A DNA stretch of 63,216 nucleotides, counting the filler, from Lenisia limosa (taxonomy: Eukaryota > Protista > Breviatea), in the NCBI GenBank assembly GCA_001655205.1. It is 19 parts of 19 records of this genome, joined end to end, with 100 filler letters (N's around TTAATTAATTAA, not from the genome) between each part and the next. Parts side by side here need not be neighbours in the genome. Positions count along the whole stretch, not along the records: positions 1 to 3,675 come from LPNZ01009754.1; positions 3,776 to 11,397 come from LPNZ01008989.1; positions 11,498 to 18,642 come from LPNZ01005126.1; positions 18,743 to 19,867 come from LPNZ01000669.1; positions 19,968 to 21,393 come from LPNZ01001883.1; positions 21,494 to 24,586 come from LPNZ01009100.1; positions 24,687 to 27,637 come from LPNZ01006371.1; positions 27,738 to 28,859 come from LPNZ01000455.1; 11 more parts are not named here. One strand, given 5' to 3'. The translations under genes were made by a program, and so were the position numbers. Each line of letters opens with the position of its first letter. The stretch's first letter is position 1. Under the pieces are notes generated by a model. It saw only the letters and a program-made list of their open reading frames with translations. It searched no databases and was not told where the DNA came from. Of the stretch, positions 1 to 63,216 are shown one piece after another.

Positions 1-105
1 TTCGTTACCTCTCTCTCGGCTGATAACACTTCTCATCCACCTCCCCTCCTATTTTGGTATCTTTCACACTCTCCATTTGGAAGTCCTTCCACTTACCGCA
101 TTTAG

Positions 106-3100
106 TCATGCGGCAGCGCCACCATATCCGACGCCGGATGGTGGGGTTCAACCACTAACGACGGTTCCCATTTCCCTCCAGGTATGCTGTGTTCTTTACT
201 TGTTGTCTTTCATTGATTAGCATTATCTCAATCATATCATATCAATTGCAGCACATCTATAAACACAACTGAAGGGACTAAGATCATGAGTAGCTTCATA
301 CTCTGACCGGAATCTGACCCCTTCAGGCCTCCACGCCTCCGAACATGTCCATGGCCTCCTCAACTCCTGCGGTGCGACAGAGGCGAATTTAGCCGCCATC
401 TCCGCCGCCACCGGAGGGGAAACCAGACTCACGCATTACCTCGTACCGGTTCTGGTGTGTGGATGAACCGGGCTTGTTTTTGCTTTTGTGTTTTTGTCAT
501 CTGGTATTTGTCTAGTTTTAGCGTTGGCTGCTCGTGTTTGTTATTGCTTGTTTTTTGTTTGTTTGGAGTTTCAGATTATTCGGTCGAAATTTCCTTCGTT
601 TTACNNNNNNNNNNNNNNNNNNNNNNNNNNNNNNNNNNNNNNNNNNNNNNNNNNNNNNNNNNNNNNNNNNNNNNNNNNNNNNNNNNNNNNNNNNNNNNNN
701 ACACGGTTCTCTTGTTCGAGTTGATTGTGATTTGTTTCAAATAACTAAAAGATGACTTTAGCGTTGTTATTCTTCATAACGCCCCTTCCTCACCCCCTTC
801 AGGAAATTGACGAGGCGCCCAAGGTGCTAACAGGCGACGATGCCATGTTCTTCACCAAGGTCACGAGTGCGTATAACGGCCTCGACGAGTGGAAGTACAA
901 CCCGGCTCAGCAGGCTGCCAAGTACTGGGGCCGAGTATTATGCTGCTTGCTTGAAAATGACTCCTTTTGGTTTTTGATGAAGGGATAACAATATTCTTTT
1001 TCTTGCGTTAATTGATCTTCCACTCCATGTGCTTACGTTGAACAGATACGGAGACTACACCAACGTTCGTCTCCTCCAAGCCTGGGCCGGCCTTGCCACA
1101 GTACCCTCAACGTTCATGCAGTAGGACTGGGTTATACTTATGCTATTAATCCATCCAATCATTCACCCGTTCCCCAGCATAAAATGTTCTTTCTGGTCAA
1201 ATAAAATAATACAAGTGATATACCTAAGACACGGATTAGTTTTGATTACCCTAGACACGGAGGTCGCATCACTTTGACCTTGCCTGGCGGTGTCTCATTC
1301 CCGGCATCCGCACTCTCTGTTGAACCGGTTCACGTGTCGGCTGACTACGTAAGCTCCGTCTTTCCTCCATCCTTCTCTTCTCCTTCCATCCTTAGATATC
1401 ACCTTTTTCTCTCTTTCCTTAGGTCCAGATCATCACTGAGGTTATCTGCCCCCAACCGCGGATTTTCATCTTAGCCCCCCCCCAGATTGCCATCACCGAG
1501 ACCACTGTCACCACCAATACGGTTGTTCTCGAAGTTCGTCGGACCTCTAAAATCGGCTCCCCCCCTCCCGTAAGCCGATTTCTCTATCCGTGTGAAGTGT
1601 CTACCTTCCGTTTATGGAATATTCTCTTTCAGTGCTTTCCTTTTATGTCAAGTAGCCTGGAATAGTTATTGACCTCTCAGGCTGCCAAGCTCCTCTATGC
1701 TCTGCAGTACCTCAACGGAGCTGGAGCCTCCATCTCCGTCTCAATCTCTTATCAACAGTGCGCATATTCGTCGTCGTTGCCTTTATTAATAGAATTTTCA
1801 TTGTTGTACACTATCAAATGTTCAGCCATTATTAAAATACTTCTTTTTTTGTAAATTCCTCGACCATGATCTCGATACATTATTTTTCAGGATGATGTAC
1901 GACATGTCACAACCGCTTCTTGACCCCCCTTTCGTCGTTTATCTGTCCCCAACGTCAGGCTCAGGTGCGCTATGCGGGGCTCCTCTTCTGGGATATTGAC
2001 AGTCTGGCCCTATTATGCATACTTGTCGAGTAAATAGTGATAATAGTTCCATCACTTGTCATCTTTTGACCCCCCAGTATCCCTCAAGAAAATGCTTCAT
2101 TTCGACATGCCTGCTGTCAAGTTTGCGGGTTTATTGACTCTCATATGGGATTATGCTTGGTCTTGCCTCTTCTGTTTTCTTCTTCAGTTGTGGCACTTTT
2201 GAAAGGATTACCTGTCATTGTATCGGTGTTCACACCCCACAGACTGACACACCACTACTCTGCACCTATCAAGGAAATGTCTCGTGGCACTGTGGTATGG
2301 GGATTGGTGTCTCTATTAGGCTTAAAGAAAGATATTTCTAAGTGTACTTACCATATCAGGCAACCTCCTCTTGCACTTACCATATCAGGCAACTTCAGCC
2401 CACTTTGAACAGGAGCTCAAGGCACGTCGTACTGTTTACGGCTCAACTGGCATGACACCTACTGTTGGGGGTACTTTCTTAGTCAAAACCGCTTGCATGC
2501 TTGCGAGTTTAATATCGATGTGGTACGCCCCATGTTAATACGATGTAGAAAACCAAGGGCATCGTTCTCCGCGGCTCTTTCGGCGCTACATTAGTTGCAT
2601 TAGGTAAGCCCCCTGTAATGGCAATCTGTTATTGTAGTGTGTACTTTCTTTCTACCAACCTGAGATCACATCTTCCAACTCTCTAGGCAACATTGTGCAC
2701 GATGACACAGAATACCATCCCACCGCCCCCATCACGTCCTATGTCACGTGGTATGGTGCTGAAGCTCACTGCAATTCTTATATTTANNNNNNNNNNNNNN
2801 NNNNNNNNNNNNNNNNNNNNNNNNNNNNNNNNNNNNNNNNNNNNNNNNNNNNNNNNNNNNNNNNNNNNNNNNNNNNNNNNNTCATGACTAACACCTTCTT
2901 TGACGAGACCATTGGCGTGTATGGGGGCAATGCTGGATCAACTACTTCAATGATTGAGCATTTTTGACTGGCCTAGGCACTGTTTTTTGACTTTCAAACT
3001 CGTGTGTATCAAATGTTAAGCTAACAGAGTTGATGTCTGTTTTGTTTTGTTTTTGTTTCCTACGTACATATATATACGTTCGTTACCCCCCCCCCCCNNN

Positions 3101-3624
3101 NNNNNNNNNNNNNNNNNNNNNNNNNNNNNNNNNNNNNNNNNNNNNNNNNNNNNNNNNNNNNNNNNNNNNNNNNNNNNNNNNNNNNNNNNNNNNNNNNNCG
3201 AGTGGCGAAGTGACGTGACACACAGTGTCCGCGCGGAGATCAAGGTCTCGAACAAGTTCCCTAAATAGTGAGGGGGATCAAGGTCTCCAACAAGCTCCCT
3301 AAATAGTAGGTTCAAAAAGGGGATCAGTTCTGAAGGCTCTAAATTAATAGTGCTGGAGGGGACACACCAAAGCAACAAATTTATCACACACCACTCCTCT
3401 CACCATCCAGCTTCGACGCTGCCCGCTGCAAGGCCAACGAACATATTGTCAACGTCAACACCCTCAGAAGAGTCCTTTCTGATGACCAGGTCGGTTGAGT
3501 GCTGCCAACGCTGATTCTAACATGGAATATGCGCTCGAATCTGTTTTGTCCTTTGCTTGCTCCCTTTATCCCCCAGCTTACCGGCACGGAGGTGGCTTCC
3601 CCAGCCCTCTCTGACTACACCGAG
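106..3624 (+). CDS. Multi-exon (>=18 exons) hypothetical protein, partial; one exon resembles the FGE/sulfatase-modifying-factor domain
   Basis: Chain of AG..GT-bounded open exons, e.g. SCGSATISDAGWWGSTTNDGSHFPP / GLHASEHVHGLLNSCG.. / EIDEAPKVLTG..KYWGR. The exon from ~2687 reads HPTAPITSYVTWYGAEAHCNS, similar to the FGE-type P(V)xxVSWxDAxAYC motif. Only some junction phases were checked. Confidence 0.6.
2917..3097 (+). repeat. Family B copy apparently starting at the GT donor
   Basis: GTGTATGGGGGCAATGCTG (degenerate head)..GACTGGCCTAGGC..AGCTAACAGAGTTGAT..TTACCCCCC then gap. Confidence 0.65.
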
Positions 3625-3675
3625 GTATGTTGTTGGTTACTTGGATTGCTTTCAGAGGGGCAGATATCAAGATCT

Positions 3676-3775
3676 NNNNNNNNNNNNNNNNNNNNNNNNN
3701 NNNNNNNNNNNNNNNNNNNTTAATTAATTAANNNNNNNNNNNNNNNNNNNNNNNNNNNNNNNNNNNNNNNNNNNN
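3676..3775. other. Artificial contig-joining spacer (N44-TTAATTAATTAA-N44), first of 18
   Basis: Identical 100-nt structure with the 12-mer at 3720, 11442, 18688, 19912, 21438, 24631, 27682, 28904, 34303, 37220, 38792, 44559, 47070, 48904, 50295, 52801, 54784 and 61781. The 12-mer gives stops in all six frames. Sequences either side are not true neighbours. Confidence 0.97.
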
Positions 3776-4020
3776 TAATAATAATAATAAACATGACTCC
3801 TTTATCACACTTGTTTAGTAGAATTACAAAATAATACACCTTCATGGAGAAAGCACCCCCAGCCCATGGTCTAACTCTGTTAAGCGTACTGCTTCATTTC
3901 GGTACGAAAAAGAAATACCTTATCAATATCTATATCCCTCCAAAGCCTTTCAAACGTGTTGCAGTTTATGTCGTAATAACCGGCCACCTTCACAGTTGGC
4001 GTCATTTTGTTCATTGACAG

Positions 4021-5749
4021 ACATGGCAATTGCCAAGGCAATTTGCTCTTCCTCGCTGAGATCTCCAACCTAAAGGATCACACAGGATTTTACGAGATAT
4101 CTGACTGTGTTGTGAGTAGACGGAATTCTTCGACAAACTCCACATTATCGCATGCTATTGGCCTTTGTCAGACTATTAGAAATCCTTATGATCAATCATT
4201 AGTCATAAACTTGGACCCCCCACCCCCCTTCAAACCTGAGCCATATCAATACTTCTCTCGACCTTTTTTGGCAGGTCTGCGGGCTGAACGTCTCTCCAGT
4301 GTGGACCCCAGGCTTTGCTCTCCTCCACTGCTCGGTGCTTCCTGACAGTACGTGAGAACAACTCTTAAACGATGCGAAGACAAAATCAGGAAAAAAATAT
4401 ATTCTGAAATAGCACCAAAATCCAGGAGGAATGGAGATAGGGAAACAATTGAAATATGGAGAGTTTGAAAACTGCCAAAAAAGCAGTGGTTGCTTCCTCT
4501 CAGAGGGGGGTGAAAGAATATCAAAACTTCGAAAATAGTATTCAACAATGAAAATAATAATAAAAAATACAAATAGTGGTTTCTTCAAAGGACGTAAACG
4601 AAATGTTCTTTGATTATGATGAAGTTTTTTTCAAGGTTAAAAACGTTGGGACTCGCCGTTTCGACGTTGATGCCAATAAATCATCAATGTTTGCGAGTTC
4701 AAATGCCACGCACCAGATTGAACTGTCATTTGATCTGGATGCAGATATTGATTACGTTGATAATGTTAATGTTAATGTTCAGTGTGAGTATTGTACTGAT
4801 ACAGATGGGATGATTTTACAGTTTGTTTATAAAACATTTCCCTACCTACATATTATATGAAGCAAGACTAACTGGTTTATTCATTTTCTCTCATTTAGAT
4901 AAGTTTACGGTGTTCGCGCATCTTTGCGGCGATACACTCAAATGTTCAGCTCGACGCTCCCCCCCCCCCGCATCCTTACCTTAATAGGTCCTACTCATTG
5001 AAGCCACATGGCCTGTGAAGAGGCTGAGCTTGCTCCGATGCGTTTAGACTTTGTANNNNNNNNNNNNNNNNNNNNNNNNNNNNNNNNNNNNNNNNNNNNN
5101 NNNNNNNNNNNNNNNNNNNNNNNNNNNNNNNNNNNNNNNNNNNNNNNNNNNNNNNNNNNNNNNNNNTTTGTATACAATATATTTTTAAACTGTCCCCCAG
5201 TCCGCTTCACCGACCGAACTGCTTCCGAACCATCAAGACGACATGACCCCTGTAAGCTTGCGGAACTTCACAACATTATCCATATTTAAAGACAAATACT
5301 TATGTATTATCACAGGAGTCCCCTACTGTCAATCTCTCCAGCCACCCTCCGCCTGTTGCCAAAAAATCTGTTTGCGGTTACTGCCACTATTGTCTACATA
5401 TTTTCATTTGTACAATATTTATTCATCATGTGAAAGAACCACTATTATTTCATTTTAGACAACTCATCAAAAGTTTCAAAAGTTGAACCAGTTTCACGGT
5501 TGGTAATTTTAATATCTTTTATTTAATTATGTTGCTCTAACCAACCAGGAAAGCTGGAAACATATACAAACAGCGATTTTCCTGATAAGAAGTTCGTGAA
5601 GGCGTATCTTAACAATAGGAACTACGTCCTTGACGAGGTCAGTTGATTATTCATTTGTTTTAACACCGCCCACAATGACTTTACTCATTCTCGCTGCTGC
5701 GCACCTACAGTTTCTGAAGCTGGACGTTCTTCAGATTATGTATGCACAG
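4021..5749 (+). CDS. Multi-exon hypothetical protein (partial)
   Basis: Open splice-bounded exons: HGNCQGNLLFLAEISNLKDHTGFYEISDC, VVSSKDVNEMFFDYDEVFFKVKN, KLETYTNSDFPDKKFVKAYLNNRNYVLDE. No family recognised; may be more than one gene. Confidence 0.4.
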
Positions 5750-6366
5750 TTCTGGGGATTATGATTAACAATCCATTTTTGAGGAGAGGGGGGGGGGGGG
5801 NNNNNNNNNNNNNNNNNNNNNNNNNNNNNNNNNNNNNNNNNNNNNNNNNNNNNNNNNNNNNNNNNNNNNNCCGCCCCCCAACTTCTGAATACGTGGGCCG
5901 TCAACGTTATTATACATGTTGTTTTGCGTTGTACTGTATATCGATATAGTTAACGATACTGTAATCTGATGTGAGCATCATTTAACACCCATCAAGTTTT
6001 TAAACACATGTTTGGGTATCTCACACCTTAAGGCGATGTACCTCTCGGAGCTACCGAGCAATGTGAGTGATTTTATTATTAGTGTAATAATCTACTGCAT
6101 GACAAAAGTTGTAGGACTGTAAATTGGGCATATATTCTTATACAATATATAATTATAATAAGGGTGCAAGAATTTTTTTAAACGTTTCATGTGTGACAAT
6201 TTGACAAATGATGAACCGAAAGGAACCACTACATAGCTAACTAATAAAAGAGAATATTGAACAGATTTGGGACAATTATGAAATGAGAGAAAAAGGAATG
6301 TTAAGGGATGCAAAAAGGTGCTAAAGAGCAGGCCAAAGGATGATGAGGACCAAACTCAACTTTATT

Positions 6367-9300
6367 TCATAAGATACTAAAGACCCATTTTGATTTACAT
6401 CAAAACAAGAAAAAAATGAGATGGGGGAGCGGGAGGGGGGGATAAAAGAAATTGTGATGATAGAATATTGGTGTGAAGTTATTAGGGGCTGGCAGGGCTG
6501 ACCTGCTTTGACGGCCATCGCCGCCCTTGTTTCCTCTTCTCAGGGGATCGGTAGCGTTAGTGGCGTGGAACGGCTGTGGCCAGTCTTTGGCGTACTTCGT
6601 GGCCTCTTTTCGCGCTTTGTCCTCAGCGAGGCGTCGTTCCTATGTATTAAGAAAACTACTTCAAAATAGAAACAACATTCAACGGACACACGCAAACCAT
6701 CAATGGATTATTTAAAACGGACCCATCCACGCCGTGAAGTCGACTTTCCACGGACCAAACTACAACATATGGTCCGACCTAAACTGAATGAGTAACTACG
6801 TGCATATGATTTGGTTCAATAACTAGCAAACATATCAATATGAGGAGGCATGTTGTGTACAGTTGTAAGACAAATGACAGGTAATATTATAATGAATATC
6901 TCTGGCCGGATCCTTGTATCGTTATTATATTCCATATGAACGCCCACAGCCCCCCCCCCATACGGCGGAATAATCAGGGCCATTACCAGACGTGCCGACG
7001 GCAACGAGACCGGGTCGGGAGACGAGGGATGTGATTTGTCCACGCGACGTGTTGTGCGTTGTCGGACCCTCAAGCTGAAAAGTAATCGTTATGGATCGCA
7101 GATCTAAGGTTATGGTCAACAGTCAAACAATAACTTGTTTCAGAGGACAAAATAATAGTTTTGACATATCCCATGAACGTTGGAGGTTGATGAGTCAGCC
7201 AAGCTTGATATAATATAACTATTCATAAGTGACCAAATTTCTGACATTCGCACCTTTGTGAGAAAATGAAGATTTGGTAAGGACAAAACGAGAACATCAC
7301 TTGAAGGCGCAAGGGAGACACAGACAGCAGCGGGTGACATTGAAATTCGAGTACACGGTTCGCTAGCAATCTGAGGGCTGTAACTCTTCAATCCAGTCCC
7401 ATTGATGTTTATCGAAAGAACATATAATATATCATATGCTGGGGAGGCACGCAGAAAGCTGTGTGCACAGAATTTAAAGGCAAATGATTGGATTAATTCT
7501 ATACTATAATCCAATTTCTCTTTTACTTCGGCCAGACACAACCTTTCTCATCTACAATATACAGTGGTTTACTTGGTTTATGGGGGGGGGGGTGTTTTTC
7601 GAATATTGTCATTGAAGAAGCAGATTCAAATATGATAATGAAAACAAGGACAGAAAATAACAAACATCAAACCTTTTTGGAAGAGACAACAACACCTTCA
7701 ACAATGTCTGTCACGGAAATGCACCCTAGAAGGTCACTCTACCGCAATAAACTGACTTCATGCGGAGAAATCCTCATTAGTAAGATAAACACAACTCAGT
7801 AATACACCGTGATCCAAGAAAACACATTATACTCGAATAGTGTGTGAGGGATGGGGGCTACTCACCATCAGAAGTCACAATAGCAAGGTAACGCCCGAAC
7901 ACTTCACAACTCGTCACCTTGGACTCCTAAACAATTACAATAAGAAGGTAATTCATCAGTGCAAAAATACATCCCAATAGCTCACAGCTGTAAGTTCTAT
8001 AAGGTCTTCGAAAGGACAAAGTGCCTAAGATAATGACAGCATCGAGGAATCAATACAGTGTCCAAGATTTCGAAGGGTATCACACAGGGGTATGTATACA
8101 AGAAACATGCCCACCGTGGAAGTTCCCCTAATGAAGTCATCAACCAGTGCCATTGAGAGAGTTCCGTGCCGGGTGACCACCATCACCACCTCCTTCGGTG
8201 CTGTCTCGCCCACTGTGTCTGAGGAGGTTAGTAACTTTGGTATTACATTCATTATAACGTACAAAAGGGATCATTTACTATGTCTTAAACTTAACCATAT
8301 ACCCAGTCGCAGTCCTACTTTCAACAGGGGCGATTCCGGCCCAGCAGGTCCCTTCAAATACTTGTGAGTCCAGGACGTGGTTGCCGCCGCCGCCGACACT
8401 GCCAATGGACACGGTGCCATTCTAAATGGTCAAAAGTGCTTCACTTTCGGTTTCAAAAAGTCTTGGAAAACATCTTTATGAATAGAGGATTTAGGCTCCC
8501 ACAAACGTGCAAAGCAAGCAAATTCAATTGGTCAAATACATGGTAGTGGAAAACATATTACTTGCTTTGGTTTGCGATTAATGACCCCTTAAAATCACCT
8601 TACAAAGTATAATATAAGGGCTCCGTGCAATAAATGTTTTGAAGAAATTAATTGCCAAAGTTTGAAATTAAAGTGTCCGAAATGGAGTCCCCAAGAAAAT
8701 ATGTCTCATTTCAAATTTTCAGCCCTAGTATATCATGTTTTTTGATATGTAAGGTTCAATCACCCCCCCCCCTCCAACAGTACAAGCACATACAACATAG
8801 CGAGGTGACGTGTCCAGGCACATCACAGTCCCATTGGGTCTCAAGACAAAACCGTCATCAGGCCGCGTGATCCAGTGAATGCCTATTGCACTCTACCATT
8901 GGGTGAGGACTAGTTAGACTTCATTTGAATATAAAAAGGGTCGTTTATACTTTCCAAGTTTATTGAGGGACTCATATGTGATATATCATATACTAAATAC
9001 TGTTTCATATTCAGGGTGAGAAAGTAGGTAGGAACGAGAATGTGTAAAGAGTAACGTAACCACAAACTTGGGTGGCAGAGGCAACATAAGATTGCGAAGG
9101 AGATATGTGGTAAATTTCAGTATCATGCGTAGGTGGAAGATGCCTTCTTTTGCCTTTCACTCCAACAGACTGAATAAAAATGAAAGCTGTAGAAATGTCA
9201 AGTGTAGCGCGTCTCAAAAGACTGAATTGCATAAACACATTGACAATAATGAAATAGTGCCTCCAACCATGAGACGATGGTCACCTGAAGCGACAAATGA

Positions 9301-10490
9301 GAGTTTAGACGACAGTTCAATGGCGGTGGTAGGGGCCTCACCTACACCGTTCGCATAGACCTTGTTGAAGACTGTATTGGGACCACAGAGACTGAGGGTT
9401 ATTAGTACTAGTGTACTCCTGGTGTTAAGCCAAAGCCAACATTACTCTTTGATCTGCTGCCCTACCTTTCTTTGATTTTGGAGGCCGAGAGACTCGTGAA
9501 TGATAAGTGACATCGAGGTTCTTGAGGCGGTGGTGGACTGTGGAAGGATTAACCTCGAAACAACACGAAAAGTATAAGCTGTCACAGTCCAGTCGGATCT
9601 GTAGATTAATGTTTCACAGTAGATGTCTGTTTGGCGTTGATTCCAGTGTTATCATTGTTCACTCCCCCACCCACTGGTCATGTAGAACCAGACGGTCCAC
9701 GGGCCCTGCAACACCAGGCTTGATTCTGAAGGCTTTGGCGGCCTTCTTGCCTTTGGCCGCCCACCCGCCTTCCACTGCATTCCTAGGAGGTAACGAGGCG
9801 CTTTCATATTATCAAATTTTGTGCAAACATGTTTTCACAATAGAAGGAGACAGTGATCCAGTCTATCTAAAATCATTCTACAATTCATGAGGGAAATGAT
9901 TAGTATTTGCCTTTCTCACCTCAAGCTGTACTCCCTCCGCCAGGGCATGTCGGAGGAGGGCGGCGGGCTGTGGTACAGCGTCACTGTTGGCGCGGTACTG
10001 AGAAGATGTCTGGAGCTGCTGGTGGAGCTTACAGCTTCGTCAAGACTTGATAGACACGCGGGGTTGCCCCATCGTCGCGTAAAGGCCTCTCTAAATGCCT
10101 GAGAAGGGGCGTGGAATTCTCAACCCTGTGAAAAACAACGGGACTCAAGAACATGACAAAAAAGGCAAGGAGTGAAATACGCACAAGTGAACTCTTTACA
10201 CGCGTCAATGGTCATTATATAAAATTATAACGCTATTATCAGGGATTATCACCCACTTCCAAAGGTTATCGTTGTCAACTACGTCCCTCCAGGATCGACT
10301 GAATTGTGTGAGAGGAGGGAGACAGAAATATATGATAGATTCACTCAAAATGGTTTTATTTGTTTTTATTTAGTATCAATTAGCGTTGTAATACAACGAA
10401 GAGTCCCTCATACCACACTAGCCGCATTTTAGCGATGGACTTCGGGTCCAAAAAGGCAAAGGAATGAAACAAAACATGCTGATCAATCAT
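6367..10490 (-). CDS. F-box protein with probable WD40/beta-propeller C-terminus
   Basis: Spliced N-terminus MIDQHVLFHSFAFLDPKSIAKMRLVC|RSWRDVVDNDNLWK is an F-box motif. It is followed by WRREYSLR..MQWKAG and beta-strand-rich exons (VTSCEVFGRYLAIVTSD, ITSLVSRPGLVAVGT). The 3' end is approximate. Confidence 0.7.
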
Positions 10491-10646
10491 ATTGAACCAG
10501 GAAATTTTTGAACAAAATTGGACATTGTTTTTTTAATTTAGTGAAAGCCGGCCGCGGATTATTAAATAATTGTTTTGCTTTTTTTTTTGTTTTTGAAGCC
10601 CAGCTTGTTTAAGGAAGTACCTACATTCTTTATATACCCAAAAACG

Positions 10647-11396
10647 ATGAGATCTTTTTATTTCCTTTTGATCGCCCTCCTTTTCGCTGTGACGTCAGCT
10701 GCGCTCGTTTGCAAAGGTATAGGGGAATATATTGACACTAACCGCCAGGTTTTAGCGCCATTTGTCTTTCCTGATATTTTTAGAGCCTAAGGCGCAATCT
10801 GCTTTCTGTGCATCCACTGGAAAGTTCTGTATTGAAGAGAGCACGGTTTGGAGCTTATCAACTTTCCTATTGATTGTCTTCTAGGACCCCGACTTTACTG
10901 AGACTCTTACTGAGGCTGAATTCAACAAGCAAGTTACCACTAACGTATGTTTAAAGGAACGTTTATTTGCCCGAGGTTCTTTGTGACGGAATTTACTCGC
11001 CGCCAATTCTTGACTGGACTCATCTCTTCCAGAAGGCCACTTGTGAGAAGAACTCTGACGACTTTATCCCTGGTTGCAAGGTTGATTGGTAGGCCTTGTG
11101 TTCTTCCTCTCATTCTCTGCGGTCACTCTACCCCATTGGATTTTCTCTTTCCCCTCGGGAACGAAGGAGTATTCTCTTTCAGTGTTCCTTCGCGTTATGA
11201 GGGTTACCAGTTGTTTCTTGTTTGGTGTTTTGCAACACGTCAAATCAAAAAGTGCAATGTCAACTAGGCCCATGACCTTCCAGCCCCTCTGACGTCGACA
11301 CCTGCGCTGAGGACATTGTTGATAACGCCTGTGACTTCGACAAGGAGACTTTCTGCTCCACTTTCACCAAGTCTCAGGAAGATGGCGGACTTATGG
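10647..11396 (+). CDS. Secreted cysteine-rich hypothetical protein (5' part)
   Basis: MRSFYFLLIALLFAVTSAALVCK signal peptide, then in-phase exons EPKAQSAFCASTGKFCIEEST / DPDFTETL.. / KATCEKNSDDFIPGCK / ..CAEDIVDNACDFDKETFCST. Confidence 0.7.
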
Positions 11397-11498
11397 TNNN
11401 NNNNNNNNNNNNNNNNNNNNNNNNNNNNNNNNNNNNNNNNNTTAATTAATTAANNNNNNNNNNNNNNNNNNNNNNNNNNNNNNNNNNNNNNNNNNNNA

Positions 11499-14400
11499 GG
11501 ACATTTCGTTGATGCATACGGCGTGAAGGGACTAAGTACACCCAAGGGGAAGCCAAAAACAATCAGGGAAGGCATGGCGATAATGTATTAATTTGTTTCC
11601 TTAGATTTTGATGTCATGTCACAGAATCAAAATGATTAAAACAATCTGCCACGAAATAGCCAAAACAAACATGGGGGTCCGGACGAATTTTCCAGTTTGC
11701 GGGGATGAGCGGAACATTTGCATCAGGCTTATCATCCTAATATGGTTTGTTAAGTTGAGGACTTTCTTAATATGGTAACAAAAGAAGTTTGGACTTTCCA
11801 AATCCGGACCCCCTCCTCCAACAGTCTGAAAGAAGCCTGCAAGCGCCTTATCCTGGCGCATTGACGAGTCCAAGTCCAGTTCCAGATCCCAGTCCTCCTC
11901 TGACTCCGAGCCTGAACCTAAACACGTGAATTTATATTTAAAGATGTGAATTTGTAAATATATCCCCAAAAAAATTGAATTGGGCTCAAAGTACACATAG
12001 TTACGGATTACAGCACTCTTATACCTCGGGCACCTGCCGTCCCAAAAAAGACTGAATTTCATTATAAATCCTTGATAAATATCGATATTTTAGAGTTTCA
12101 TAGCCGATTTGGTCAATTCTCGAGCTANNNNNNNNNNNNNNNNNNNNNNNNNNNNNNNNNNNNNNNNNNNNNNNNNNNNNNNNNNNNNNNNNNNNNNNNN
12201 NNNNNNNNNNNNNNNNNNNNNNNNNNNNNNNNNNNNNNNNNNNNNNNNNNNNNNNNNNNNNNNNNNNNNCCCCCGCTCACCCTTAATTAAAGTTGAACCT
12301 TGCTTATACCCCCGCTCACCATTAATTAAAGTCGAACCTTGCTCGGTGTTGAGTGCACCTAGATCGCCAAGGTCAAAGTCGCCATCTTCATCGTCCACTG
12401 CGAGGAGGGGTGAAATTGAAAATTTTATGAAACAAAAAAAAAAGGGAGGGTAGTGAAAAACTTACGATAGAAATACAATTACGATAAAAAAAAAATCAGA
12501 ACAGATAACAATTGTGAATCATACTTAATTCCCGTTCACCTACCACACACACACAAACACAAACCACAACAACCCCTTAATTCCCAGGCACCCCCACTCT
12601 GTAGCCGGAAGCTTTCGCCTCGCTGCACGGGCCGGGCCACAGCCTCACATTCTGCAAGCAGGTCACGTGACGCCTTTGAATGCATCTGCGGGGGTGATAT
12701 GGTATAATATGGTAAAATTGGTCGCACATTAAAACAATATAATAATTCGGCATATAAATATTGGGCGACAGACATGTATACTGAGTAATATGGAGAAAAC
12801 GAGGATATTACGCAACATTACAGTTTATACGCAAAATTACGCAACATTACAATATATTACGTAAAATTACGCCAACATTGTCAGGCTCAGATGGGTACAA
12901 CAGTCCACACAAAACAAATTACGAAATAATACGAAACATTACGCCACAAACCACGTTATTTGCACGCGAGACGAAGAATGCCGCGTCACTGTGTCGATTC
13001 ATATCTTTTAGGGCTCTGCGGAAGGGGGGGGGGTAAAACGAAGGAAATTTCTTTGAAGAATTTGAGGAAAGTTACTAATATCGAACCGAATAATCTGAAA
13101 ATTGAAAAAAATTCCGAAACAAAAAAAAAAGCCCAAAATCAACTAAGTTGGCTAGCAAACATACAAAGGCACCATACTTAACCTCTATACCACCTAGGGC
13201 TCCATTTCGGTTCGAAAAAGACCGGTAAATATCGATAGTTTTCGAAGATTTTGATTTAGTCTTTTTTTTCGAACCGAAGTGAAGCCCTGATTATACAACC
13301 CACCAACCCCTCACCTTGCAATATGCATGCTCGCCTCGGCCTCAAGCTGGACAGGCGCGGACGGCCACAGTTTCAGCTGTGTAGGTGAATAGTATAATGG
13401 GGTGGAAGGAGGGGAGTATCATAGTATCATCATCCGCAATATCCCCAGATCACTTTATTCAATATCTCCCATCATCATCACCATATGTAGAAGAGAAATA
13501 AAAAAAAAACATCTCCACCAACATCATCTTGGGTTGTGAAGCACACTGCAGGCGGTTGCTGTCCAGGAGGAACGGAAGAATGTGTNNNNNNNNNNNNNNN
13601 NNNNNNNNNNNNNNNNNNNNNNNNNNNNNNNNNNNNNNNNNNNNNNNNNNNNNNNNNNNNNNNNNNNNNNNNNNNNNNNNNNNNNNNNNNNNNNNNNNNN
13701 NNNNNNNNNNNNNNNCTATGTTGGCTGACAACCAACACACAAGTATTGAAGCAAAACAAACAAAGCCCAGGTCAGTCACTTCTGCAGCCCCACATCCCCC
13801 GAACCGTGGCCGATTTCGCTACTTTTCGAGCGGAAATTATCCAAAAATACCAGGGATGTTGAAGGGGTAAATACCTGGGATGTCAATGTGTTTGATGATG
13901 GTTTATTTTTTTTCAGTTAAATAAAAAGATAGCATAAGTAGTAACCAATTGTAATATCGTAGATATTAAGAGACTTCAACTGAGACTTAACACAAAAATT
14001 TGAATAACAATTCCTCTTTTGAAATATTTTTGAGCAGGATGAGCATTTGGGAAATGTTGGATGGGAGGCGCACAGAAAACTGTGTGCACAGATTTGTAAG
14101 GTAAATGATTGGGGGAATAAATGTTAATCCCCCACACCCCCACGATATATTTTAGTAATTAATCCCCACATCCAAATTTCAGATATGATATAAGCCCCCC
14201 ATTCCCACGGCGTATTTTAGCGCGGCAGTGACGGCGGTGTTCTGATGCGACTCAGCCGGGCCAGCCTGGCCGCTCTGTCTGAATGCGGCAGCAAGGCGAC
14301 AGTGGAGCTCAACACGCAGAATATGAGCTGTTTTTGGGGTTAGGAATGGAATGAATGTCTAATCAGTCGGTAGGAGCTGTTTTTGAGTTAGATTTGCAGT

Positions 14401-17400
14401 ACTTGTTGAGAGATTAAACAAGAATGTTATATTAAATGTTGGAACTCAAACTGAGAGAATATGGGATGTTGCTATTTTTTGGATATATAAACTGGAAACA
14501 ATCATCACCATCATCTACATCATCATTATCCATTATCATTATCATCACCATCAGCACCAAAACACCACCTCCGTTATCATGATCATCATCATGAATATTA
14601 NNNNNNNNNNNNNNNNNNNNNNNNNNNNNNNNNNNNNNNNNNNNNNNNNNNNNNNNNNNNNNNNNNNNNNNNNNNNNNNNNNNNNNNNNNNNNNNNNNNN
14701 NNNNNNNNNNNNNNNNNNNNNNNNNNNNNNNNNNNNNNNNAACATCATATAGAGATTGTTATAGTAACCCAATCATTTGCCTGAAAAAATTACACATTAA
14801 TTTGTTTCTGGTATCCCTATGTAACATTATATCATGTATTAAATATAGATGTACTGTACATATAGCTATATGATACTACACAATATAATAAACAGGAAAC
14901 CAACCTTCATTGAAATACGGTGAAAATGGTTCGGAGGCGGACACTGAGCGTGGCATTGCGGGTTCATGTGCCGACTCAATGTAGGACTGGAAGGGGGGGT
15001 AAATTTGGAAAATTTATGAAACAAGAATAGTTTTCGATGCAGAAGTGTGTTTAACAACAGTTTTATTTCAATGAATATCAAACCATAACAAATTGAATAA
15101 TTTACTATCGTAATAACAGATTCACGTATTTAGTACTGCCTCAACTCTGTTAGCTGACAACAAGAAAACACAAGCCCAGGCCAGTCGCTGCAGCATCGTA
15201 TCCCATCACTCCAGCGCACGTGAAAATGGAAAATGAAATAAAACAAAATCCGGAAATTACTCTGTTGGCTAGTATTTGGAAACACACAACAATAAAAAAC
15301 AAAAAGCCCAGGCCAGTCGCTTCCACTGCTCCACTTGTGATGAAACGTCAAAAAAAAAAACATAAGGTAACCTCTGTTCAATATGCAATAACGGAAATAC
15401 GAAATACAGTGACCGGAAAGATGGGACGAAACCCCCCTACAGACCTCCACAACCGCCAGGGCTCTTTGCCAGTGTAGAATCGCAGTGGCAGTGTCGTTGG
15501 TTCGCTGCACTAAGTCGCCTAGAGTTACTAGGAGCTGGACTTGACGTAACGGGGCTGATTCATCGCCCTGTGGGGGGGGGGGGGNNNNNNNNNNNNNNNN
15601 NNNNNNNNNNNNNNNNNNNNNNNNNNNNNNNNNNNNNNNNNNNNNNNNNNNNNNNNNNNNNNNNNNNNNNNNNNNNNNNNNNNNNNNNNNNNNNNNNNNN
15701 NNNNNNNNNNNNNNNNNNNNNNNNNNNNNNNNNNNNNNNNNNNNNNNNNNNNNNNNNNNNNNNNNNNNNNNNNNNNNNNNNNNNNAGAAGCTTTGAGCTC
15801 GAGCACCTCGATTTCTTCTGAGGCTTTGGCCAGTTCATCCACACTAAACAGTCAATCACCAAATCCACAGAATTCTATTTTATTTAAAAGAACATCCCCT
15901 ATTGAAACCCTTTTTGCAGCTAAGTCTCAATTAAAACTATAATATGATTTAGCTGTAGTTAGGTGTCAGGATCAGATCTGACCAGAAAAGCCAACACAGC
16001 TTAGCGATTGATCGAGATTTTCGGTCGATTTTCGAACCGAAGGGAAGTCCTCCATGACCACATAATCACATGAAAGAAGTTTGCATATGTGTGTGCAATA
16101 ACAAGAACAAGATAACATAATGTAATAGACGAATCAGGTTGACATCAGAAATAGTCGTGGAGCATCCTCGTTATAATATATCGATATTCTGCATCGCATT
16201 GTTAAAATTAGGTTCTAGTGAAGCAGGACACCAAATGAGTGAACTATCGCATGTTCCGATTAAACAAAACATATTCCTTCCTTTAAGAACATCATCATCA
16301 TCATAACAACATGATCCATCATCATCATCATCAACAACAACAACAACAACAACAACAACATCAACAGCCCATCTCCCACCTTGTGTACTCGTCTTCATCA
16401 TCTTCGAAGTCGGCGTCCCAGTCTGATTCTGAATCCTGACCTGGAGGGAAATAATCAGGGGTAAGATAGTAAGAGTTGGGAGGGGGGGGGGGTGTCATTG
16501 GAAAAAAGAATTAAAAAGCCCAAATCAACTCCGTTGGCTGATAACACACGAGGGTTGATGTGAGATATAATACATATAATATAGCAATGAGAAAAAAAAA
16601 AATAAGGTAGTATCNNNNNNNNNNNNNNNNNNNNNNNNNNNNNNNNNNNNNNNNNNNNNNNNNNNNNNNNNNNNNNNNNNNNNNNNNNNNNNNNNNNNNN
16701 NNNNNNNNNNNNAGTATGTATTATAACACATCATACTTATAAGAGATATCATATTGATAACAGTATGGTTGAAGCTGTCCACAACACCATGTTTATCAGG
16801 GATATTCACGAAAATGTCTGGCTGAAGCTGTCCACACCATAATTTTAATATCAAATAGCAATAAAAGTATCTGGCCGAAGCCGTCCACAACACCATGTTT
16901 ATGAGTGACTTGACTAAAGTATCAGGCTGAAGCCGTACACAACATCATACTTAAAAGAAATATCATATTGAGAGAGTAACATGCCGAACATTTGAGTAAG
17001 AATCGCTGGATCTTTATGGTCATAGTTTCAACAGAGACTTTACTTATCATCATCCAGTTCAGAGATCCTCCCATTCGTAAAAAAAACACCTGAATTACAG
17101 CCACAATAACACCCAGATACACTGACCGCGAAGTCCTGACACAAATATAGGACTAATTCCCAGTCAATCATGTCAGGACTTATCGCGTTCAATGTATTTG
17201 TAGAGGAGAAATAAAACAAAGTTGTATCTGGCCAACGCCATCCAGGCCACGCTGTTAAGAAATATTGGATTATAGTGTACTCAATCATTTACCTTACAAC
17301 TCTGTGTACAGAGTTTCCTGAGTGCCACCCCAGCATACCCCCATACATTCTCGAAATGTTGTAATATGATCACCAATATCACATCAATACCCCCCTCCCC

Positions 17401-17825
17401 CCATACCTAGAGCCATAACAAGCGGCTTTGTTGACAGGAGGAGCTCAACTGACTTCGTGACAACATCTACTGCTGATGACAGAGTTGCAGGATCATCAAG
17501 ATTAGCCTGTTGCAGATGTGCAGTCGTTGCTAAAGCTCCACTTGTAGTAGAAAATAGCTTCTTCAGTCGCTGCCATGGCTTATCAACACCACCAAGAGCA
17601 ACACCTGGAGGAGGTAAGGGCAAGAGAGGAAAACGGAAATCAAATGGGGAATTGCCTGTTCCCACCATCAGAGTGTTTTTTTGACGGAGACTCTTCGTTT
17701 TCTTTCGAAACAGGCTCGGGAGGTGCGATCGCTCCAGTATCTCCGAAATCGAAATCATCATCCCATCCCTCGCATTCGTTCGGATCAGCCGCAATACCGA
17801 CAAGCTCTTCCGTTTCGTCCTCCAT
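11499..17825 (-). CDS. Large TPR-like repeat protein with acidic W-D-x-D-[FL] motifs (3' end missing)
   Basis: ATG at 17825 (MEDETEELVGIAADPNECEGWDDDFDF). Exons SDWDADFEDD and SEEDWDLELD, plus TPR-like exons LGDLVQRTNDTATAILHWQRALAV and LHCRLAAAFRQSGQAGPAESH. Confidence 0.6.
13716..13806 (-). repeat. Family B copy beginning at an intron donor
   Basis: exon..CACG|GTTCGGGGGATGTGGGGCTGCAGAAGTGACTGACCTGGGC..GTGTTGGTTGTCAGCCAACATAG then gap. Confidence 0.75.
14988..15345 (-). repeat. Two tandem family B head/body copies plus a tail at the acceptor
   Basis: GCGACTGGCCTGGGC occurs twice (~15175-15190 and ~15305-15320), CAACAGAGT/TAACAGAGTTGA bodies follow, and the tail TTCATAAATTTTCCAAATTTACCCCCCCTTCCAG is at the acceptor. 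Confidence 0.8.
17120..17194. mobile_element. Family D Tc1/mariner-type MITE (TA TSD)
   Basis: TA|CACTGACCGCG-AAGTCCTGAC..GTCAGGACTTATCGCGTTCAATG|TA. Relatives at 25414-25507, 44742-44913, ~46876-46945 and ~36378-36420. Confidence 0.75.
17215..17330 (-). repeat. Family F/G dispersed intronic repeat (~120-150 bp)
   Basis: Modules CAGAAAGCTGTGTRCACAGAGTTGTAAGGYAAATGATTGG, TATAATCCAATAT and GACGGCTTCGGCCAGATACAAC. Copies near 7445, 14065, 16765-16950, 20730, 38955, 41405, 42030, 43545 and 60455. Confidence 0.7.
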
Positions 17826-18157
17826 CTTCGGTATAACGCGGAAAAACGGGCCAAAAGCTAGATCAAGTCCGGTAATCAGTACGGCGCTTCGCCAAGTCAA
17901 GATACGCTTATCTTCTAGTCATTTCTCTTATTAAAAAAAATCTCTAACCATGCACCCTAAGACCTTTTTCAATTTCAAAATTCTGAAAACTACTTTTATA
18001 TGCAGCTAACCCCGGGTAACGCATCGCCCAAAAAGTGACCTACTTTGCTCCCATATTACAGCAGCTTACGAGCCTCCAACCTTAGAAACAAACTGACACT
18101 ATTATATATTATATAAATAATTAAAGTGGGAAAACCAAAATCCCCCTCGGAACAACA

Positions 18158-18642
18158 ATGTTGGCAGTGATCGCTATCATTCACCTCTTCCTGCTCGCTA
18201 TCCTTGCAAGCGCGGATCCTTTAGTGTGGTATGTTTAGGATTGGGAGTGGGATTATGAGGGGGCGAAATTGTGGTACATATTCTCCTCGGTACACACTGA
18301 CTTTGTCGGACAAGACGCGCAACCTTTCTGTATGATCATGGTGCTATTCATTCAGGGTCTCACTTCTGTTCCAAGAATGACACTAGACTTCGTGGAATTA
18401 ATATTTTTGAAGAATCTAGTACTGACATATCATGAAGGTGCTCATTCAAATCGTATATATAACTTTACCTTTTTGAGGGCAAAATTGTGGCACTTATTCA
18501 CAGATTGGTCAATTAACGGTTTAACAGAACTTTCCCTGAATTACCCGGGTCAAATTGTTCGAGAGCTTGGCGGGGAGACCCGGGTACTCCAGGGAAACGG
18601 AAATCTCCATTTATCAGCTTGGGATTGCATAATATTATGACA
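18158..18642 (+). CDS. Secreted hypothetical protein (5' part), divergent from the TPR gene
   Basis: aacaATG context; MLAVIAIIHLFLLAILASADPLVW signal peptide; donor GTATGT; following in-phase exon GRNCGTYSPRYTLTL. Confidence 0.5.
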
Positions 18643-18743
18643 NNNNNNNNNNNNNNNNNNNNNNNNNNNNNNNNNNNNNNNNNNNNTTAATTAATTAANN
18701 NNNNNNNNNNNNNNNNNNNNNNNNNNNNNNNNNNNNNNNNNNA

Positions 18744-19867
18744 AATGCTGTCTCACAATTAAAGAATCTTACACCTGCCACTGAACTTGATACTGATAGA
18801 ATTATCATGTTTGATGAAATTGCATTCATGGTAGGCAAATGGGAAGGTGTCAAAAATCGCCCCCTTGCTTCAGCTATTTCAATGTCAAGTTTGAGTGGAA
18901 AAGTTGTTAAGGCACCAATCATTCTTGGAGGAGAAAGCTTCATGGCTAAAGCTGAAAAGAGAAATCCTGTTAAGTTCAATCCCACTGCTATTCCCAAATC
19001 CTTTGGTTTTAATAACACAATGAAAGAAATGATTGACATTGTTAATCAATCTGAATATCATCCGAGAATGCTCTTCAATGCATCAGATGAAGCTATAAAG
19101 GCTGCAAAGGATCGTGGTATGGTAGTTCTTGGAGTTAATATGAGTGGATACTTCACAACTGAGACGTTTATGATGTCAATGGATTGTATCAGTAAGTCAT
19201 TTGGTGCTTCTCCTTCAAATCCAATCGCTATGATCGGTGATGGCGCTCGTATTCATGTCACTCCAGAGGTACGATTGTGAGTTGAAAATCATGAGTGTGT
19301 AGGTTATATGCTCACTTTTCTTTCGAAACGGCATAATTGTTGGAATCGAACCACCTTTTACTTCCCATTTTCTCCAAGTTTGTTGTGATTTTTCCCTCTT
19401 ATATTCAGGTTGCTGACAGTATTTACCACTCGAAAGTGAATTTGAAACAACAAAGCGAACTTGATAAATTTCTTACTGTACATTCTAGAAGGTTTGCATT
19501 TTAATTATCAACTTTTCAGAGACATGACGGAAGCTGAAATAGCAACAATCATTGCTAAATCATTGAAAAGGCCAACCTCTGAGGTCATTGAATTTTCTCA
19601 AAGAGACTGTGGTTATACTCCGGATGGTTTTGACCCAAAATTGGTAAAAATTGAAAAGTTTCAGAAAGGCTCATTGTATCGACCAACGATTGATGAAGGT
19701 TACCCTAAGGTGACCCATTCTTATTTAAAGGCATTGTATAGCGAAACAAACTGTCATGCCCCAACTGCTGCCCCTAATCTTTATCTTCCAGTTCCTGCAG
19801 ATCCCACATTTATGGAGAAACCATCGCTTTATGAGACAGTACAATTCAGAAAAGCAGTACAAGTATT
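18744..19867 (+). mobile_element. pogo/Fot1-like DDE_1 transposase gene with 3 tiny introns (both ends truncated by gaps)
   Basis: Spliced product ..DRIIMFDEIAF..NMSGYFTTETF..AMIGDGARIHVTPE|VICSLFFRNGIIVGIEPPFTSHFLQ|VADSIYHSK..IEFSQRDCGYTP matches the DDE_1 motifs (N.DE, SGWxT, DGHxSH, PPxTSHxLQPxD, FxxxGxxP). Introns 19269-19302, 19378-19408 and 19492-19519 are all GT-AG and keep frame. Confidence 0.85.
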
Positions 19868-19967
19868 NNNNNNNNNNNNNNNNNNNNNNNNNNNNNNNNN
19901 NNNNNNNNNNNTTAATTAATTAANNNNNNNNNNNNNNNNNNNNNNNNNNNNNNNNNNNNNNNNNNNN

Positions 19968-21358
19968 TATCGCCTCAACTTGCCGCACTATCCGCCGCAT
20001 CCCGGACCGGATCAATCTCCAAACTGATGTTACGCAAGGCACCAGCCTGTGGGGGGGTTGAGGTAGTCAATGATAGGGATTTGTGAGTTTTGATCGGTAC
20101 TGTAGTTATTTATTTGACAAGAAATACCTTTTCTATTTCAGTTCTACAGTTTACCTGGAAATGAGAACTTTCAACTTTGTTCTCTTAAAGTTGAAACAGT
20201 TTAGGATTGTGTCTACCATTTGGCGTTCCAGCTTTCCTTTTTTGGACACATCCTTTCACACAGTTTACCTAATGTGGACAGGCCCGGAGAGACTACTGTT
20301 GCCGGCAGCGAGGCCGTGAGACCTTCGTATCATCTGCCCATCTACGTTGAGGTTGCCTAATTGGGAAAATATGAAATTTTTTACTATTTATTTGCTCTGC
20401 TTATTATTATTTATTAACCCCAGTTAGATCTCAGCTCTAATGCAACAGGTGGACTGTGAAGATGTTGAAGTGCCGCCATGGTCCCTCCCTATCACCCTTG
20501 ATGAACTGCAAACAAAACGGTGAATGGGGTTCGTCTTCATCGGACTTTACTCTGGATAGGGTCATTATATTAATTAGCCAAACTGTTCTGAGGTTTTCTT
20601 ACCCTACAGAATTGCCTTCCCCATGCAGCCGGATCCTGTGGAAAACAGTGTCTCGGATGGGGCCCTGGAAATGGTCGTACGTGCACGTGGCGTGTCAAGA
20701 GTGGGGGGGTTTACAGTGGATTTATTATTACTATAATCCAATATCTTTTTTTTTTAATATTATTATTTCTCATTGCTCTTGACGGCTTCGGCCAGGTACA
20801 ACCTTATTTTTTTTATTATTTCTCATTGCTATATTCGCCTTGTCTTCACCCTTGCAGTATGTGCGGATCGGGGCGGCCCAAGCCTCCCTGGACACTTCGA
20901 ACATGCAGGGTGGAATGCTGCAGTCTAGCTTACCAGGTGGGAAAGGACCAGAAGGGTTTGCCACACAAGTAATGGTTTTTTTATACCCATTCATTCCAAC
21001 CTTCGGTCAGTGTTATTGTGGCAAATGGTCCTGAAGTGTGTAACTTGCTTCACCTTCCCGCTCACACCCCAGACATAGATCCAACCGGAATTGTCATTCG
21101 ACTGCCTGAAATCGGCGTTTCGCTTATCGACCAAGACGGAACGGAGGTGGGTGACAAGGAGGGAGGGGAGAGCAGAACATGTGTGAAATGAAGTCATGCT
21201 TCTTCTTGAACTAATACTGATTTTAAGTTGTACTTTCCATGAATTTTATTTTCACCCCCCCCCCTCCCAGGCCCTGTACTTGACCCTCAAAGAAGTCAAT
21301 GCCGCAGCGCGTGTAGGCATTATCGAACACATCCATGCTTCAATTCAAAATGCACAAG
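19968..21358 (+). CDS. VPS13-family protein, internal/C-terminal fragment
   Basis: Exons DIDPTGIVIRLPEIGVSLIDQDGTE|ALYLTLKEV..HIHASIQNAQ resemble the VPS13 'GxSLID..EllYxxl..IQ' segment. Confidence 0.6.
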
Positions 21359-21619
21359 GTAATGAAGATGATCATTGTGTATATATTCATCTGNNNNNNN
21401 NNNNNNNNNNNNNNNNNNNNNNNNNNNNNNNNNNNNNTTAATTAATTAANNNNNNNNNNNNNNNNNNNNNNNNNNNNNNNNNNNNNNNNNNNNTGTAGCT
21501 AGGGACTAAGTCTGGAAATTGCTGTTAATAAACTCATTTTACATGATGTCATTCTCATAACCCTTCCAACTTCCAACTCCGCTTTTTTTTGCTTGCAAAA
21601 ATTTCACTTTTCAATTTTC

Positions 21620-24274
21620 GATATAGCAGACCATCCGCACCTTTGAGTAAGATGAGCCAGTTCGAGGGTCCACAGAGGAGGCGCCAGTAGGGTGATATGA
21701 CANNNNNNNNNNNNNNNNNNNNNNNNNNNNNNNNNNNNNNNNNNNNNNNNNNNNNNNNNNNNNNNNNNNNNNNNNNNNNNNNNNNNNNNNNNNNNNNNNN
21801 NNNNNNNNNNNNNNNNNNNNNNNNNNAGGTACTCTCTTTCAACCCAAATACTATGCTTGTTGTTGGTTGACTATAGCCTGTTGATCACGATGATCCTTGA
21901 TTCTTATATCAGCAACCCCTTAACCTGGAATAGACCGTTTATGGAGTCTTTCCTGTACGGTACAGTTGACAAGATGGGTACAGCAGAGCGTGTCAAGAAT
22001 TGAACTGTTTTCTGCACTGGTGTATGGCGCAATGAGTACATTGTGCGTAACCTACGATGGTTAGGACATAAGGTGGAGGGGATAAACAAAGGGCATCCTT
22101 GTTATAAAATCATACATATCAAATGATGTAAGTGAGATATTATATGTAGTTATATCATAATCACCTTAAAATTCGTCAAGAATTTATTTATCCCCCCCTC
22201 CCCCACAGATGATGGCACATTGAGCCATTGAGTAGTGAAGCTGTCGATTGACCCCGGTGAGAGACTCTGGTGAAAATGACAAAAGAGCAGCAAAAGACAA
22301 AACCAAGAAATGAAAAGGAAGATATTGTCCAAATGAGAACATCCAAATAACACGCTACAAAACCCACCATTGAGCTATGGTTAGCCTCGATCTGCGACGG
22401 AATTGGTAGCTTCCCTCCTGACATATAGGGCAGTGTTCCTGCGGTCCGTTAGAAGTTCAATATTCTTATAAGTCCTTCCCATATGTCCTATCTTAGTTCT
22501 TGCTATTTTTACCCCCCCCCCTCCCCATTTGGCTAACGAGCATGGTTTAAAAGAAATATCTCGCAAGAGGAACCTCATTAATTTGTTGCATTCGAACAAT
22601 TCTTCTTGCTTCATATGCACACTCAGTAAAAGCAGGCCCAGCCTACCCGAGGACAGGAGCCCCTGAGATGTCACAAAAACGTCACGTTCAAGGTTCTTGA
22701 AGCGAGGGAGAACCGTACTGAAGCGTGAAAAGACGACAGCATACTGAAGCTGCCCCTAAGTGTTGATGCACTAAACAAGACCAAGTGTTGATGAAGTAAG
22801 ATAGGTACTAAACAAGACCAAGTGTTGATGAAGGAAGAAAGAGGCACTAGACAAGACCAAACGACCTACCCGGAGGCAAACTGGCTCGGATTGGGGTTCC
22901 TCTGTCCACTGCTTCTAAGGGATAAGATACTAAGGAGGAGGGGGGGGGTGAATTGGTAATTTTTAAACAGGTTGAAAACAAAACAAAACAAAACAAAAAA
23001 AAANNNNNNNNNNNNNNNNNNNNNNNNNNNNNNNNNNNNNNNNNNNNNNNNNNNNNNNNNNNNNNNNNNNNNNNNNNNNNNNNNNATAAAAACTGTGACC
23101 TACTCAAATTCGTTGAGGATATACGGGGACAAGACAGGAAGAAGAGACGCTACTGCCACCTAAAACCGTAAATTGAGTTCAGTTCAGTTCAGTTCATATC
23201 AGCGAACTGCACCTCAATTGGAGCCGCAACAAGGTGGAGTTGCCGAGGCTGGGGAGGTTTGCGGGGATGTCTGAGGGGTAAAGGAAAGTTAAGTGGAATA
23301 AGGTAACAGAATTACGAAAAGTCACGGAAATCTCCCGTATTGCTCACAACTTAGCAGCGGGATGCATGACTGGGGTGATCATTGGAGAGGTGGAGAGGTG
23401 AAGTCCGGGTACCGATGCTTGGTTTGTCTCAGAAGACGACCAGTCTTGTGTGTCAATGAATGTATGAGGCAAATAATATCAGATATTATATTTTAAACTT
23501 GAAAAGCAAAAATAATATGATAATAATGATAAACAATAATTGACAAGAATGAATGCCCTACCAGCCGAGGCAGAAGTCGGTCTGCTCTTGACATTGTGGG
23601 TTGCTTTCCTTAGGAAGTCAGGGGACGGTTCAGCCTTTCGGCTCATTAGCGGTGTGTCAAGAAGGGGGTCGGCTTGTACCATCGCTTTCTGGGGAGGGTG
23701 GGTATGTAAAGAGAGAACTTTTTGACTTTAGAGGGTTTGAAAAACGCATAGTTCAACGACCTGCAGGCGCCCACCTTGAGGATCTTGAACCTTGCTTGTA
23801 CATCGGGCAGAGTAGGCCGTCTTGCGGGATCCCTAATGAAAATGTAGCGTAAGAAGTCTCGGATGTGGGGAACTGGGTCCAATTGCTCGTGGACCTGCGT
23901 TGTTAATTGGTATTACCACTGCCTGAAATAATACTACAAAACTAACCAGCTACCTCCTCCCCCCCACATGAGGTGGAATAACATCTTCATCAGCAGTGGT
24001 TACTCTCAGGAAGAAGCGAACCCAATCATCATCGTAATAGAGAAACTCTCCAGCAAGAAGTTCAAAGAACAGGCAACTGGCGAGGGTAATGTAGAAAAAC
24101 AGAATAGAAATAAGGTAAAGCATGAAATCCGTTTTTGAGCTGAATACCTGACACAACCCTTGCCCACCCTAGACTCCAGACATCGCTTTGAGCGGAGGCA
24201 CCAACACGACGCCGACGATCGTAGTTGTTGCGCGTCTTGCGGTCGGCGTACGCAACAGTCAGCATTTCAGGCGA
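21620..24274 (-). CDS. Ser/Thr kinase C-lobe followed by a dual-specificity-phosphatase-like region (partial)
   Basis: SPEMLTVAYA..YDRRRRVGASAQSDVWSLG|CLFFELLAGEFLY..|..FIRDPARRPT covers kinase subdomains VIII-XI. The downstream exon VTHNVLIAPYTSAENSSILDTLCCTHLVNCT matches a DSP N-terminus. No catalytic HCxxGxxR motif was seen. Confidence 0.65.
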
Positions 24275-24851
24275 CTGGGGGGGAGAGAGTAAAATTGGAC
24301 AATTTATGAACGATAAAAAAGCCCAAATCAACTGTTTTGGGGGTGGGGGGACTGGGTTGGTAGTGTCACTTCATATGATAACACCTGCCACATTGACAAT
24401 GCTTGCTTGAAAATTTGTTAATCCAAAGCAAATTCGAATGATATATACTGACTGTGTCAAGTCAACCAATCATTTGAATGATATACACTGACTGTCGAGC
24501 GGAAAGACACAGTACATAATATGAACATATATCTGTAGAGTCCAGAAATGTGATATTTTTTGGAAATGTGATATTTTTTCGAAAAANNNNNNNNNNNNNN
24601 NNNNNNNNNNNNNNNNNNNNNNNNNNNNNNTTAATTAATTAANNNNNNNNNNNNNNNNNNNNNNNNNNNNNNNNNNNNNNNNNNNNAAAAAAAAAAAGAC
24701 TAAAATTTTCATTGAACTATGTCGGCTAGAAACACCTGAGCGTTGAACTCAAACAGGAAATTATACCTTCCATACATAAACAATAATAATAAAAAAATAA
24801 CAAAACAAAACAAAACAAAAAAACAATATGGGGGTGAAATCCTCCACAAAC

Positions 24852-27509
24852 CTGACAGGCGAACTTGTTCATTGCTGACTCTAGACGATCGGGTCTGACA
24901 GCCTGCACAACCAGCAAACGCTGGAACGCCGAGGCTAGGGGGTGGTGAGCAGGGAATTTAAAGGACCATTATATTTTGAAGATTAGGGATTCTAGTGCTT
25001 GAGTAGGGCTTCACTTCGTTTTAAAAAGACAGGATTTCTCGATAAATCCGAAAAACTATCGATATTTTACCGGTCTTTTTCGAACCGAAGTGAAAGCCCA
25101 ATCGTGATATTCAGGGGTATTTTGTAATGTGATGGGGGGTGAGGGGTTAGAAAACAACAAACAAATCAAAAAGTAAAAACAGCAGGTAAAACAACAGGAA
25201 AATCGCAGTACCGTTCGTTCGAAGTGCTTTAGGCCAGGTTTGGTCACAATCCGCAGTACGTGCCCATCTAGACCATATCTGCCGGGAGAGGGGATGGTAA
25301 AATAGCAGGTTCTTACATTGGATATATTGAAAGAACGTGTAAGTGAGGTGCAGAGGGAGGTCAGAGGAAAAATGATAAATTTATTGGGGGGTTCCACAAA
25401 CACGTCAAACATACAGTGACTGGGATAAGTCTTGACCGATTTGCTCTCTGATTTCCCAAGGAAAACCGATCAAGACTTTTCCCAGTCAAGACTTATCCCA
25501 ACCACTGTATATCACATAGCAAATCAGTCAAGACTTATCCCGGCCACTGTCTATCACAAAGCAAATCAGTCAAGACTTATCCCGGCCACTGTATATCACA
25601 TAGCAAATCAGTCAAGACTTATCCCGGCCACTGTACCCACGTTTAATATCAATATATCCCCCCTACGTCAGCACTATGAAGGTCCAAAGAGGCGTAGAGC
25701 TGCGGGAGGGATTGCGCGAAAGTGGCGAGGCGTGCGCGTGAGGCTGGATCGGCCCAATCCGCTGCAAAAAAATAAATTATATATATATATATGTATTTTC
25801 AAAGGGGGTAAAAATGTAACATGTAACAAAATCACCCAGACAAGTGTCGAAAACAACAAAACAAAGCTATTGTTGTTGTTGTTGTTGGGCTCTCTCTCTC
25901 TTTCTATCCCTTCCCCAGAAAAAAACCATCCATATTGGGTTGAGCTGCCTACCTGACGATGCTTTCGTTGACGCTTGGGTGGTCACGACTTGGCCTGTGA
26001 AGTAGTCCCACTCGTTTGGCTGGAAGAGCTGGGGGAGGGGATTAAAAAGCAATTCTACTGTATATTATTTTATCTTGGTCAAAAACACAGAGTATGTTAT
26101 TTTGCCTTATGGTACCCCTATGTGTCAATTTATGCATGTACATAATATTATATTTCTCCTGTTCCGAAACAACACATTTGAATTGTTTTTTTGGTGTGGT
26201 GGCAATATATGTACAATATATGATATGATTTTTTTGAAAAAAATCTTACCTTAGGAGCAAGACAGTGGGAGAGATGAAGAGCTGCAGTCAAACGATCGGC
26301 CTTGAACAGTCCGCGCATTGTGAGGTTCATCCAGGATACAAGGAGCTCAGATCTGGGGTGAGTGTGTGTGTGTTTACAATATTATGTATATACGTGTGAG
26401 ATATATACATAGAACAAAATGCATATCATATGTATGTGTGTGTGGTTACGAAAAGTACGGCAAAATATCGAAATATATCGATGATATATCGAGAAATTCA
26501 ATTATTGACCCCCCCCCACTTCAACTTGTCAAGCCTGGTTTGGATGTTGTCGCTCTGCGAGGTCCTGGACTGCAGAACCGCCTCAAAAGTCTCCATGAAG
26601 GACTGGGGGGAGAAAGAGAGTAAAATAGCAGGTTCTTACATAGGAAATATTGAAAGGACGTGGAAGTGAGGTGAAGAGGGGGTGGGTATAATTGGGGAAA
26701 ATTTATGAAACAAAAAAGCNNNNNNNNNNNNNNNNNNNNNNNNNNNNNNNNNNNNNNNNNNNNNNNNNNNNNNNNNNNNNNNNNNNNNNNNNNNNNNNNN
26801 NNNNNNNNNNNNNNNNNNNNNNNNNNNCGGAGTATTAGGGTGTTACAGGAGGTAAGGGGAAGCGTGGCGTGTTGAAAATAACACAAAAAACCCAAGGCCA
26901 AGGCCAGGCGCTTCAGCTGTGAGGGTGTCAAAGGGGGGTGGTGATAGTGATGGTTGTGTTATTGGTGGTGTGGAAGTAAACCCAGAAGACTTCCCTCTAA
27001 ACGCAAACGATGAGGGAAGTAATATATAGCTATATGATATCCCCACATCCACTAGTGATATGATCTGTAGTTGCAAATTAACCTTTGATTAATTTAAATT
27101 GTGTTCATAAAAAATCACTTGAATTACTTTTTTTATTCTTTCACTACAGACGTCCCCCTACATGAAGCGAAAAGGAGTACATGGAGTTGACTGTGGTGAG
27201 GTCTGCGGCTCCAAAGAAGAGTGTAGCGCCATGTGATGCAAGGGGTCTGGGCGGACGGGAAGTTAGTTTAGCAGGTTCTTAAAAAGGAACTTTTCCAAGG
27301 ACGTTATAATATCATGTCACTTTTTTGGGTCATTTTCCTACGTGTGAACTATTAACATAGAGTATTAGATAATAAAATACAGTGCATATCATATATTATG
27401 TCATGTATATCTAATAGCCCCCCCCCCCTCTCACCTATAGACTTCCCTTTCTTCATCCAGAGATTTTTGGAGTTTCAATGAATCTTCAAGTGCGTCCTTA
27501 ATGGTCGAA
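24852..27509 (-). CDS. DYNC2H1: Cytoplasmic dynein-2 heavy chain (IFT dynein), internal fragment, 7 exons
   Basis: STIKDALEDSLKLQKSLDEEREVYR|PLASHGATLFF..NSMYSFSLH|SFMETF..|GLFKADRL..|LFQPNEWDYFTG|..|FQRLLVVQAVRPDRLESAMNKFACQ follows the dynein-2 sequence (ERDAYLPLA, LFKADQL, FQENEWDTFTG, VQALRPDRLQSAM). Confidence 0.9.
25004..25100. mobile_element. Family A MITE, full length, in a dynein intron
   Basis: TAGGGCTTCACTTCGTTTTAAAAAGAC..GTCTTTTTCGAACCGAAGTGAAGCCC. Other copies at 13195-13289, 37696-37780, 56448-56551, 62325-62425, 62994-63083 and 63132-end. Confidence 0.85.
25414..25633. repeat. Family D MITE whose right end is tandemly amplified (42-bp unit x4)
   Basis: TA|CAGTGACTGGGATAAGTCTTGAC.. 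followed by AGTCAAGACTTATCCC(G/A)(G/A)CCACTG ending at 25507, 25549, 25591 and 25633. Confidence 0.85.
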
Positions 27510-27637
27510 CTGAAGGGGGTAAACATGGAAAATTTATGAAACAAAAAACCAAGAATTAACTCTGTTGGCTGGTATTTGGAAAACAGCAAAACAAACAAAA
27601 CCCAGGCCAGTTGCACTAGCGTGGGGGGGGGGGGGGG
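27510..27637 (-). repeat. Family B intronic element, near-complete copy ending at the dynein 3' splice site
   Basis: Sense sequence C-run-ACGCT..ACTGGCCTGGG..AGCCAACAGAGTTAATT..TTTGTTTCATAAATTTTCCATGTTTACCCCCTTCAG|exon. Confidence 0.85.
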
Positions 27638-27738
27638 NNNNNNNNNNNNNNNNNNNNNNNNNNNNNNNNNNNNNNNNNNNNTTAATTAATTAANNNNNNN
27701 NNNNNNNNNNNNNNNNNNNNNNNNNNNNNNNNNNNNNC

Positions 27739-28681
27739 TTCCCGGTCAATCTTCGCTCGATATTGCAAAGGACCTCCTCTTCTTCAAGACGCTGGATGTT
27801 GACATGATCGGGTGAGCTGGTGGTGGTCTGGGGCTAGAAAGCGCGCAAGCTGAGTTCAGACAGTTGTCAGGGAAATTTGTCATTGTTTTTTTGATCATAA
27901 ATTTAAAAGTTAAAAAAGAGGATGAATAATCTTTTGTATTGTGAGATGGGATTAAAATAGGAAGACAATTTACTAAATGCACTTTGTCCACTGCACGTCC
28001 CAATGTGGTCACAACAAACATTTGTCAAGCAAATTTTTATTGATTGGGTGAATTAATTACACATACACATTCCATCTTTTTATTTATCTTCCTCTTTCAC
28101 TCTCTCACTAACTCTCATACACACTCATGCACAAACTCAATCAATCTTCTCTCTCTTTATCTAACACATCAGAATGGGTCCGTACATTCCGCACTCTAGT
28201 ACTCCCCTTGCCCAGGAATGGCATGGTAAGTTCACCCAATACGTATAATATATAATTGCCAATGTTTGGGTGACTTAATATGACACACACTATAATCCAA
28301 TGCAACCAATAAGTGTGATGGAGGATACCATCTTGCCCCCCCCCCTCCCTAAACAGGCATCATAGCTTAAAATTCTATTTTTTGGACAATCAAAGATAAA
28401 TATATTTGAAAGCTTGGGACGGGGAATCTTTTGTGCTTATTATAAGGGCTTCAATTCTTTTCTATAATGTACTGCATTTTACGAAATCCTCGAAAACTAT
28501 TGTTTGACCCATAACACTCTGAGCCGGAAAGCGACTGAATTAATCGATAAATCATCGATATATTTTTCGCACTGGAGAGAAGCCCTACCCAGTACTTATT
28601 CATTTCAGCTGAGAGAGGCGCTATGGAGTCGGAAGAGGACAAAAAGGCTTGGAGAGAAGATATGTACGAACTTACCACGAG
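27739..28681 (+). CDS. hydE: [FeFe]-hydrogenase maturase HydE (radical SAM), internal fragment
   Basis: Exons 27739-27811, 28173-28225 and 28609-28681 splice in phase to LPGQSSLDIAKDLLFFKTLDVDMIGMGPYIPHSSTPLAQEW..YELTTR, the HydE signature PGQT..DL..D.DMIGxGPFIPHxxTPL. Confidence 0.88.
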
Positions 28682-28796
28682 GTACCCGGGTGGTGTGGGG
28701 TTTCACTGGTATTTGAGATGTATTTTGAAACAACACGTGCATGTATCTCTTCACGTTGTTTCATAAAATTGTCTATTTTTACCCCTTCTCCCCTCA

Positions 28797-28859
28797 CCCG
28801 GGATGCGGTGCTTTAGTGATGGGATGCGGTGCTTTAGTGATGGGATGCGGTGCTTTAGT
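28797..28859 (+). repeat. 21-bp tandem repeat (GATGGGATGCGGTGCTTTAGT)n, equal to the family B head
   Basis: Three copies run into the contig end, inside a HydE intron. Confidence 0.85.
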
Positions 28860-29197
28860 NNNNNNNNNNNNNNNNNNNNNNNNNNNNNNNNNNNNNNNNN
28901 NNNTTAATTAATTAANNNNNNNNNNNNNNNNNNNNNNNNNNNNNNNNNNNNNNNNNNNNCATATTTAAAACCGTGAAGTCCTCGACGTGATAAAGGTAGT
29001 AAAAAGAGATAATAAGAGCGTAAAAATGGTCATTTTACCGGCACCTGGGGGGTTTATACAAAGACCGTCAATCCCCTGGAACCCCAGCCAGCTTGAACCT
29101 TGAACCGTTGATTGTTGGATTGTTGGTGGATTGACGAAACAAGTTGAAACAACTTGGAAACAGCAGGTTTTCAGACTCATAAGAAACTATTGACCTC

Positions 29198-30670
29198 ATG
29201 ATGAAGAGCAATTGCCTCACTGAACATAGTAATTCCACTCTTGGAGGTTGCGACTATGTTATTAGATTGAGAGGCTGCCCGTTTGAAGTTTCAGAATCAA
29301 TAATTAATGACTTTTTGGCTCCTGCTGTTTGTTCCTTTCAAGTTTACTTTTGTAGTGTATTCGTGAAATGCTTATAACTCAAGATCCCCAAGGCAGATGT
29401 ATTGGTGATTGTTTTGTTGAGTTGAAGGATGAAAAAAGTGTAATCATTGCGAAATCTAAGCATAAATCCTGCATTGGGAAACGTTATATTGATATTTTCT
29501 CTTCTTGCTTGTAAGCATGTTTTGTGTAATGCTATTTAGGCGGGATATGTGGACTGCAATGGATATGCTGAACCTGAAGCAAGCATCCTCAGATTGCCTC
29601 ATTAAAAGGGTGAAAGGTGCGTTGTGAGCTTAATTAGGATTCAGTAATCTGGATACGCTTATACAATTTTTAAAATTGCTTGAATCAGTTGAGAACTATT
29701 ATGTTGATAAAGTGTTTTAGAGTTTTAATTCTTTGACTGGCTCTGAAGCTATGGTATTGTTTCTGGATAAAGTCAGCTCATATGAAGCCCTTAAATTTGA
29801 TAACACCCAAATTAGTCAATTGTTTCTTGTAATTTGACAAATCAATCATATCTGTAACTGAAACTTCCCATGCTGAAATGAGGAAACTGTTAAACGTGTA
29901 TGGACCAAGCAACATAGGAGCCATTTTCAACCCTTCAAAGCATATTGGTCAACAACCATATCTTTCCCACGTTTGTTTTTGATATAATAACTTTTAGAAT
30001 CAGGAAGACAATTTATGTCTAGATCCAATGAAAATTTTGCAGTTCCAAGCTTCGCAAATGGGATTTGACGAGGCTTCTTTCGACCAACTCAAAAGTAGAT
30101 GTCAACAATTGCTTTTTCAAAAACAGCAAATGGTTGAAATGGGAATGGATTTACAAAAAATTGAAGAATTTCAACAGCAGCAGCAATACGCTCAAACTGA
30201 AGAACAAGCTAACCAGTTGAAAAGTATGGGTGTGCCACTTTGTACAATTCAGCAATATCAGCAGCAGCAACAAACATTAATCTGTCAGGTTTTTTTTAAT
30301 GACAATTACTGCTGATCTCCTTTATTCTTAATGCCAAGTCTCAACAAATTCTTCCAGTTAAATCGCAACAGCATGGGCTAAGTCGAAGATTAAAGTTAAG
30401 AGGAATCCCTTATCGAATTCAAACAGAGGAGTTGGAAGATTTTTTTTCAGGTTTTTTTTATATTTCTTTGATGCTAGGTTATGCTTTTGAGGAAGATAGT
30501 GTTGAAATTGGAATGGATGAATCTGGTCGTCCTTCAGGAATGGCATGGATAACAATGAAGACCCCTTCTGAAGTACTTTTGGATTATTGTTTATTTTGGC
30601 AGTTAGGGCAAAGCAAAATCTTCATAGACAGTACATGAGATCGAGATATGTTGAGATTTTTGTTGATTGA
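29198..30670 (+). CDS. ESRP/hnRNP-F/H-type RNA-binding protein with three quasi-RRMs and a Q-rich linker; tiny introns; two splice/frame anomalies
   Basis: VIRLRGCPF..GRCIGDCFVEL..KHKSCIGKRYIDIF and LKLRGIPY..EDFFSG..GRPSGMAWI..LHRQYMRSRYVEIF are qRRM motifs; ends at TGA 30668-30670. The start is assumed at ATG 29198. Confidence 0.8.
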
Positions 30671-31537
30671 TAAGGAATTGATAGATTTGCATTTTTTTTT
30701 TTACTATTTTCACAATTTCTTTATTTAAAATACAAATGTATAATTTTGAGTTTAATCGTTTAACCACCTTCCCTTCCTGAGAGTAGAGGGAGGAAGAGGT
30801 AGCGGGAGAAGCTGACACCGGGGGTCACTCAATGTTGTTACACCACACAAACTAAATTTTTTTTCAGTTTTTTTTCTAGATTTTTTCACCCAATTCTAAC
30901 AAATGGGAGTTAAGTTGTTGGTTTTGTGGAACACAGGACCTGTTTTCGCTCTTCTTTTTCTTTTTGGTTTAAAAACAAACCACTGAAACGTATCAAGGGT
31001 TTATGTTCCCCAGAACAGTGTGTTGACTATCAGTCACCAGCAAACTCATTGCGCCCCATGATTATGTTTCGTCCGATGGAATCCGAAATAGAACATCTAA
31101 ATACTGATTCAAGCCATCATTAGTCATATGAATTCGCGTTTTTTTTGACAGTTGTGGTTTATTGCATTTTTCCATTCCCTCTCTATGTTGTGATATTCCA
31201 TTATTCCATACTACAGTTATAAAGTCTGAACCCCACAAACTGGCGTGAAGAGCAAAATGCAAGCAGAAGAACAGAGCATCAAAGAACACAAGGGCCAAGG
31301 CAACTTCCAACAAGATCTAGAGAGCGGCGAAATGAAGAAAATTTCAACTATCACAACGTCAACTGTAGTCTCCTTTACAGTTTGGTTATAATGGTACCAA
31401 AAAAAGACTGAATTTAGTATTAAATTCGCGATAAATATCGATATTTGGGACGAGTTTATTCAAAGCGGACCTTCCCCAGGATCGTTTAACTCTCACCCCG
31501 GGGTAATATAAAATGCATTTTTGAACAAAAAAAAAAA

Positions 31538-33000
31538 TTAGAGTGAAATTGGAAGTAAAACAATATCTGAAGAAATTGAAAAATACCAGTTTGCTTTCAC
31601 AATCAATTTGGTAATTGTCAAGAAACTACAAAAAGAAGAGTGATGTTTGCTCTTCCATGATAAATATTTATTTGTCGAAAGTGATGCAACAGAGTGACGA
31701 GTCATCTCATCAAACACATCATGATCATCCCTAGAACACCCAGCATCAAAAAGAGATTGTGTTAATTCAATACGATATTTCAGACTGCAAACTAATTGAG
31801 GTTGAAAAGAAAAATTTAGAAATCCATCTCTGAACAAATCAAGAGAAACCACAAAGGACTCAAAGAAGAATGGAAAATGAGAAGAAATATGGACCGAGTC
31901 TCCAATAAAAATCGAACAGTATGCAGATGTCACAATCAAAGAGAGAAAAGTACCTGACAGTATATTAAAAAGTGTGAGAAAACAGATTTACACCTAATAG
32001 ACGCAGCACAACACAATTGGTTAAAGGAGGAAGTAATATTAAAAAGACTACAAAGTGAAATAAAAATCTGTGTAGCTAATAAGGGTAAAAAATAAACAGC
32101 TAACAAAAACAATCATAATTATCTTTTGGGCATTCAGTTGAATTTCACTTCTCAAAAGGTCACTTCTTAATTGTTTATTAAAATTTGACACAGCCATTCC
32201 TCTCAAATTAAAAACACAACCAACAAGTAGAAAAGGCAACTTTGAAGTATGCTCCACCAGTACTAATGAATGGACATAGAGATAAAACTGAGAGTAATTA
32301 GCAAGATGCGACCTGCTTTCAAAGTTAAAAAGGCAATAATTAGAAGATAAGCAAAATAATGAGGACAGTGAATATGGTAAAGGTTTATTTTCCATTTCCT
32401 TACACCAACCGATCACAACACATCACAGATAGATCACAGATACAGCAAAACACAGCAAAACCAAGAACCAGGGGGTGGCCCCCCACTGGGATTTGTCTCG
32501 GTGGACCTAGAACACACTGGGGGGTCTATATAATATACTCAGAACATTACAAACGTGATTAAGCGGGCAAGAAGCCTTTTGCTGCGAAGTTTTGCCATTT
32601 GGTGTTTTATAGACAATTGAATCGAAAGCCTCCATTTGCCTTCTTGGCCTGAGTGAGTCTATTTTACAAATTAAACAACAAATCGAGCCTTTCTTGCGTC
32701 ACTCCTTATCTTTGCTGCACATTCAGGTGATCTTGTTCGGAAGTAAGCTGGAATTTTTTCTACATTAAAAATATCCAAACTGAGAGCGTATCTCCGGAAC
32801 AAAGCGCAGATGACAATATTCCTTAATGTACAAAGATTTTTGCTTTCAGATGCAAACCGATCTTGTTGCGCTTATAGTAGTCTGCTCGATACAACCTCGA
32901 AACCATATCCTGTGCTTTTGAGGGTTATCTAAAAATGATTGAAAACAGCAACAATAATAAGACACGATAATTATAGCCAGAACTAAGAATCTTCTAATCA
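31538..33000 (-). CDS. AT-rich hypothetical coding region(s) with probable tiny introns
   Basis: Open frames such as ITLKSTGY..KIRSDARKARF..RLITFVMF whose stops fall in 21- and 33-nt GT-AG segments; hydrophobic ORFs at 31538-32416. No family recognised. Confidence 0.3.
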
Positions 33001-33459
33001 TATTGGAGAAAATCTAAAAAAAACAATCTCTGTATGTATGGCGGAGTTAGGGAGAATAGATTCAGTTATTTTAGAAGATAATAAACTGTTGTGTACACCT
33101 TACCAATTCTCCCTTGTAAAACGTGGGAAACAAGCTTGAGCAAAGTGTTTGGCGATCTTTTATGTTAAAAACCAATTCATACAGAAGGGCAAAACACTAA
33201 TGATATACATGTATATATAGACAAAACATATAATCACGAGACAAAACTGAGAATCAAGGACAAAACTGTGAATCACTTGTTTTTGAAAATACTATAATGC
33301 TTGTTCTTGTTCTATCTGTTTTTAACATTTTTTTTGGAAAGCGTTCATTTATATCTATTTTCGATTCATTATAAGTTCTCTCCCACTCAGCACCACTTAT
33401 TTTTTGTGGAATAGAATCCTAATTCAAAGATACATGAGAAGACAAAGATCATGAACACC

Positions 33460-34052
33460 TTATTTCCTCAGCGCGCGAGTACGAACTGGGGTCTTGCGCT
33501 TTGCTGGGGCTTTGGCACGGTTAACCTATCTATAGTAGAGTCACAAACGTTCCCGGTAAAACAGAGCCATACTTGTCACTTTAATTAACCAGCCTTGGGT
33601 TTGTTCGTTGGGGCCTTTCTGGTAGTGCGCTTAGAGGGAGATGCGTGAAGTAGATGAGAGGGGCAGAGGGCCGTGAGTCGTCTCCCGATAGGCAGGACTC
33701 TACCTGTCCAGTTGAGCTTGACGGTGATGGACTGAAGCTCGGAGAGGTGTCTTTTTTGAGAGCCGCATTGAAGTTAAAGAGGTACGCATCAATCTACGTA
33801 CAGGCTTCTAAATACACTTGATTCAACACAAAGTTTGTAAAATCCAATAATTCTCCCCATTCTCACGTTGGCTTCGTTAGTGGCGGAGACTGGGTTTCGA
33901 ACTTGATGACCCTAATAGCATGAGAACATACGATGTTGACCAATTTAGTAAACAGGAATAAAAATCTAGATAACAACGAAATGTCACCTCATCATACCAA
34001 TTCGGCAGCAGCTTATTGATAATAATAAACCAGGATCTTGAGGGATGTCCAT
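33460..34052 (-). CDS. Small (~90 aa) basic hypothetical protein, 5 exons
   Basis: In-phase model MDIPQDPAAAEL|GHQVRNPVSATNEAN|IDAYLFNFNAALKKTPL..|..|VNRAKAPAKRKTPVRTRALRK*. It needs a 19-nt first intron, so the start is uncertain. Confidence 0.4.
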
Positions 34053-34417
34053 GGAGTACCACACTGGAAAAACACAGAAGACTAAGAAATGACGAAGGTT
34101 GGTGTTCTTTGGATTGTTTAAGTTTATATATAACAATTATCAGGAAGGATGGCGAGGGAGAGGTTTGATACTTGCGAAGTGCTATTTACGAACTCCATTC
34201 TTAAGGTGTGCCTTCTGCCCTTCTTATTAACATATCTTATTGTATTAATAACTATCAANNNNNNNNNNNNNNNNNNNNNNNNNNNNNNNNNNNNNNNNNN
34301 NNTTAATTAATTAANNNNNNNNNNNNNNNNNNNNNNNNNNNNNNNNNNNNNNNNNNNNCAATGTTTAAATAAATAGATAATTATTAGTATCAATTACAAA
34401 TAAGTATAATATAGAGT

Positions 34418-36820
34418 CTACCCTACATAGAACTCCCTATTGGTGAGCGAGGGTCTTGGAGCGGGGGGCTGGCGCAATAAACTCAGAAGGTTCAATTTGC
34501 TGGGTTGGGCTGGGGCTGCTGAGTGAGACCAAAGAGTTTCAAAATGCAAATATAGGACAAATAGTTTTAAAATAAAAAGGGGCAAATAGACTATAATTCG
34601 GAAAGGGACAATAAAAACAGTAACAAATGCAATGGAAAGGGTGTAAAAGGAGAAAAGCTGAAAGCAGATCAGTTCCGAAGACCAAGGGTGGCACTGAAAG
34701 TACAAGGATTTAGCTTGAGACGAGTTTATTTTCGACCAAACCGAGCCCCACGTTTGCCAAAGGGAACATCAGGGTTTGGTGAGAACGCTGCGTTCGTGGC
34801 CTTAATGAAGATTTGTTGAAGCGCACCGGCAATACGCTCCCTGCATTGTGAGTCATCTTTCGTGACCCTTGTAAGTCTTGCCCGGTATTATCAGATTCCA
34901 CTAAGAACAATCAGGTACTTTCCATGAAATATATCATTAATTCCTACAATCCGATAATCACACCCTGGGCTTCACTTCGGTTCGAAAAAAGACAGACTTT
35001 CTCAATAAATCCTCGAAAATGTTCGATAAAGTGAAGCCCTAATCACACCTTTGATCACAACAACTCACAACAGATCCATCTCCAAGGAATAAGATCCTTA
35101 ATCAGCATAAAAGCACGACCAAGCCAATATGTATACCTTTAATCACTCAACCCACTCTACTCATTGCTTTGTTCATATCAATTCACATGCACTTACCTTT
35201 GGTCCGCAGCGACGGCCATGATACCCCACAAAGTGCGTATAACCGCATCCACAGTGGCGTACAACGCGTCATCTTCGTGCCACTTCTCTGTCATCAGAAT
35301 CCGCAGAACGGCAAGAGCCATTTCTGAGTCTGGATGGGGGGGGGGGGGTAAAATTAGAAAANNNNNNNNNNNNNNNNNNNNNNNNNNNNNNNNNNNNNNN
35401 NNNNNNNNNNNNNNNNNNNNNNNNNNNNNNNNATGGGGGGATGGGGAGCTGGGAAATTATTACTTCACAACTATTTCTTTCTAAAAAAAACCCCCGAGGA
35501 CTTCATAAACGGTTGGCAATCATTATCATGATTTGATTAGTGATACTATTATTTTCCTTGGCAACCATATGATATCTATTTGCTGAAAGTGATAAGGTGG
35601 GTTGTATGTAATATATTGCTCCAAGAAAACAAAAAGGCGGCGGCAGCGGCGGCGGGGGGGCTGTTAACAAAGTTATTATTGGATATATTTAGACAATATC
35701 AAAGTGGACACAGTTGAGCTTAACCCTTTAAACGAACCCTTTGTTGGTTCCGACTCAGGCTGAAGAATGTTGGACAGACAACCGAAGAAAGTTTCACTCG
35801 CTAATTGGTCAGTGCTACCAAACGAGGGTATCAGATTAAACTAGACAGGGAGAGAGTTATACCAACAGGTTTTCATGGGGTACTGTTGATCAGAGGGGGT
35901 GTAATGGGACCATTATTAAAGGTTGGCCACCAGTAAGGTTAGAAGTGATTGGGTGTGTGTGTGTAAGATATCAGAGGAACAAGAGAAACATGACAAACCG
36001 AACAGCATTTTGGACTTTGAAATATTGGTCTTATCCATAATTTATAGAGGATTTATCCCAAAGCCCATGTCCGAGAGGGGAAGCGTACCATCATTTAGCG
36101 ACTGAACTGCCTGGATAACCAACTTGCGGATTGCATCGTAGAACTGTTCGAACACGGCCGGACACTCTATTAAGTAAATAAAGCCGTTGTGCTGGAAAAA
36201 GTTGTATCGCTTTGGGATGGGAAAAGTAACGAGTTAGTTATCCTTGTATATCATCATATGTACATATGATATAGTATATCATACGTTATTATAAAGCTCA
36301 GTCAAGACTGAAACATGGGTGAAGAGTAGAATGGGGCTTGTGTCTGTGTTTTTTAACGAATGAAGTAATCTTAAGCCAATCGTGTCAGGACTTATCGTGG
36401 TCTGTGTTTATGGTGACCGTCGTCACTAACGATCGGTAAAATTCGGAATGTGAAAGACAATGTTGGGTTAAATTAAAGGTATTATGTGAGTTTCATAGTC
36501 CTTAGTCCTGAGAACTTTCGACGAAACAAAAACAGTTTTAAATGCAGCAGTGTGTTTAACAACTATTTTATTTCAGAAAGAGATTAGCAGTTAATTATTA
36601 TAACAATAGAATAAAATACTTATGAAAAAAAATAATATACATGAATTGAACGTCACAGCTATTTTGTTTTATATTTTGAGTTGATGGAGCCTCTCTCAGC
36701 CCTGGGTAATCACTGTCTCACCTAGGGTGGCGGACAGTGTGAGAAGGGCTGCGTTGATGAACACAAAACCCGTGTTATTTGCACGACTGTTGGAAAGCAG
36801 GGTGTGAATCTCGGTCAAGG
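34418..36820 (-). CDS. Helical (ARM/HEAT-like) hypothetical protein, C-terminal part
   Basis: Exons ECPAVFEQFYDAIRKLVIQAVQSL and SEMALAVLRILMTEKW..VDAVIRTLWGIMAVAAD; terminal exon ..NREFYVG*. Confidence 0.5.
34965..35041. mobile_element. Family A hAT-type MITE with perfect 8-bp TSD (ATCACACC)
   Basis: TIR GGGCTTCACTT(CGGTTCGAAAAAGAC) with (T/C)AGGGC consensus ends; ATCACACC at 34957-34964 and 35042-35049. Internally deleted copy. Confidence 0.85.
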
Positions 36821-37460
36821 AGCTGAAACATACAGAAGTGGCGGGACTGTCAGGTTGGAGGGGATGCGTAGTGTTGAGGATTATCTCAATCTAAGCAGTT
36901 AGTGTTATTGAAGTGGCTGAAGAACGAAGCATCTCATATGAATTACAAACTTCATATGAACAAGATATTGAACCATGTATTATGTACATGTACATGTATA
37001 TATATTTCTATTTTCGCTACAGCTTACGTAATGGTATGGAAGGCAAGCGAAAGCGTTACTGTTTTGAGGTTTAGCCTGTTGGATGATTAGATGGATGTGG
37101 GACAATGCACGCTGATAGCTATGTAATATGTTTATCATACGGTCTCTGCACAATCCCAGTCAAAAAGTGTCTCAANNNNNNNNNNNNNNNNNNNNNNNNN
37201 NNNNNNNNNNNNNNNNNNNTTAATTAATTAANNNNNNNNNNNNNNNNNNNNNNNNNNNNNNNNNNNNNNNNNNNNAATTGGAAAATTAATGAAACAAAAA
37301 AGCCCAAATCAGGTCGTACCTGGGGGTTCAGGGTAAGATATGTAGTACATGTATATGATATGTAAATAATTTTTTGGAGTGGTATTATCCATATTAAAAG
37401 CCCCAAACAAACCTTCTCAAAACGTCCACTTAAAATCCCCATTAAAAAGCCCGAACAAAC

Positions 37461-38442
37461 CTTCTGAAAACGGTCTCGTCCTCTATTTGGCTCTTTTTCA
37501 TACTCAAAAGAAGGACAAGAGCAACTGGCAGTCCCACAACGAATATGGCACAGGCTGGGGGGGGGGGGGGNNNNNNNNNNNNNNNNNNNNNNNNNNNNNN
37601 NNNNNNNNNNNNNNNNNNNNNNNNNNNNNNNNNNNNNNNNNNNNNNNNNNNNNNNNNNNNNAACTCCAAACAAACACAAAACAGGGAGTAACTATTAAGG
37701 CTTAATTCGATTCGAAAAAATATCGATAGTGAGGATTTATCGATAAATTCAGTCTTTTTACGAACCGAAGTGAAGCCCTAGTTACAATGAACAATTTCAG
37801 AAACAAGAGCAAGCTAAAACTCTGTTGAACATTAAAGGAAGAAAGGAGGGCTCAAAGAAAAAGCCCAATCGCTTCAGCAGATTAAAAAGAAAAAGAGGAA
37901 AGCCCCCCTCGCCCACCCGCAATAGCCACGGGGATGAACTGCTTATGAGTGCCTTGGAAGCACTGCACTGAAGGGTCGGAATTGAGCGTCCATGTGTCGT
38001 CATTCTATGGGGGTTAGGACCTGTCGCAAGGCAATGATACACCTCAGGCCTGCCAAAATGAAGAACAGCGTCACTATTTGGAGCTATTGGGGTGGGGGTA
38101 AATTTGGAAAATTTATGAAAAACCCCAAAATCAACTCTGTTGGCTGACAACACACAAGGGTTNNNNNNNNNNNNNNNNNNNNNNNNNNNNNNNNNNNNNN
38201 NNNNNNNNNNNNNNNNNNNNNNNNNNNNNNNNNNNNNNNNNNNNNNNNNNNNNNNNNNNNNNNNNAGAAGAAAATCAACTCTATTGCTAACAAATGTTCG
38301 CTCTAATAGAAGCCCCTCCTACCTCCTGGGAGCAATTGAAGAATGTAAGGGCTGCAGTCACAAAAGGAAGGTAGGTGAGTACAGCAAGCGTCCACATAGA
38401 TCGGATTGCAGCGTCTCTTCCAATCTTCCCCTGTTGTTCCTG
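37461..38442 (-). CDS. Multi-pass membrane protein fragment (protist 7TM-like C-terminal domain)
   Basis: SMWTLAVLTYLPFVTAALTFFNC..LQC..CAIFVVGLPVALVLLLSMKKSQIEDETVFRR pattern. Confidence 0.55.
38088..38162 (-). repeat. Family B body+tail near the 3' splice site
   Basis: AACCCTTGTGTGTTGTCAGCCAACAGAGTTGATTTTGGGGTTTTTCATAAATTTTCCAAATTTACCCCCACCCC. Confidence 0.85.
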
Positions 38443-38669
38443 CTTAGCTGTGGTGGTGAGTGTATCGTCTCACTATCCCGTTGGCAAGCAATCTGTACTT
38501 TTCATATAGTACAAAGTAGTATAATATATCATTTGAGATGAATAACAGTATGACCATTCCACAAACCACAATACGAACCAAAGATGTTGGGAGAAATTGC
38601 ACTCTCTTTGTGATATCCACAGCCCCCTCTCTTTACTATGCGTTGGAACTTTTATGCTACGAAGAAATG

Positions 38670-38747
38670 ATCATTCAACATACCCCCTTAAGAACGTCCC
38701 AGCATACCCCTTTAAGAACGTCCCAGCATACCCCTTTAAGAACGTCC
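38670..38747. repeat. 23-24 bp tandem repeat (CATACCCCTTTAAGAACGTCCCAG) x3
   Basis: Direct inspection; array truncated by the contig end. Confidence 0.85.
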
Positions 38748-38848
38748 NNNNNNNNNNNNNNNNNNNNNNNNNNNNNNNNNNNNNNNNNNNNTTAATTAAT
38801 TAANNNNNNNNNNNNNNNNNNNNNNNNNNNNNNNNNNNNNNNNNNNNA

Positions 38849-39084
38849 GAAGCTCCTCGTGTTCCTCCAGAACTTCCATAACGACAAGGATGACGACCAG
38901 GTTGGAGGGAGACATTATTATATTTTTATTTATGCTGGGGAGGTACACTAAACTCTAATGGACGGCTTCGGCCGGATACAAGGTTGTTTTTTATTTCATT
39001 TGAATCATTATTTCATGCTTTTTTCTTACCACCCAGTTCAACGATGAGAAGACCTTCCTCATGAAGCAAATTAAGGATTTATAG
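38849..39084 (+). CDS. CAB39: MO25/CAB39 family protein, last two exons
   Basis: KLLVFLQNFHNDKDDDQ|FNDEKTFLMKQIKDL* matches the MO25 C-terminus ([25 protein letters not shown]). Confidence 0.88.
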
Positions 39085-39472
39085 CTGCCGAGCTTTAGTT
39101 GTTTTTCTTAGGGTTGTGGATCGTGTTTTCTTGATGTTTTCGAATTATTTATGGGTGTTTGTTTTTAAGATGGTTGATGTTGGGGGGGGGGGGGGNNNNN
39201 NNNNNNNNNNNNNNNNNNNNNNNNNNNNNNNNNNNNNNNNNNNNNNNNNNNNNNNNNNNNNNNNNNNNNNNNNNNNNNNNNTTTTTAATTTTATTTTAAA
39301 AAAATACACATAATTTCGCTGCAAACGATCCAGTTTGATCTGGAAATGCCAAAAGCGAAATAAAATTGATGGAAAGAACAGAGGAAACGAACACGACAGA
39401 AATAACAACACCACAACACATAGCAACAAAAACGGAAGACGACTCCTCCTGCCCGTTCCCCACTCAGAAACA

Positions 39473-42400
39473 ATGGAGGACGCTCGCTTCGTTAAAAAGT
39501 AGCGCTTGCCCAAGCCTCTCTTCCTTTACTCTTCTTTAGACGAGTGCTTGTCAATGAAATCGAGGTGGACCCGAAGGAAGACGCTCTACTGATTCATTAC
39601 CAAGTTGGCTCTTCTTGGCGTATCCGTTATTTTTCTCTCGTTTATTGAGGCAAGAGAACAAGTCAAATCAAATCCTGGCTCTATTTCACAGCAATATTAG
39701 GGGACTTTACGTTGATCATTTCAAGATTTTGTTAATGTGAAGCCAAATATATTTCATCCCCTTTCTAGCTTTAACAGTTTGTCTTTTGTTGTCCACTATC
39801 TGTGAGTGAGAATGATCTCTTTTAACTTATTTCTCGTTGCATGTGTATTTATCCAAAATTTTGAGCTTATTTCTTCAGATATGTGTATTCATCAAAAGCT
39901 ACCCTTTATCAGGAAAGTCTCTTCTTAAACGAAATAGAATCAACTTATTTTATTGTGCTCTTCATAAAACGAACTTTCTTTACACCATATAAAGCTCAAT
40001 ATCCGTGGCAGGTCTTTTCAGCGATCAGTGTATGATATNNNNNNNNNNNNNNNNNNNNNNNNNNNNNNNNNNNNNNNNNNNNNNNNNNNNNNNNNNNNNN
40101 NNNNNNNNNNNNAGCAATATCCCGGTCAGTGTAAATATCCTTGTTCTCCTCGAGAGCTGACCTTTTAAGGTTGAGGCGTCTCTTCTGGGTGAAGGAGGTG
40201 AAGACAATGTTATGCATGTTGAAACTAGACAAAATATTAAGAGGTTAGGGGGGGGGGGAGGCAAAACACTGTTTTTGATTTGAAAACAAAAGAGAGAAAC
40301 AAAGCCCTGAGATAACACAAACTATAAAACAGTTTGGAGAAGGTGGGTACTAATCATTGGAGTATGGCAACCCAATTGATATTGTGCATAAATTGTTGTG
40401 TAAATGTTCTCCTAGTATTTTCCAAAGTAGAGCCTGACGTAATAATTGCTACGACTCCCTGCAATTAATAATTAAATTTTGAATTTTGAAGTGGTACTTG
40501 AACTAGGTCACTTTGGTTCGAAAAAAGACTGTATTTCTAGATAAATCCTCGAAAGCTTTCGATATTTTACCGGTCTTTTTAGAACCGAAGTGAAGCCCTA
40601 ACTAGAACCCTTTTCAAACACTTTATTTTCAAAGTTTATCAATAAATTTCTTCACAAAAAAAATTGCAAGGAGTTTAAATTATTTTCAAGGGTGTGCTTC
40701 ACAGGGCTGAGCAGCAAATGTGACCCAAGCGCCGTGGCTGACCAAGTTCTTGCTACCGCTGATTTTATTCATAATTCTAAGGTGGGGGTTTGGGGGTACA
40801 AATGTACAATTTTATGGTGGGGGACATATACATTATTATATGTAGCTACAATGGGTTATATTATACGATATGTATCCTAATATGATGATAAACAAGGATC
40901 TGATCTCACGATTTGGTGGGTTTTGCTCCCCTAGCACTGGGCTATGTTTTGTTTTTAACCCTTGTCTTGTGTGTTTTCCAAATGCCAACAAACAGAGTTG
41001 ATTCTGGGTTTGTTTTGTTTCATTAATGTTCCTTTTTTTTTCTCTGTATTTTTTTTTTTTGTTGTGCTTGTTTAGAGTTTCAAATTATTCGGTTCGTGAT
41101 CAGTACCTTTACCAATGTTCTTCATTGAAGTTTTCTTCTTTTACTCCCCTAGCAATNNNNNNNNNNNNNNNNNNNNNNNNNNNNNNNNNNNNNNNNNNNN
41201 NNNNNNNNNNNNNNNNNNNNNNNNNNNNNNNNNNNNNNNNNNNNNNNNNNNNNNTTTTTTTCTTCATACTTTTATTTTACTTCCGCTAGCACGAGGAGAT
41301 TACACAGAGGATCGAGTTCCTCCTCAGAAGGCCACGGAAGAAAGCAGGTAGGAGAAGAGGAAATTTGTAACGCAAATGATTGGGTGGATTAATAATATGC
41401 TAAGGAGGCTTGCAGAAAGCTGTGTACACAGAGTTGTAAAGCAAATGATTGGGTGAATCAATAAATCCAATATGAGCTGTTCTCACTCTTTTAGTACTGA
41501 AGAGGAAGGGATCAGTTGCGGTTTGCAGGGGGTCACGGATATGGGAATGTTGATGGGTTTCTTTTGAAAATCTGGTTTGTGTGTTATCTTATTGATTTAG
41601 TATAAAATTTTCATATTGAACCGTATTGGTACTTTCCGTGTTAACAACAAGGTAGAAAAACGATGCCGACCCAGCGAAGCTTGAGGAATATCAAGAAGGT
41701 CTGTATGAGGATGACGCTCGCCTCAAAATTCAAAGTGCTGCAAAAATCGCCAATTTGTTCTCACAGCATCACAATTTACATGACTTCTCACAAAATGGTT
41801 TGTGGTATTTTTTTATTGCTGTTAAGGTTATCAAGAGTTTCAGATTCTTTAAATGCTTCATTGATAACACTTTGTACATGATACGTTCTGTTATGTCCTC
41901 TTCATCATTTTTAATCATTGTCCCGGATACAACCTTTTTGTCTTTATCGATATGATATTAATCTGCTCCAACCCAACATTCGAGATGCAACTTTATTTTA
42001 TTATCTCATTGCTATACATTAATATAGTGTAATATAATCCAATATCGTTGATAAGAGAGATGGTGTTGACGGCTTCGGTCAGATCTTGTTTTATTTCTCA
42101 TTTCTATACAGTAATATTATATAGCTGCAGAAATGAGCATTCCTATTTATCTGCTGCAGAAATGCTACTGAACGCGCTGGCGCGCATGTTGCGCGAAGAA
42201 GGCAAACGGAGCATCGACCTAACCACGCAGCTCCTTTCGGCCTTCTTCCATCTGTCAACGTTCCCGATCTTTCACAACGTGCTCAAGGAAGTGGGGGGGG
42301 GGGCGTTGGCTGATAAGGAAATGGGAAGGTTTTGTATATTGTGACAGACAAAAACAGTATTTTACCGGAGTTTCAGATTGAACCTTTACGGCAATATTCT

Positions 42401-44488
42401 TCATCGAAACTTACTTCTTTTTACCCACCCCCCCTTCTTCAGCTGAGAATCGGGTCCCTGACCTTGACCGTTGTGGAGAGGGTGGCAAAACGTCTTGAGG
42501 CGGCCACGAGGAAACCCATTACCGACGCGGAGGGCCAGAAGCTTGACCGTTTACTTTATTGTTGGGGGTGTACTGGAGGGATTGAGGACAAAATAAGCTT
42601 CACCGTTTACTTTATTGTGCCCCATCCCCCAGTATGTTGTTTTTTTGTTTCATATGATTATGATATTGTCATTAAAACTGTCAAATTTCCATTATTTCCC
42701 TCCTTTTTCCCAGTATGCTTTTAACCCACTAAATTACTTCATTTACGTCTACGCTGGAGTGATGGAATGCGGTACTGCAGAAGCGACNNNNNNNNNNNNN
42801 NNNNNNNNNNNNNNNNNNNNNNNNNNNNNNNNNNNNNNNNNNNNNNNNNNNNNNNNNNNNNNNNNNNNNNNNNNNNNNNNNNNNNNNNNNNNNNNNNNNN
42901 NNNNNNNNNNNNNNNNNNNNNNNNNNNNNNNNNNNNNNNNNNNNNNNNNNNNNNNNTGAACCTTAGTGAGCAAGCAGCATCTCAGTCCAAAATGAAGAAG
43001 GCGGGCATCATTGAGTTGGGGGGAATCATTGATTGGGCAATGGAGATTTGTTATAAGCAGGGCTTCACTTAGGTTCAAAAGTAAACTGAATTTTGCGACA
43101 AATCCTCGAAAATTATCGATATGCCCTAGTTATAATGCTCTGTGGTGAAATAGGATGTAATCGTAATACGGCCGTATTTCTTCAAAGTTGTAACCCAGCT
43201 ATCTGTTATGTCTTATCATTCTACATCCTTCCTTTCCAATACTTTCACTCGGAAACCGGCATGACGCTACAGCCATCTTATTGCCGCCTTGAGTCGCCCT
43301 GATGCTGACCTCGTAATGCTGATTCTGACTTTCCTGAAGTCTATGTCAGTGTACCAGGAGAGTGTTGATGAAATGGTGGGTGGGGGGGGGGGCTTTCTCT
43401 TTTCTTTATTTCTTCCTTTCTTCCTTTCTTCCTTTCTCCCTTTCTTTCTTTTTTTCTTTCTTTCTTTCTTTCTTTCTCCCTTTCAACTAGCAAGCATATG
43501 ATCGGGTATTTTATCAAACTATAAACGATTTCGAGCAAGCATGGTTGTGTGGACGGCCTCAGCCTGATACTTCCCACTGTTTAGCTGACAGAGATGATTT
43601 TGGGTTTGATGGTGTATTTCTTCTAACATATCTTTGATGCGATATCTCTGTTTCTTCTAACATATCGTTGATGCGATGTCTCTACTTCTTCTAACATTTC
43701 AGCGCAAGTTGAATCTAATGAGTCAAATGGTTGACCTCATCCCATGTGAACACACTGTAAGATGTGATAGTTTCATTTAATATCAATATATGTTTTTAAA
43801 TCATATTTTTTTTATTCATTTGTGAGCGGGACAATTTTTGTTATTTTTNNNNNNNNNNNNNNNNNNNNNNNNNNNNNNNNNNNNNNNNNNNNNNNNNNNN
43901 NNNNNNNNNNNNNNNNNNNNNNNNNNNNNNNNNNNNNNNNNNNNNNNNNNNNNNNNNNNNNNNNNNNNNNNNNNNNNNNAATCTTTGTTTACCAAATTAA
44001 GAAGTTATAAAAGCCTTACTTACCATATTAGGAAGTTATGAAGCTCTCCCTCCAACTTTGCCGCAATGTATTATTGGACCCTCGAACACGTCAGTCTGAG
44101 GCGGCTCAAAATCTGATCCCCAATGTAAGCCCTTTTTATATGACATGAATATTTTTGAGATTCGTGATGATTTGGACTGCTTCTGTCTGATACTACAGCA
44201 CTATCTGTTATAAACGTGATGTGGACGGTTTCATTCAAATCGTCTTTCTCAATTCGTCTGTTTTTGTTTTGAATTTCTGGTTTCACTATTCCAAAAGGGG
44301 ATGGAAATTACCTTGAAAATATCAACTTTTTTTGCTTTAAAATTATATTACTTATATATATATATTACTTTTAAATTACTTTGAAATCTACGGTCCGATT
44401 TCTTGCCTTTAACAGGGATCTAGATTGTTGCTCTTCTCAAAGACCCCCCTTTCCGCGGAACCGCAATAAATCTCCTCTATATTTACAG
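39473..44488 (+). CDS. KIFAP3: Kinesin-associated protein 3 (kinesin-II accessory subunit), 5' part
   Basis: MEDARFVKK|RVLVNEIEVDPKEDALLIHYQ|VEASLLGE..|..EEYQEGLYEDD..|LNALARMLREEGKRSIDLTTQ..|LRIGSL..|..MVDLIPCEH; collinear with KAP3. Confidence 0.92.
40504..40600. mobile_element. Family A hAT-type MITE
   Basis: TIRs flanked by ACTTGAAC / ACTAGAAC (7/8 TSD match). Confidence 0.8.
40930..41030 (+). repeat. Family B copy in a KIFAP3 intron
   Basis: CTGGGCTATGTTTTG..AACCCTTG..AACAGAGTTGATTCTGGGTTTGTTTTGTTTCAT. A further head (TACGCTGGAGTGATGGAATGCGGTACTGCAGAAGCGAC) is at 42752-42787. Confidence 0.8.
43058..43128. mobile_element. Family A hAT-type MITE (deleted)
   Basis: CAGGGCTTCACTT..GCCCTA flanked by GTTATAAG / GTTATAAT (7/8). 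Confidence 0.8.
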
Positions 44489-45312
44489 GTGAGAAAGGTG
44501 GTGCTTTTGAAAAGNNNNNNNNNNNNNNNNNNNNNNNNNNNNNNNNNNNNNNNNNNNNTTAATTAATTAANNNNNNNNNNNNNNNNNNNNNNNNNNNNNN
44601 NNNNNNNNNNNNNNCCTTTGAAGTCAACATATATTATATTACAAACTCGGTTTTTTGACCAGAAGGAAATACACACATGCGAATAAAACATAAAGAGACA
44701 CTATTGCGTATGGTCAGGACTTATCGTGATCAGTGTACATACAGTGACCGCGATAAGTCTTGACTGATTATTTCAAGAGAAATCTGAGTCCCGTCGATCA
44801 AGATTTTGGTCACTCTATATTAATTCCATTCTAGGGGAACAAATATGTACAATGGGGCACGTATATTGAGCTTTATCTTTAGTCAATCGTGTAAGGCCTT
44901 ATCGCGGTCACTCATAGTAAATTAATAATAGTAATTAAAGTCATCATGAAAATATGTTCATCGCGACACCCCATAAACATGGATGCTTGTGTTTTCTTTT
45001 GTAATTTACATCTATACATTTGTAGCAAAACGTGAAATGTATATAAAGTGACCGCTATAAGCCCTGACACGATTGACTCAATATCCGTATCAGCACGTAT
45101 CGCAGACAGTTTGTGAAGTATATCGGTGTATGCTCTGAAAAACAGCTGTGCAACTTAATCTTGTACAACTAGGTCCCAAAAAAGCCCCATAAACCCTCGA
45201 TAAATATCGATATTTAGCCAGTCTATTTCAGACTACAAGGAAGGTTTCCTGAAAAGAAGAAAACCCCGAACATAAACAAGAGGATCACGTGCCAAAAAAG
45301 ACCTCCACGAAC

Positions 45313-46055
45313 CTTCAACACCTTCTCGAACATGAGATAGTTGTCCATGGTCTCGGCAGCGATCTGAGCAACATTTGTGTCCGCAAACTCAACGAACGCG
45401 TAGCCCCTTGATTTACCGGTCTACAAAGTTAACAGCAGCTTTATTGCAGGGGAGGGGGGGGGGGGAGNNNNNNNNNNNNNNNNNNNNNNNNNNNNNNNNN
45501 NNNNNNNNNNNNNNNNNNNNNNNNNNNNNNNNNNNNNNNNNNNNNNNNNNNNNNNNNNNNNNNNNNNNNNNNNNNNNNNNNNNNNNACACACGAGGATTG
45601 AGAACAAAAAGAAAGCCCAGGCCAGACGCTTCTGAAACACCACATCCCCATCAGCAAGAGGGGGGGGGGGACAGCTTTCACATATCACATGCCCTTGATC
45701 TTTCATTCATTATACTCTCTCATTCTCTTTGTCTCCCCCCCACACATCTTCCATTCACATTCACGAGAGGAATGGGCAGAGTCAACCCAGATGCTCCCCA
45801 GCCATCATAGGGAAGCAAGATCAGTCTTACTCAGCCACGCTCACCTTGGGGTTTCTGGACACACGGATGCGATTTACTGTTCCGAACTGGCTGAAATAGC
45901 CCCTCATAGCATCTTCAAAGAAACCGAATGGGATATGTCCGATGTAGAGAACTCCAGGCACCGCTTCATAGTCATCTTCAACCTTGGTGGTAAGAAGCAA
46001 GCACGAACATGAAAGAGCTAACCTCCACCTTTGAAAGCTTCTTTCCACGTCCCAT
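45313..46055 (-). CDS. NIFK: NIFK/Nop15-like nucleolar RRM protein (5' part)
   Basis: MGRGKKLSK|..[38 protein letters not shown]|[29 protein letters not shown]. Confidence 0.9.
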
Positions 46056-46408
46056 TGTGACTCTATTAACTTAAAAAACGTCTGAGGAGAAGAGAAGAAG
46101 GTTAGCAACGAGTGTCAGGTGGACTTTGATAAATAAAACACTCCTGTCGGCTGAAATGTGTTATTTGGTACACTAGGCGATTGACACGCGTAAAAAAGAG
46201 GGCTTTTGAGATATTTTTTCGTGATAAAGCCTGGTATGTAAATAATGTTACTAATGCAATATGTTTCTTATCTGTGGCCTCCTCCCATGTTTTGGCCCTT
46301 TTTGTGTAGTGGTATATTTATTAACTATAATATACGAAAAGGCAAATAGCTCTTCTTTTAGTTTTAGTTTTTTTTAGTGAAGACTTTTTTTGACACAAAA
46401 CAGGCAAA

Positions 46409-46688
46409 ATGGTTTGCATAGAGTTTGGAAATAACTAATTATATTATAGTCAGCGGCAACAGCCACCAAAAACGAAATCACGCTTCGTGGATCAACGGCC
46501 ATTGTGACTGAGTTCTTTGGTGGGCTCTTCCCTCATTGAATAAGGCTAATTTCCGTTTAGGCTATGCTATCAACAGCATCCTCTATCAGCGCGGCCTCTA
46601 CCCTCCTGATACCTTCAAACGGATTCAGAAGTATAACCTTGCCATGCTAGTGACCACAGACGAGCAGTTGGACGCTTACCTTAATCAG
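46409..46688 (+). CDS. MAD2: Spindle checkpoint protein MAD2 (first three exons)
   Basis: M|SAATATKNEITLRGSTAIVTEFFG|YAINSILYQRGLYPPDTFKRIQKYNLAMLVTTD; an intron directly follows the ATG. Confidence 0.93.
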
Positions 46689-47556
46689 GTATGAGCGTCG
46701 TTTCGATTATATTGTCTTTTTATGGGGAATAGAGGGGAAAGGGTTGTGGATTTTGAGATAGAGTCCAGACCTAACCACATATTCCGTTGAACGTTTTGTT
46801 ATCATGCGCACTATTACACTCTGTAATACGGAGGAAACGAGAAATTAGGGAGTATTAGGTAGTGTCAGCGCTTAATGTACACTGATCGTGGTAAATCTTA
46901 ACCAATTTGCTCTATAAAATCCTGTCAAGACTTCACACGTCACTATATTATGAATCCTCGTATGTTAGTTAATTCTGGGTTGTTTGTTTCATAAATTCTC
47001 CAATTTACCCCCCCCCCCCTTGCTCNNNNNNNNNNNNNNNNNNNNNNNNNNNNNNNNNNNNNNNNNNNNTTAATTAATTAANNNNNNNNNNNNNNNNNNN
47101 NNNNNNNNNNNNNNNNNNNNNNNNNGAGTATCAATCACGGCTCCGTGTAAGTAATTTTTTGAAGAAGTAAATTGACAAAATTAGAAATGGAAAAATTATG
47201 AAATAAAAAATTCCCAAAATCAAAAAAAAAGGGGGGGGTGAAAATGGAAAACTGTTCCACAAACAGTATAATCGACTCGGTTGACTTAGTGAAAAACGCA
47301 ATGTTGGGGGGTGGAGGGGGGAGGGGGTGGAAATAACTTTGGGTCGAAAGCTCTTCTGCAAACCCCGGAACTGACCCCCATAAATGCAACAACCTTCATT
47401 TTCATATCAATGCACACACTTGCAGTTGCCATTTCGGGGAATTCAATAAGAGGAATTTATTAAAGGAATTCTAAATTCCTTCAATTCTTTTTTGTGGCGT
47501 GTCTTCCCCTGGCCGAGGAGGCAGAGATTACAATCTTTGGATTTTTTTGACCTTCA

Positions 47557-48859
47557 AGACGGCATGGCGCTAGACTCCTTGGACTTCTCAATCATCGATC
47601 CGCCGATCAGAAGATCGCATCTCATAGCCAAGATGAAAAGAATCTGGCCAATTGGGTCTCAAGGCAAACCTGCGCTGCTTTATCTCTCCGGTGCGGGGGG
47701 GGGGGNNNNNNNNNNNNNNNNNNNNNNNNNNNNNNNNNNNNNNNNNNNNNNNNNNNNNNNNNNNNNNNNNNNNNNNNNNNNNNNNNNNNNNNNNNNNNNN
47801 NNNNNNNNNNNNNTCTAGGGAAACAAATAAATGCATAGAGACTCCCGTAAACCCCACATTTTCTGTAATCTCGGCATGGTTGGGTGTGACGATGTAGATA
47901 ACGGCCTTCTCTCCGCATCAGAACGTTTCTGCAATGAAGGCCTCATGGGTGGGTGGAAAGGTTTTTTTTGGTTTTGATATTATTTTGGGTTTATTTTGTA
48001 ATATTTTTTTTTATATTGGTTTAATTGCTGGTTTGGGCATTATATTGGTTTATTGGGAATGCACACCATCGTACTAATAGTTTTTTTTTTGNNNNNNNNN
48101 NNNNNNNNNNNNNNNNNNNNNNNNNNNNNNNNNNNNNNNNNNNNNNNNNNNNNNNNNNNNNNNNNNNNNNNNNNNNNNNNNNNNNNNNNNNNNNNNNNNN
48201 NNNNNNNNNNNNNNNNNNNNNNNNNNNNNNNNNNNNNNNNNNNNNNNNNNNNNNNNNNNNNNAACCAAAGGAGAAAGTCATTGATGTCGCCGTAAGTGAT
48301 CATTCACAGGTGGGTAGGCCCCGTGGGTAGGCCCCACATTCTCCATCATTTCGCCCCAATTCTCAATTTATACACCCCAAGTTCTCCTTCACTTCACCCC
48401 AATCCATTCTTACCCCGTCCTTAGCCTCGACTTGCGATAGTGACGTCGAAACGTATCATGGTACTTAGTCACACCCTAAAGAAGATTACCGAGAAATACG
48501 CTCCTGCTGTATGTTGTCGGGAGTAGGTCTTTTGAGAACAAGAATGCAAATATATCACATTGAGGAAGAAAAATTCAATTATATCACATTCCGTACCGGG
48601 ACAAATATTACACATTCCGTACCGGACAAATAAGAAAGGAACAAGGAAATAGCTAGTACAACAAAATTATACAACTTCTTGGTTATAGTACGTATGAATA
48701 TGTAATATTTTTTTTAGTATACATCATAACCCTACCCCTATGCTTTGTTTGTTTTATTGCTCCCAGCATTCGTGTGTTGTCAGCCAACAGAGTTGATTTT
48801 AGGTTTTTTTTTGTTTCATATATTTCCAATTATCCACCCCCCCCCCCAGACCCAACCCT
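47557..48859 (+). CDS. Hypothetical multi-exon protein fragment
   Basis: Splice-bounded open exons (PKEKVIDVAVSDHSQ|PRLAIVTSKRIMVLSHTLKK); frames of the earlier exons are uncertain. Confidence 0.35.
48745..48849 (+). repeat. Family B body+tail ending in CAG acceptor
   Basis: GTGTGTTGTCAGCCAACAGAGTTGATTTTAGG..TTTGTTTCATATATTTCCAATTATCCACCCCCCCCCCAG. Confidence 0.85.
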
Positions 48860-50459
48860 NNNNNNNNNNNNNNNNNNNNNNNNNNNNNNNNNNNNNNNNN
48901 NNNTTAATTAATTAANNNNNNNNNNNNNNNNNNNNNNNNNNNNNNNNNNNNNNNNNNNNTTTTGCAGCACCGTATTCCATCACTACAACAGCGTACGGGG
49001 GGAGGGGGTGAAAAAGGGGAGGTTTGAGCACTACAAAAACAGGATAGAAGAAATGGTGAAATAATATGATAGATGGAATATTGTAAATTAATACGATATG
49101 ACATGATAAAACAAGGTTAACAAATACATTAGAAGTACCTCCCCCCCCCCCCCACATCNNNNNNNNNNNNNNNNNNNNNNNNNNNNNNNNNNNNNNNNNN
49201 NNNNNNNNNNNNNNNNNNNNNNNNNNNNNNNNNNNNNNNNCTAGATGAATTAGGGGTAGTAAATAAAAAGAAATCAACGGATTTTACTTTTATCAATGTG
49301 AAAAAACAGTTTCGCAATATAGCAATAAACAAAACGTGATTCCTCAAAGAACACACTGTGCTATTTTGTATCTTTATTTACATTGTAGCTTTTGAAGTCA
49401 AGCTCATTTATTTACAGCGAGGTAAAAATAGGGTTGAAATATGGAACAACGATTAGCCTTCAAGGTTGTTGTGGTTAGCTATTGTTCGAGAGACCTCCAA
49501 CCCTTACAAAATGAAATGTGTTTTACCGAAATAGTGGATTGATATGTTGTTAATCTTGTACAGAGCGCTTTTTGCGGTGTATTTTTTTGTTACGAAAAAG
49601 GTAGAGTATTATTTTTAGAAAGAACAATAATATATATTTGCCAGTCGTCGATATTGTTGACAGTAGCAATAATTTGATGCATCATCGTACAGCGAGGTTT
49701 GATTTTTGATACTAATGTTACGATAGAGCTGGTAGAGGGAAAGCCCTTCCCCAACTTCTTCCAAATTGCCAATTCACCTGAAGTGGAATTTAAAGGATTC
49801 AAGTCCAAACGCTCTCAGCTTCAAGCAAATATGGTATGAAATAACGACATACATTTTTTTTTATAAATTTAAACAACGAACTTGAATATAACTAGACTCT
49901 GGGAGTCCTCAAGTGTCCCCAGCCACAGCCCCAGAAATTCGCCGCACCCCCAGCCCCAAACATTTCAGCTACTCCCAAGCTCTCAGCACCGCAGATTCAG
50001 ACCAAGTCTCCGCTTTTGAGCCCAAGCTGTCAGTCACCCAGCTACAGACCCCCAAGCTCTCAGCACCGCAGTGACAGACTTCCCACACAGAGGTTAGGGT
50101 TTTACTTCCCAAGATCGCCCAATTCCATCTTTTGAATTACCCAAAAACCAGGACTAAAGAATACCCCGAAAACCTGGAATAAATGGCGTACGCGCATGGT
50201 CAGTGGCGTGTTGGAGCGTATTTAACAGACCCTGATGATATGTTAAATAANNNNNNNNNNNNNNNNNNNNNNNNNNNNNNNNNNNNNNNNNNNNTTAATT
50301 AATTAANNNNNNNNNNNNNNNNNNNNNNNNNNNNNNNNNNNNNNNNNNNNGATGTTAGGATGTTAGGATGGGTGTAGATGAAGATAGGATGTTCTCAACA
50401 TGTATGCTCTAATTTTGTAATATTGTACGCTAGTAATATTGATTTATATTGTAACCTAA

Positions 50460-50919
50460 GGGCGCCCTCGGGGTGAAAGTTTTTACTTAAATTTAGCTAA
50501 ATTTTAAAAAGTGCACTCGGCAAATAAAAATCTAGCTAAAATTTTTGATCAATTTTAACAATTTTTAGTACCTCCTCCAGAGGAGCTACTCAAACATTTT
50601 GGCTCGGTTCTCGTCTCTTTAGCACTCCAATTTCTCACCCATTTTGCTCTCTATCCAGTAGAAGANNNNNNNNNNNNNNNNNNNNNNNNNNNNNNNNNNN
50701 NNNNNNNNNNNNNNNNNNNNNNNNNNNNNNNNNNNNNNNNNAAATGGAATTGTTAAGTGCTTTTTACAACATCAGAGCTTGCTTATCGAGTTGAAGAGGG
50801 ATTTCCATAAAACTCAGCTGCCGAGTGCTCATCCTTAAATTTGCCTCAAATATTGTGGACACAATTTACAATTTAAAGTTTGCTAAATTTACGTAAAAAC
50901 TTCAACCCCGAGGGTGCCC
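50460..50919. mobile_element. PIF/Harbinger (Tourist)-type MITE
   Basis: TAA|GGGCGCCCTCGGGGTGAAAGTTTTTACTTAAATTTAGC..GCTAAATTTACGTAAAAACTTCAACCCCGAGGGTGCCC|TAA: ~40-bp TIR and TAA TSD; internal N gap. Confidence 0.85.
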
Positions 50920-51002
50920 TAATTGTGCTCTAATATTGTGATCTAATATTTTGATCTAACATTGAACTCTTAGTGTACTCCAACATTGAAACTGATTCGC
51001 AG

Positions 51003-51680
51003 CTATCCCCCGCGCAAATGCCCTTGGCTACGCCATGTACACGCCAGAAGACGCCAAATTCCGCACTAAAGCCGAGGTCCGAGGCTGTGCTGGGTGTTTT
51101 CAAACAAAACTATTTACCCCCCCCCCCCCNNNNNNNNNNNNNNNNNNNNNNNNNNNNNNNNNNNNNNNNNNNNNNNNNNNNNNNNNNNNNNNNNNNNNNN
51201 NNNNNNNNNNNNNNNNNNNNNNNNNNNNNNNNGAAATCCTCGATAAATATCGATATTTTTCTGTCTTTTTCGGACCGTAGGGAAGCTAGGGGGATAAGTC
51301 AGAGGTCGATTGCTTTGAAGCATACGGTGCCTAGGCGGTATGGTGCTTCCCTTCCTTGTTGTTTTGATGTGCTCAGTGTAATTAAGGCTTTTTGCATTTT
51401 GTTTTCAGAATGATCTCAATTGTGTAGTGTGCTATTTACAGTTCGTTTTGCTTTTTTTACTTGCTACTTTGCTGCTTTATTTATTACGTTACTAATTCTC
51501 CTTATTATTTTGCCTGTTTTACGGCATTGTATCACATGTGGATATGGGTTATCATATTGCCTGGTTTACTGCATCAAACACTCTCTTATTTCGACTAATG
51601 CTGCCCTTTTGCCTATTTTCATTCCACAGCTTGACGAACAACTGACTGTGATTCTTGGGGGACGTGCGGCTGAAATGGAG
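51003..51680 (+). CDS. FtsH/AFG3/YME1-family AAA metalloprotease (M41 domain) fragment
   Basis: Exons 51003-51076 and 51630-51680 give IPRANALGYAMYTPEDAKFRTKAE|LDEQLTVILGGRAAEME, the M41 'IPR..ALGY....P.......LGGRAAE' signature. Confidence 0.85.
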
Positions 51681-53136
51681 GTGGGTATAATGATGAATAA
51701 AAGAGATGAGTAGTATGGAAGGTACACACTCGCATACATACACACCCATCACCAATTTTACCCCCCCCCCCAGGTATTTGACTCGAGTACCAGACATCCA
51801 GCTTTCCACCCACATGAATCCATCATATCACAGCTTCCTAAACTAAGTGCCTTGTTTCACATTTTCTTAAATTAGGTCGTCATGTGACGACAGGTTGCTT
51901 TAGATGGATTCACTTTTTTTGTGAGCAACAGGCAAAAAGATTCTTAAGATATTCAGATAATACAATTGAGACAATTTAAGTTTCCCAGCCAAAACCCTCG
52001 GACCAAAAGGAAGAGTCCTCTTCATAAAGGTCACGTGACGGCTGCTTAGATAGTTCATTGCCAGCACTAGGTTATCTCATTTTCTCGCAATATTCTTTCT
52101 TGCTTCGACATCAGCTTGAGATTCTCTCGAAGATCCATAGAATGGAATCATAGTTTCAATTTGAAGAACGAAATGATGTGGTCATTTTGAGGGGGAAAGA
52201 TCAGGGCCGTGTGTGCTGTAGTGTTCGTGCAATTAATTTTGACATTATTTGACAAAATTGAAACTATTTCCACTTCAAACTTCGAATTTTTTTGTTTCAA
52301 TATCGTAATAAAAAATACACTTTTGACATATTCACCCAGGGATCTCTAAACCAGATCCATGTAGTCTTAACCTAGCCCTAAATCCAAATTATAGTCACAG
52401 TAGCCAATATTTGTTCCCCCCCTCTCCAAATCCATGGACACCTTACATTCCGATTAAGCAGCGCATTGACTTGGGATTCTTATAAAAAAGCTGAGATTCC
52501 CACTATTTTCATGGCAATCCCATGTAATTTTGTAAAAATCTGAAGAAATTTAAGAGACTCCTAAACATTCTCAAGGAATCCCTAGTCGATACGCCGTGGT
52601 GATGAGAAATTGAACTCACGTTTGAAAATCACAAGAGATATTGATATCGACAAAACATACGAAACAAAATAAATAAACTACTACTCAAAGACTACATTAG
52701 CCCCTTCCTATACCTTCCCCTTCCCCCTGAGTGGAGATGAGCTTGGAGATACGACCNNNNNNNNNNNNNNNNNNNNNNNNNNNNNNNNNNNNNNNNNNNN
52801 TTAATTAATTAANNNNNNNNNNNNNNNNNNNNNNNNNNNNNNNNNNNNNNNNNNNNATTGTCACATGCACCACAAGTCTTATGCGTTCGAAGGGGAAATG
52901 TGGGGAAGATTTCATTGTAACAGTCTGAGCCACAGACCTGAAATAATGAGGTGTGTGCAAGAGAAAAGGGTCATATTAACTCAAAAAAAGATATTACATT
53001 TCTCATATTTTGAACGGCTGCATCCGTTTTCAACGGGTGTGTAATTAACGTTCACGTTTCAGTAGGTATGCAATTAGCGTTTCCACGTTTAAGCACGTTA
53101 CTTTTCTTTCAATGAATTTATCACCTGTCCCCTCAC

Positions 53137-54576
53137 CGTAGCAGGACAGGCCGCAGTACCAAACTTCCAGATTTCGGGGGAGGAGTCCCCAGGAACTATC
53201 ATAGTATCCGCCTTAATGAGGAGGGGTTGAGGGCTGAACCGGTTACCTCAGAATATGGGTAAAATGTAAATACCTCAAATTTTGATTACTGTAGTGGACA
53301 TGATAAACCATTTTCGCTACAGTAAAAAAACCCCAAGCTTACACATAGAGCGCAGCAGGAATGACATCCCCGGTCTAAGCAATTAGTAACAGAAAAAATA
53401 TACGACGTTGATATACTATACAGGGTTTCGTAGAAGAGACAAAAGACAATAAAATAATCATCATGTCTCACATTTCATTAATTATTTGTACATTATAATC
53501 TGTTCCTTCCCCTCAGACAGAAGTGCATCCCGTGTGATCAAACGTGAAGATCTCAGCCACTTTTGTGGAGGTGATGGGGGTGACCAAAACGGTGCTACCA
53601 AATTTTGTCTGAAATCATTACTCAAAATCAAAAGACTGTTGTCATAGAGCTATGATGGAATAAAAAGAAGTTTCAACAGACAGAGTATTAGAACACTATC
53701 TTGTGATTCTCCGAATAACTAAGGTGCAATAAATGGTGTTACATATTTGAGCAGACGTGGGTTCTAGGACGGACGGTTATGCAGGTGGCTGTGGAGTTGA
53801 CTTGGAGAAGATCTATTCAGTCAAACAGTCTGTTCAGACGTCATAAAAAGCCCCATTTCTGCATCTGAAGTACATTCCCATCCTACCCCAATCGATAACG
53901 TAGGCTCCTTCATCATCGAGGAAAAGAGGGATTCCTGTGCTATTGTCGAAAACAAACATTCCATAACTGAGGGTTGTGAGACCGAGAAATGGAATTTACT
54001 GGGAGATATTGAGTCAAGTAATCTTTTTATGATGCAACGTTTAACATACCTGTCAGTGATGTAATGGGGAGACGGATTTGGGGTAACACTTGACGGCATG
54101 AAATCCTAAATAATAAGGAATAAAAATATATTTCAAAACTAAATACTCTCAAATGGTTGACAGGATGTTAAAGGACTATACTACGGGCAATTAGACAAAA
54201 TGTTCGCAATTGCCCCCCCCCCCACATAAACAACGTAGGTAAATCCCCAGTTGGACACAGGCCTGTTAAACCATGCCGCCTTTACCAAGCCCTAAACCGT
54301 GACAATAGCATAACAATAACAGCGATTTATGAAATGAAGACCTTTGCAAATTGCAATTGATTGTGAAAACATGTAAAATGAAAAGAGAAAACTGTGTGAA
54401 TCAGTTTCAAAGCCAGTAACCTAAAATAAATCACAACACACACCCACGTTCTCAGCATGGAAGGTGTCAAAGTAGTAATACGATCCAATGTCGCCGATAG
54501 AAGAAGATTTTGTGGAAAAAGACATGGACGTTTTACTGTAAGACGCTTGTCTGCATGGAGTGGAGCTTGAGTCAAC
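53137..54576 (-). CDS. Hypothetical multi-exon protein fragment
   Basis: In-phase exons ..SYYYFDTFHAEN|GLVKAAWFNRPVSNWGFTY|DFMP..|TGIPLFLDDEGAYVIDW|DLLQVNSTATCITVRP. Confidence 0.5.
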
Positions 54577-55105
54577 CTGGAGGCAAATTATTTTATGAAA
54601 CCATTCAAGGGGTTTGGGGTGAGGTCAATGGCAATAATATATTTTAGTACAATGATAACTCAATTCAAATTATCATGATCATGTGGGGGACTTCCGAGTT
54701 GAAAAAGACAACAAAAAGAGGGTTCGTACATATGCCTGTNNNNNNNNNNNNNNNNNNNNNNNNNNNNNNNNNNNNNNNNNNNNTTAATTAATTAANNNNN
54801 NNNNNNNNNNNNNNNNNNNNNNNNNNNNNNNNNNNNNNNATTTCAGAAAAGCGGTCGCGGTTATGTTACAGGTCGCGGTCGTGTGCACTCACCTATATGC
54901 TTATAGTATGTTGTGACAATTTATTGAATGTTCGTTCGCCATAATTTACAGTGTCAGGAGAACAACTATGTTGGATGACAGTGTTTTGGAGTCTTGAAAG
55001 GACTCAAAACATCAGATGGTAGTAAGGAATGGTCGTATTTAGTTCACTATCTCAATAAGAACCTAGATTCTATGAATTCAGAAGAAAAAAAGGTAAATTT
55101 CAATT

Positions 55106-56375
55106 TACTTTGATGACGTTTTTGGCACAGCCGAAACGGAACTTTTCAGTCGCTACATCTCTCGCGTCAATCCTCATTTTCTGGACCCTTGTCGGCATCC
55201 CCTAGTACAGGACAAGGTGTCCTTGCCAGCGCACAATATGACGGCTCTGGGGGTAGAAATTGACACCCCGACTCTGACCGCTCGTCTCCCCAAGGACAAA
55301 ATTGCCGCATATCTCCAACACATTAACATTGCCACCCATGCTCCCCAGTCTGTCAAGTCTCCTTGCGGGCAAATTGGCCTGGGCTGGTCGTGATATCCCC
55401 GTTAGCTGTCGTGGGTTGACCTCCTGAGGAACCCTCAATGGACTGGGATAGCCACTCTGAACCCTCCCCGCCGGGTCACAAGTCAAGATGATCCACTTTG
55501 GTGCACGGATGCGTCATTCACTGGTATCGGTGGATTGTGTCCGTCCCAGAAGCTGTACTTCATGTCAAAGCACTCCATATTAACTTTCTCAAATTGCTTG
55601 CGGTTCGAGTGGATTTGGCCGTCTTCAGCAGTCCGGGTTCTTCCATCCTCGCCGGTTGTGATAACCAGAGCGCTATTTCTTGGTTTAACTGGGGTGGCTG
55701 CTCCACAAGTGTAGCCAATTCTACTGCAGTAAATGCTATTTGCCGTTAATCCAGCCAGAAACCTTGTTTCTGATTTCACAGGTGAACTCTGGATTGCGGA
55801 AGTCTCCTTAACCATTGCAAGTGCTCAAACCATTGGAGTTACGTATCTGCCCTTGTTCGATATGCACTGGAAAACGGCCAGGTGCACCCCACGAAGAACC
55901 GTTTCGGCCCCGCCTCTATGGTAAAGAACCTTCAACAAGAACTCAAAGCCAACCTTGTCAAACAAGCTCAACACATGTCGGTATCTCAGTCCAAAGCTCT
56001 TGTTGCTACTAGGCCTCCAACTAATCCCAATAACACCCTAATCCGAACAGTCCCTTGCTGTTTTCTTCGGAACGCCAAGAATGGGTGACGGTCTCCCTCC
56101 AACTGCAAAGGATATTGAAAGAGGTCCTCCCTTATCCTCGGTTAAATGCTCCTCCCTTTCCACCTCATTTGTCAGTAGTTTCACTAAGAACTCAAAGCTA
56201 TCTGTAACCTTCCGCTACCGACCAACGGCCTCAAAGACCATTTGCTGAGTGGCCGCAATTGCAGCCCTCAACGAACAGTCACGCAACAATGACAAGAACG
56301 TTCATCGTGCCTTGTTCGTTTGGCCATTCGGTTGCCTACTGAGAGTTCGAGCAATGTATGACATTCTCTAGAATC
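55106..56375 (+). mobile_element. Degenerate DIRS-type (tyrosine recombinase) retrotransposon remnant
   Basis: RT: YFDD at 55106 then ..DKVSLP..LGVEIDT..RLPKDK, frameshift, LAGKLAW. RNase H: TDASFTGIGG, HINFLKLLAV, CDNQSAISW. YR-like LFVWPFGCLLRV near 56330. Contains frameshifts and stops, no introns. Confidence 0.8.
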
Positions 56376-57561
56376 AGCATATTTTGCTTGGCTTTAATTG
56401 TAACAATCTTGAATTGATTTGTTTCCCAAACAACAGGTGTATATTACAAGGGCTTCCCTACGTACGGGCCGAAATAGACCAGTTAAATATCGCGGATTTT
56501 TCGCGGATTTTTTGAGAAAATCGGTCTTTTAAGAACCAAATGGAAGCCCTATGGTTTAATTTCCCATTCTATTCGTAATATAAAATGCACACGGGTAAAT
56601 AGTTAGACGAGCAGGGGTCCAATACTGCCTTATATACCGAAAACAGCAGATGAGCTTCATGAAGTTTTTGTTGCTTGGGTAAAAAGAAAGATATTGTTGG
56701 AACGTGTGATATGGTCTTTGTTGATCTTAACTGGGTTAGTCTATTTGGGTGGACTACTTCACGAGTTGCGGCGACGTATTTGCTGGGCGACCTTTGGCGA
56801 AGTGCCCCCGGCTACCGCCCAAGGCTGCGAAGCGAAAGTTCTGTCAAGGACAGTTTTAGTGAGAAATCTAAAGGCTGATCCATTGTTTTTACTGTTGTCA
56901 GGAAATTGTGGATGTGGAACGCTTTCCTCACGTAGTCGTAGCTGGCATTGGCGCGGGGGTTCACCTTGGTCAAGACAGCGTTCACATGGGGGAAGATCGG
57001 TAGATTGCTGTAGTCAATACAGTCAAGGCCTCGCACAGGCTGGATATTATCCCACACTATGCAGCTGGTATCAATGTCCTCCTCCTCAGAATTGACGTAC
57101 AGGAGCATTCCTTGACTGTATACTACTGATATCAAATTTTGCATGATAAACTCTGAAATATCCTCACCCCACCCTTTCGTGTGTCTTGCTTCTCATTGAA
57201 GTCCATTGTCTCGGGGACACGAATGTAGACCTTCTTGTCCTCCTTGGTGATGAAGATGTCCTTGAACGTAGCACAGCTCGAGTAAGTCACCATAAGAAAG
57301 AGAAGCGCAGCCTAGGTGATTCAGTTTGGGGTACTACCGACCTAGTCATACCTCCAGAGCTACCTCTACAAAGCCAAGGATTTGGGGTTGCGGTGGTACC
57401 ATTGTATAAAGGTAGTTGTACTAATACTATCTCACAAGTCTTAAGGACATTAGTTTAAATAGTTCCGCCGCTGGGCCGGGCCAACATGCATTCGACATAA
57501 TTTTCATTCTTCCGTATATTTAACGTACACACAACAATTAGTAGTCAAATTATGTAAGAGA

Positions 57562-57741
57562 CAGTGCTTCCCTGGACAACGGTCCCGGTCCAGTCCGGAC
57601 TGGTCTGGACCGGTCCCACATCGGTCCCAGATTTTCAGAGAACCGGTCCGGTCCGGTCCCACAAATTATTAGAACCGTTCTGGTCCGGACCGGTCTAGAT
57701 TTTCGAGGTTGTGAACCGGACCGGGACCTAGGGAAGCACTA
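57562..57741. mobile_element. Non-autonomous TIR element (hAT-like) with GGACCGG/CCGGTCC subterminal repeats
   Basis: CAGTGCTTCCCTGG..CTAGGGAAGCACTA termini; many palindromic accggtcc motifs; TSD imperfect (GTAAGAGA / GAAGAGGT). Confidence 0.7.
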
Positions 57742-57949
57742 GAAGAGGTCAATTCAGGTGAGAGATTGAAAACAGTATCATATGATAACAGCTGACCATG
57801 GTTATCGGTAAATTTTCATTGAGGATACATTTAATATCTACAGAATGTGATGAGATATTGTATGATAAATTTGATATGGCAGGTGGGAATATAAAAAGAA
57901 ATATTCCGTTTTGTAGCAAATTAAAGAAAAGTATGAGTATAGCCCCTCA

Positions 57950-60590
57950 CTTTGAACACTTGTCACATTCCCCTGACCCCTTTAGCGCAAGCGTAACGCC
58001 TGTATTCAATGCTGCAGGAGAAAAGAGCGGTCCTTTAACAGGAGCTCCATCAAGTATGTTCAGAAACTTGAGAAACGAAGAAGGGCTCATGGTGGCAGGG
58101 TCTGTGTTGCTTCCACGTTGTTCAGCAAGCAATTTCGATTGCACGGAGCACGGTATCACGTCTACTCGAAAGTCGATCATATAATCATATCAAGTGGATT
58201 TTGGTCAAAAATGTTTATTCAAAGGCAGAAGAGAAAATGATAAATTCACACTATTAAATCTGAGATCACCACAAACATTGTCACTCAGCAGCATGAACCG
58301 CGGGTCAATGGTGTACATTTCCTCCTCGTATGCTAGCTGCTCGTTGGATCTCTGGCGAATCACATCGTGGGTAGCGTGAATGAGTCCTGGGGGAGGGGGG
58401 AGGATGAAAAATGGATATTTATCAATGATAGTTCACACGTACACGTGTGAATATGATCCAAAAAGGAATGTGAACATCCATTGTGAGATGATATAAAATG
58501 CTTAGAATCCTTCCTATTCCCCTATACAGCTCACCTCATCAGACGCCTTCATTAAGACCGCCTTCGCTCCCTTCATTGCGCGTCGATCCCCTCGCTTCAC
58601 GTCAAGCATGCCCAAGGTGACACTTAGGGGTTTATGAACATTTCTTTCTGCCCTTCTGTGGAGCCGAAAGGCTGCCACTCTTCTGTCTGAACATGACTAT
58701 TCTTCTAGAGAGGTTTTGACGCATTTTTTAGATCTTTAAACGGATGCCTTACTAATGTAATAAGTTAGACTCTATCATATCTCAATATATATTATATATC
58801 GATATCTCTTTTTTTTTTTTTTTTTCTCCTTTTTNNNNNNNNNNNNNNNNNNNNNNNNNNNNNNNNNNNNNNNNNNNNNNNNNNNNNNNNNNNNNNNNNN
58901 NNNNNNNNNAGATACTTTTTAGTGGAAAAACCTTGATCAAGGCGGCGTATTGAAGGGTGATCACCCTGAAGAAAAAAAGTTTGTTTGAGCTGCTTTTTTT
59001 TTTAAGAGAAATAATATACATGAGAAATCTTGGGAAACAAATAAATACATAGGGATACCAGAAACAAATTACCATACTTCCGCGCCCACGCTCCCTCTTT
59101 CCCACTGATCAACGGCGGGGAGTGGGGAGGGGTGTGTTTTTCTACTCCCGCAATTATTTCTAGTATTTTTGTATTTTCCACCACTTTCAAAATCCGTATC
59201 ACATAATCTAACGGTGAGCCAGCGGAAGTTTTCCTAATATCAGTGGGATCCCAGCGATCTTTCACTCAAACAAAAAAAACTTCCCCGAAACACACTAGGT
59301 GCTCGGAGAGCAGCTAGCTGAGTACTGGCTAACCAGGCTCAGTCTGTCACACCTCTATGTGATTTCAGGGAAGGGGGAAGAAAGAAAGCATATGTTTCCA
59401 AGGAGATAGGCCCCCCACCCTTCGGCTATGTCGCTGCTCCGACATCTGGCTCTGGAGGCCCTTGAGGGTGGCTTCCATGTCCATCATGCCCATGCCTGCG
59501 GAGAGGGGGGGGGAGGTATTAATGGAAAATTCTATGAAACTAAAAAAAAAACCCAAAATCAACTCTGCTAAACATTTGTGAAACACACGACGTTTAAAAA
59601 AGTGAAAGAAATAATAAGTAGTAGTGTTTTCTATTGTGTTCATTTTTCCAAACCCAATTTGATACAATGCTATCCTGATGCCTCACTCCAATATGAAACA
59701 AAGAGAATAGAGAAAAGTTTTTTTTTGAAGAATTAATGATAAAACGTATCTTTTATTTAAACTGAAGTGGGCACCATACTCCCAGCCCAAAAAAATTAGG
59801 CTTGCCTTGGGGATGTATAGAATGGGGGGGAGGGGGGAGTATTCCGATTGTAGATTGGGTTATTGGATTAGTGTGAGGTAAGGGAGTTCCTTATTTTCCA
59901 TATTTCGTACGAGCCATCAGTACATAATCTTTGGACATTGTGAGGATGAGTATCAGATTTCAAAGATTTGTCAACAGTCAGTTTGACTATTTAGAATGAT
60001 GTTAACGAAATTGATGAAGTTTTGGGGACCCCAATGGCTTGGAGAGAAACTGCAATAGATTCCATAGAGGGGCAATCAAAGGCTTTAAAACAGTCAAGGG
60101 TAGATAGGTTACAGTGGTCCCACCTTTTCCTCGTTCAGAGCTTTTTCGAGCATTTTGATATCTGTTGCGTAGTGTTTCCTTCGCTGAAAAAACCTTGCTG
60201 TGAGGGGTGGATGAGGTTTGGACTAGATTCAATTATCTTTAAGATTCGTGTATTAACTGTGGTCTTTTAGTGGAAGTGCTGTATCCCCTACTTTCTTTGG
60301 GATAGGGCTGACGAGGCAGCTTCTATGAATAGAAGGGGGGGAAAGCCCACGGAGGCATTCGGGGTAAATTGATGCAATAAGCTCCAGTACGTTGTCTGGC
60401 ATGAGGTTTAGCATACTATTATATATAGCAATGAAAAATAAAGAATAAGGTAGTATCTGGCAGAAGCCGAAGCCGTCCACACCATCACGCCTAGTGATTC
60501 TGTCTTTACCTGGAGAGGTGTTGTTACCACTAGAGAAATCGACTTTACTTCTGGGGGAATTATGGGTAAAGTGGAGAGTTATCTTGATCA
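57950..60590 (-). CDS. Hypothetical multi-exon gene(s)
   Basis: Splice-bounded open exons (GMGMMDMEATLKGLQSQMSEQRHSRR; LIHATHDVIRQRSNEQLAYEEEMY; DNVLELIASIYPECLR); gene boundaries unresolved. Confidence 0.35.
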
Positions 60591-61836
60591 TTTTATCCCC
60601 CTCTGAACCGCCAGATCCGATAGCTTCAAAACATATACATATATTTGACTGATTGAATTAAAACATAACCTATTTCTACATGTAAAGCAGGAAATGCACT
60701 TTGTTTTCCTGTCTGGACTAGGACAGAGTCCCTCCCGCAGGGTTTCTGGACCGCCCATGAAATGTGAGGTAGAAAAGATACCAATATTATGCGACTAGCA
60801 TCCCTAATAATAATAATATTTATGATAAACCTCACTATATAACTCAGAAATAAGAAAAACTAAGGAGTGGGAGGGAGGGGAAATTACAAGGTTAGAGAAG
60901 TGATTTCTTGCAACTTAAAAGGGTCTTTGAAAATAAAGCCCCATCTTATACAATGAACTGTACTGGAACTGAACTGTAAATGCACGGCATATTGATCCAT
61001 TCTTTTTATAACTATTATAATTTTCATTATACTAAACCTGCTAGCGCGTTATCATTTCTTTCTCGGGGATTTCTGTTGTCTCAGAGTTTGCAGGCGATTT
61101 CGGAGGGAATTTGGACGCCGAAATTCGCTTTTTGATTAAGTCTGACTTCTTCGCTCAAAGAGGGGTTGATGAGGGGGGTGAGTTTTTGGGGAACGCTTTT
61201 GAGCTTTGAATTAGGGGCAAGTCTGTGTGGTCACTGGCATATTGAGATGGAGGAATTTCGCAGTTTTTGAGGCAGTTGGCTCCGGTGGAATTTGTGGGAA
61301 TAGACGATTCTGGAAGTGGGAATTACGCCCCTTAGGTGAAGGACTATTAGGCCGGGTAGGTTGGTGATTCTAAAGCAGTAGTGGGCACCAATTTCCTTGA
61401 GTATTGAGAACTGCGTTTCGAGCTGCTGCCATTTGACTTTATTAGGTTCTTTTCATGATAAAATGAAGAATTGCCAAGCTAACCTCGAGAAAAAGCAAGG
61501 GAAACGCTTGAGAAGAGGAGAAAAATATGGCAAAAGTCATTGACGTATCACCAAAGTTTCCTTTCTTTCCCCCCTCCCTTACTACCCCCCCTGTCCCCCT
61601 TGTCCCGTAAAGGATCATGATATTAACATAAAATATGTTATGATATTTGTTGAAAATATGGTCGTTTTGAAAAAATATGACGAGTTTCCCGAAAAGAATG
61701 ACATTTCCAATGTCCCAAGGGTATATGATATATATTNNNNNNNNNNNNNNNNNNNNNNNNNNNNNNNNNNNNNNNNNNNNTTAATTAATTAANNNNNNNN
61801 NNNNNNNNNNNNNNNNNNNNNNNNNNNNNNNNNNNN

Positions 61837-61867
<31 letters not shown>

Positions 61868-62050
61868 CAAAGTGGGGTGCGTCGAAATAACTACACAGCC
61901 AAAATGAACTCTTTGAGGGAAAGACTATCATAAGAAGACAAAAAGAGGATTAAACTATGACCAGTTCCGTTATTAAAAACAACAGAAACAACCAACAGCC
62001 CCTTCAAAAACAAATAACAAGCCGAGAACTTGCAGACAGTCGCCACATAC

Positions 62051-62913
62051 CTTGACACAGTCGCCCTCGAGCGTGGTTTTCGAGAACATGTTCTTCTTCT
62101 GGCACTTCTTACAAACGCGGGTCACAGACAGGATCGTGATCAGCTCTTGGTCCTTAAGCGTCTAAAAGGTCAGAGGTTGGCTTCTGCATTAGGTTTGGAG
62201 TATGAATGAGGCAAAATTGGTGACTGAAAAATCCTCAAAATTCAGAATTGCTGCTAATACATATGGTGGAGAAAACCAGTAGAATATTCTATCTCAACTT
62301 GTGGTCAGAGGCAAGGAATACGATGAGGGCTTCACTTCGGTTTGAAAAAGATAAGTAAATTATCGATAGTTTTTGAAGAATTATCGAGAAAAACTGTCTT
62401 TTTTTCGAACCGAAGAGAAGCCCTAGCTGCAACCCTTGGCGACTAGGCCGACCTGGGCAATGGAAAGCGGCGAGTTACCATCGTTATCGCACAGGTCACA
62501 GTCGCATCCCGCCGTCACAAGAAGGTTCACAAACTTATGGTGCTGGAANNNNNNNNNNNNNNNNNNNNNNNNNNNNNNNNNNNNNNNNNNNNNNNNNNNN
62601 NNNNNNNNNNNNNNNNNNNNNNNNNNNNNNNNNNTGATGATTGTTTTTTGAACAAAAAACAATATTCTATTGAGGTAGCTTTCTTTCTACTTCTAATAAG
62701 CAAACTTTCGTTCTTCGAATTCTGAATTCGAATAATAAGCGTTGATTATGCTTCTCGACCAGAGCCACAAAACAACTTCAGATGTTACCCTCCTGCCTAT
62801 GGACATTACACCCCCTCCTCACTTGGCCATGAACAGCAAGAAGAAGCGCTGTTTCTCCCTTGAGGTTCCGCGAGTCAAGCTCAACGTCTCGGTCAACAAG
62901 GAGCTTGCCCGTA
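62051..62913 (-). CDS. Ankyrin-repeat protein fragment
   Basis: KLLVDRDVELDSRNLKGETALLLAVHGQ and HHKFVNLLVTAGCDCDLCDNDGNSPLSIAQ are ankyrin repeats. Confidence 0.8.
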
Positions 62914-63216
62914 CTATACTATGAGGAACAAAATCCTGCCTTCTCAACACCCCCAAGAATGACTGGACACATTGAAGAGGTTCTGTTAAGTAATAGGGGG
63001 CTTCGCTCCGGTCCGAAAAAGACCGGTGAATATCAATATTTATCGAGAAACTCCGTCTTTTTTGGGACTGTAGGGAAGCCCTAGTAATACGTAATTGCCA
63101 GGACAAATTTACGGGTTTGTTTCTTATCCCCTAGGAATTCACTTCGGTTCGAAAAAAGACGGAATTTCTCGATAAATCCTCGAAAATTATAGATATTTCC
63201 CCGGTCTTTTTCGAAT

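Follow-up and report, generated by a model that had tools for sequence, protein, structure and literature searches.

Family B of Lenisia limosa, a sense-oriented intronic repeat with a branch-point-like word and C-run at its 3' end

Introduction

Does a short repeat that ends in a 3' splice-like signal create the introns in which it lies, or does it settle in introns that already exist? The question is raised by Family B, a repeat spread over a window of 63,216 nt that consists of 19 short Lenisia limosa contigs joined by linkers. An earlier note on this DNA proposed either that B is an introner or that it inserts at intronic C-runs and is kept in the sense orientation because it brings a branch point and a pyrimidine tract. 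The data agree with insertion at C-runs, retention in sense and provision of the pyrimidine tract. We consider it probable that B is a high-copy sense repeat of ~150 nt located towards the 3' side of introns, inserted into the C-rich window between branch point and AG of pre-existing introns, where its TTTAC and C-run replace the signals in place. Its likely effect is to make existing introns longer, and not to give rise to new introns. Within introns Family B has a defined position and orientation. Its 3' end is fixed and its 5' ends are ragged, the flanks upstream look like acceptors, and copies are stacked head to tail.

Modules and Copies of Family B

Profiles of the head, body, tail1 and tail2 modules matched about 23 loci. 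At a threshold of at least 8 bits, the window gave 8, 15, 11 and 4 matches, respectively, the reversed window gave 0, 0, 0 and 1, and locally shuffled controls gave at most 0.2 per shuffled window. The majority of the matches are the profile seeds, and seven at this threshold are non-seed matches. The repeat is real, with nearly nothing in controls, and 16 of the 19 copies first listed have a module match of at least 8 bits. Of the other listed positions, 48961 scores 7.2, below the cut-off; 28797, made of three 21-nt head repeats, has no match itself, with a tail just ahead at 28755; and 476 was recovered solely through a different tail, tail2, at 565-604. The loci 12410-, 42367+, 43572+ and 47270- are additional. 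The single tail first described has to be abandoned, as tail2 takes the place of tail1, or comes after it, at four loci. Summed over DNA contigs, depth on Family B exceeds that on unique sequence ~3,000-fold; it falls from the tails (tail1, 72-81k; tail2, ~62k) through the head core (70k) to the 5' end (16-22k). An exact 22-nt body motif had no match among metagenome contigs. The depth of RNA contigs was insufficient to bridge any B intron, and the RNA run holds short B-like pieces that are possibly DNA or unspliced RNA.

Since the window is made of joined short contigs, the 3' ends of the copies at 2917, 13716, 37277, 42752 and 46972 are lost in gaps or at contig ends. The head and body at 13716..13800 (-) start 408 nt after a donor and run into a gap. 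The late body and tail at 37276..37311 (-), cut by a contig end, are preceded by an acceptor-like AG with GT immediately after it. An intact 5' head at 42747..42787 (+) lies in a KAP3 intron, its remainder in a gap, and the late body, tail and C-run at 46953..47019 (+) belong to a MAD2 intron that begins at 46689 and whose AG lies past the contig end. The other partial copies are a tail, C-rich spacer and three head repeats reaching a contig end (28755..28859, +), a body in the middle of a KAP3 intron (43572..43607, +), two decayed tandem copies whose host strand is uncallable (47170..47301, -), and a 5' head that follows a C-run and is truncated at a contig end, in a host without a firm strand call (48960..48996, -).

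Orientation and Host Genes

The strand lock reported for B holds at each of the 21 loci whose host strand can be called, in 11 genes (p = 5e-7 by locus and 5e-4 by the 11 genes), 13 of these strands being called by a self-trained exon finder whose acceptor score favours C-rich ends such as those supplied by B. The copies at 47270- and 48961-, whose host strand could not be called, are excluded from this count. Sense bias is common to another repeat, C/D, with 7/9 copies in sense, and its difference from B has p = 0.08. Names proposed for the hosts fared less well: over 77 exon frames, Pfam returned KAP, RRM and HORMA as sole names, which leaves the kinase, TPR and TM labels unsupported, and dynein-2 is a tentative label at E 0.013-1.3. 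The host of the copy at 24289..24341, without a match in Pfam or PDB, is presumably kinase-like, judging from a motif.

Scored as acceptors, three reversed intact heads reach 9.9-10.5, against a median of 8.7 for real acceptors and a 99th percentile of 8.3 for intronic decoys; among ten reversed copies tested, seven have no strong acceptor. G-runs adjoin 18 of 70 donors, reversed B adjoins none, and the sense 5' end of B matches a donor hexamer used within the window. Judged by eye, donor G-runs and acceptor C-runs are paired in no pattern. Selection would purge reversed copies, including any in G-runs beside donors, since the head, when reversed, scores as a strong acceptor. The same acceptor scores could be turned into a claim that the other strand, with its GT start and strong acceptor end, creates introns in exons and that the copies seen here are by-products. 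We regard this as scarcely credible: no reversed-B intron occurs among the ~70 donors and 74 acceptors examined in the window, the reversed GT lacks the +5 G found in most donors, and flanks on other contigs are pyrimidine runs, unlike exons.

The 3' Side

As first reported, tails lie close to acceptors. At 9 of the 13 loci where both tail and AG are visible they stand 11-22 nt from AG, with 1.4 expected, or at 9 of 16 when three further loci, in which no tail can be linked to an AG, are scored as misses. Measured from the branch-like A to the end of AG, the distances are 14 nt for a tail-only copy at 12410..12445 (-; AG end at 12398), 19 nt for a body and tail2 at 13033..13169 (-; 13016), 14 nt for the final A of two head-to-tail copies at 14999..15341 (-; 14987), the second of which is split by another repeat, and 16 nt for a late body and tail at 24289..24341 (-; 24275). 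They are 11 nt for a near-complete copy with a shortened head in a dynein-2-like host at 27519..27622 (-; 27510), 16 nt for a canonical body and tail at 38098..38162 (-; 38084), 20 nt for tail2 at 42367..42424 (+) in KAP3 intron 42291-42442, 14 nt for a body, tail, C-run and AG at 48737..48849 (+), and 22 nt for a body and tail at 59516..59597 (-; 59496). Nine of the 74 acceptors examined, a curated rather than random set, adjoin a scored tail.

At the non-abutting loci (4 of the 13 with a tail, plus three without), the host has a branch-like word of its own. The body, decayed tail and C-run at 16483..16561 (-) lie 53 nt from AG, with a separate branch-like word nearer to it. A head, gap and tail in a dynein intron (26686..26920, -) end 85 nt away with repeat E between, and tail2 at 565..604 (+), in the intron 443/455-802, is 200 nt from AG across a gap. 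The body, tail1 and tail2 at 40935..41146 (+) lie in KAP3 intron 40782-41289, 145 nt from the AG that is used. The head and body at 45587..45655 (-) begin 189 nt past the donor of NIFK/Nop15 intron 45844-45421, which supplies a TTAAC of its own at -9 of the acceptor.

The earlier note gave CTAAC as the branch word of other introns here, but CTAAC is present at 3 of 63 B-free acceptors; the word in these hosts is YTNAC, of which TTTAC is a form. In B-free introns YTNAC stands near -9, where the TNAC word peaks (12/56), positions -7 to -13 holding 4.0 per position vs. a background of 0.72. Family B terminates in TTTAC and a C-run. TTT(C)AC occurs in the final 30 nt of 8/10 B acceptors vs. 8/64 others (p = 3e-5), and C-runs are longer at B acceptors than elsewhere (p = 1e-5). 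From these words, the tail likely serves after insertion as putative branch point and pyrimidine tract, and this branch-point-like signal likely keeps host introns spliceable. Upstream of B, 8 of 20 flanks contain YTNAC (background 17%, real acceptors 50%), with C at 6.25 per 15 nt, against 2.7 in the background and 5.6 at acceptors. Such a flank looks like a branch point and C-tract that have been orphaned, and B may restore the signal displaced by its own insertion. Introns with B measure 152-966 nt (n = 12) and B-free introns 41-555 nt, with a median of 133 nt (n = 33).

The 5' Side

Distances of 29-845 nt separate donor and B in 16 of the 17 introns with a visible donor, with element starts set by eye. 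Some of the boundaries come from a transcript-derived protein, for NIFK, and from gapless homologue alignments, for two KAP3 introns, the junction of 40782-41289 being gapless and that of 42291-42442 gapless in 8/10 homologues. The NIFK intron falls at K57|T58 and the MAD2 intron at Q67|V68. The 5' ends of B introns are no more like the head than those of other introns (p = 0.12). The idea that B creates introns falters here, since its similarity comes near the 3' splice boundary and leaves the 5' one unreached in 16/17 introns. The introner criteria given in the accessible parts of PMC9860276 and PMC12130899 treat this pattern as secondary insertion and exclude it.

One could still suppose that B made its host introns and that replacement or extension of their 5' parts followed. 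The intact 5' end opens with a GT hexamer that resembles a donor, the 3' end extends to the acceptor region, the intron at 443 is weakly head-like, and a diverged copy at 2917..3097 (+; head, body and C-run, its 3' side in a gap) is the sole one beginning at a candidate donor. We find this very unlikely: the sequence ahead of B is unrelated in those 16 introns, donors lack head similarity, B contains no fixed AG, and its upstream flank is an acceptor-like orphan. An intron of human NIFK, which we take to sit at a codon boundary identical to that of the B intron here, also argues against it. All 84 NIFK/Nop15-like loci retrieved (4 from a prokaryote collection, 80 from metagenomes) are uninterrupted over the matched region, in a search that retains the best contiguous matches, and so selects for such loci, and that draws on transcripts as well. 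A search of viral contigs for intron-position comparison returned no relatives.

Ends, Termini and the Mode of Spread

Inspection by eye shows roughly 4 of the 24 visible 5' ends to be intact, and depth is lowest at the 5' end. C-rich sequence follows 14 of 17 visible 3' ends and G-rich sequence none, and the loose-end consensus across 21 other DNA contigs is a long C-run too. Family B thus has the fixed 3' end with simple tail and the variable 5' ends of SINEs and non-LTR elements, and from this polarity we favour the inference of RNA-mediated copying. B would be a non-autonomous SINE-like element whose C-rich 3' end pairs with the G-rich strand of the target; such pairing would both fix orientation and stack new copies on old ones. 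It is end polarity that argues for the RNA step, because no TSD, B-box or C-tailed SINE precedent was found and no partner LINE was seen, and a 3' end under selection with a decaying remainder would yield an identical polarity. Other loci also show head-to-tail junctions; lariat read-through as their origin is disfavoured because they retain at least one base after the A.

The reported lack of TIRs is borne out, the best match being 4 nt (p = 0.36 and 0.9), unlike the termini of a MITE; a degenerate TIR failed on test. No TSD emerged from 14 flank pairs either (permutation p = 0.36), although a duplication within the C-run would not show. Candidate TSDs at 24341 and 40935, good by eye, were no better than cross-pair controls. 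The body fold proposed previously did not survive analysis: z ranged from -2.1 to +1.5 over 12 folds without a consensus structure, and the proposed stem pairs were 70% paired vs. 67% when shuffled, a level reached by 31-44 of 500 shuffles. No covarying fold of the kind expected of a snoRNA-like structured intronic RNA was found in B. Helitrons and Helentrons have conserved termini; in B, no significant subterminal fold appeared on either strand, with termini judged by eye. ARAGORN found no tRNA, Rfam gave nothing at gathering score (matches at E>3 alone, at a single locus), B contains an uninformative loose A-box match and no B-box of a Pol III-derived head, and no partner LINE was seen within the window.

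These termini bear on a DNA-level element (MITE-, Helitron- or Crypton-like) that enters C-runs both ways and survives as sense copies in acceptor C-tracts, other arrangements being lost because they add a competing donor or acceptor. The defined 5' end, modular internal deletions and tandem stacking speak for it, as do the strong acceptor of the reversed head, the donor hexamer of the sense 5' end and the 18 of 70 donors with G-runs free of reversed B; TSDs are also absent from Helitron and Crypton derivatives, according to the accessible part of PMC12130899. With no TIR or terminal hairpin, no G-run after any of the 17 3' ends, a C-run as loose-end consensus and retention biased to the 3' side, it is nonetheless unlikely.

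About as doubtful is a promoterless retroelement living on the spliceosome: B would be transcribed by its host, its 3' end would be cut by splicing since B ends the excised intron, and a borrowed RT would recopy it into intron C-tracts, rebuilding the branch point. The GT-like 5' end would then point to a complete short intron as the source of B. The same route would have captured tail2 and repeat E independently, and intron 3' ends would be mobile as a class in this genome. Another proposal, in which intron 3' ends are copied ectopically by gene conversion or template switching at the shared branch word and C-run, would require no dedicated element. It accommodates the absence of TSD, TIR and promoter, and the fact that tail1, tail2 and repeat E are unrelated yet all end in a branch-like word and C-rich tract at acceptors. 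We give it a slim chance: the ~3,000-fold depth with a sharp 5' boundary points to few source sequences, and the old signal remains upstream instead of being replaced.

Family B among Known Systems

Insertion of a SINE-like repeat between branch point and AG, the reading we prefer, has partial parallels. Target-specific non-LTR elements and SINEs have a 3' tail that matches their target. Like B, they have a 3' end fixed by a homopolymer and 5' ends that are ragged, lie in the direction of the target run and stack on older copies; B differs in its C-run, where those elements have an A or microsatellite tail, in having a splice signal as target, and in the lack of any tRNA head, B-box, TSD or partner LINE among the features found. 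Introners, as described in the accessible parts of PMC9860276 and PMC12130899, are likewise short, non-autonomous and high in copy, with a 3' splice signal and sometimes neither TIR nor TSD, but their similarity spans both splice boundaries, whereas B reaches the 3' boundary only, inside longer introns. In the available part of PMC3088655, the cryptic-acceptor orientation of mammalian intronic Alu/SINE copies is depleted near exons, like the presumed purge of reversed B; mammalian TEs are depleted near acceptors, whereas B is strongly enriched there and ends in the host branch-word class. The protist introns with an anchored branch point-AG distance in the accessible part of PMC2483917 recall the hosts here, with a branch-like word ~9 nt from AG, although that anchoring concerns intron-poor genomes and involves no mobile element, and the present genome is intron-rich with a weak word. 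Because host introns keep the word ~9 nt from AG, an insertion near AG must carry its own.

The branch-point-to-AG window is normally the riskiest intron site for insertion. By concentrating there and restoring the displaced signal, B would follow a safe-harbour strategy, and many branch points in this genome would then be of mobile origin. A literature search with thin coverage of subscription journals, and limited to main texts, returned no report of a family targeting this window. Family B stands between ordinary intronic transposons and introners, is missed by introner pipelines by design, and offers a route, open to testing, by which introns lengthen and 3' signals turn over.

Two remnants complete the inventory. 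A piece of body at 38271-38293 lies across a gap from the copy at 38098..38162, and a probable tail remnant at 35330..35361 (-), unscored by the profiles and outside the count of 21 loci, adjoins an AG past a gap.

Family B as a Repeat Family

Family B, an intronic repeat of about 150 nt comprising a head, a body and two tail modules, is a real and unusual repeat family. Profiles of the four modules matched the window at 8, 15, 11 and 4 places (at least 8 bits), whereas the reversed window gave no more than one match and shuffled windows no more than 0.2 each, which bears out the repeat described in the earlier note. The matches cluster into about 23 loci, four of them absent from the earlier list, and body cores share 53–93% identity (mean 70%). 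In DNA run X2, 857 contigs fall on a 521-base stretch, and summed contig depth reaches 72–81k for tail1, 70k for the head core, about 62k for tail2 and 16–22k for the 5′ end, versus 25 for a unique exon; summed depth is not copy number and conveys only an order of magnitude (thousands), nor is it independent of the window, since the assembly may itself derive from X2.

The evidence on B comes from contig summaries and a single fragmented 63-kb window of 19 short contigs and linkers, with many N gaps. Its DNA is that of an intron-rich eukaryote and includes KAP3, a NIFK/Nop15-type RRM gene, MAD2 and probably a dynein-2 gene. Some junctions were fixed by transcript-derived proteins matching MAD2 (P0001) and NIFK (P0079); the remaining exons were called by a self-trained finder that uses frame continuity, and its 106 predictions were then hand-curated. 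NIFK/Nop15 (46055, minus strand) and MAD2 (46447, plus strand) form a divergently transcribed pair with about 390 nt between them, and the first exon of each is apparently tiny or split. The contig at 28960–34258 has lower exon scores, a different intron style and no B copies; it may originate from another genomic compartment or organism.

Position of B Relative to Splice Sites

The headline of the earlier note was that B may be an introner, a transposon that creates introns by bringing splice signals. Introner surveys, in the available portions of PMC9860276 and PMC12130899, demand similarity that extends to the splice boundary on either side and filter out secondary insertions. A candidate donor coincides with the start of B only in the 2917 copy; in 16 of 17 introns, 29–845 nt separate the donor from B, and heads show no resemblance to the donors of B introns (p = 0.12 for 16 vs. 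54 introns, after removal of four mis-placed donors). The introner reading was therefore abandoned: it is very improbable that B created its host introns, and a reversed introner is more improbable still. In the transcript-defined NIFK intron, 189 nt precede B and the intron's own TTAAC lies at −9 after it; in human NIFK, too, an intron presumably falls at this boundary. Gapless homologue alignments confirmed two KAP3 junctions; a third junction, being out of frame, gave no confirmation. All 84 orthologue-like loci fetched were uninterrupted, the set having been selected for that property. By eye, the end of a KAP3 exon is overlapped by a 24-nt direct repeat (42539–42618, plus strand), whose two copies flank a weak head-like stretch.

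At the acceptor, 9 of the 13 loci where tail and AG are visible (three loci without a tail-to-AG link and five ending in gaps or contig ends were left out) have the last branch-like A of the tail 11–22 nt from the AG end. Uniform placement expects 1.4, and nine was reached in none of 200,000 simulations. The other four tails stand 53, 85, 145 and 200 nt away, so that the proposed adjacency of tail and AG holds for nine loci and fails for four. In B-free introns, the TNAC word peaks at −9; across 63 such acceptors (one mis-placed acceptor dropped, five non-abutting B-intron acceptors included) its forms are CTCAC (8), TTCAC (7), CTTAC (6), TTTAC (6) and CTAAC (only 3), the last having been wrongly taken for the usual host word. 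The TTTAC of B thus falls within the host branch-word class. It occurs at 8 of 10 B acceptors versus 8 of 64 others, constant enough to be element-borne, and lies about 6 nt farther from the AG than the host word, with a longer C-run. In a single case, just ahead of a B remnant (37311–37335, minus strand), an acceptor-like AG is immediately followed by a donor-like GT, an arrangement resembling a recursive splice site or a zero-length exon.

Insertion Site and Mechanism

The 20–30 nt upstream of 20 visible B 5′ ends resemble an intron end minus its AG: YTNAC is present in 8 of the 20 (p = 0.012 against a background of 17%), and their C content equals that of real acceptors (p = 3e-6), with B starts set by eye and older B possibly making up some flanks. 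Loose-end consensuses, both with agreement of about 0.5, give a branch-like word and pyrimidines ahead of the head (93 other contigs) and a long C-run past the tail (21 contigs). As the earlier note had it, neither a specific TSD at the flanks nor a TIR at the ends of B was found. No significant fold was found either, contrary to the foldable body proposed, nor any tRNA or Rfam match.

B retains its 3′ end, has ragged 5′ ends (judged by eye, some 4 of 24 are intact) and a homopolymer tail, and stacks head to tail on itself (15219, 28782 and other loci). Target-primed retroposition yields this same combination. We lean toward reading B as a secondary insertion, probably by way of RNA, that replaces the signal it displaces; a DNA element combined with selection seems unlikely, and ectopic copying improbable. 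Given the lack of a Pol III promoter, the RNA copied might be the excised intron itself, a suggestion we regard as doubtful. Broken frames resembling RT, RNase H and recombinase (55097–56370, plus strand) gave no Pfam match; from their motifs we take them to resemble a DIRS-type retrotransposon, a possible class of mobiliser. Our literature search, mostly over listings and otherwise over partial texts, found no family like B, and the available part of PMC11282704 holds nothing on insertion into existing introns.

Orientation

Wherever the host strand could be called (21 loci), B is in sense orientation (p = 5e-7; by 11 genes, p = 5e-4), upholding the earlier claim; the strand was assigned through Pfam, homologue, transcript or weak PDB evidence at 8 loci and through predicted exons at 13. 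Loci 47270 and 48961, uncallable and both compatible with sense, were excluded. The composite intronic C/D repeat, our orientation control (7432–7553, 14062, 16561–17337, 20728–20834, 38959, 41363–42115, 60402–60484), is mostly sense (7 of 9 by our own reading, two copies antisense), and its difference from B (21/21 vs. 7/9) is not significant (p = 0.08).

We infer that two forces keep B in sense, a tie to C-runs and the loss of reversed copies. The sequence after the B 3′ end is C-rich in 14 of 17 cases and G-rich in none; the C-run always follows this end, which ties the orientation of B to the target or the tail. G-runs, which are C-runs on the opposite strand, adjoin 18 of 70 donors, with reversed B at none of the 18; B occupies about 9 of 20 acceptor-side runs versus 0 of 18 donor-side (p = 0.001, hand-counted). 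These G-runs (at least 5 nt, within 25 nt of the donor; e.g., 26519 and 27434, minus strand, 42291 and 43376, plus strand) mirror acceptor C-runs, and many assembly gaps begin at them. Scored as acceptors, reversed intact heads reach 9.9–10.5 (real median 8.7, decoy 99th percentile 8.3), and reversed copies with decayed or absent heads (n = 7) reach 1.3–6.6. According to the available part of PMC3088655, antisense Alus with cryptic acceptors are depleted, a parallel to the missing reversed B; however, mammalian elements avoid acceptors, whereas B seeks them.

Other Repeats

Repeat E has three copies in the dynein gene (25279–25353, 26603–26675 and 27247–27304, minus strand), all sense and each ending with a branch-like word, a C-rich tract and AG; it may represent the same phenomenon as B or a local duplication. 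A palindromic MITE of about 100 nt, with an X2 depth of about 75k, is present in at least 15 copies or fragments (13194–13288, 25003–25099, 40503–40600, 62326–62426, 62998–63084 and others), and a second palindromic family lies at 17114–17201, 25409–25636 and 44712–45108.

What the first reader, a model, noticed from the sequence alone, without database searches (positions are those of the whole stretch)
455..13806. Three introns that may consist entirely of one family B copy
In introns starting at 456 (GTGTGTGGATGAACCGGGCTTG..), 2917 (GTGTATGGGGGCAATGCTG..GACTGGCC) and 13806 on the minus strand (GTTCGGGGGATGTGGGGCTGCAGAAG..), the predicted GT donor coincides with the start of the degenerate B head. 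For 2917 and 13806 the next exon follows the body/tail plus a short gap. Intron = element from GT to AG is what an introner predicts. The heads at 456 and 2917 are quite degenerate, N gaps hide the 3' ends, and other copies (45600, 42752, 48961) have the head inside the intron after a C-run or other sequence.
Basis: partly seen in the sequence, partly recalled or inferred. Interest (0 to 1): 0.7.

Follow-up and report, generated by a model that had tools for sequence, protein, structure and literature searches.

The report
Mobile repeat rebuilding intron ends
A short repeat sits at the far end of many introns, facing the same way as its gene in every case that could be oriented, and likely spreads by copying itself into the splice-signal tract of introns that already existed, so the three flagged introns are not shown to be new introns made wholly of it.

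Summary
Family B is real and repeated (profile hits in the window, none in a reversed control; 292 DNA contigs lay on 1-615, where one copy sits). The claim that three introns are one whole B copy is not established. At 455, B similarity starts 12-14 nt inside and 102 nt more intron follow the gap. At 2917, B starts 49 nt inside. Only 13804(-) starts about at B, at an internal GT of the head, with its tail hidden in a gap. No RNA contig crosses 455 or 2917; 13804 is untested. Across the window B is sense in 24 of 24 oriented copies, ends in a branch-point-like motif plus C-run, has staggered 5' ends, and 17 of 25 5' ends abut another branch-point-like or C-rich tract (15-24% expected; post hoc test). 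Donors of 13 other B introns are not B-like. Best reading (0.5): an RNA-propagated repeat inserted into the 3' tract of existing introns, bringing a new branch point. Main rival (0.3): an aged Micromonas-type introner with nested copies. It fails the introner end-to-end test except possibly at 13804.

The parts
455..802 (+). Intron 1 (predicted). Best donor 455; in-phase alternatives 443 and 449. Holds a 5'-truncated B copy, a 96-N gap and 102 nt of further intron
   Evidence: not crossed by RNA
467..604 (+). B copy with the second tail variant; its 5' part is highly repeated in run X1
   Evidence: pieces from 467-469, summed depth about 36,000 at 505-506 against 31 on 1-369; 557-604, E 1e-7, training copy
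701..802 (+). Intron sequence after the gap, ending in C-tract and AG; possibly a second, very decayed B tail
   Evidence: one search hit 733-797, E 0.041
2917..2965 (+). 5' part of intron 2: donor at 2917 or 2919 (the only GTs between the gap and the in-frame stop), weakly head-like start, runs into a branch-point-like motif overlapping the B start
2966..3097 (+). B copy from the head core to the C-run; acceptor hidden in the 101-N gap
   Evidence: (2999-3097, E 2.2e-6)
13716..13804 (-). Intron 3 visible part: predicted donor 13804 (alternative 13793) at an internal GT of the B head, then B body; tail and acceptor hidden in the 130-N gap
   Evidence: no RNA test
14986..15343 (-). Two B copies head to tail in one intron; the second starts with GT right after the first one's branch-point-like motif and is split by another repeat
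13015..13169 (-). Headless B copy ending at the predicted acceptor, 145 nt after the donor
26678..26921 (-). B copy inside a dynein heavy chain intron, 240 nt after the donor, preceded by an acceptor-like tract and followed by another module
27510..27623 (-). Ungapped B copy: C-run, short head, body, tail, AG
42747..42787 (+). Long B head starting with GT right after a branch-point-like motif, in the KAP gene
45587..45660 (-). B head after a C-run, 184 nt after the donor, in an RRM gene
48961..48996 (-). Long B head starting with GT right after a branch-point-like motif and C-tract; host strand not assigned

Best explanation
Family B is a short (about 130-180 nt) non-coding repeat that lies on the sense strand at the 3' end of introns and likely spreads through an RNA copy that would insert into the branch-point/C-tract of introns that already exist. 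Shown in the sequence: fixed 3' end (YTNAC-type motif plus C-run), staggered 5' ends, sense orientation, an older branch-point-like or C-rich tract just upstream, tandem B-after-B. Inferred: the element's own last bases replace the branch point and the host's AG is kept, so splicing survives and the intron grows. Inferred and untested: the template is excised intron RNA whose C-rich 3' end pairs with the target and is reverse transcribed there, which gives 5' truncation. On this reading 2917 is a small older intron plus B; 455 and 13804 need a later loss of the older 5' part, or are rare true intron gains.
For: Orientation: 24 of 24 copies with an assignable host strand are sense (hand count; 3 more unassigned, 2 weak hits left out); 9 of 9 where the strand rests on RNA joints or a database hit (p 0.002). 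A different intronic family (7431, 14063, 17282, 41392) is 2 sense, 2 antisense (strands by hand). 3' ends: 11 of 20 tails are followed by YAG within about 10 nt of the C-run, 6 by more intron (3 of them another B piece), 3 by N. 5' ends: 17 of 25 abut a branch-point-like motif or C-rich tract against 14.5-24.5% of positions downstream of 53 non-B donors (p 5e-6 at the least favourable null); 13 of 21 after dropping four cases where the upstream tract may itself be B (p 3e-4). Donors of 13 other B introns score like 54 non-B donors (mean 7.7 against 7.9). RNA shows a downstream duplicate acceptor can be the one used (19-nt repeat 2346/2375, joint ends at 2388).
Against: B boundaries and the flank thresholds were set after seeing the pattern, on about 25 copies of median 69% identity. 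No general target-site duplication (own flanks 5.5 nt against 5.2 crossed, 17 copies). No autonomous partner found; B is not tRNA-like and has no B box. At 455 and 13804 only 12 and 6 nt separate donor and B, too little for an older intron. The three longest heads begin with GT in a donor-like context, as an introner would. No B-containing intron is RNA-confirmed. No orthologue shows that these introns predate B.
Confidence: 0.5

Rival explanations
1. B is an aged introner of the Micromonas IE or fungal ILE kind: a whole GT-to-AG intron that spread by reverse splicing, made new introns (13804, perhaps 443/455 and 2917) and also landed inside older introns and inside itself; 5' parts then decayed or were pushed apart by other repeats.
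For: Sense-only, under 200 nt, non-coding, no inverted repeats; these are the traits given for this class (PMC3879977 section 13; PMC10996645 passages). Nested or merged IEs and remnants inside canonical introns are reported there. 13804 and 2917 score in the top 1 and 3 of 54 for head-likeness, 443 in the top 5. Longest heads start with donor-like GT.
Against: 13 other B introns have no head at the donor while heads survive inside introns. Reverse splicing would insert whole copies ending in their own AG; the bases between C-run and AG vary and 5' ends are staggered. Several GTs and two anchors were tried per site, so the top ranks are weak. No stable fold (z -1.4 to +1.3 over 8 strands).
Confidence: 0.3
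2. B is not mobile on its own. Its pieces spread by ectopic gene conversion or short duplications that start at the shared branch-point/C-run motif, so many introns share a 3' module.
For: Explains 3' anchoring, sense orientation and the lack of transposon ends. Short duplications across splice sites occur here (2346/2375 and 42546/42602).
Against: Conversion replaces sequence, whereas an older tract is usually left upstream and copies stack in tandem. The depth on one subfamily suggests bursts.
Confidence: 0.1
3. B is an ordinary non-autonomous transposon inserted at random in introns; selection removed antisense and mid-intron copies and kept those whose end works as a branch point.
For: The introns hold several other repeat families, including an inverted-repeat element.
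Against: No terminal inverted repeat beyond 2-3 nt (read), no duplication signal, and selection alone does not explain the tract upstream of the 5' ends. Another family keeps both orientations.
Confidence: 0.1

Closest known systems
Micromonas introner elements (Verhelst 2013, PMC3879977: passages and section 13 read; Simmons 2015, PMC4540971: passages read)
   Same: Repeated intronic sequence in the sense orientation; nested or merged copies; remnants inside ordinary introns; RNA-linked spread proposed.
   Different: IEs are mostly whole, highly similar introns with presence/absence polymorphism. B is mostly the 3' part of an intron, about 69% identical between copies, 5'-staggered and placed behind an older branch-point/C-tract.
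Introners as defined by Gozashti 2022 (PMC9860276: first part and passages read) and 2025 (PMC12130899: passages read)
   Same: A repeat family whose end reaches a splice boundary; some families there also lack TIRs and TSDs.
   Different: Their definition needs similarity up to both boundaries and filters out secondary insertions. B reaches the 3' boundary often and the 5' boundary in at most 1-2 of 15 introns.
Fungal introner-like elements (PMC3609843: search listing and start of abstract only) and stwintrons (PMC8469720, PMC9024468: same)
   Same: Multi-copy introns that decay; introns placed inside the splice signals of another intron.
   Different: ILEs are described with stable predicted structure, B has none. 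A stwintron leaves a working outer intron after the inner is cut; here no second AG would remain (inference).
SINE-type non-LTR retroposons (recalled, no paper read)
   Same: Fixed 3' end in a homopolymer run and variable 5' truncation.
   Different: C-run instead of A-tail, no tRNA head or B box, no clear TSD, sense-only at intron ends.

Membership tests
Introner (Gozashti definition) | Multi-copy family of similar intronic sequences | tested here: met
Introner (Gozashti definition) | Similarity reaches the 5' splice boundary | tested here: not met
   Donor-to-B distance 6-266 nt over 15 introns, only 2 under 15 nt; 13 other B introns have ordinary donors; donors are predicted, not RNA-confirmed
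Introner (Gozashti definition) | Similarity reaches the 3' splice boundary | tested here: met
   11 of 20 tails end at a predicted acceptor; hidden by gaps at 2917 and 13804, not met at 455
Introner (Gozashti definition) | Element is spliced out at its ends | tested here: inconclusive
   4 RNA joints on 1-3675, all on non-B introns; none crosses 455 or 2917; 13804 not examined
Introner (Gozashti definition) | New intron position: absent from orthologues or alleles | not testable with these tools
   No genome held; two exon searches each returned one 100%-identical protein and no relative
DNA-transposon introner | Terminal inverted repeats and target-site duplication | tested here: not met
   Ends share only 2-3 nt in inverted form (read); flank repeats 5.5 against 5.2 nt; 2 of 13 acceptor-spanning 7-nt repeats, p 0.019 post hoc
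Micromonas IE / fungal ILE class | Sense orientation in transcription units | tested here: met
   24 of 24 by hand; 9 of 9 with RNA or database support
Micromonas IE / fungal ILE class | Stable or conserved secondary structure | tested here: not met
   8 single-strand folds, z -1.40 to +1.32; copies are old and no alignment fold was run
tRNA-derived SINE | tRNA-like head with A and B boxes | tested here: not met
   ARAGORN 0 genes; no B box on either strand of 17 stretches
Known intronic ncRNA (snoRNA etc.) | Match to an Rfam family | tested here: not met
   One match at E<=1 in the window, on another repeat and below the gathering score

The most novel reading that the evidence does not exclude
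B is an excised spliceosomal intron RNA that retroposes through its C-rich 3' end into the branch-point/C-tract of other introns, thousands of times, replacing their 3' splice signal and lengthening them, and that now and then lands where its head GT makes a new intron (13804, perhaps 443). That would be a mobile 3' splice-site module linking intron growth and intron gain.
Probability: 0.2. Interest if true: 0.8.

Novelty: new variant of a known kind. Interest (0 to 1): 0.45.

Why it matters
Introner surveys require similarity at both intron ends and discard secondary insertions (PMC9860276), so a family like B would be filtered out. If it targets the 3' splice tract through RNA, it offers thousands of natural insertion junctions for the open question whether excised introns can re-enter the genome, and a route by which introns lengthen without breaking splicing. 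Four narrow text searches for this pattern found no paper holding the required terms and three returned papers on IEs, ILEs, stwintrons and group II introns; this is weak evidence of absence.

Tried and rejected
No whole genome is held. Pattern scans of metagenome and viral contigs found nothing. Homology gave no junction evidence: Pfam found nothing for 11 exons of the first gene, protein searches returned one identical gene call each, the Atlas top score was 0.79, and two of three PDB searches were empty. B sequence in two RNA contigs of X2 is not taken as evidence of transcription. Target-site duplication: an 11-nt and a 9-nt flank repeat looked striking but the overall test was flat; the junction test was run three times because acceptor coordinates were off, and only one search counts. 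One search used two templates clipped by one base; one search replaces it. snoRNA, tRNA-SINE and stable-fold readings were rejected. Reading 2917-2964 as a last coding exon was rejected because further open exons follow. Three look-ups of earlier findings returned nothing. Supplements of the papers were not read; the IE nesting figures (PMC3879977 S16-S17) could bear on how close the match is.

Full report
Setting. The window is 19 short scaffolds joined by a fixed linker, with many further N gaps, often next to C or G runs. No genome is held. The host is an intron-dense eukaryote with a KAP gene, a HORMA gene, an RRM gene and a dynein heavy chain exon whose best matches are axonemal chains (E 0.017). 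Its lineage was not determined. One DNA-type run X1 and one poly(A) RNA run X2 of one study hold the region; X1 may be the source of the assembly and is not independent.

Family B is real. Self-comparison and three profiles built from window copies define a head, a U-rich middle, a body and two tail variants, each ending in a YTNAC-type motif and a C-run. At E<=0.1 the profiles give 21, 7 and 4 hits (training copies included) and 0 on the reversed window. Nine seed tails are 56-82% identical, median 69%. On 1-3675, 292 X1 contigs were laid, all within 1-615; summed depth at 505-506 is about 36,000 against 31 on the unique flank. The tool warns that this is no copy number; it suggests an order of a thousand close copies of that subfamily (inference).

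The three introns. True GT positions are 455, 2917 and 13804(-). RNA gave 4 joints, all GT..AG on non-B introns, and none across 455 or 2917. The 13804 locus has no RNA test. The four confirmed donors are GTACTG, GTGCGC, GTTTGC and GTATGG, so the donor signal is weak; at 922 the frame stays open past the true donor. A matrix from 67 mostly hand-picked donors prefers 455 over the in-phase 443 and 449, 2919 over 2917, and 13804 over 13793. Head-likeness of the first 32 nt, scored against three longer heads and compared with 54 non-B donors: 455 is ordinary (17 of 54 as high), 443 has 5, 2917 has 3 and 13804 has 1; several GTs and two anchors were tried per site. A head profile without 13804 matches it from 13798 (E 2.4e-9), matches 2917 only from 2966 (E 0.12) and misses 455. 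Eleven X1 contigs and two X2 contigs that match from 469 continue upstream with other sequence (agreement 0.57 in X1), so the 455 copy looks 5'-truncated against its closest relatives. Its tail ends at 604 and 102 nt more precede the acceptor after the gap. So 455 is not one copy, 2917 starts with 49 nt of mostly other sequence, and 13804 fits at the 5' end, at an internal GT of the head, with the 3' end unseen.

The family pattern. All 24 copies with an assignable host strand are sense (hand count; 3 unassigned; 2 weak hits, both sense, left out). Nine of these rest on RNA or a database hit (p 0.002); the rest rest on open frames and splice polarity, which is partly circular. Another intronic family is 2 sense, 2 antisense. 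Of 20 tails, 11 are followed by YAG within about 10 nt, 6 by more intron and 3 by N. Of 25 visible 5' ends, 17 abut a branch-point-like motif or C-rich tract, against 14.5-24.5% of positions downstream of 53 non-B donors; 13 of 21 after dropping four possible B-after-B cases (p 3e-4). Boundaries and thresholds were chosen after seeing the pattern. The three longest heads start with GT directly after such a tract. Donors of 13 other B introns are no more head-like than non-B donors (7.7 against 7.9), and donor-to-B distances run from 6 to 266 nt over 15 introns. There is no general flank duplication; 2 of 13 copies repeat 7 nt of their acceptor junction upstream (p 0.019, post hoc). No stable fold, tRNA, B box or Rfam family.

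How it likely works. Shown: position, orientation, fixed 3' end, staggered 5' ends, upstream tract, tandem stacking. Inferred: B entered the branch-point/C-tract of existing introns, its last bases supply a new branch point, and the host AG stays in use. An RNA-confirmed case of a downstream duplicate acceptor being used shows such additions are tolerated. Inferred and untested: the template is intron RNA, paired through its C-run to the target and reverse transcribed there; this borrows from target-primed retroposition (recalled). Excised introns with trimmed tails can be joined to a 5' splice site by the post-splicing spliceosome in yeast and human (PMC10996645, abstract and passages), which resembles the tract-then-GT junctions here, but that paper reports 15-20 nt of tail kept after the branch, and the junctions at 15219 and 42747 keep almost none. 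I give this reading 0.5, an aged IE/ILE-type introner 0.3, gene conversion 0.1 and a selection-filtered ordinary transposon 0.1.

Comparison. B works like the RNA-linked introner class in being sense-only, short and nested (PMC3879977 section 13; PMC4540971 passages). It is not filed as an introner, because the defining two-boundary similarity (PMC9860276; PMC12130899) fails at the 5' end in 13 of 15 introns and new intron positions could not be tested. I found no paper describing a sense-only family anchored in the 3' tract of older introns, from narrow searches of an incomplete library.

Verdict. Observation partly confirmed, interpretation partly supported. The three-intron claim is weak, but the family is unusual and testable on the full assembly. 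New variant of a known kind; interest 0.45.

Noticed in passing
window donors throughout: 25 of 64 hand-picked donors have GGGG in the first 25 intron bases (background 7% per 25-mer), while acceptors are C-rich. The two intron ends could pair; not tested.
   Followed up: partly
2346-2393; 3240-3307; 12270-12345; 42539-42618: Short direct duplications spanning splice sites. At 2346/2375 RNA uses the downstream acceptor copy; the others were seen by eye or.
   Followed up: partly
13191-13295, 25002-25105, 40508-40600, 62326-62426 and others: A palindromic inverted-repeat family of about 95 nt (MITE-like, label recalled), many copies in introns; one copy splits a B element at 37717-37781.
   Followed up: no
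37276-37345 (-): A C-run and AG directly followed by GT and a truncated B body, like a zero-length exon or recursive splice site.
   Followed up: no
28800-28859: A 21-nt piece of the B head repeated in tandem about three times up to the scaffold end.
   Followed up: no
25297-25357, 26620-26680, 27269-27304 (-): A second repeated module that also lies near intron 3' ends, three times in the dynein gene, 92% identical between the first two.
   Followed up: no
55097-55750: Broken frames that by recall resemble a DIRS/Ngaro-type reverse transcriptase and RNase H; Pfam gave no support.
   Followed up: partly
18743-19867 and 28960-34258: Two scaffolds with no B hit; the second is more AT-rich. They may come from another organism in a mixed assembly.
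   Followed up: no
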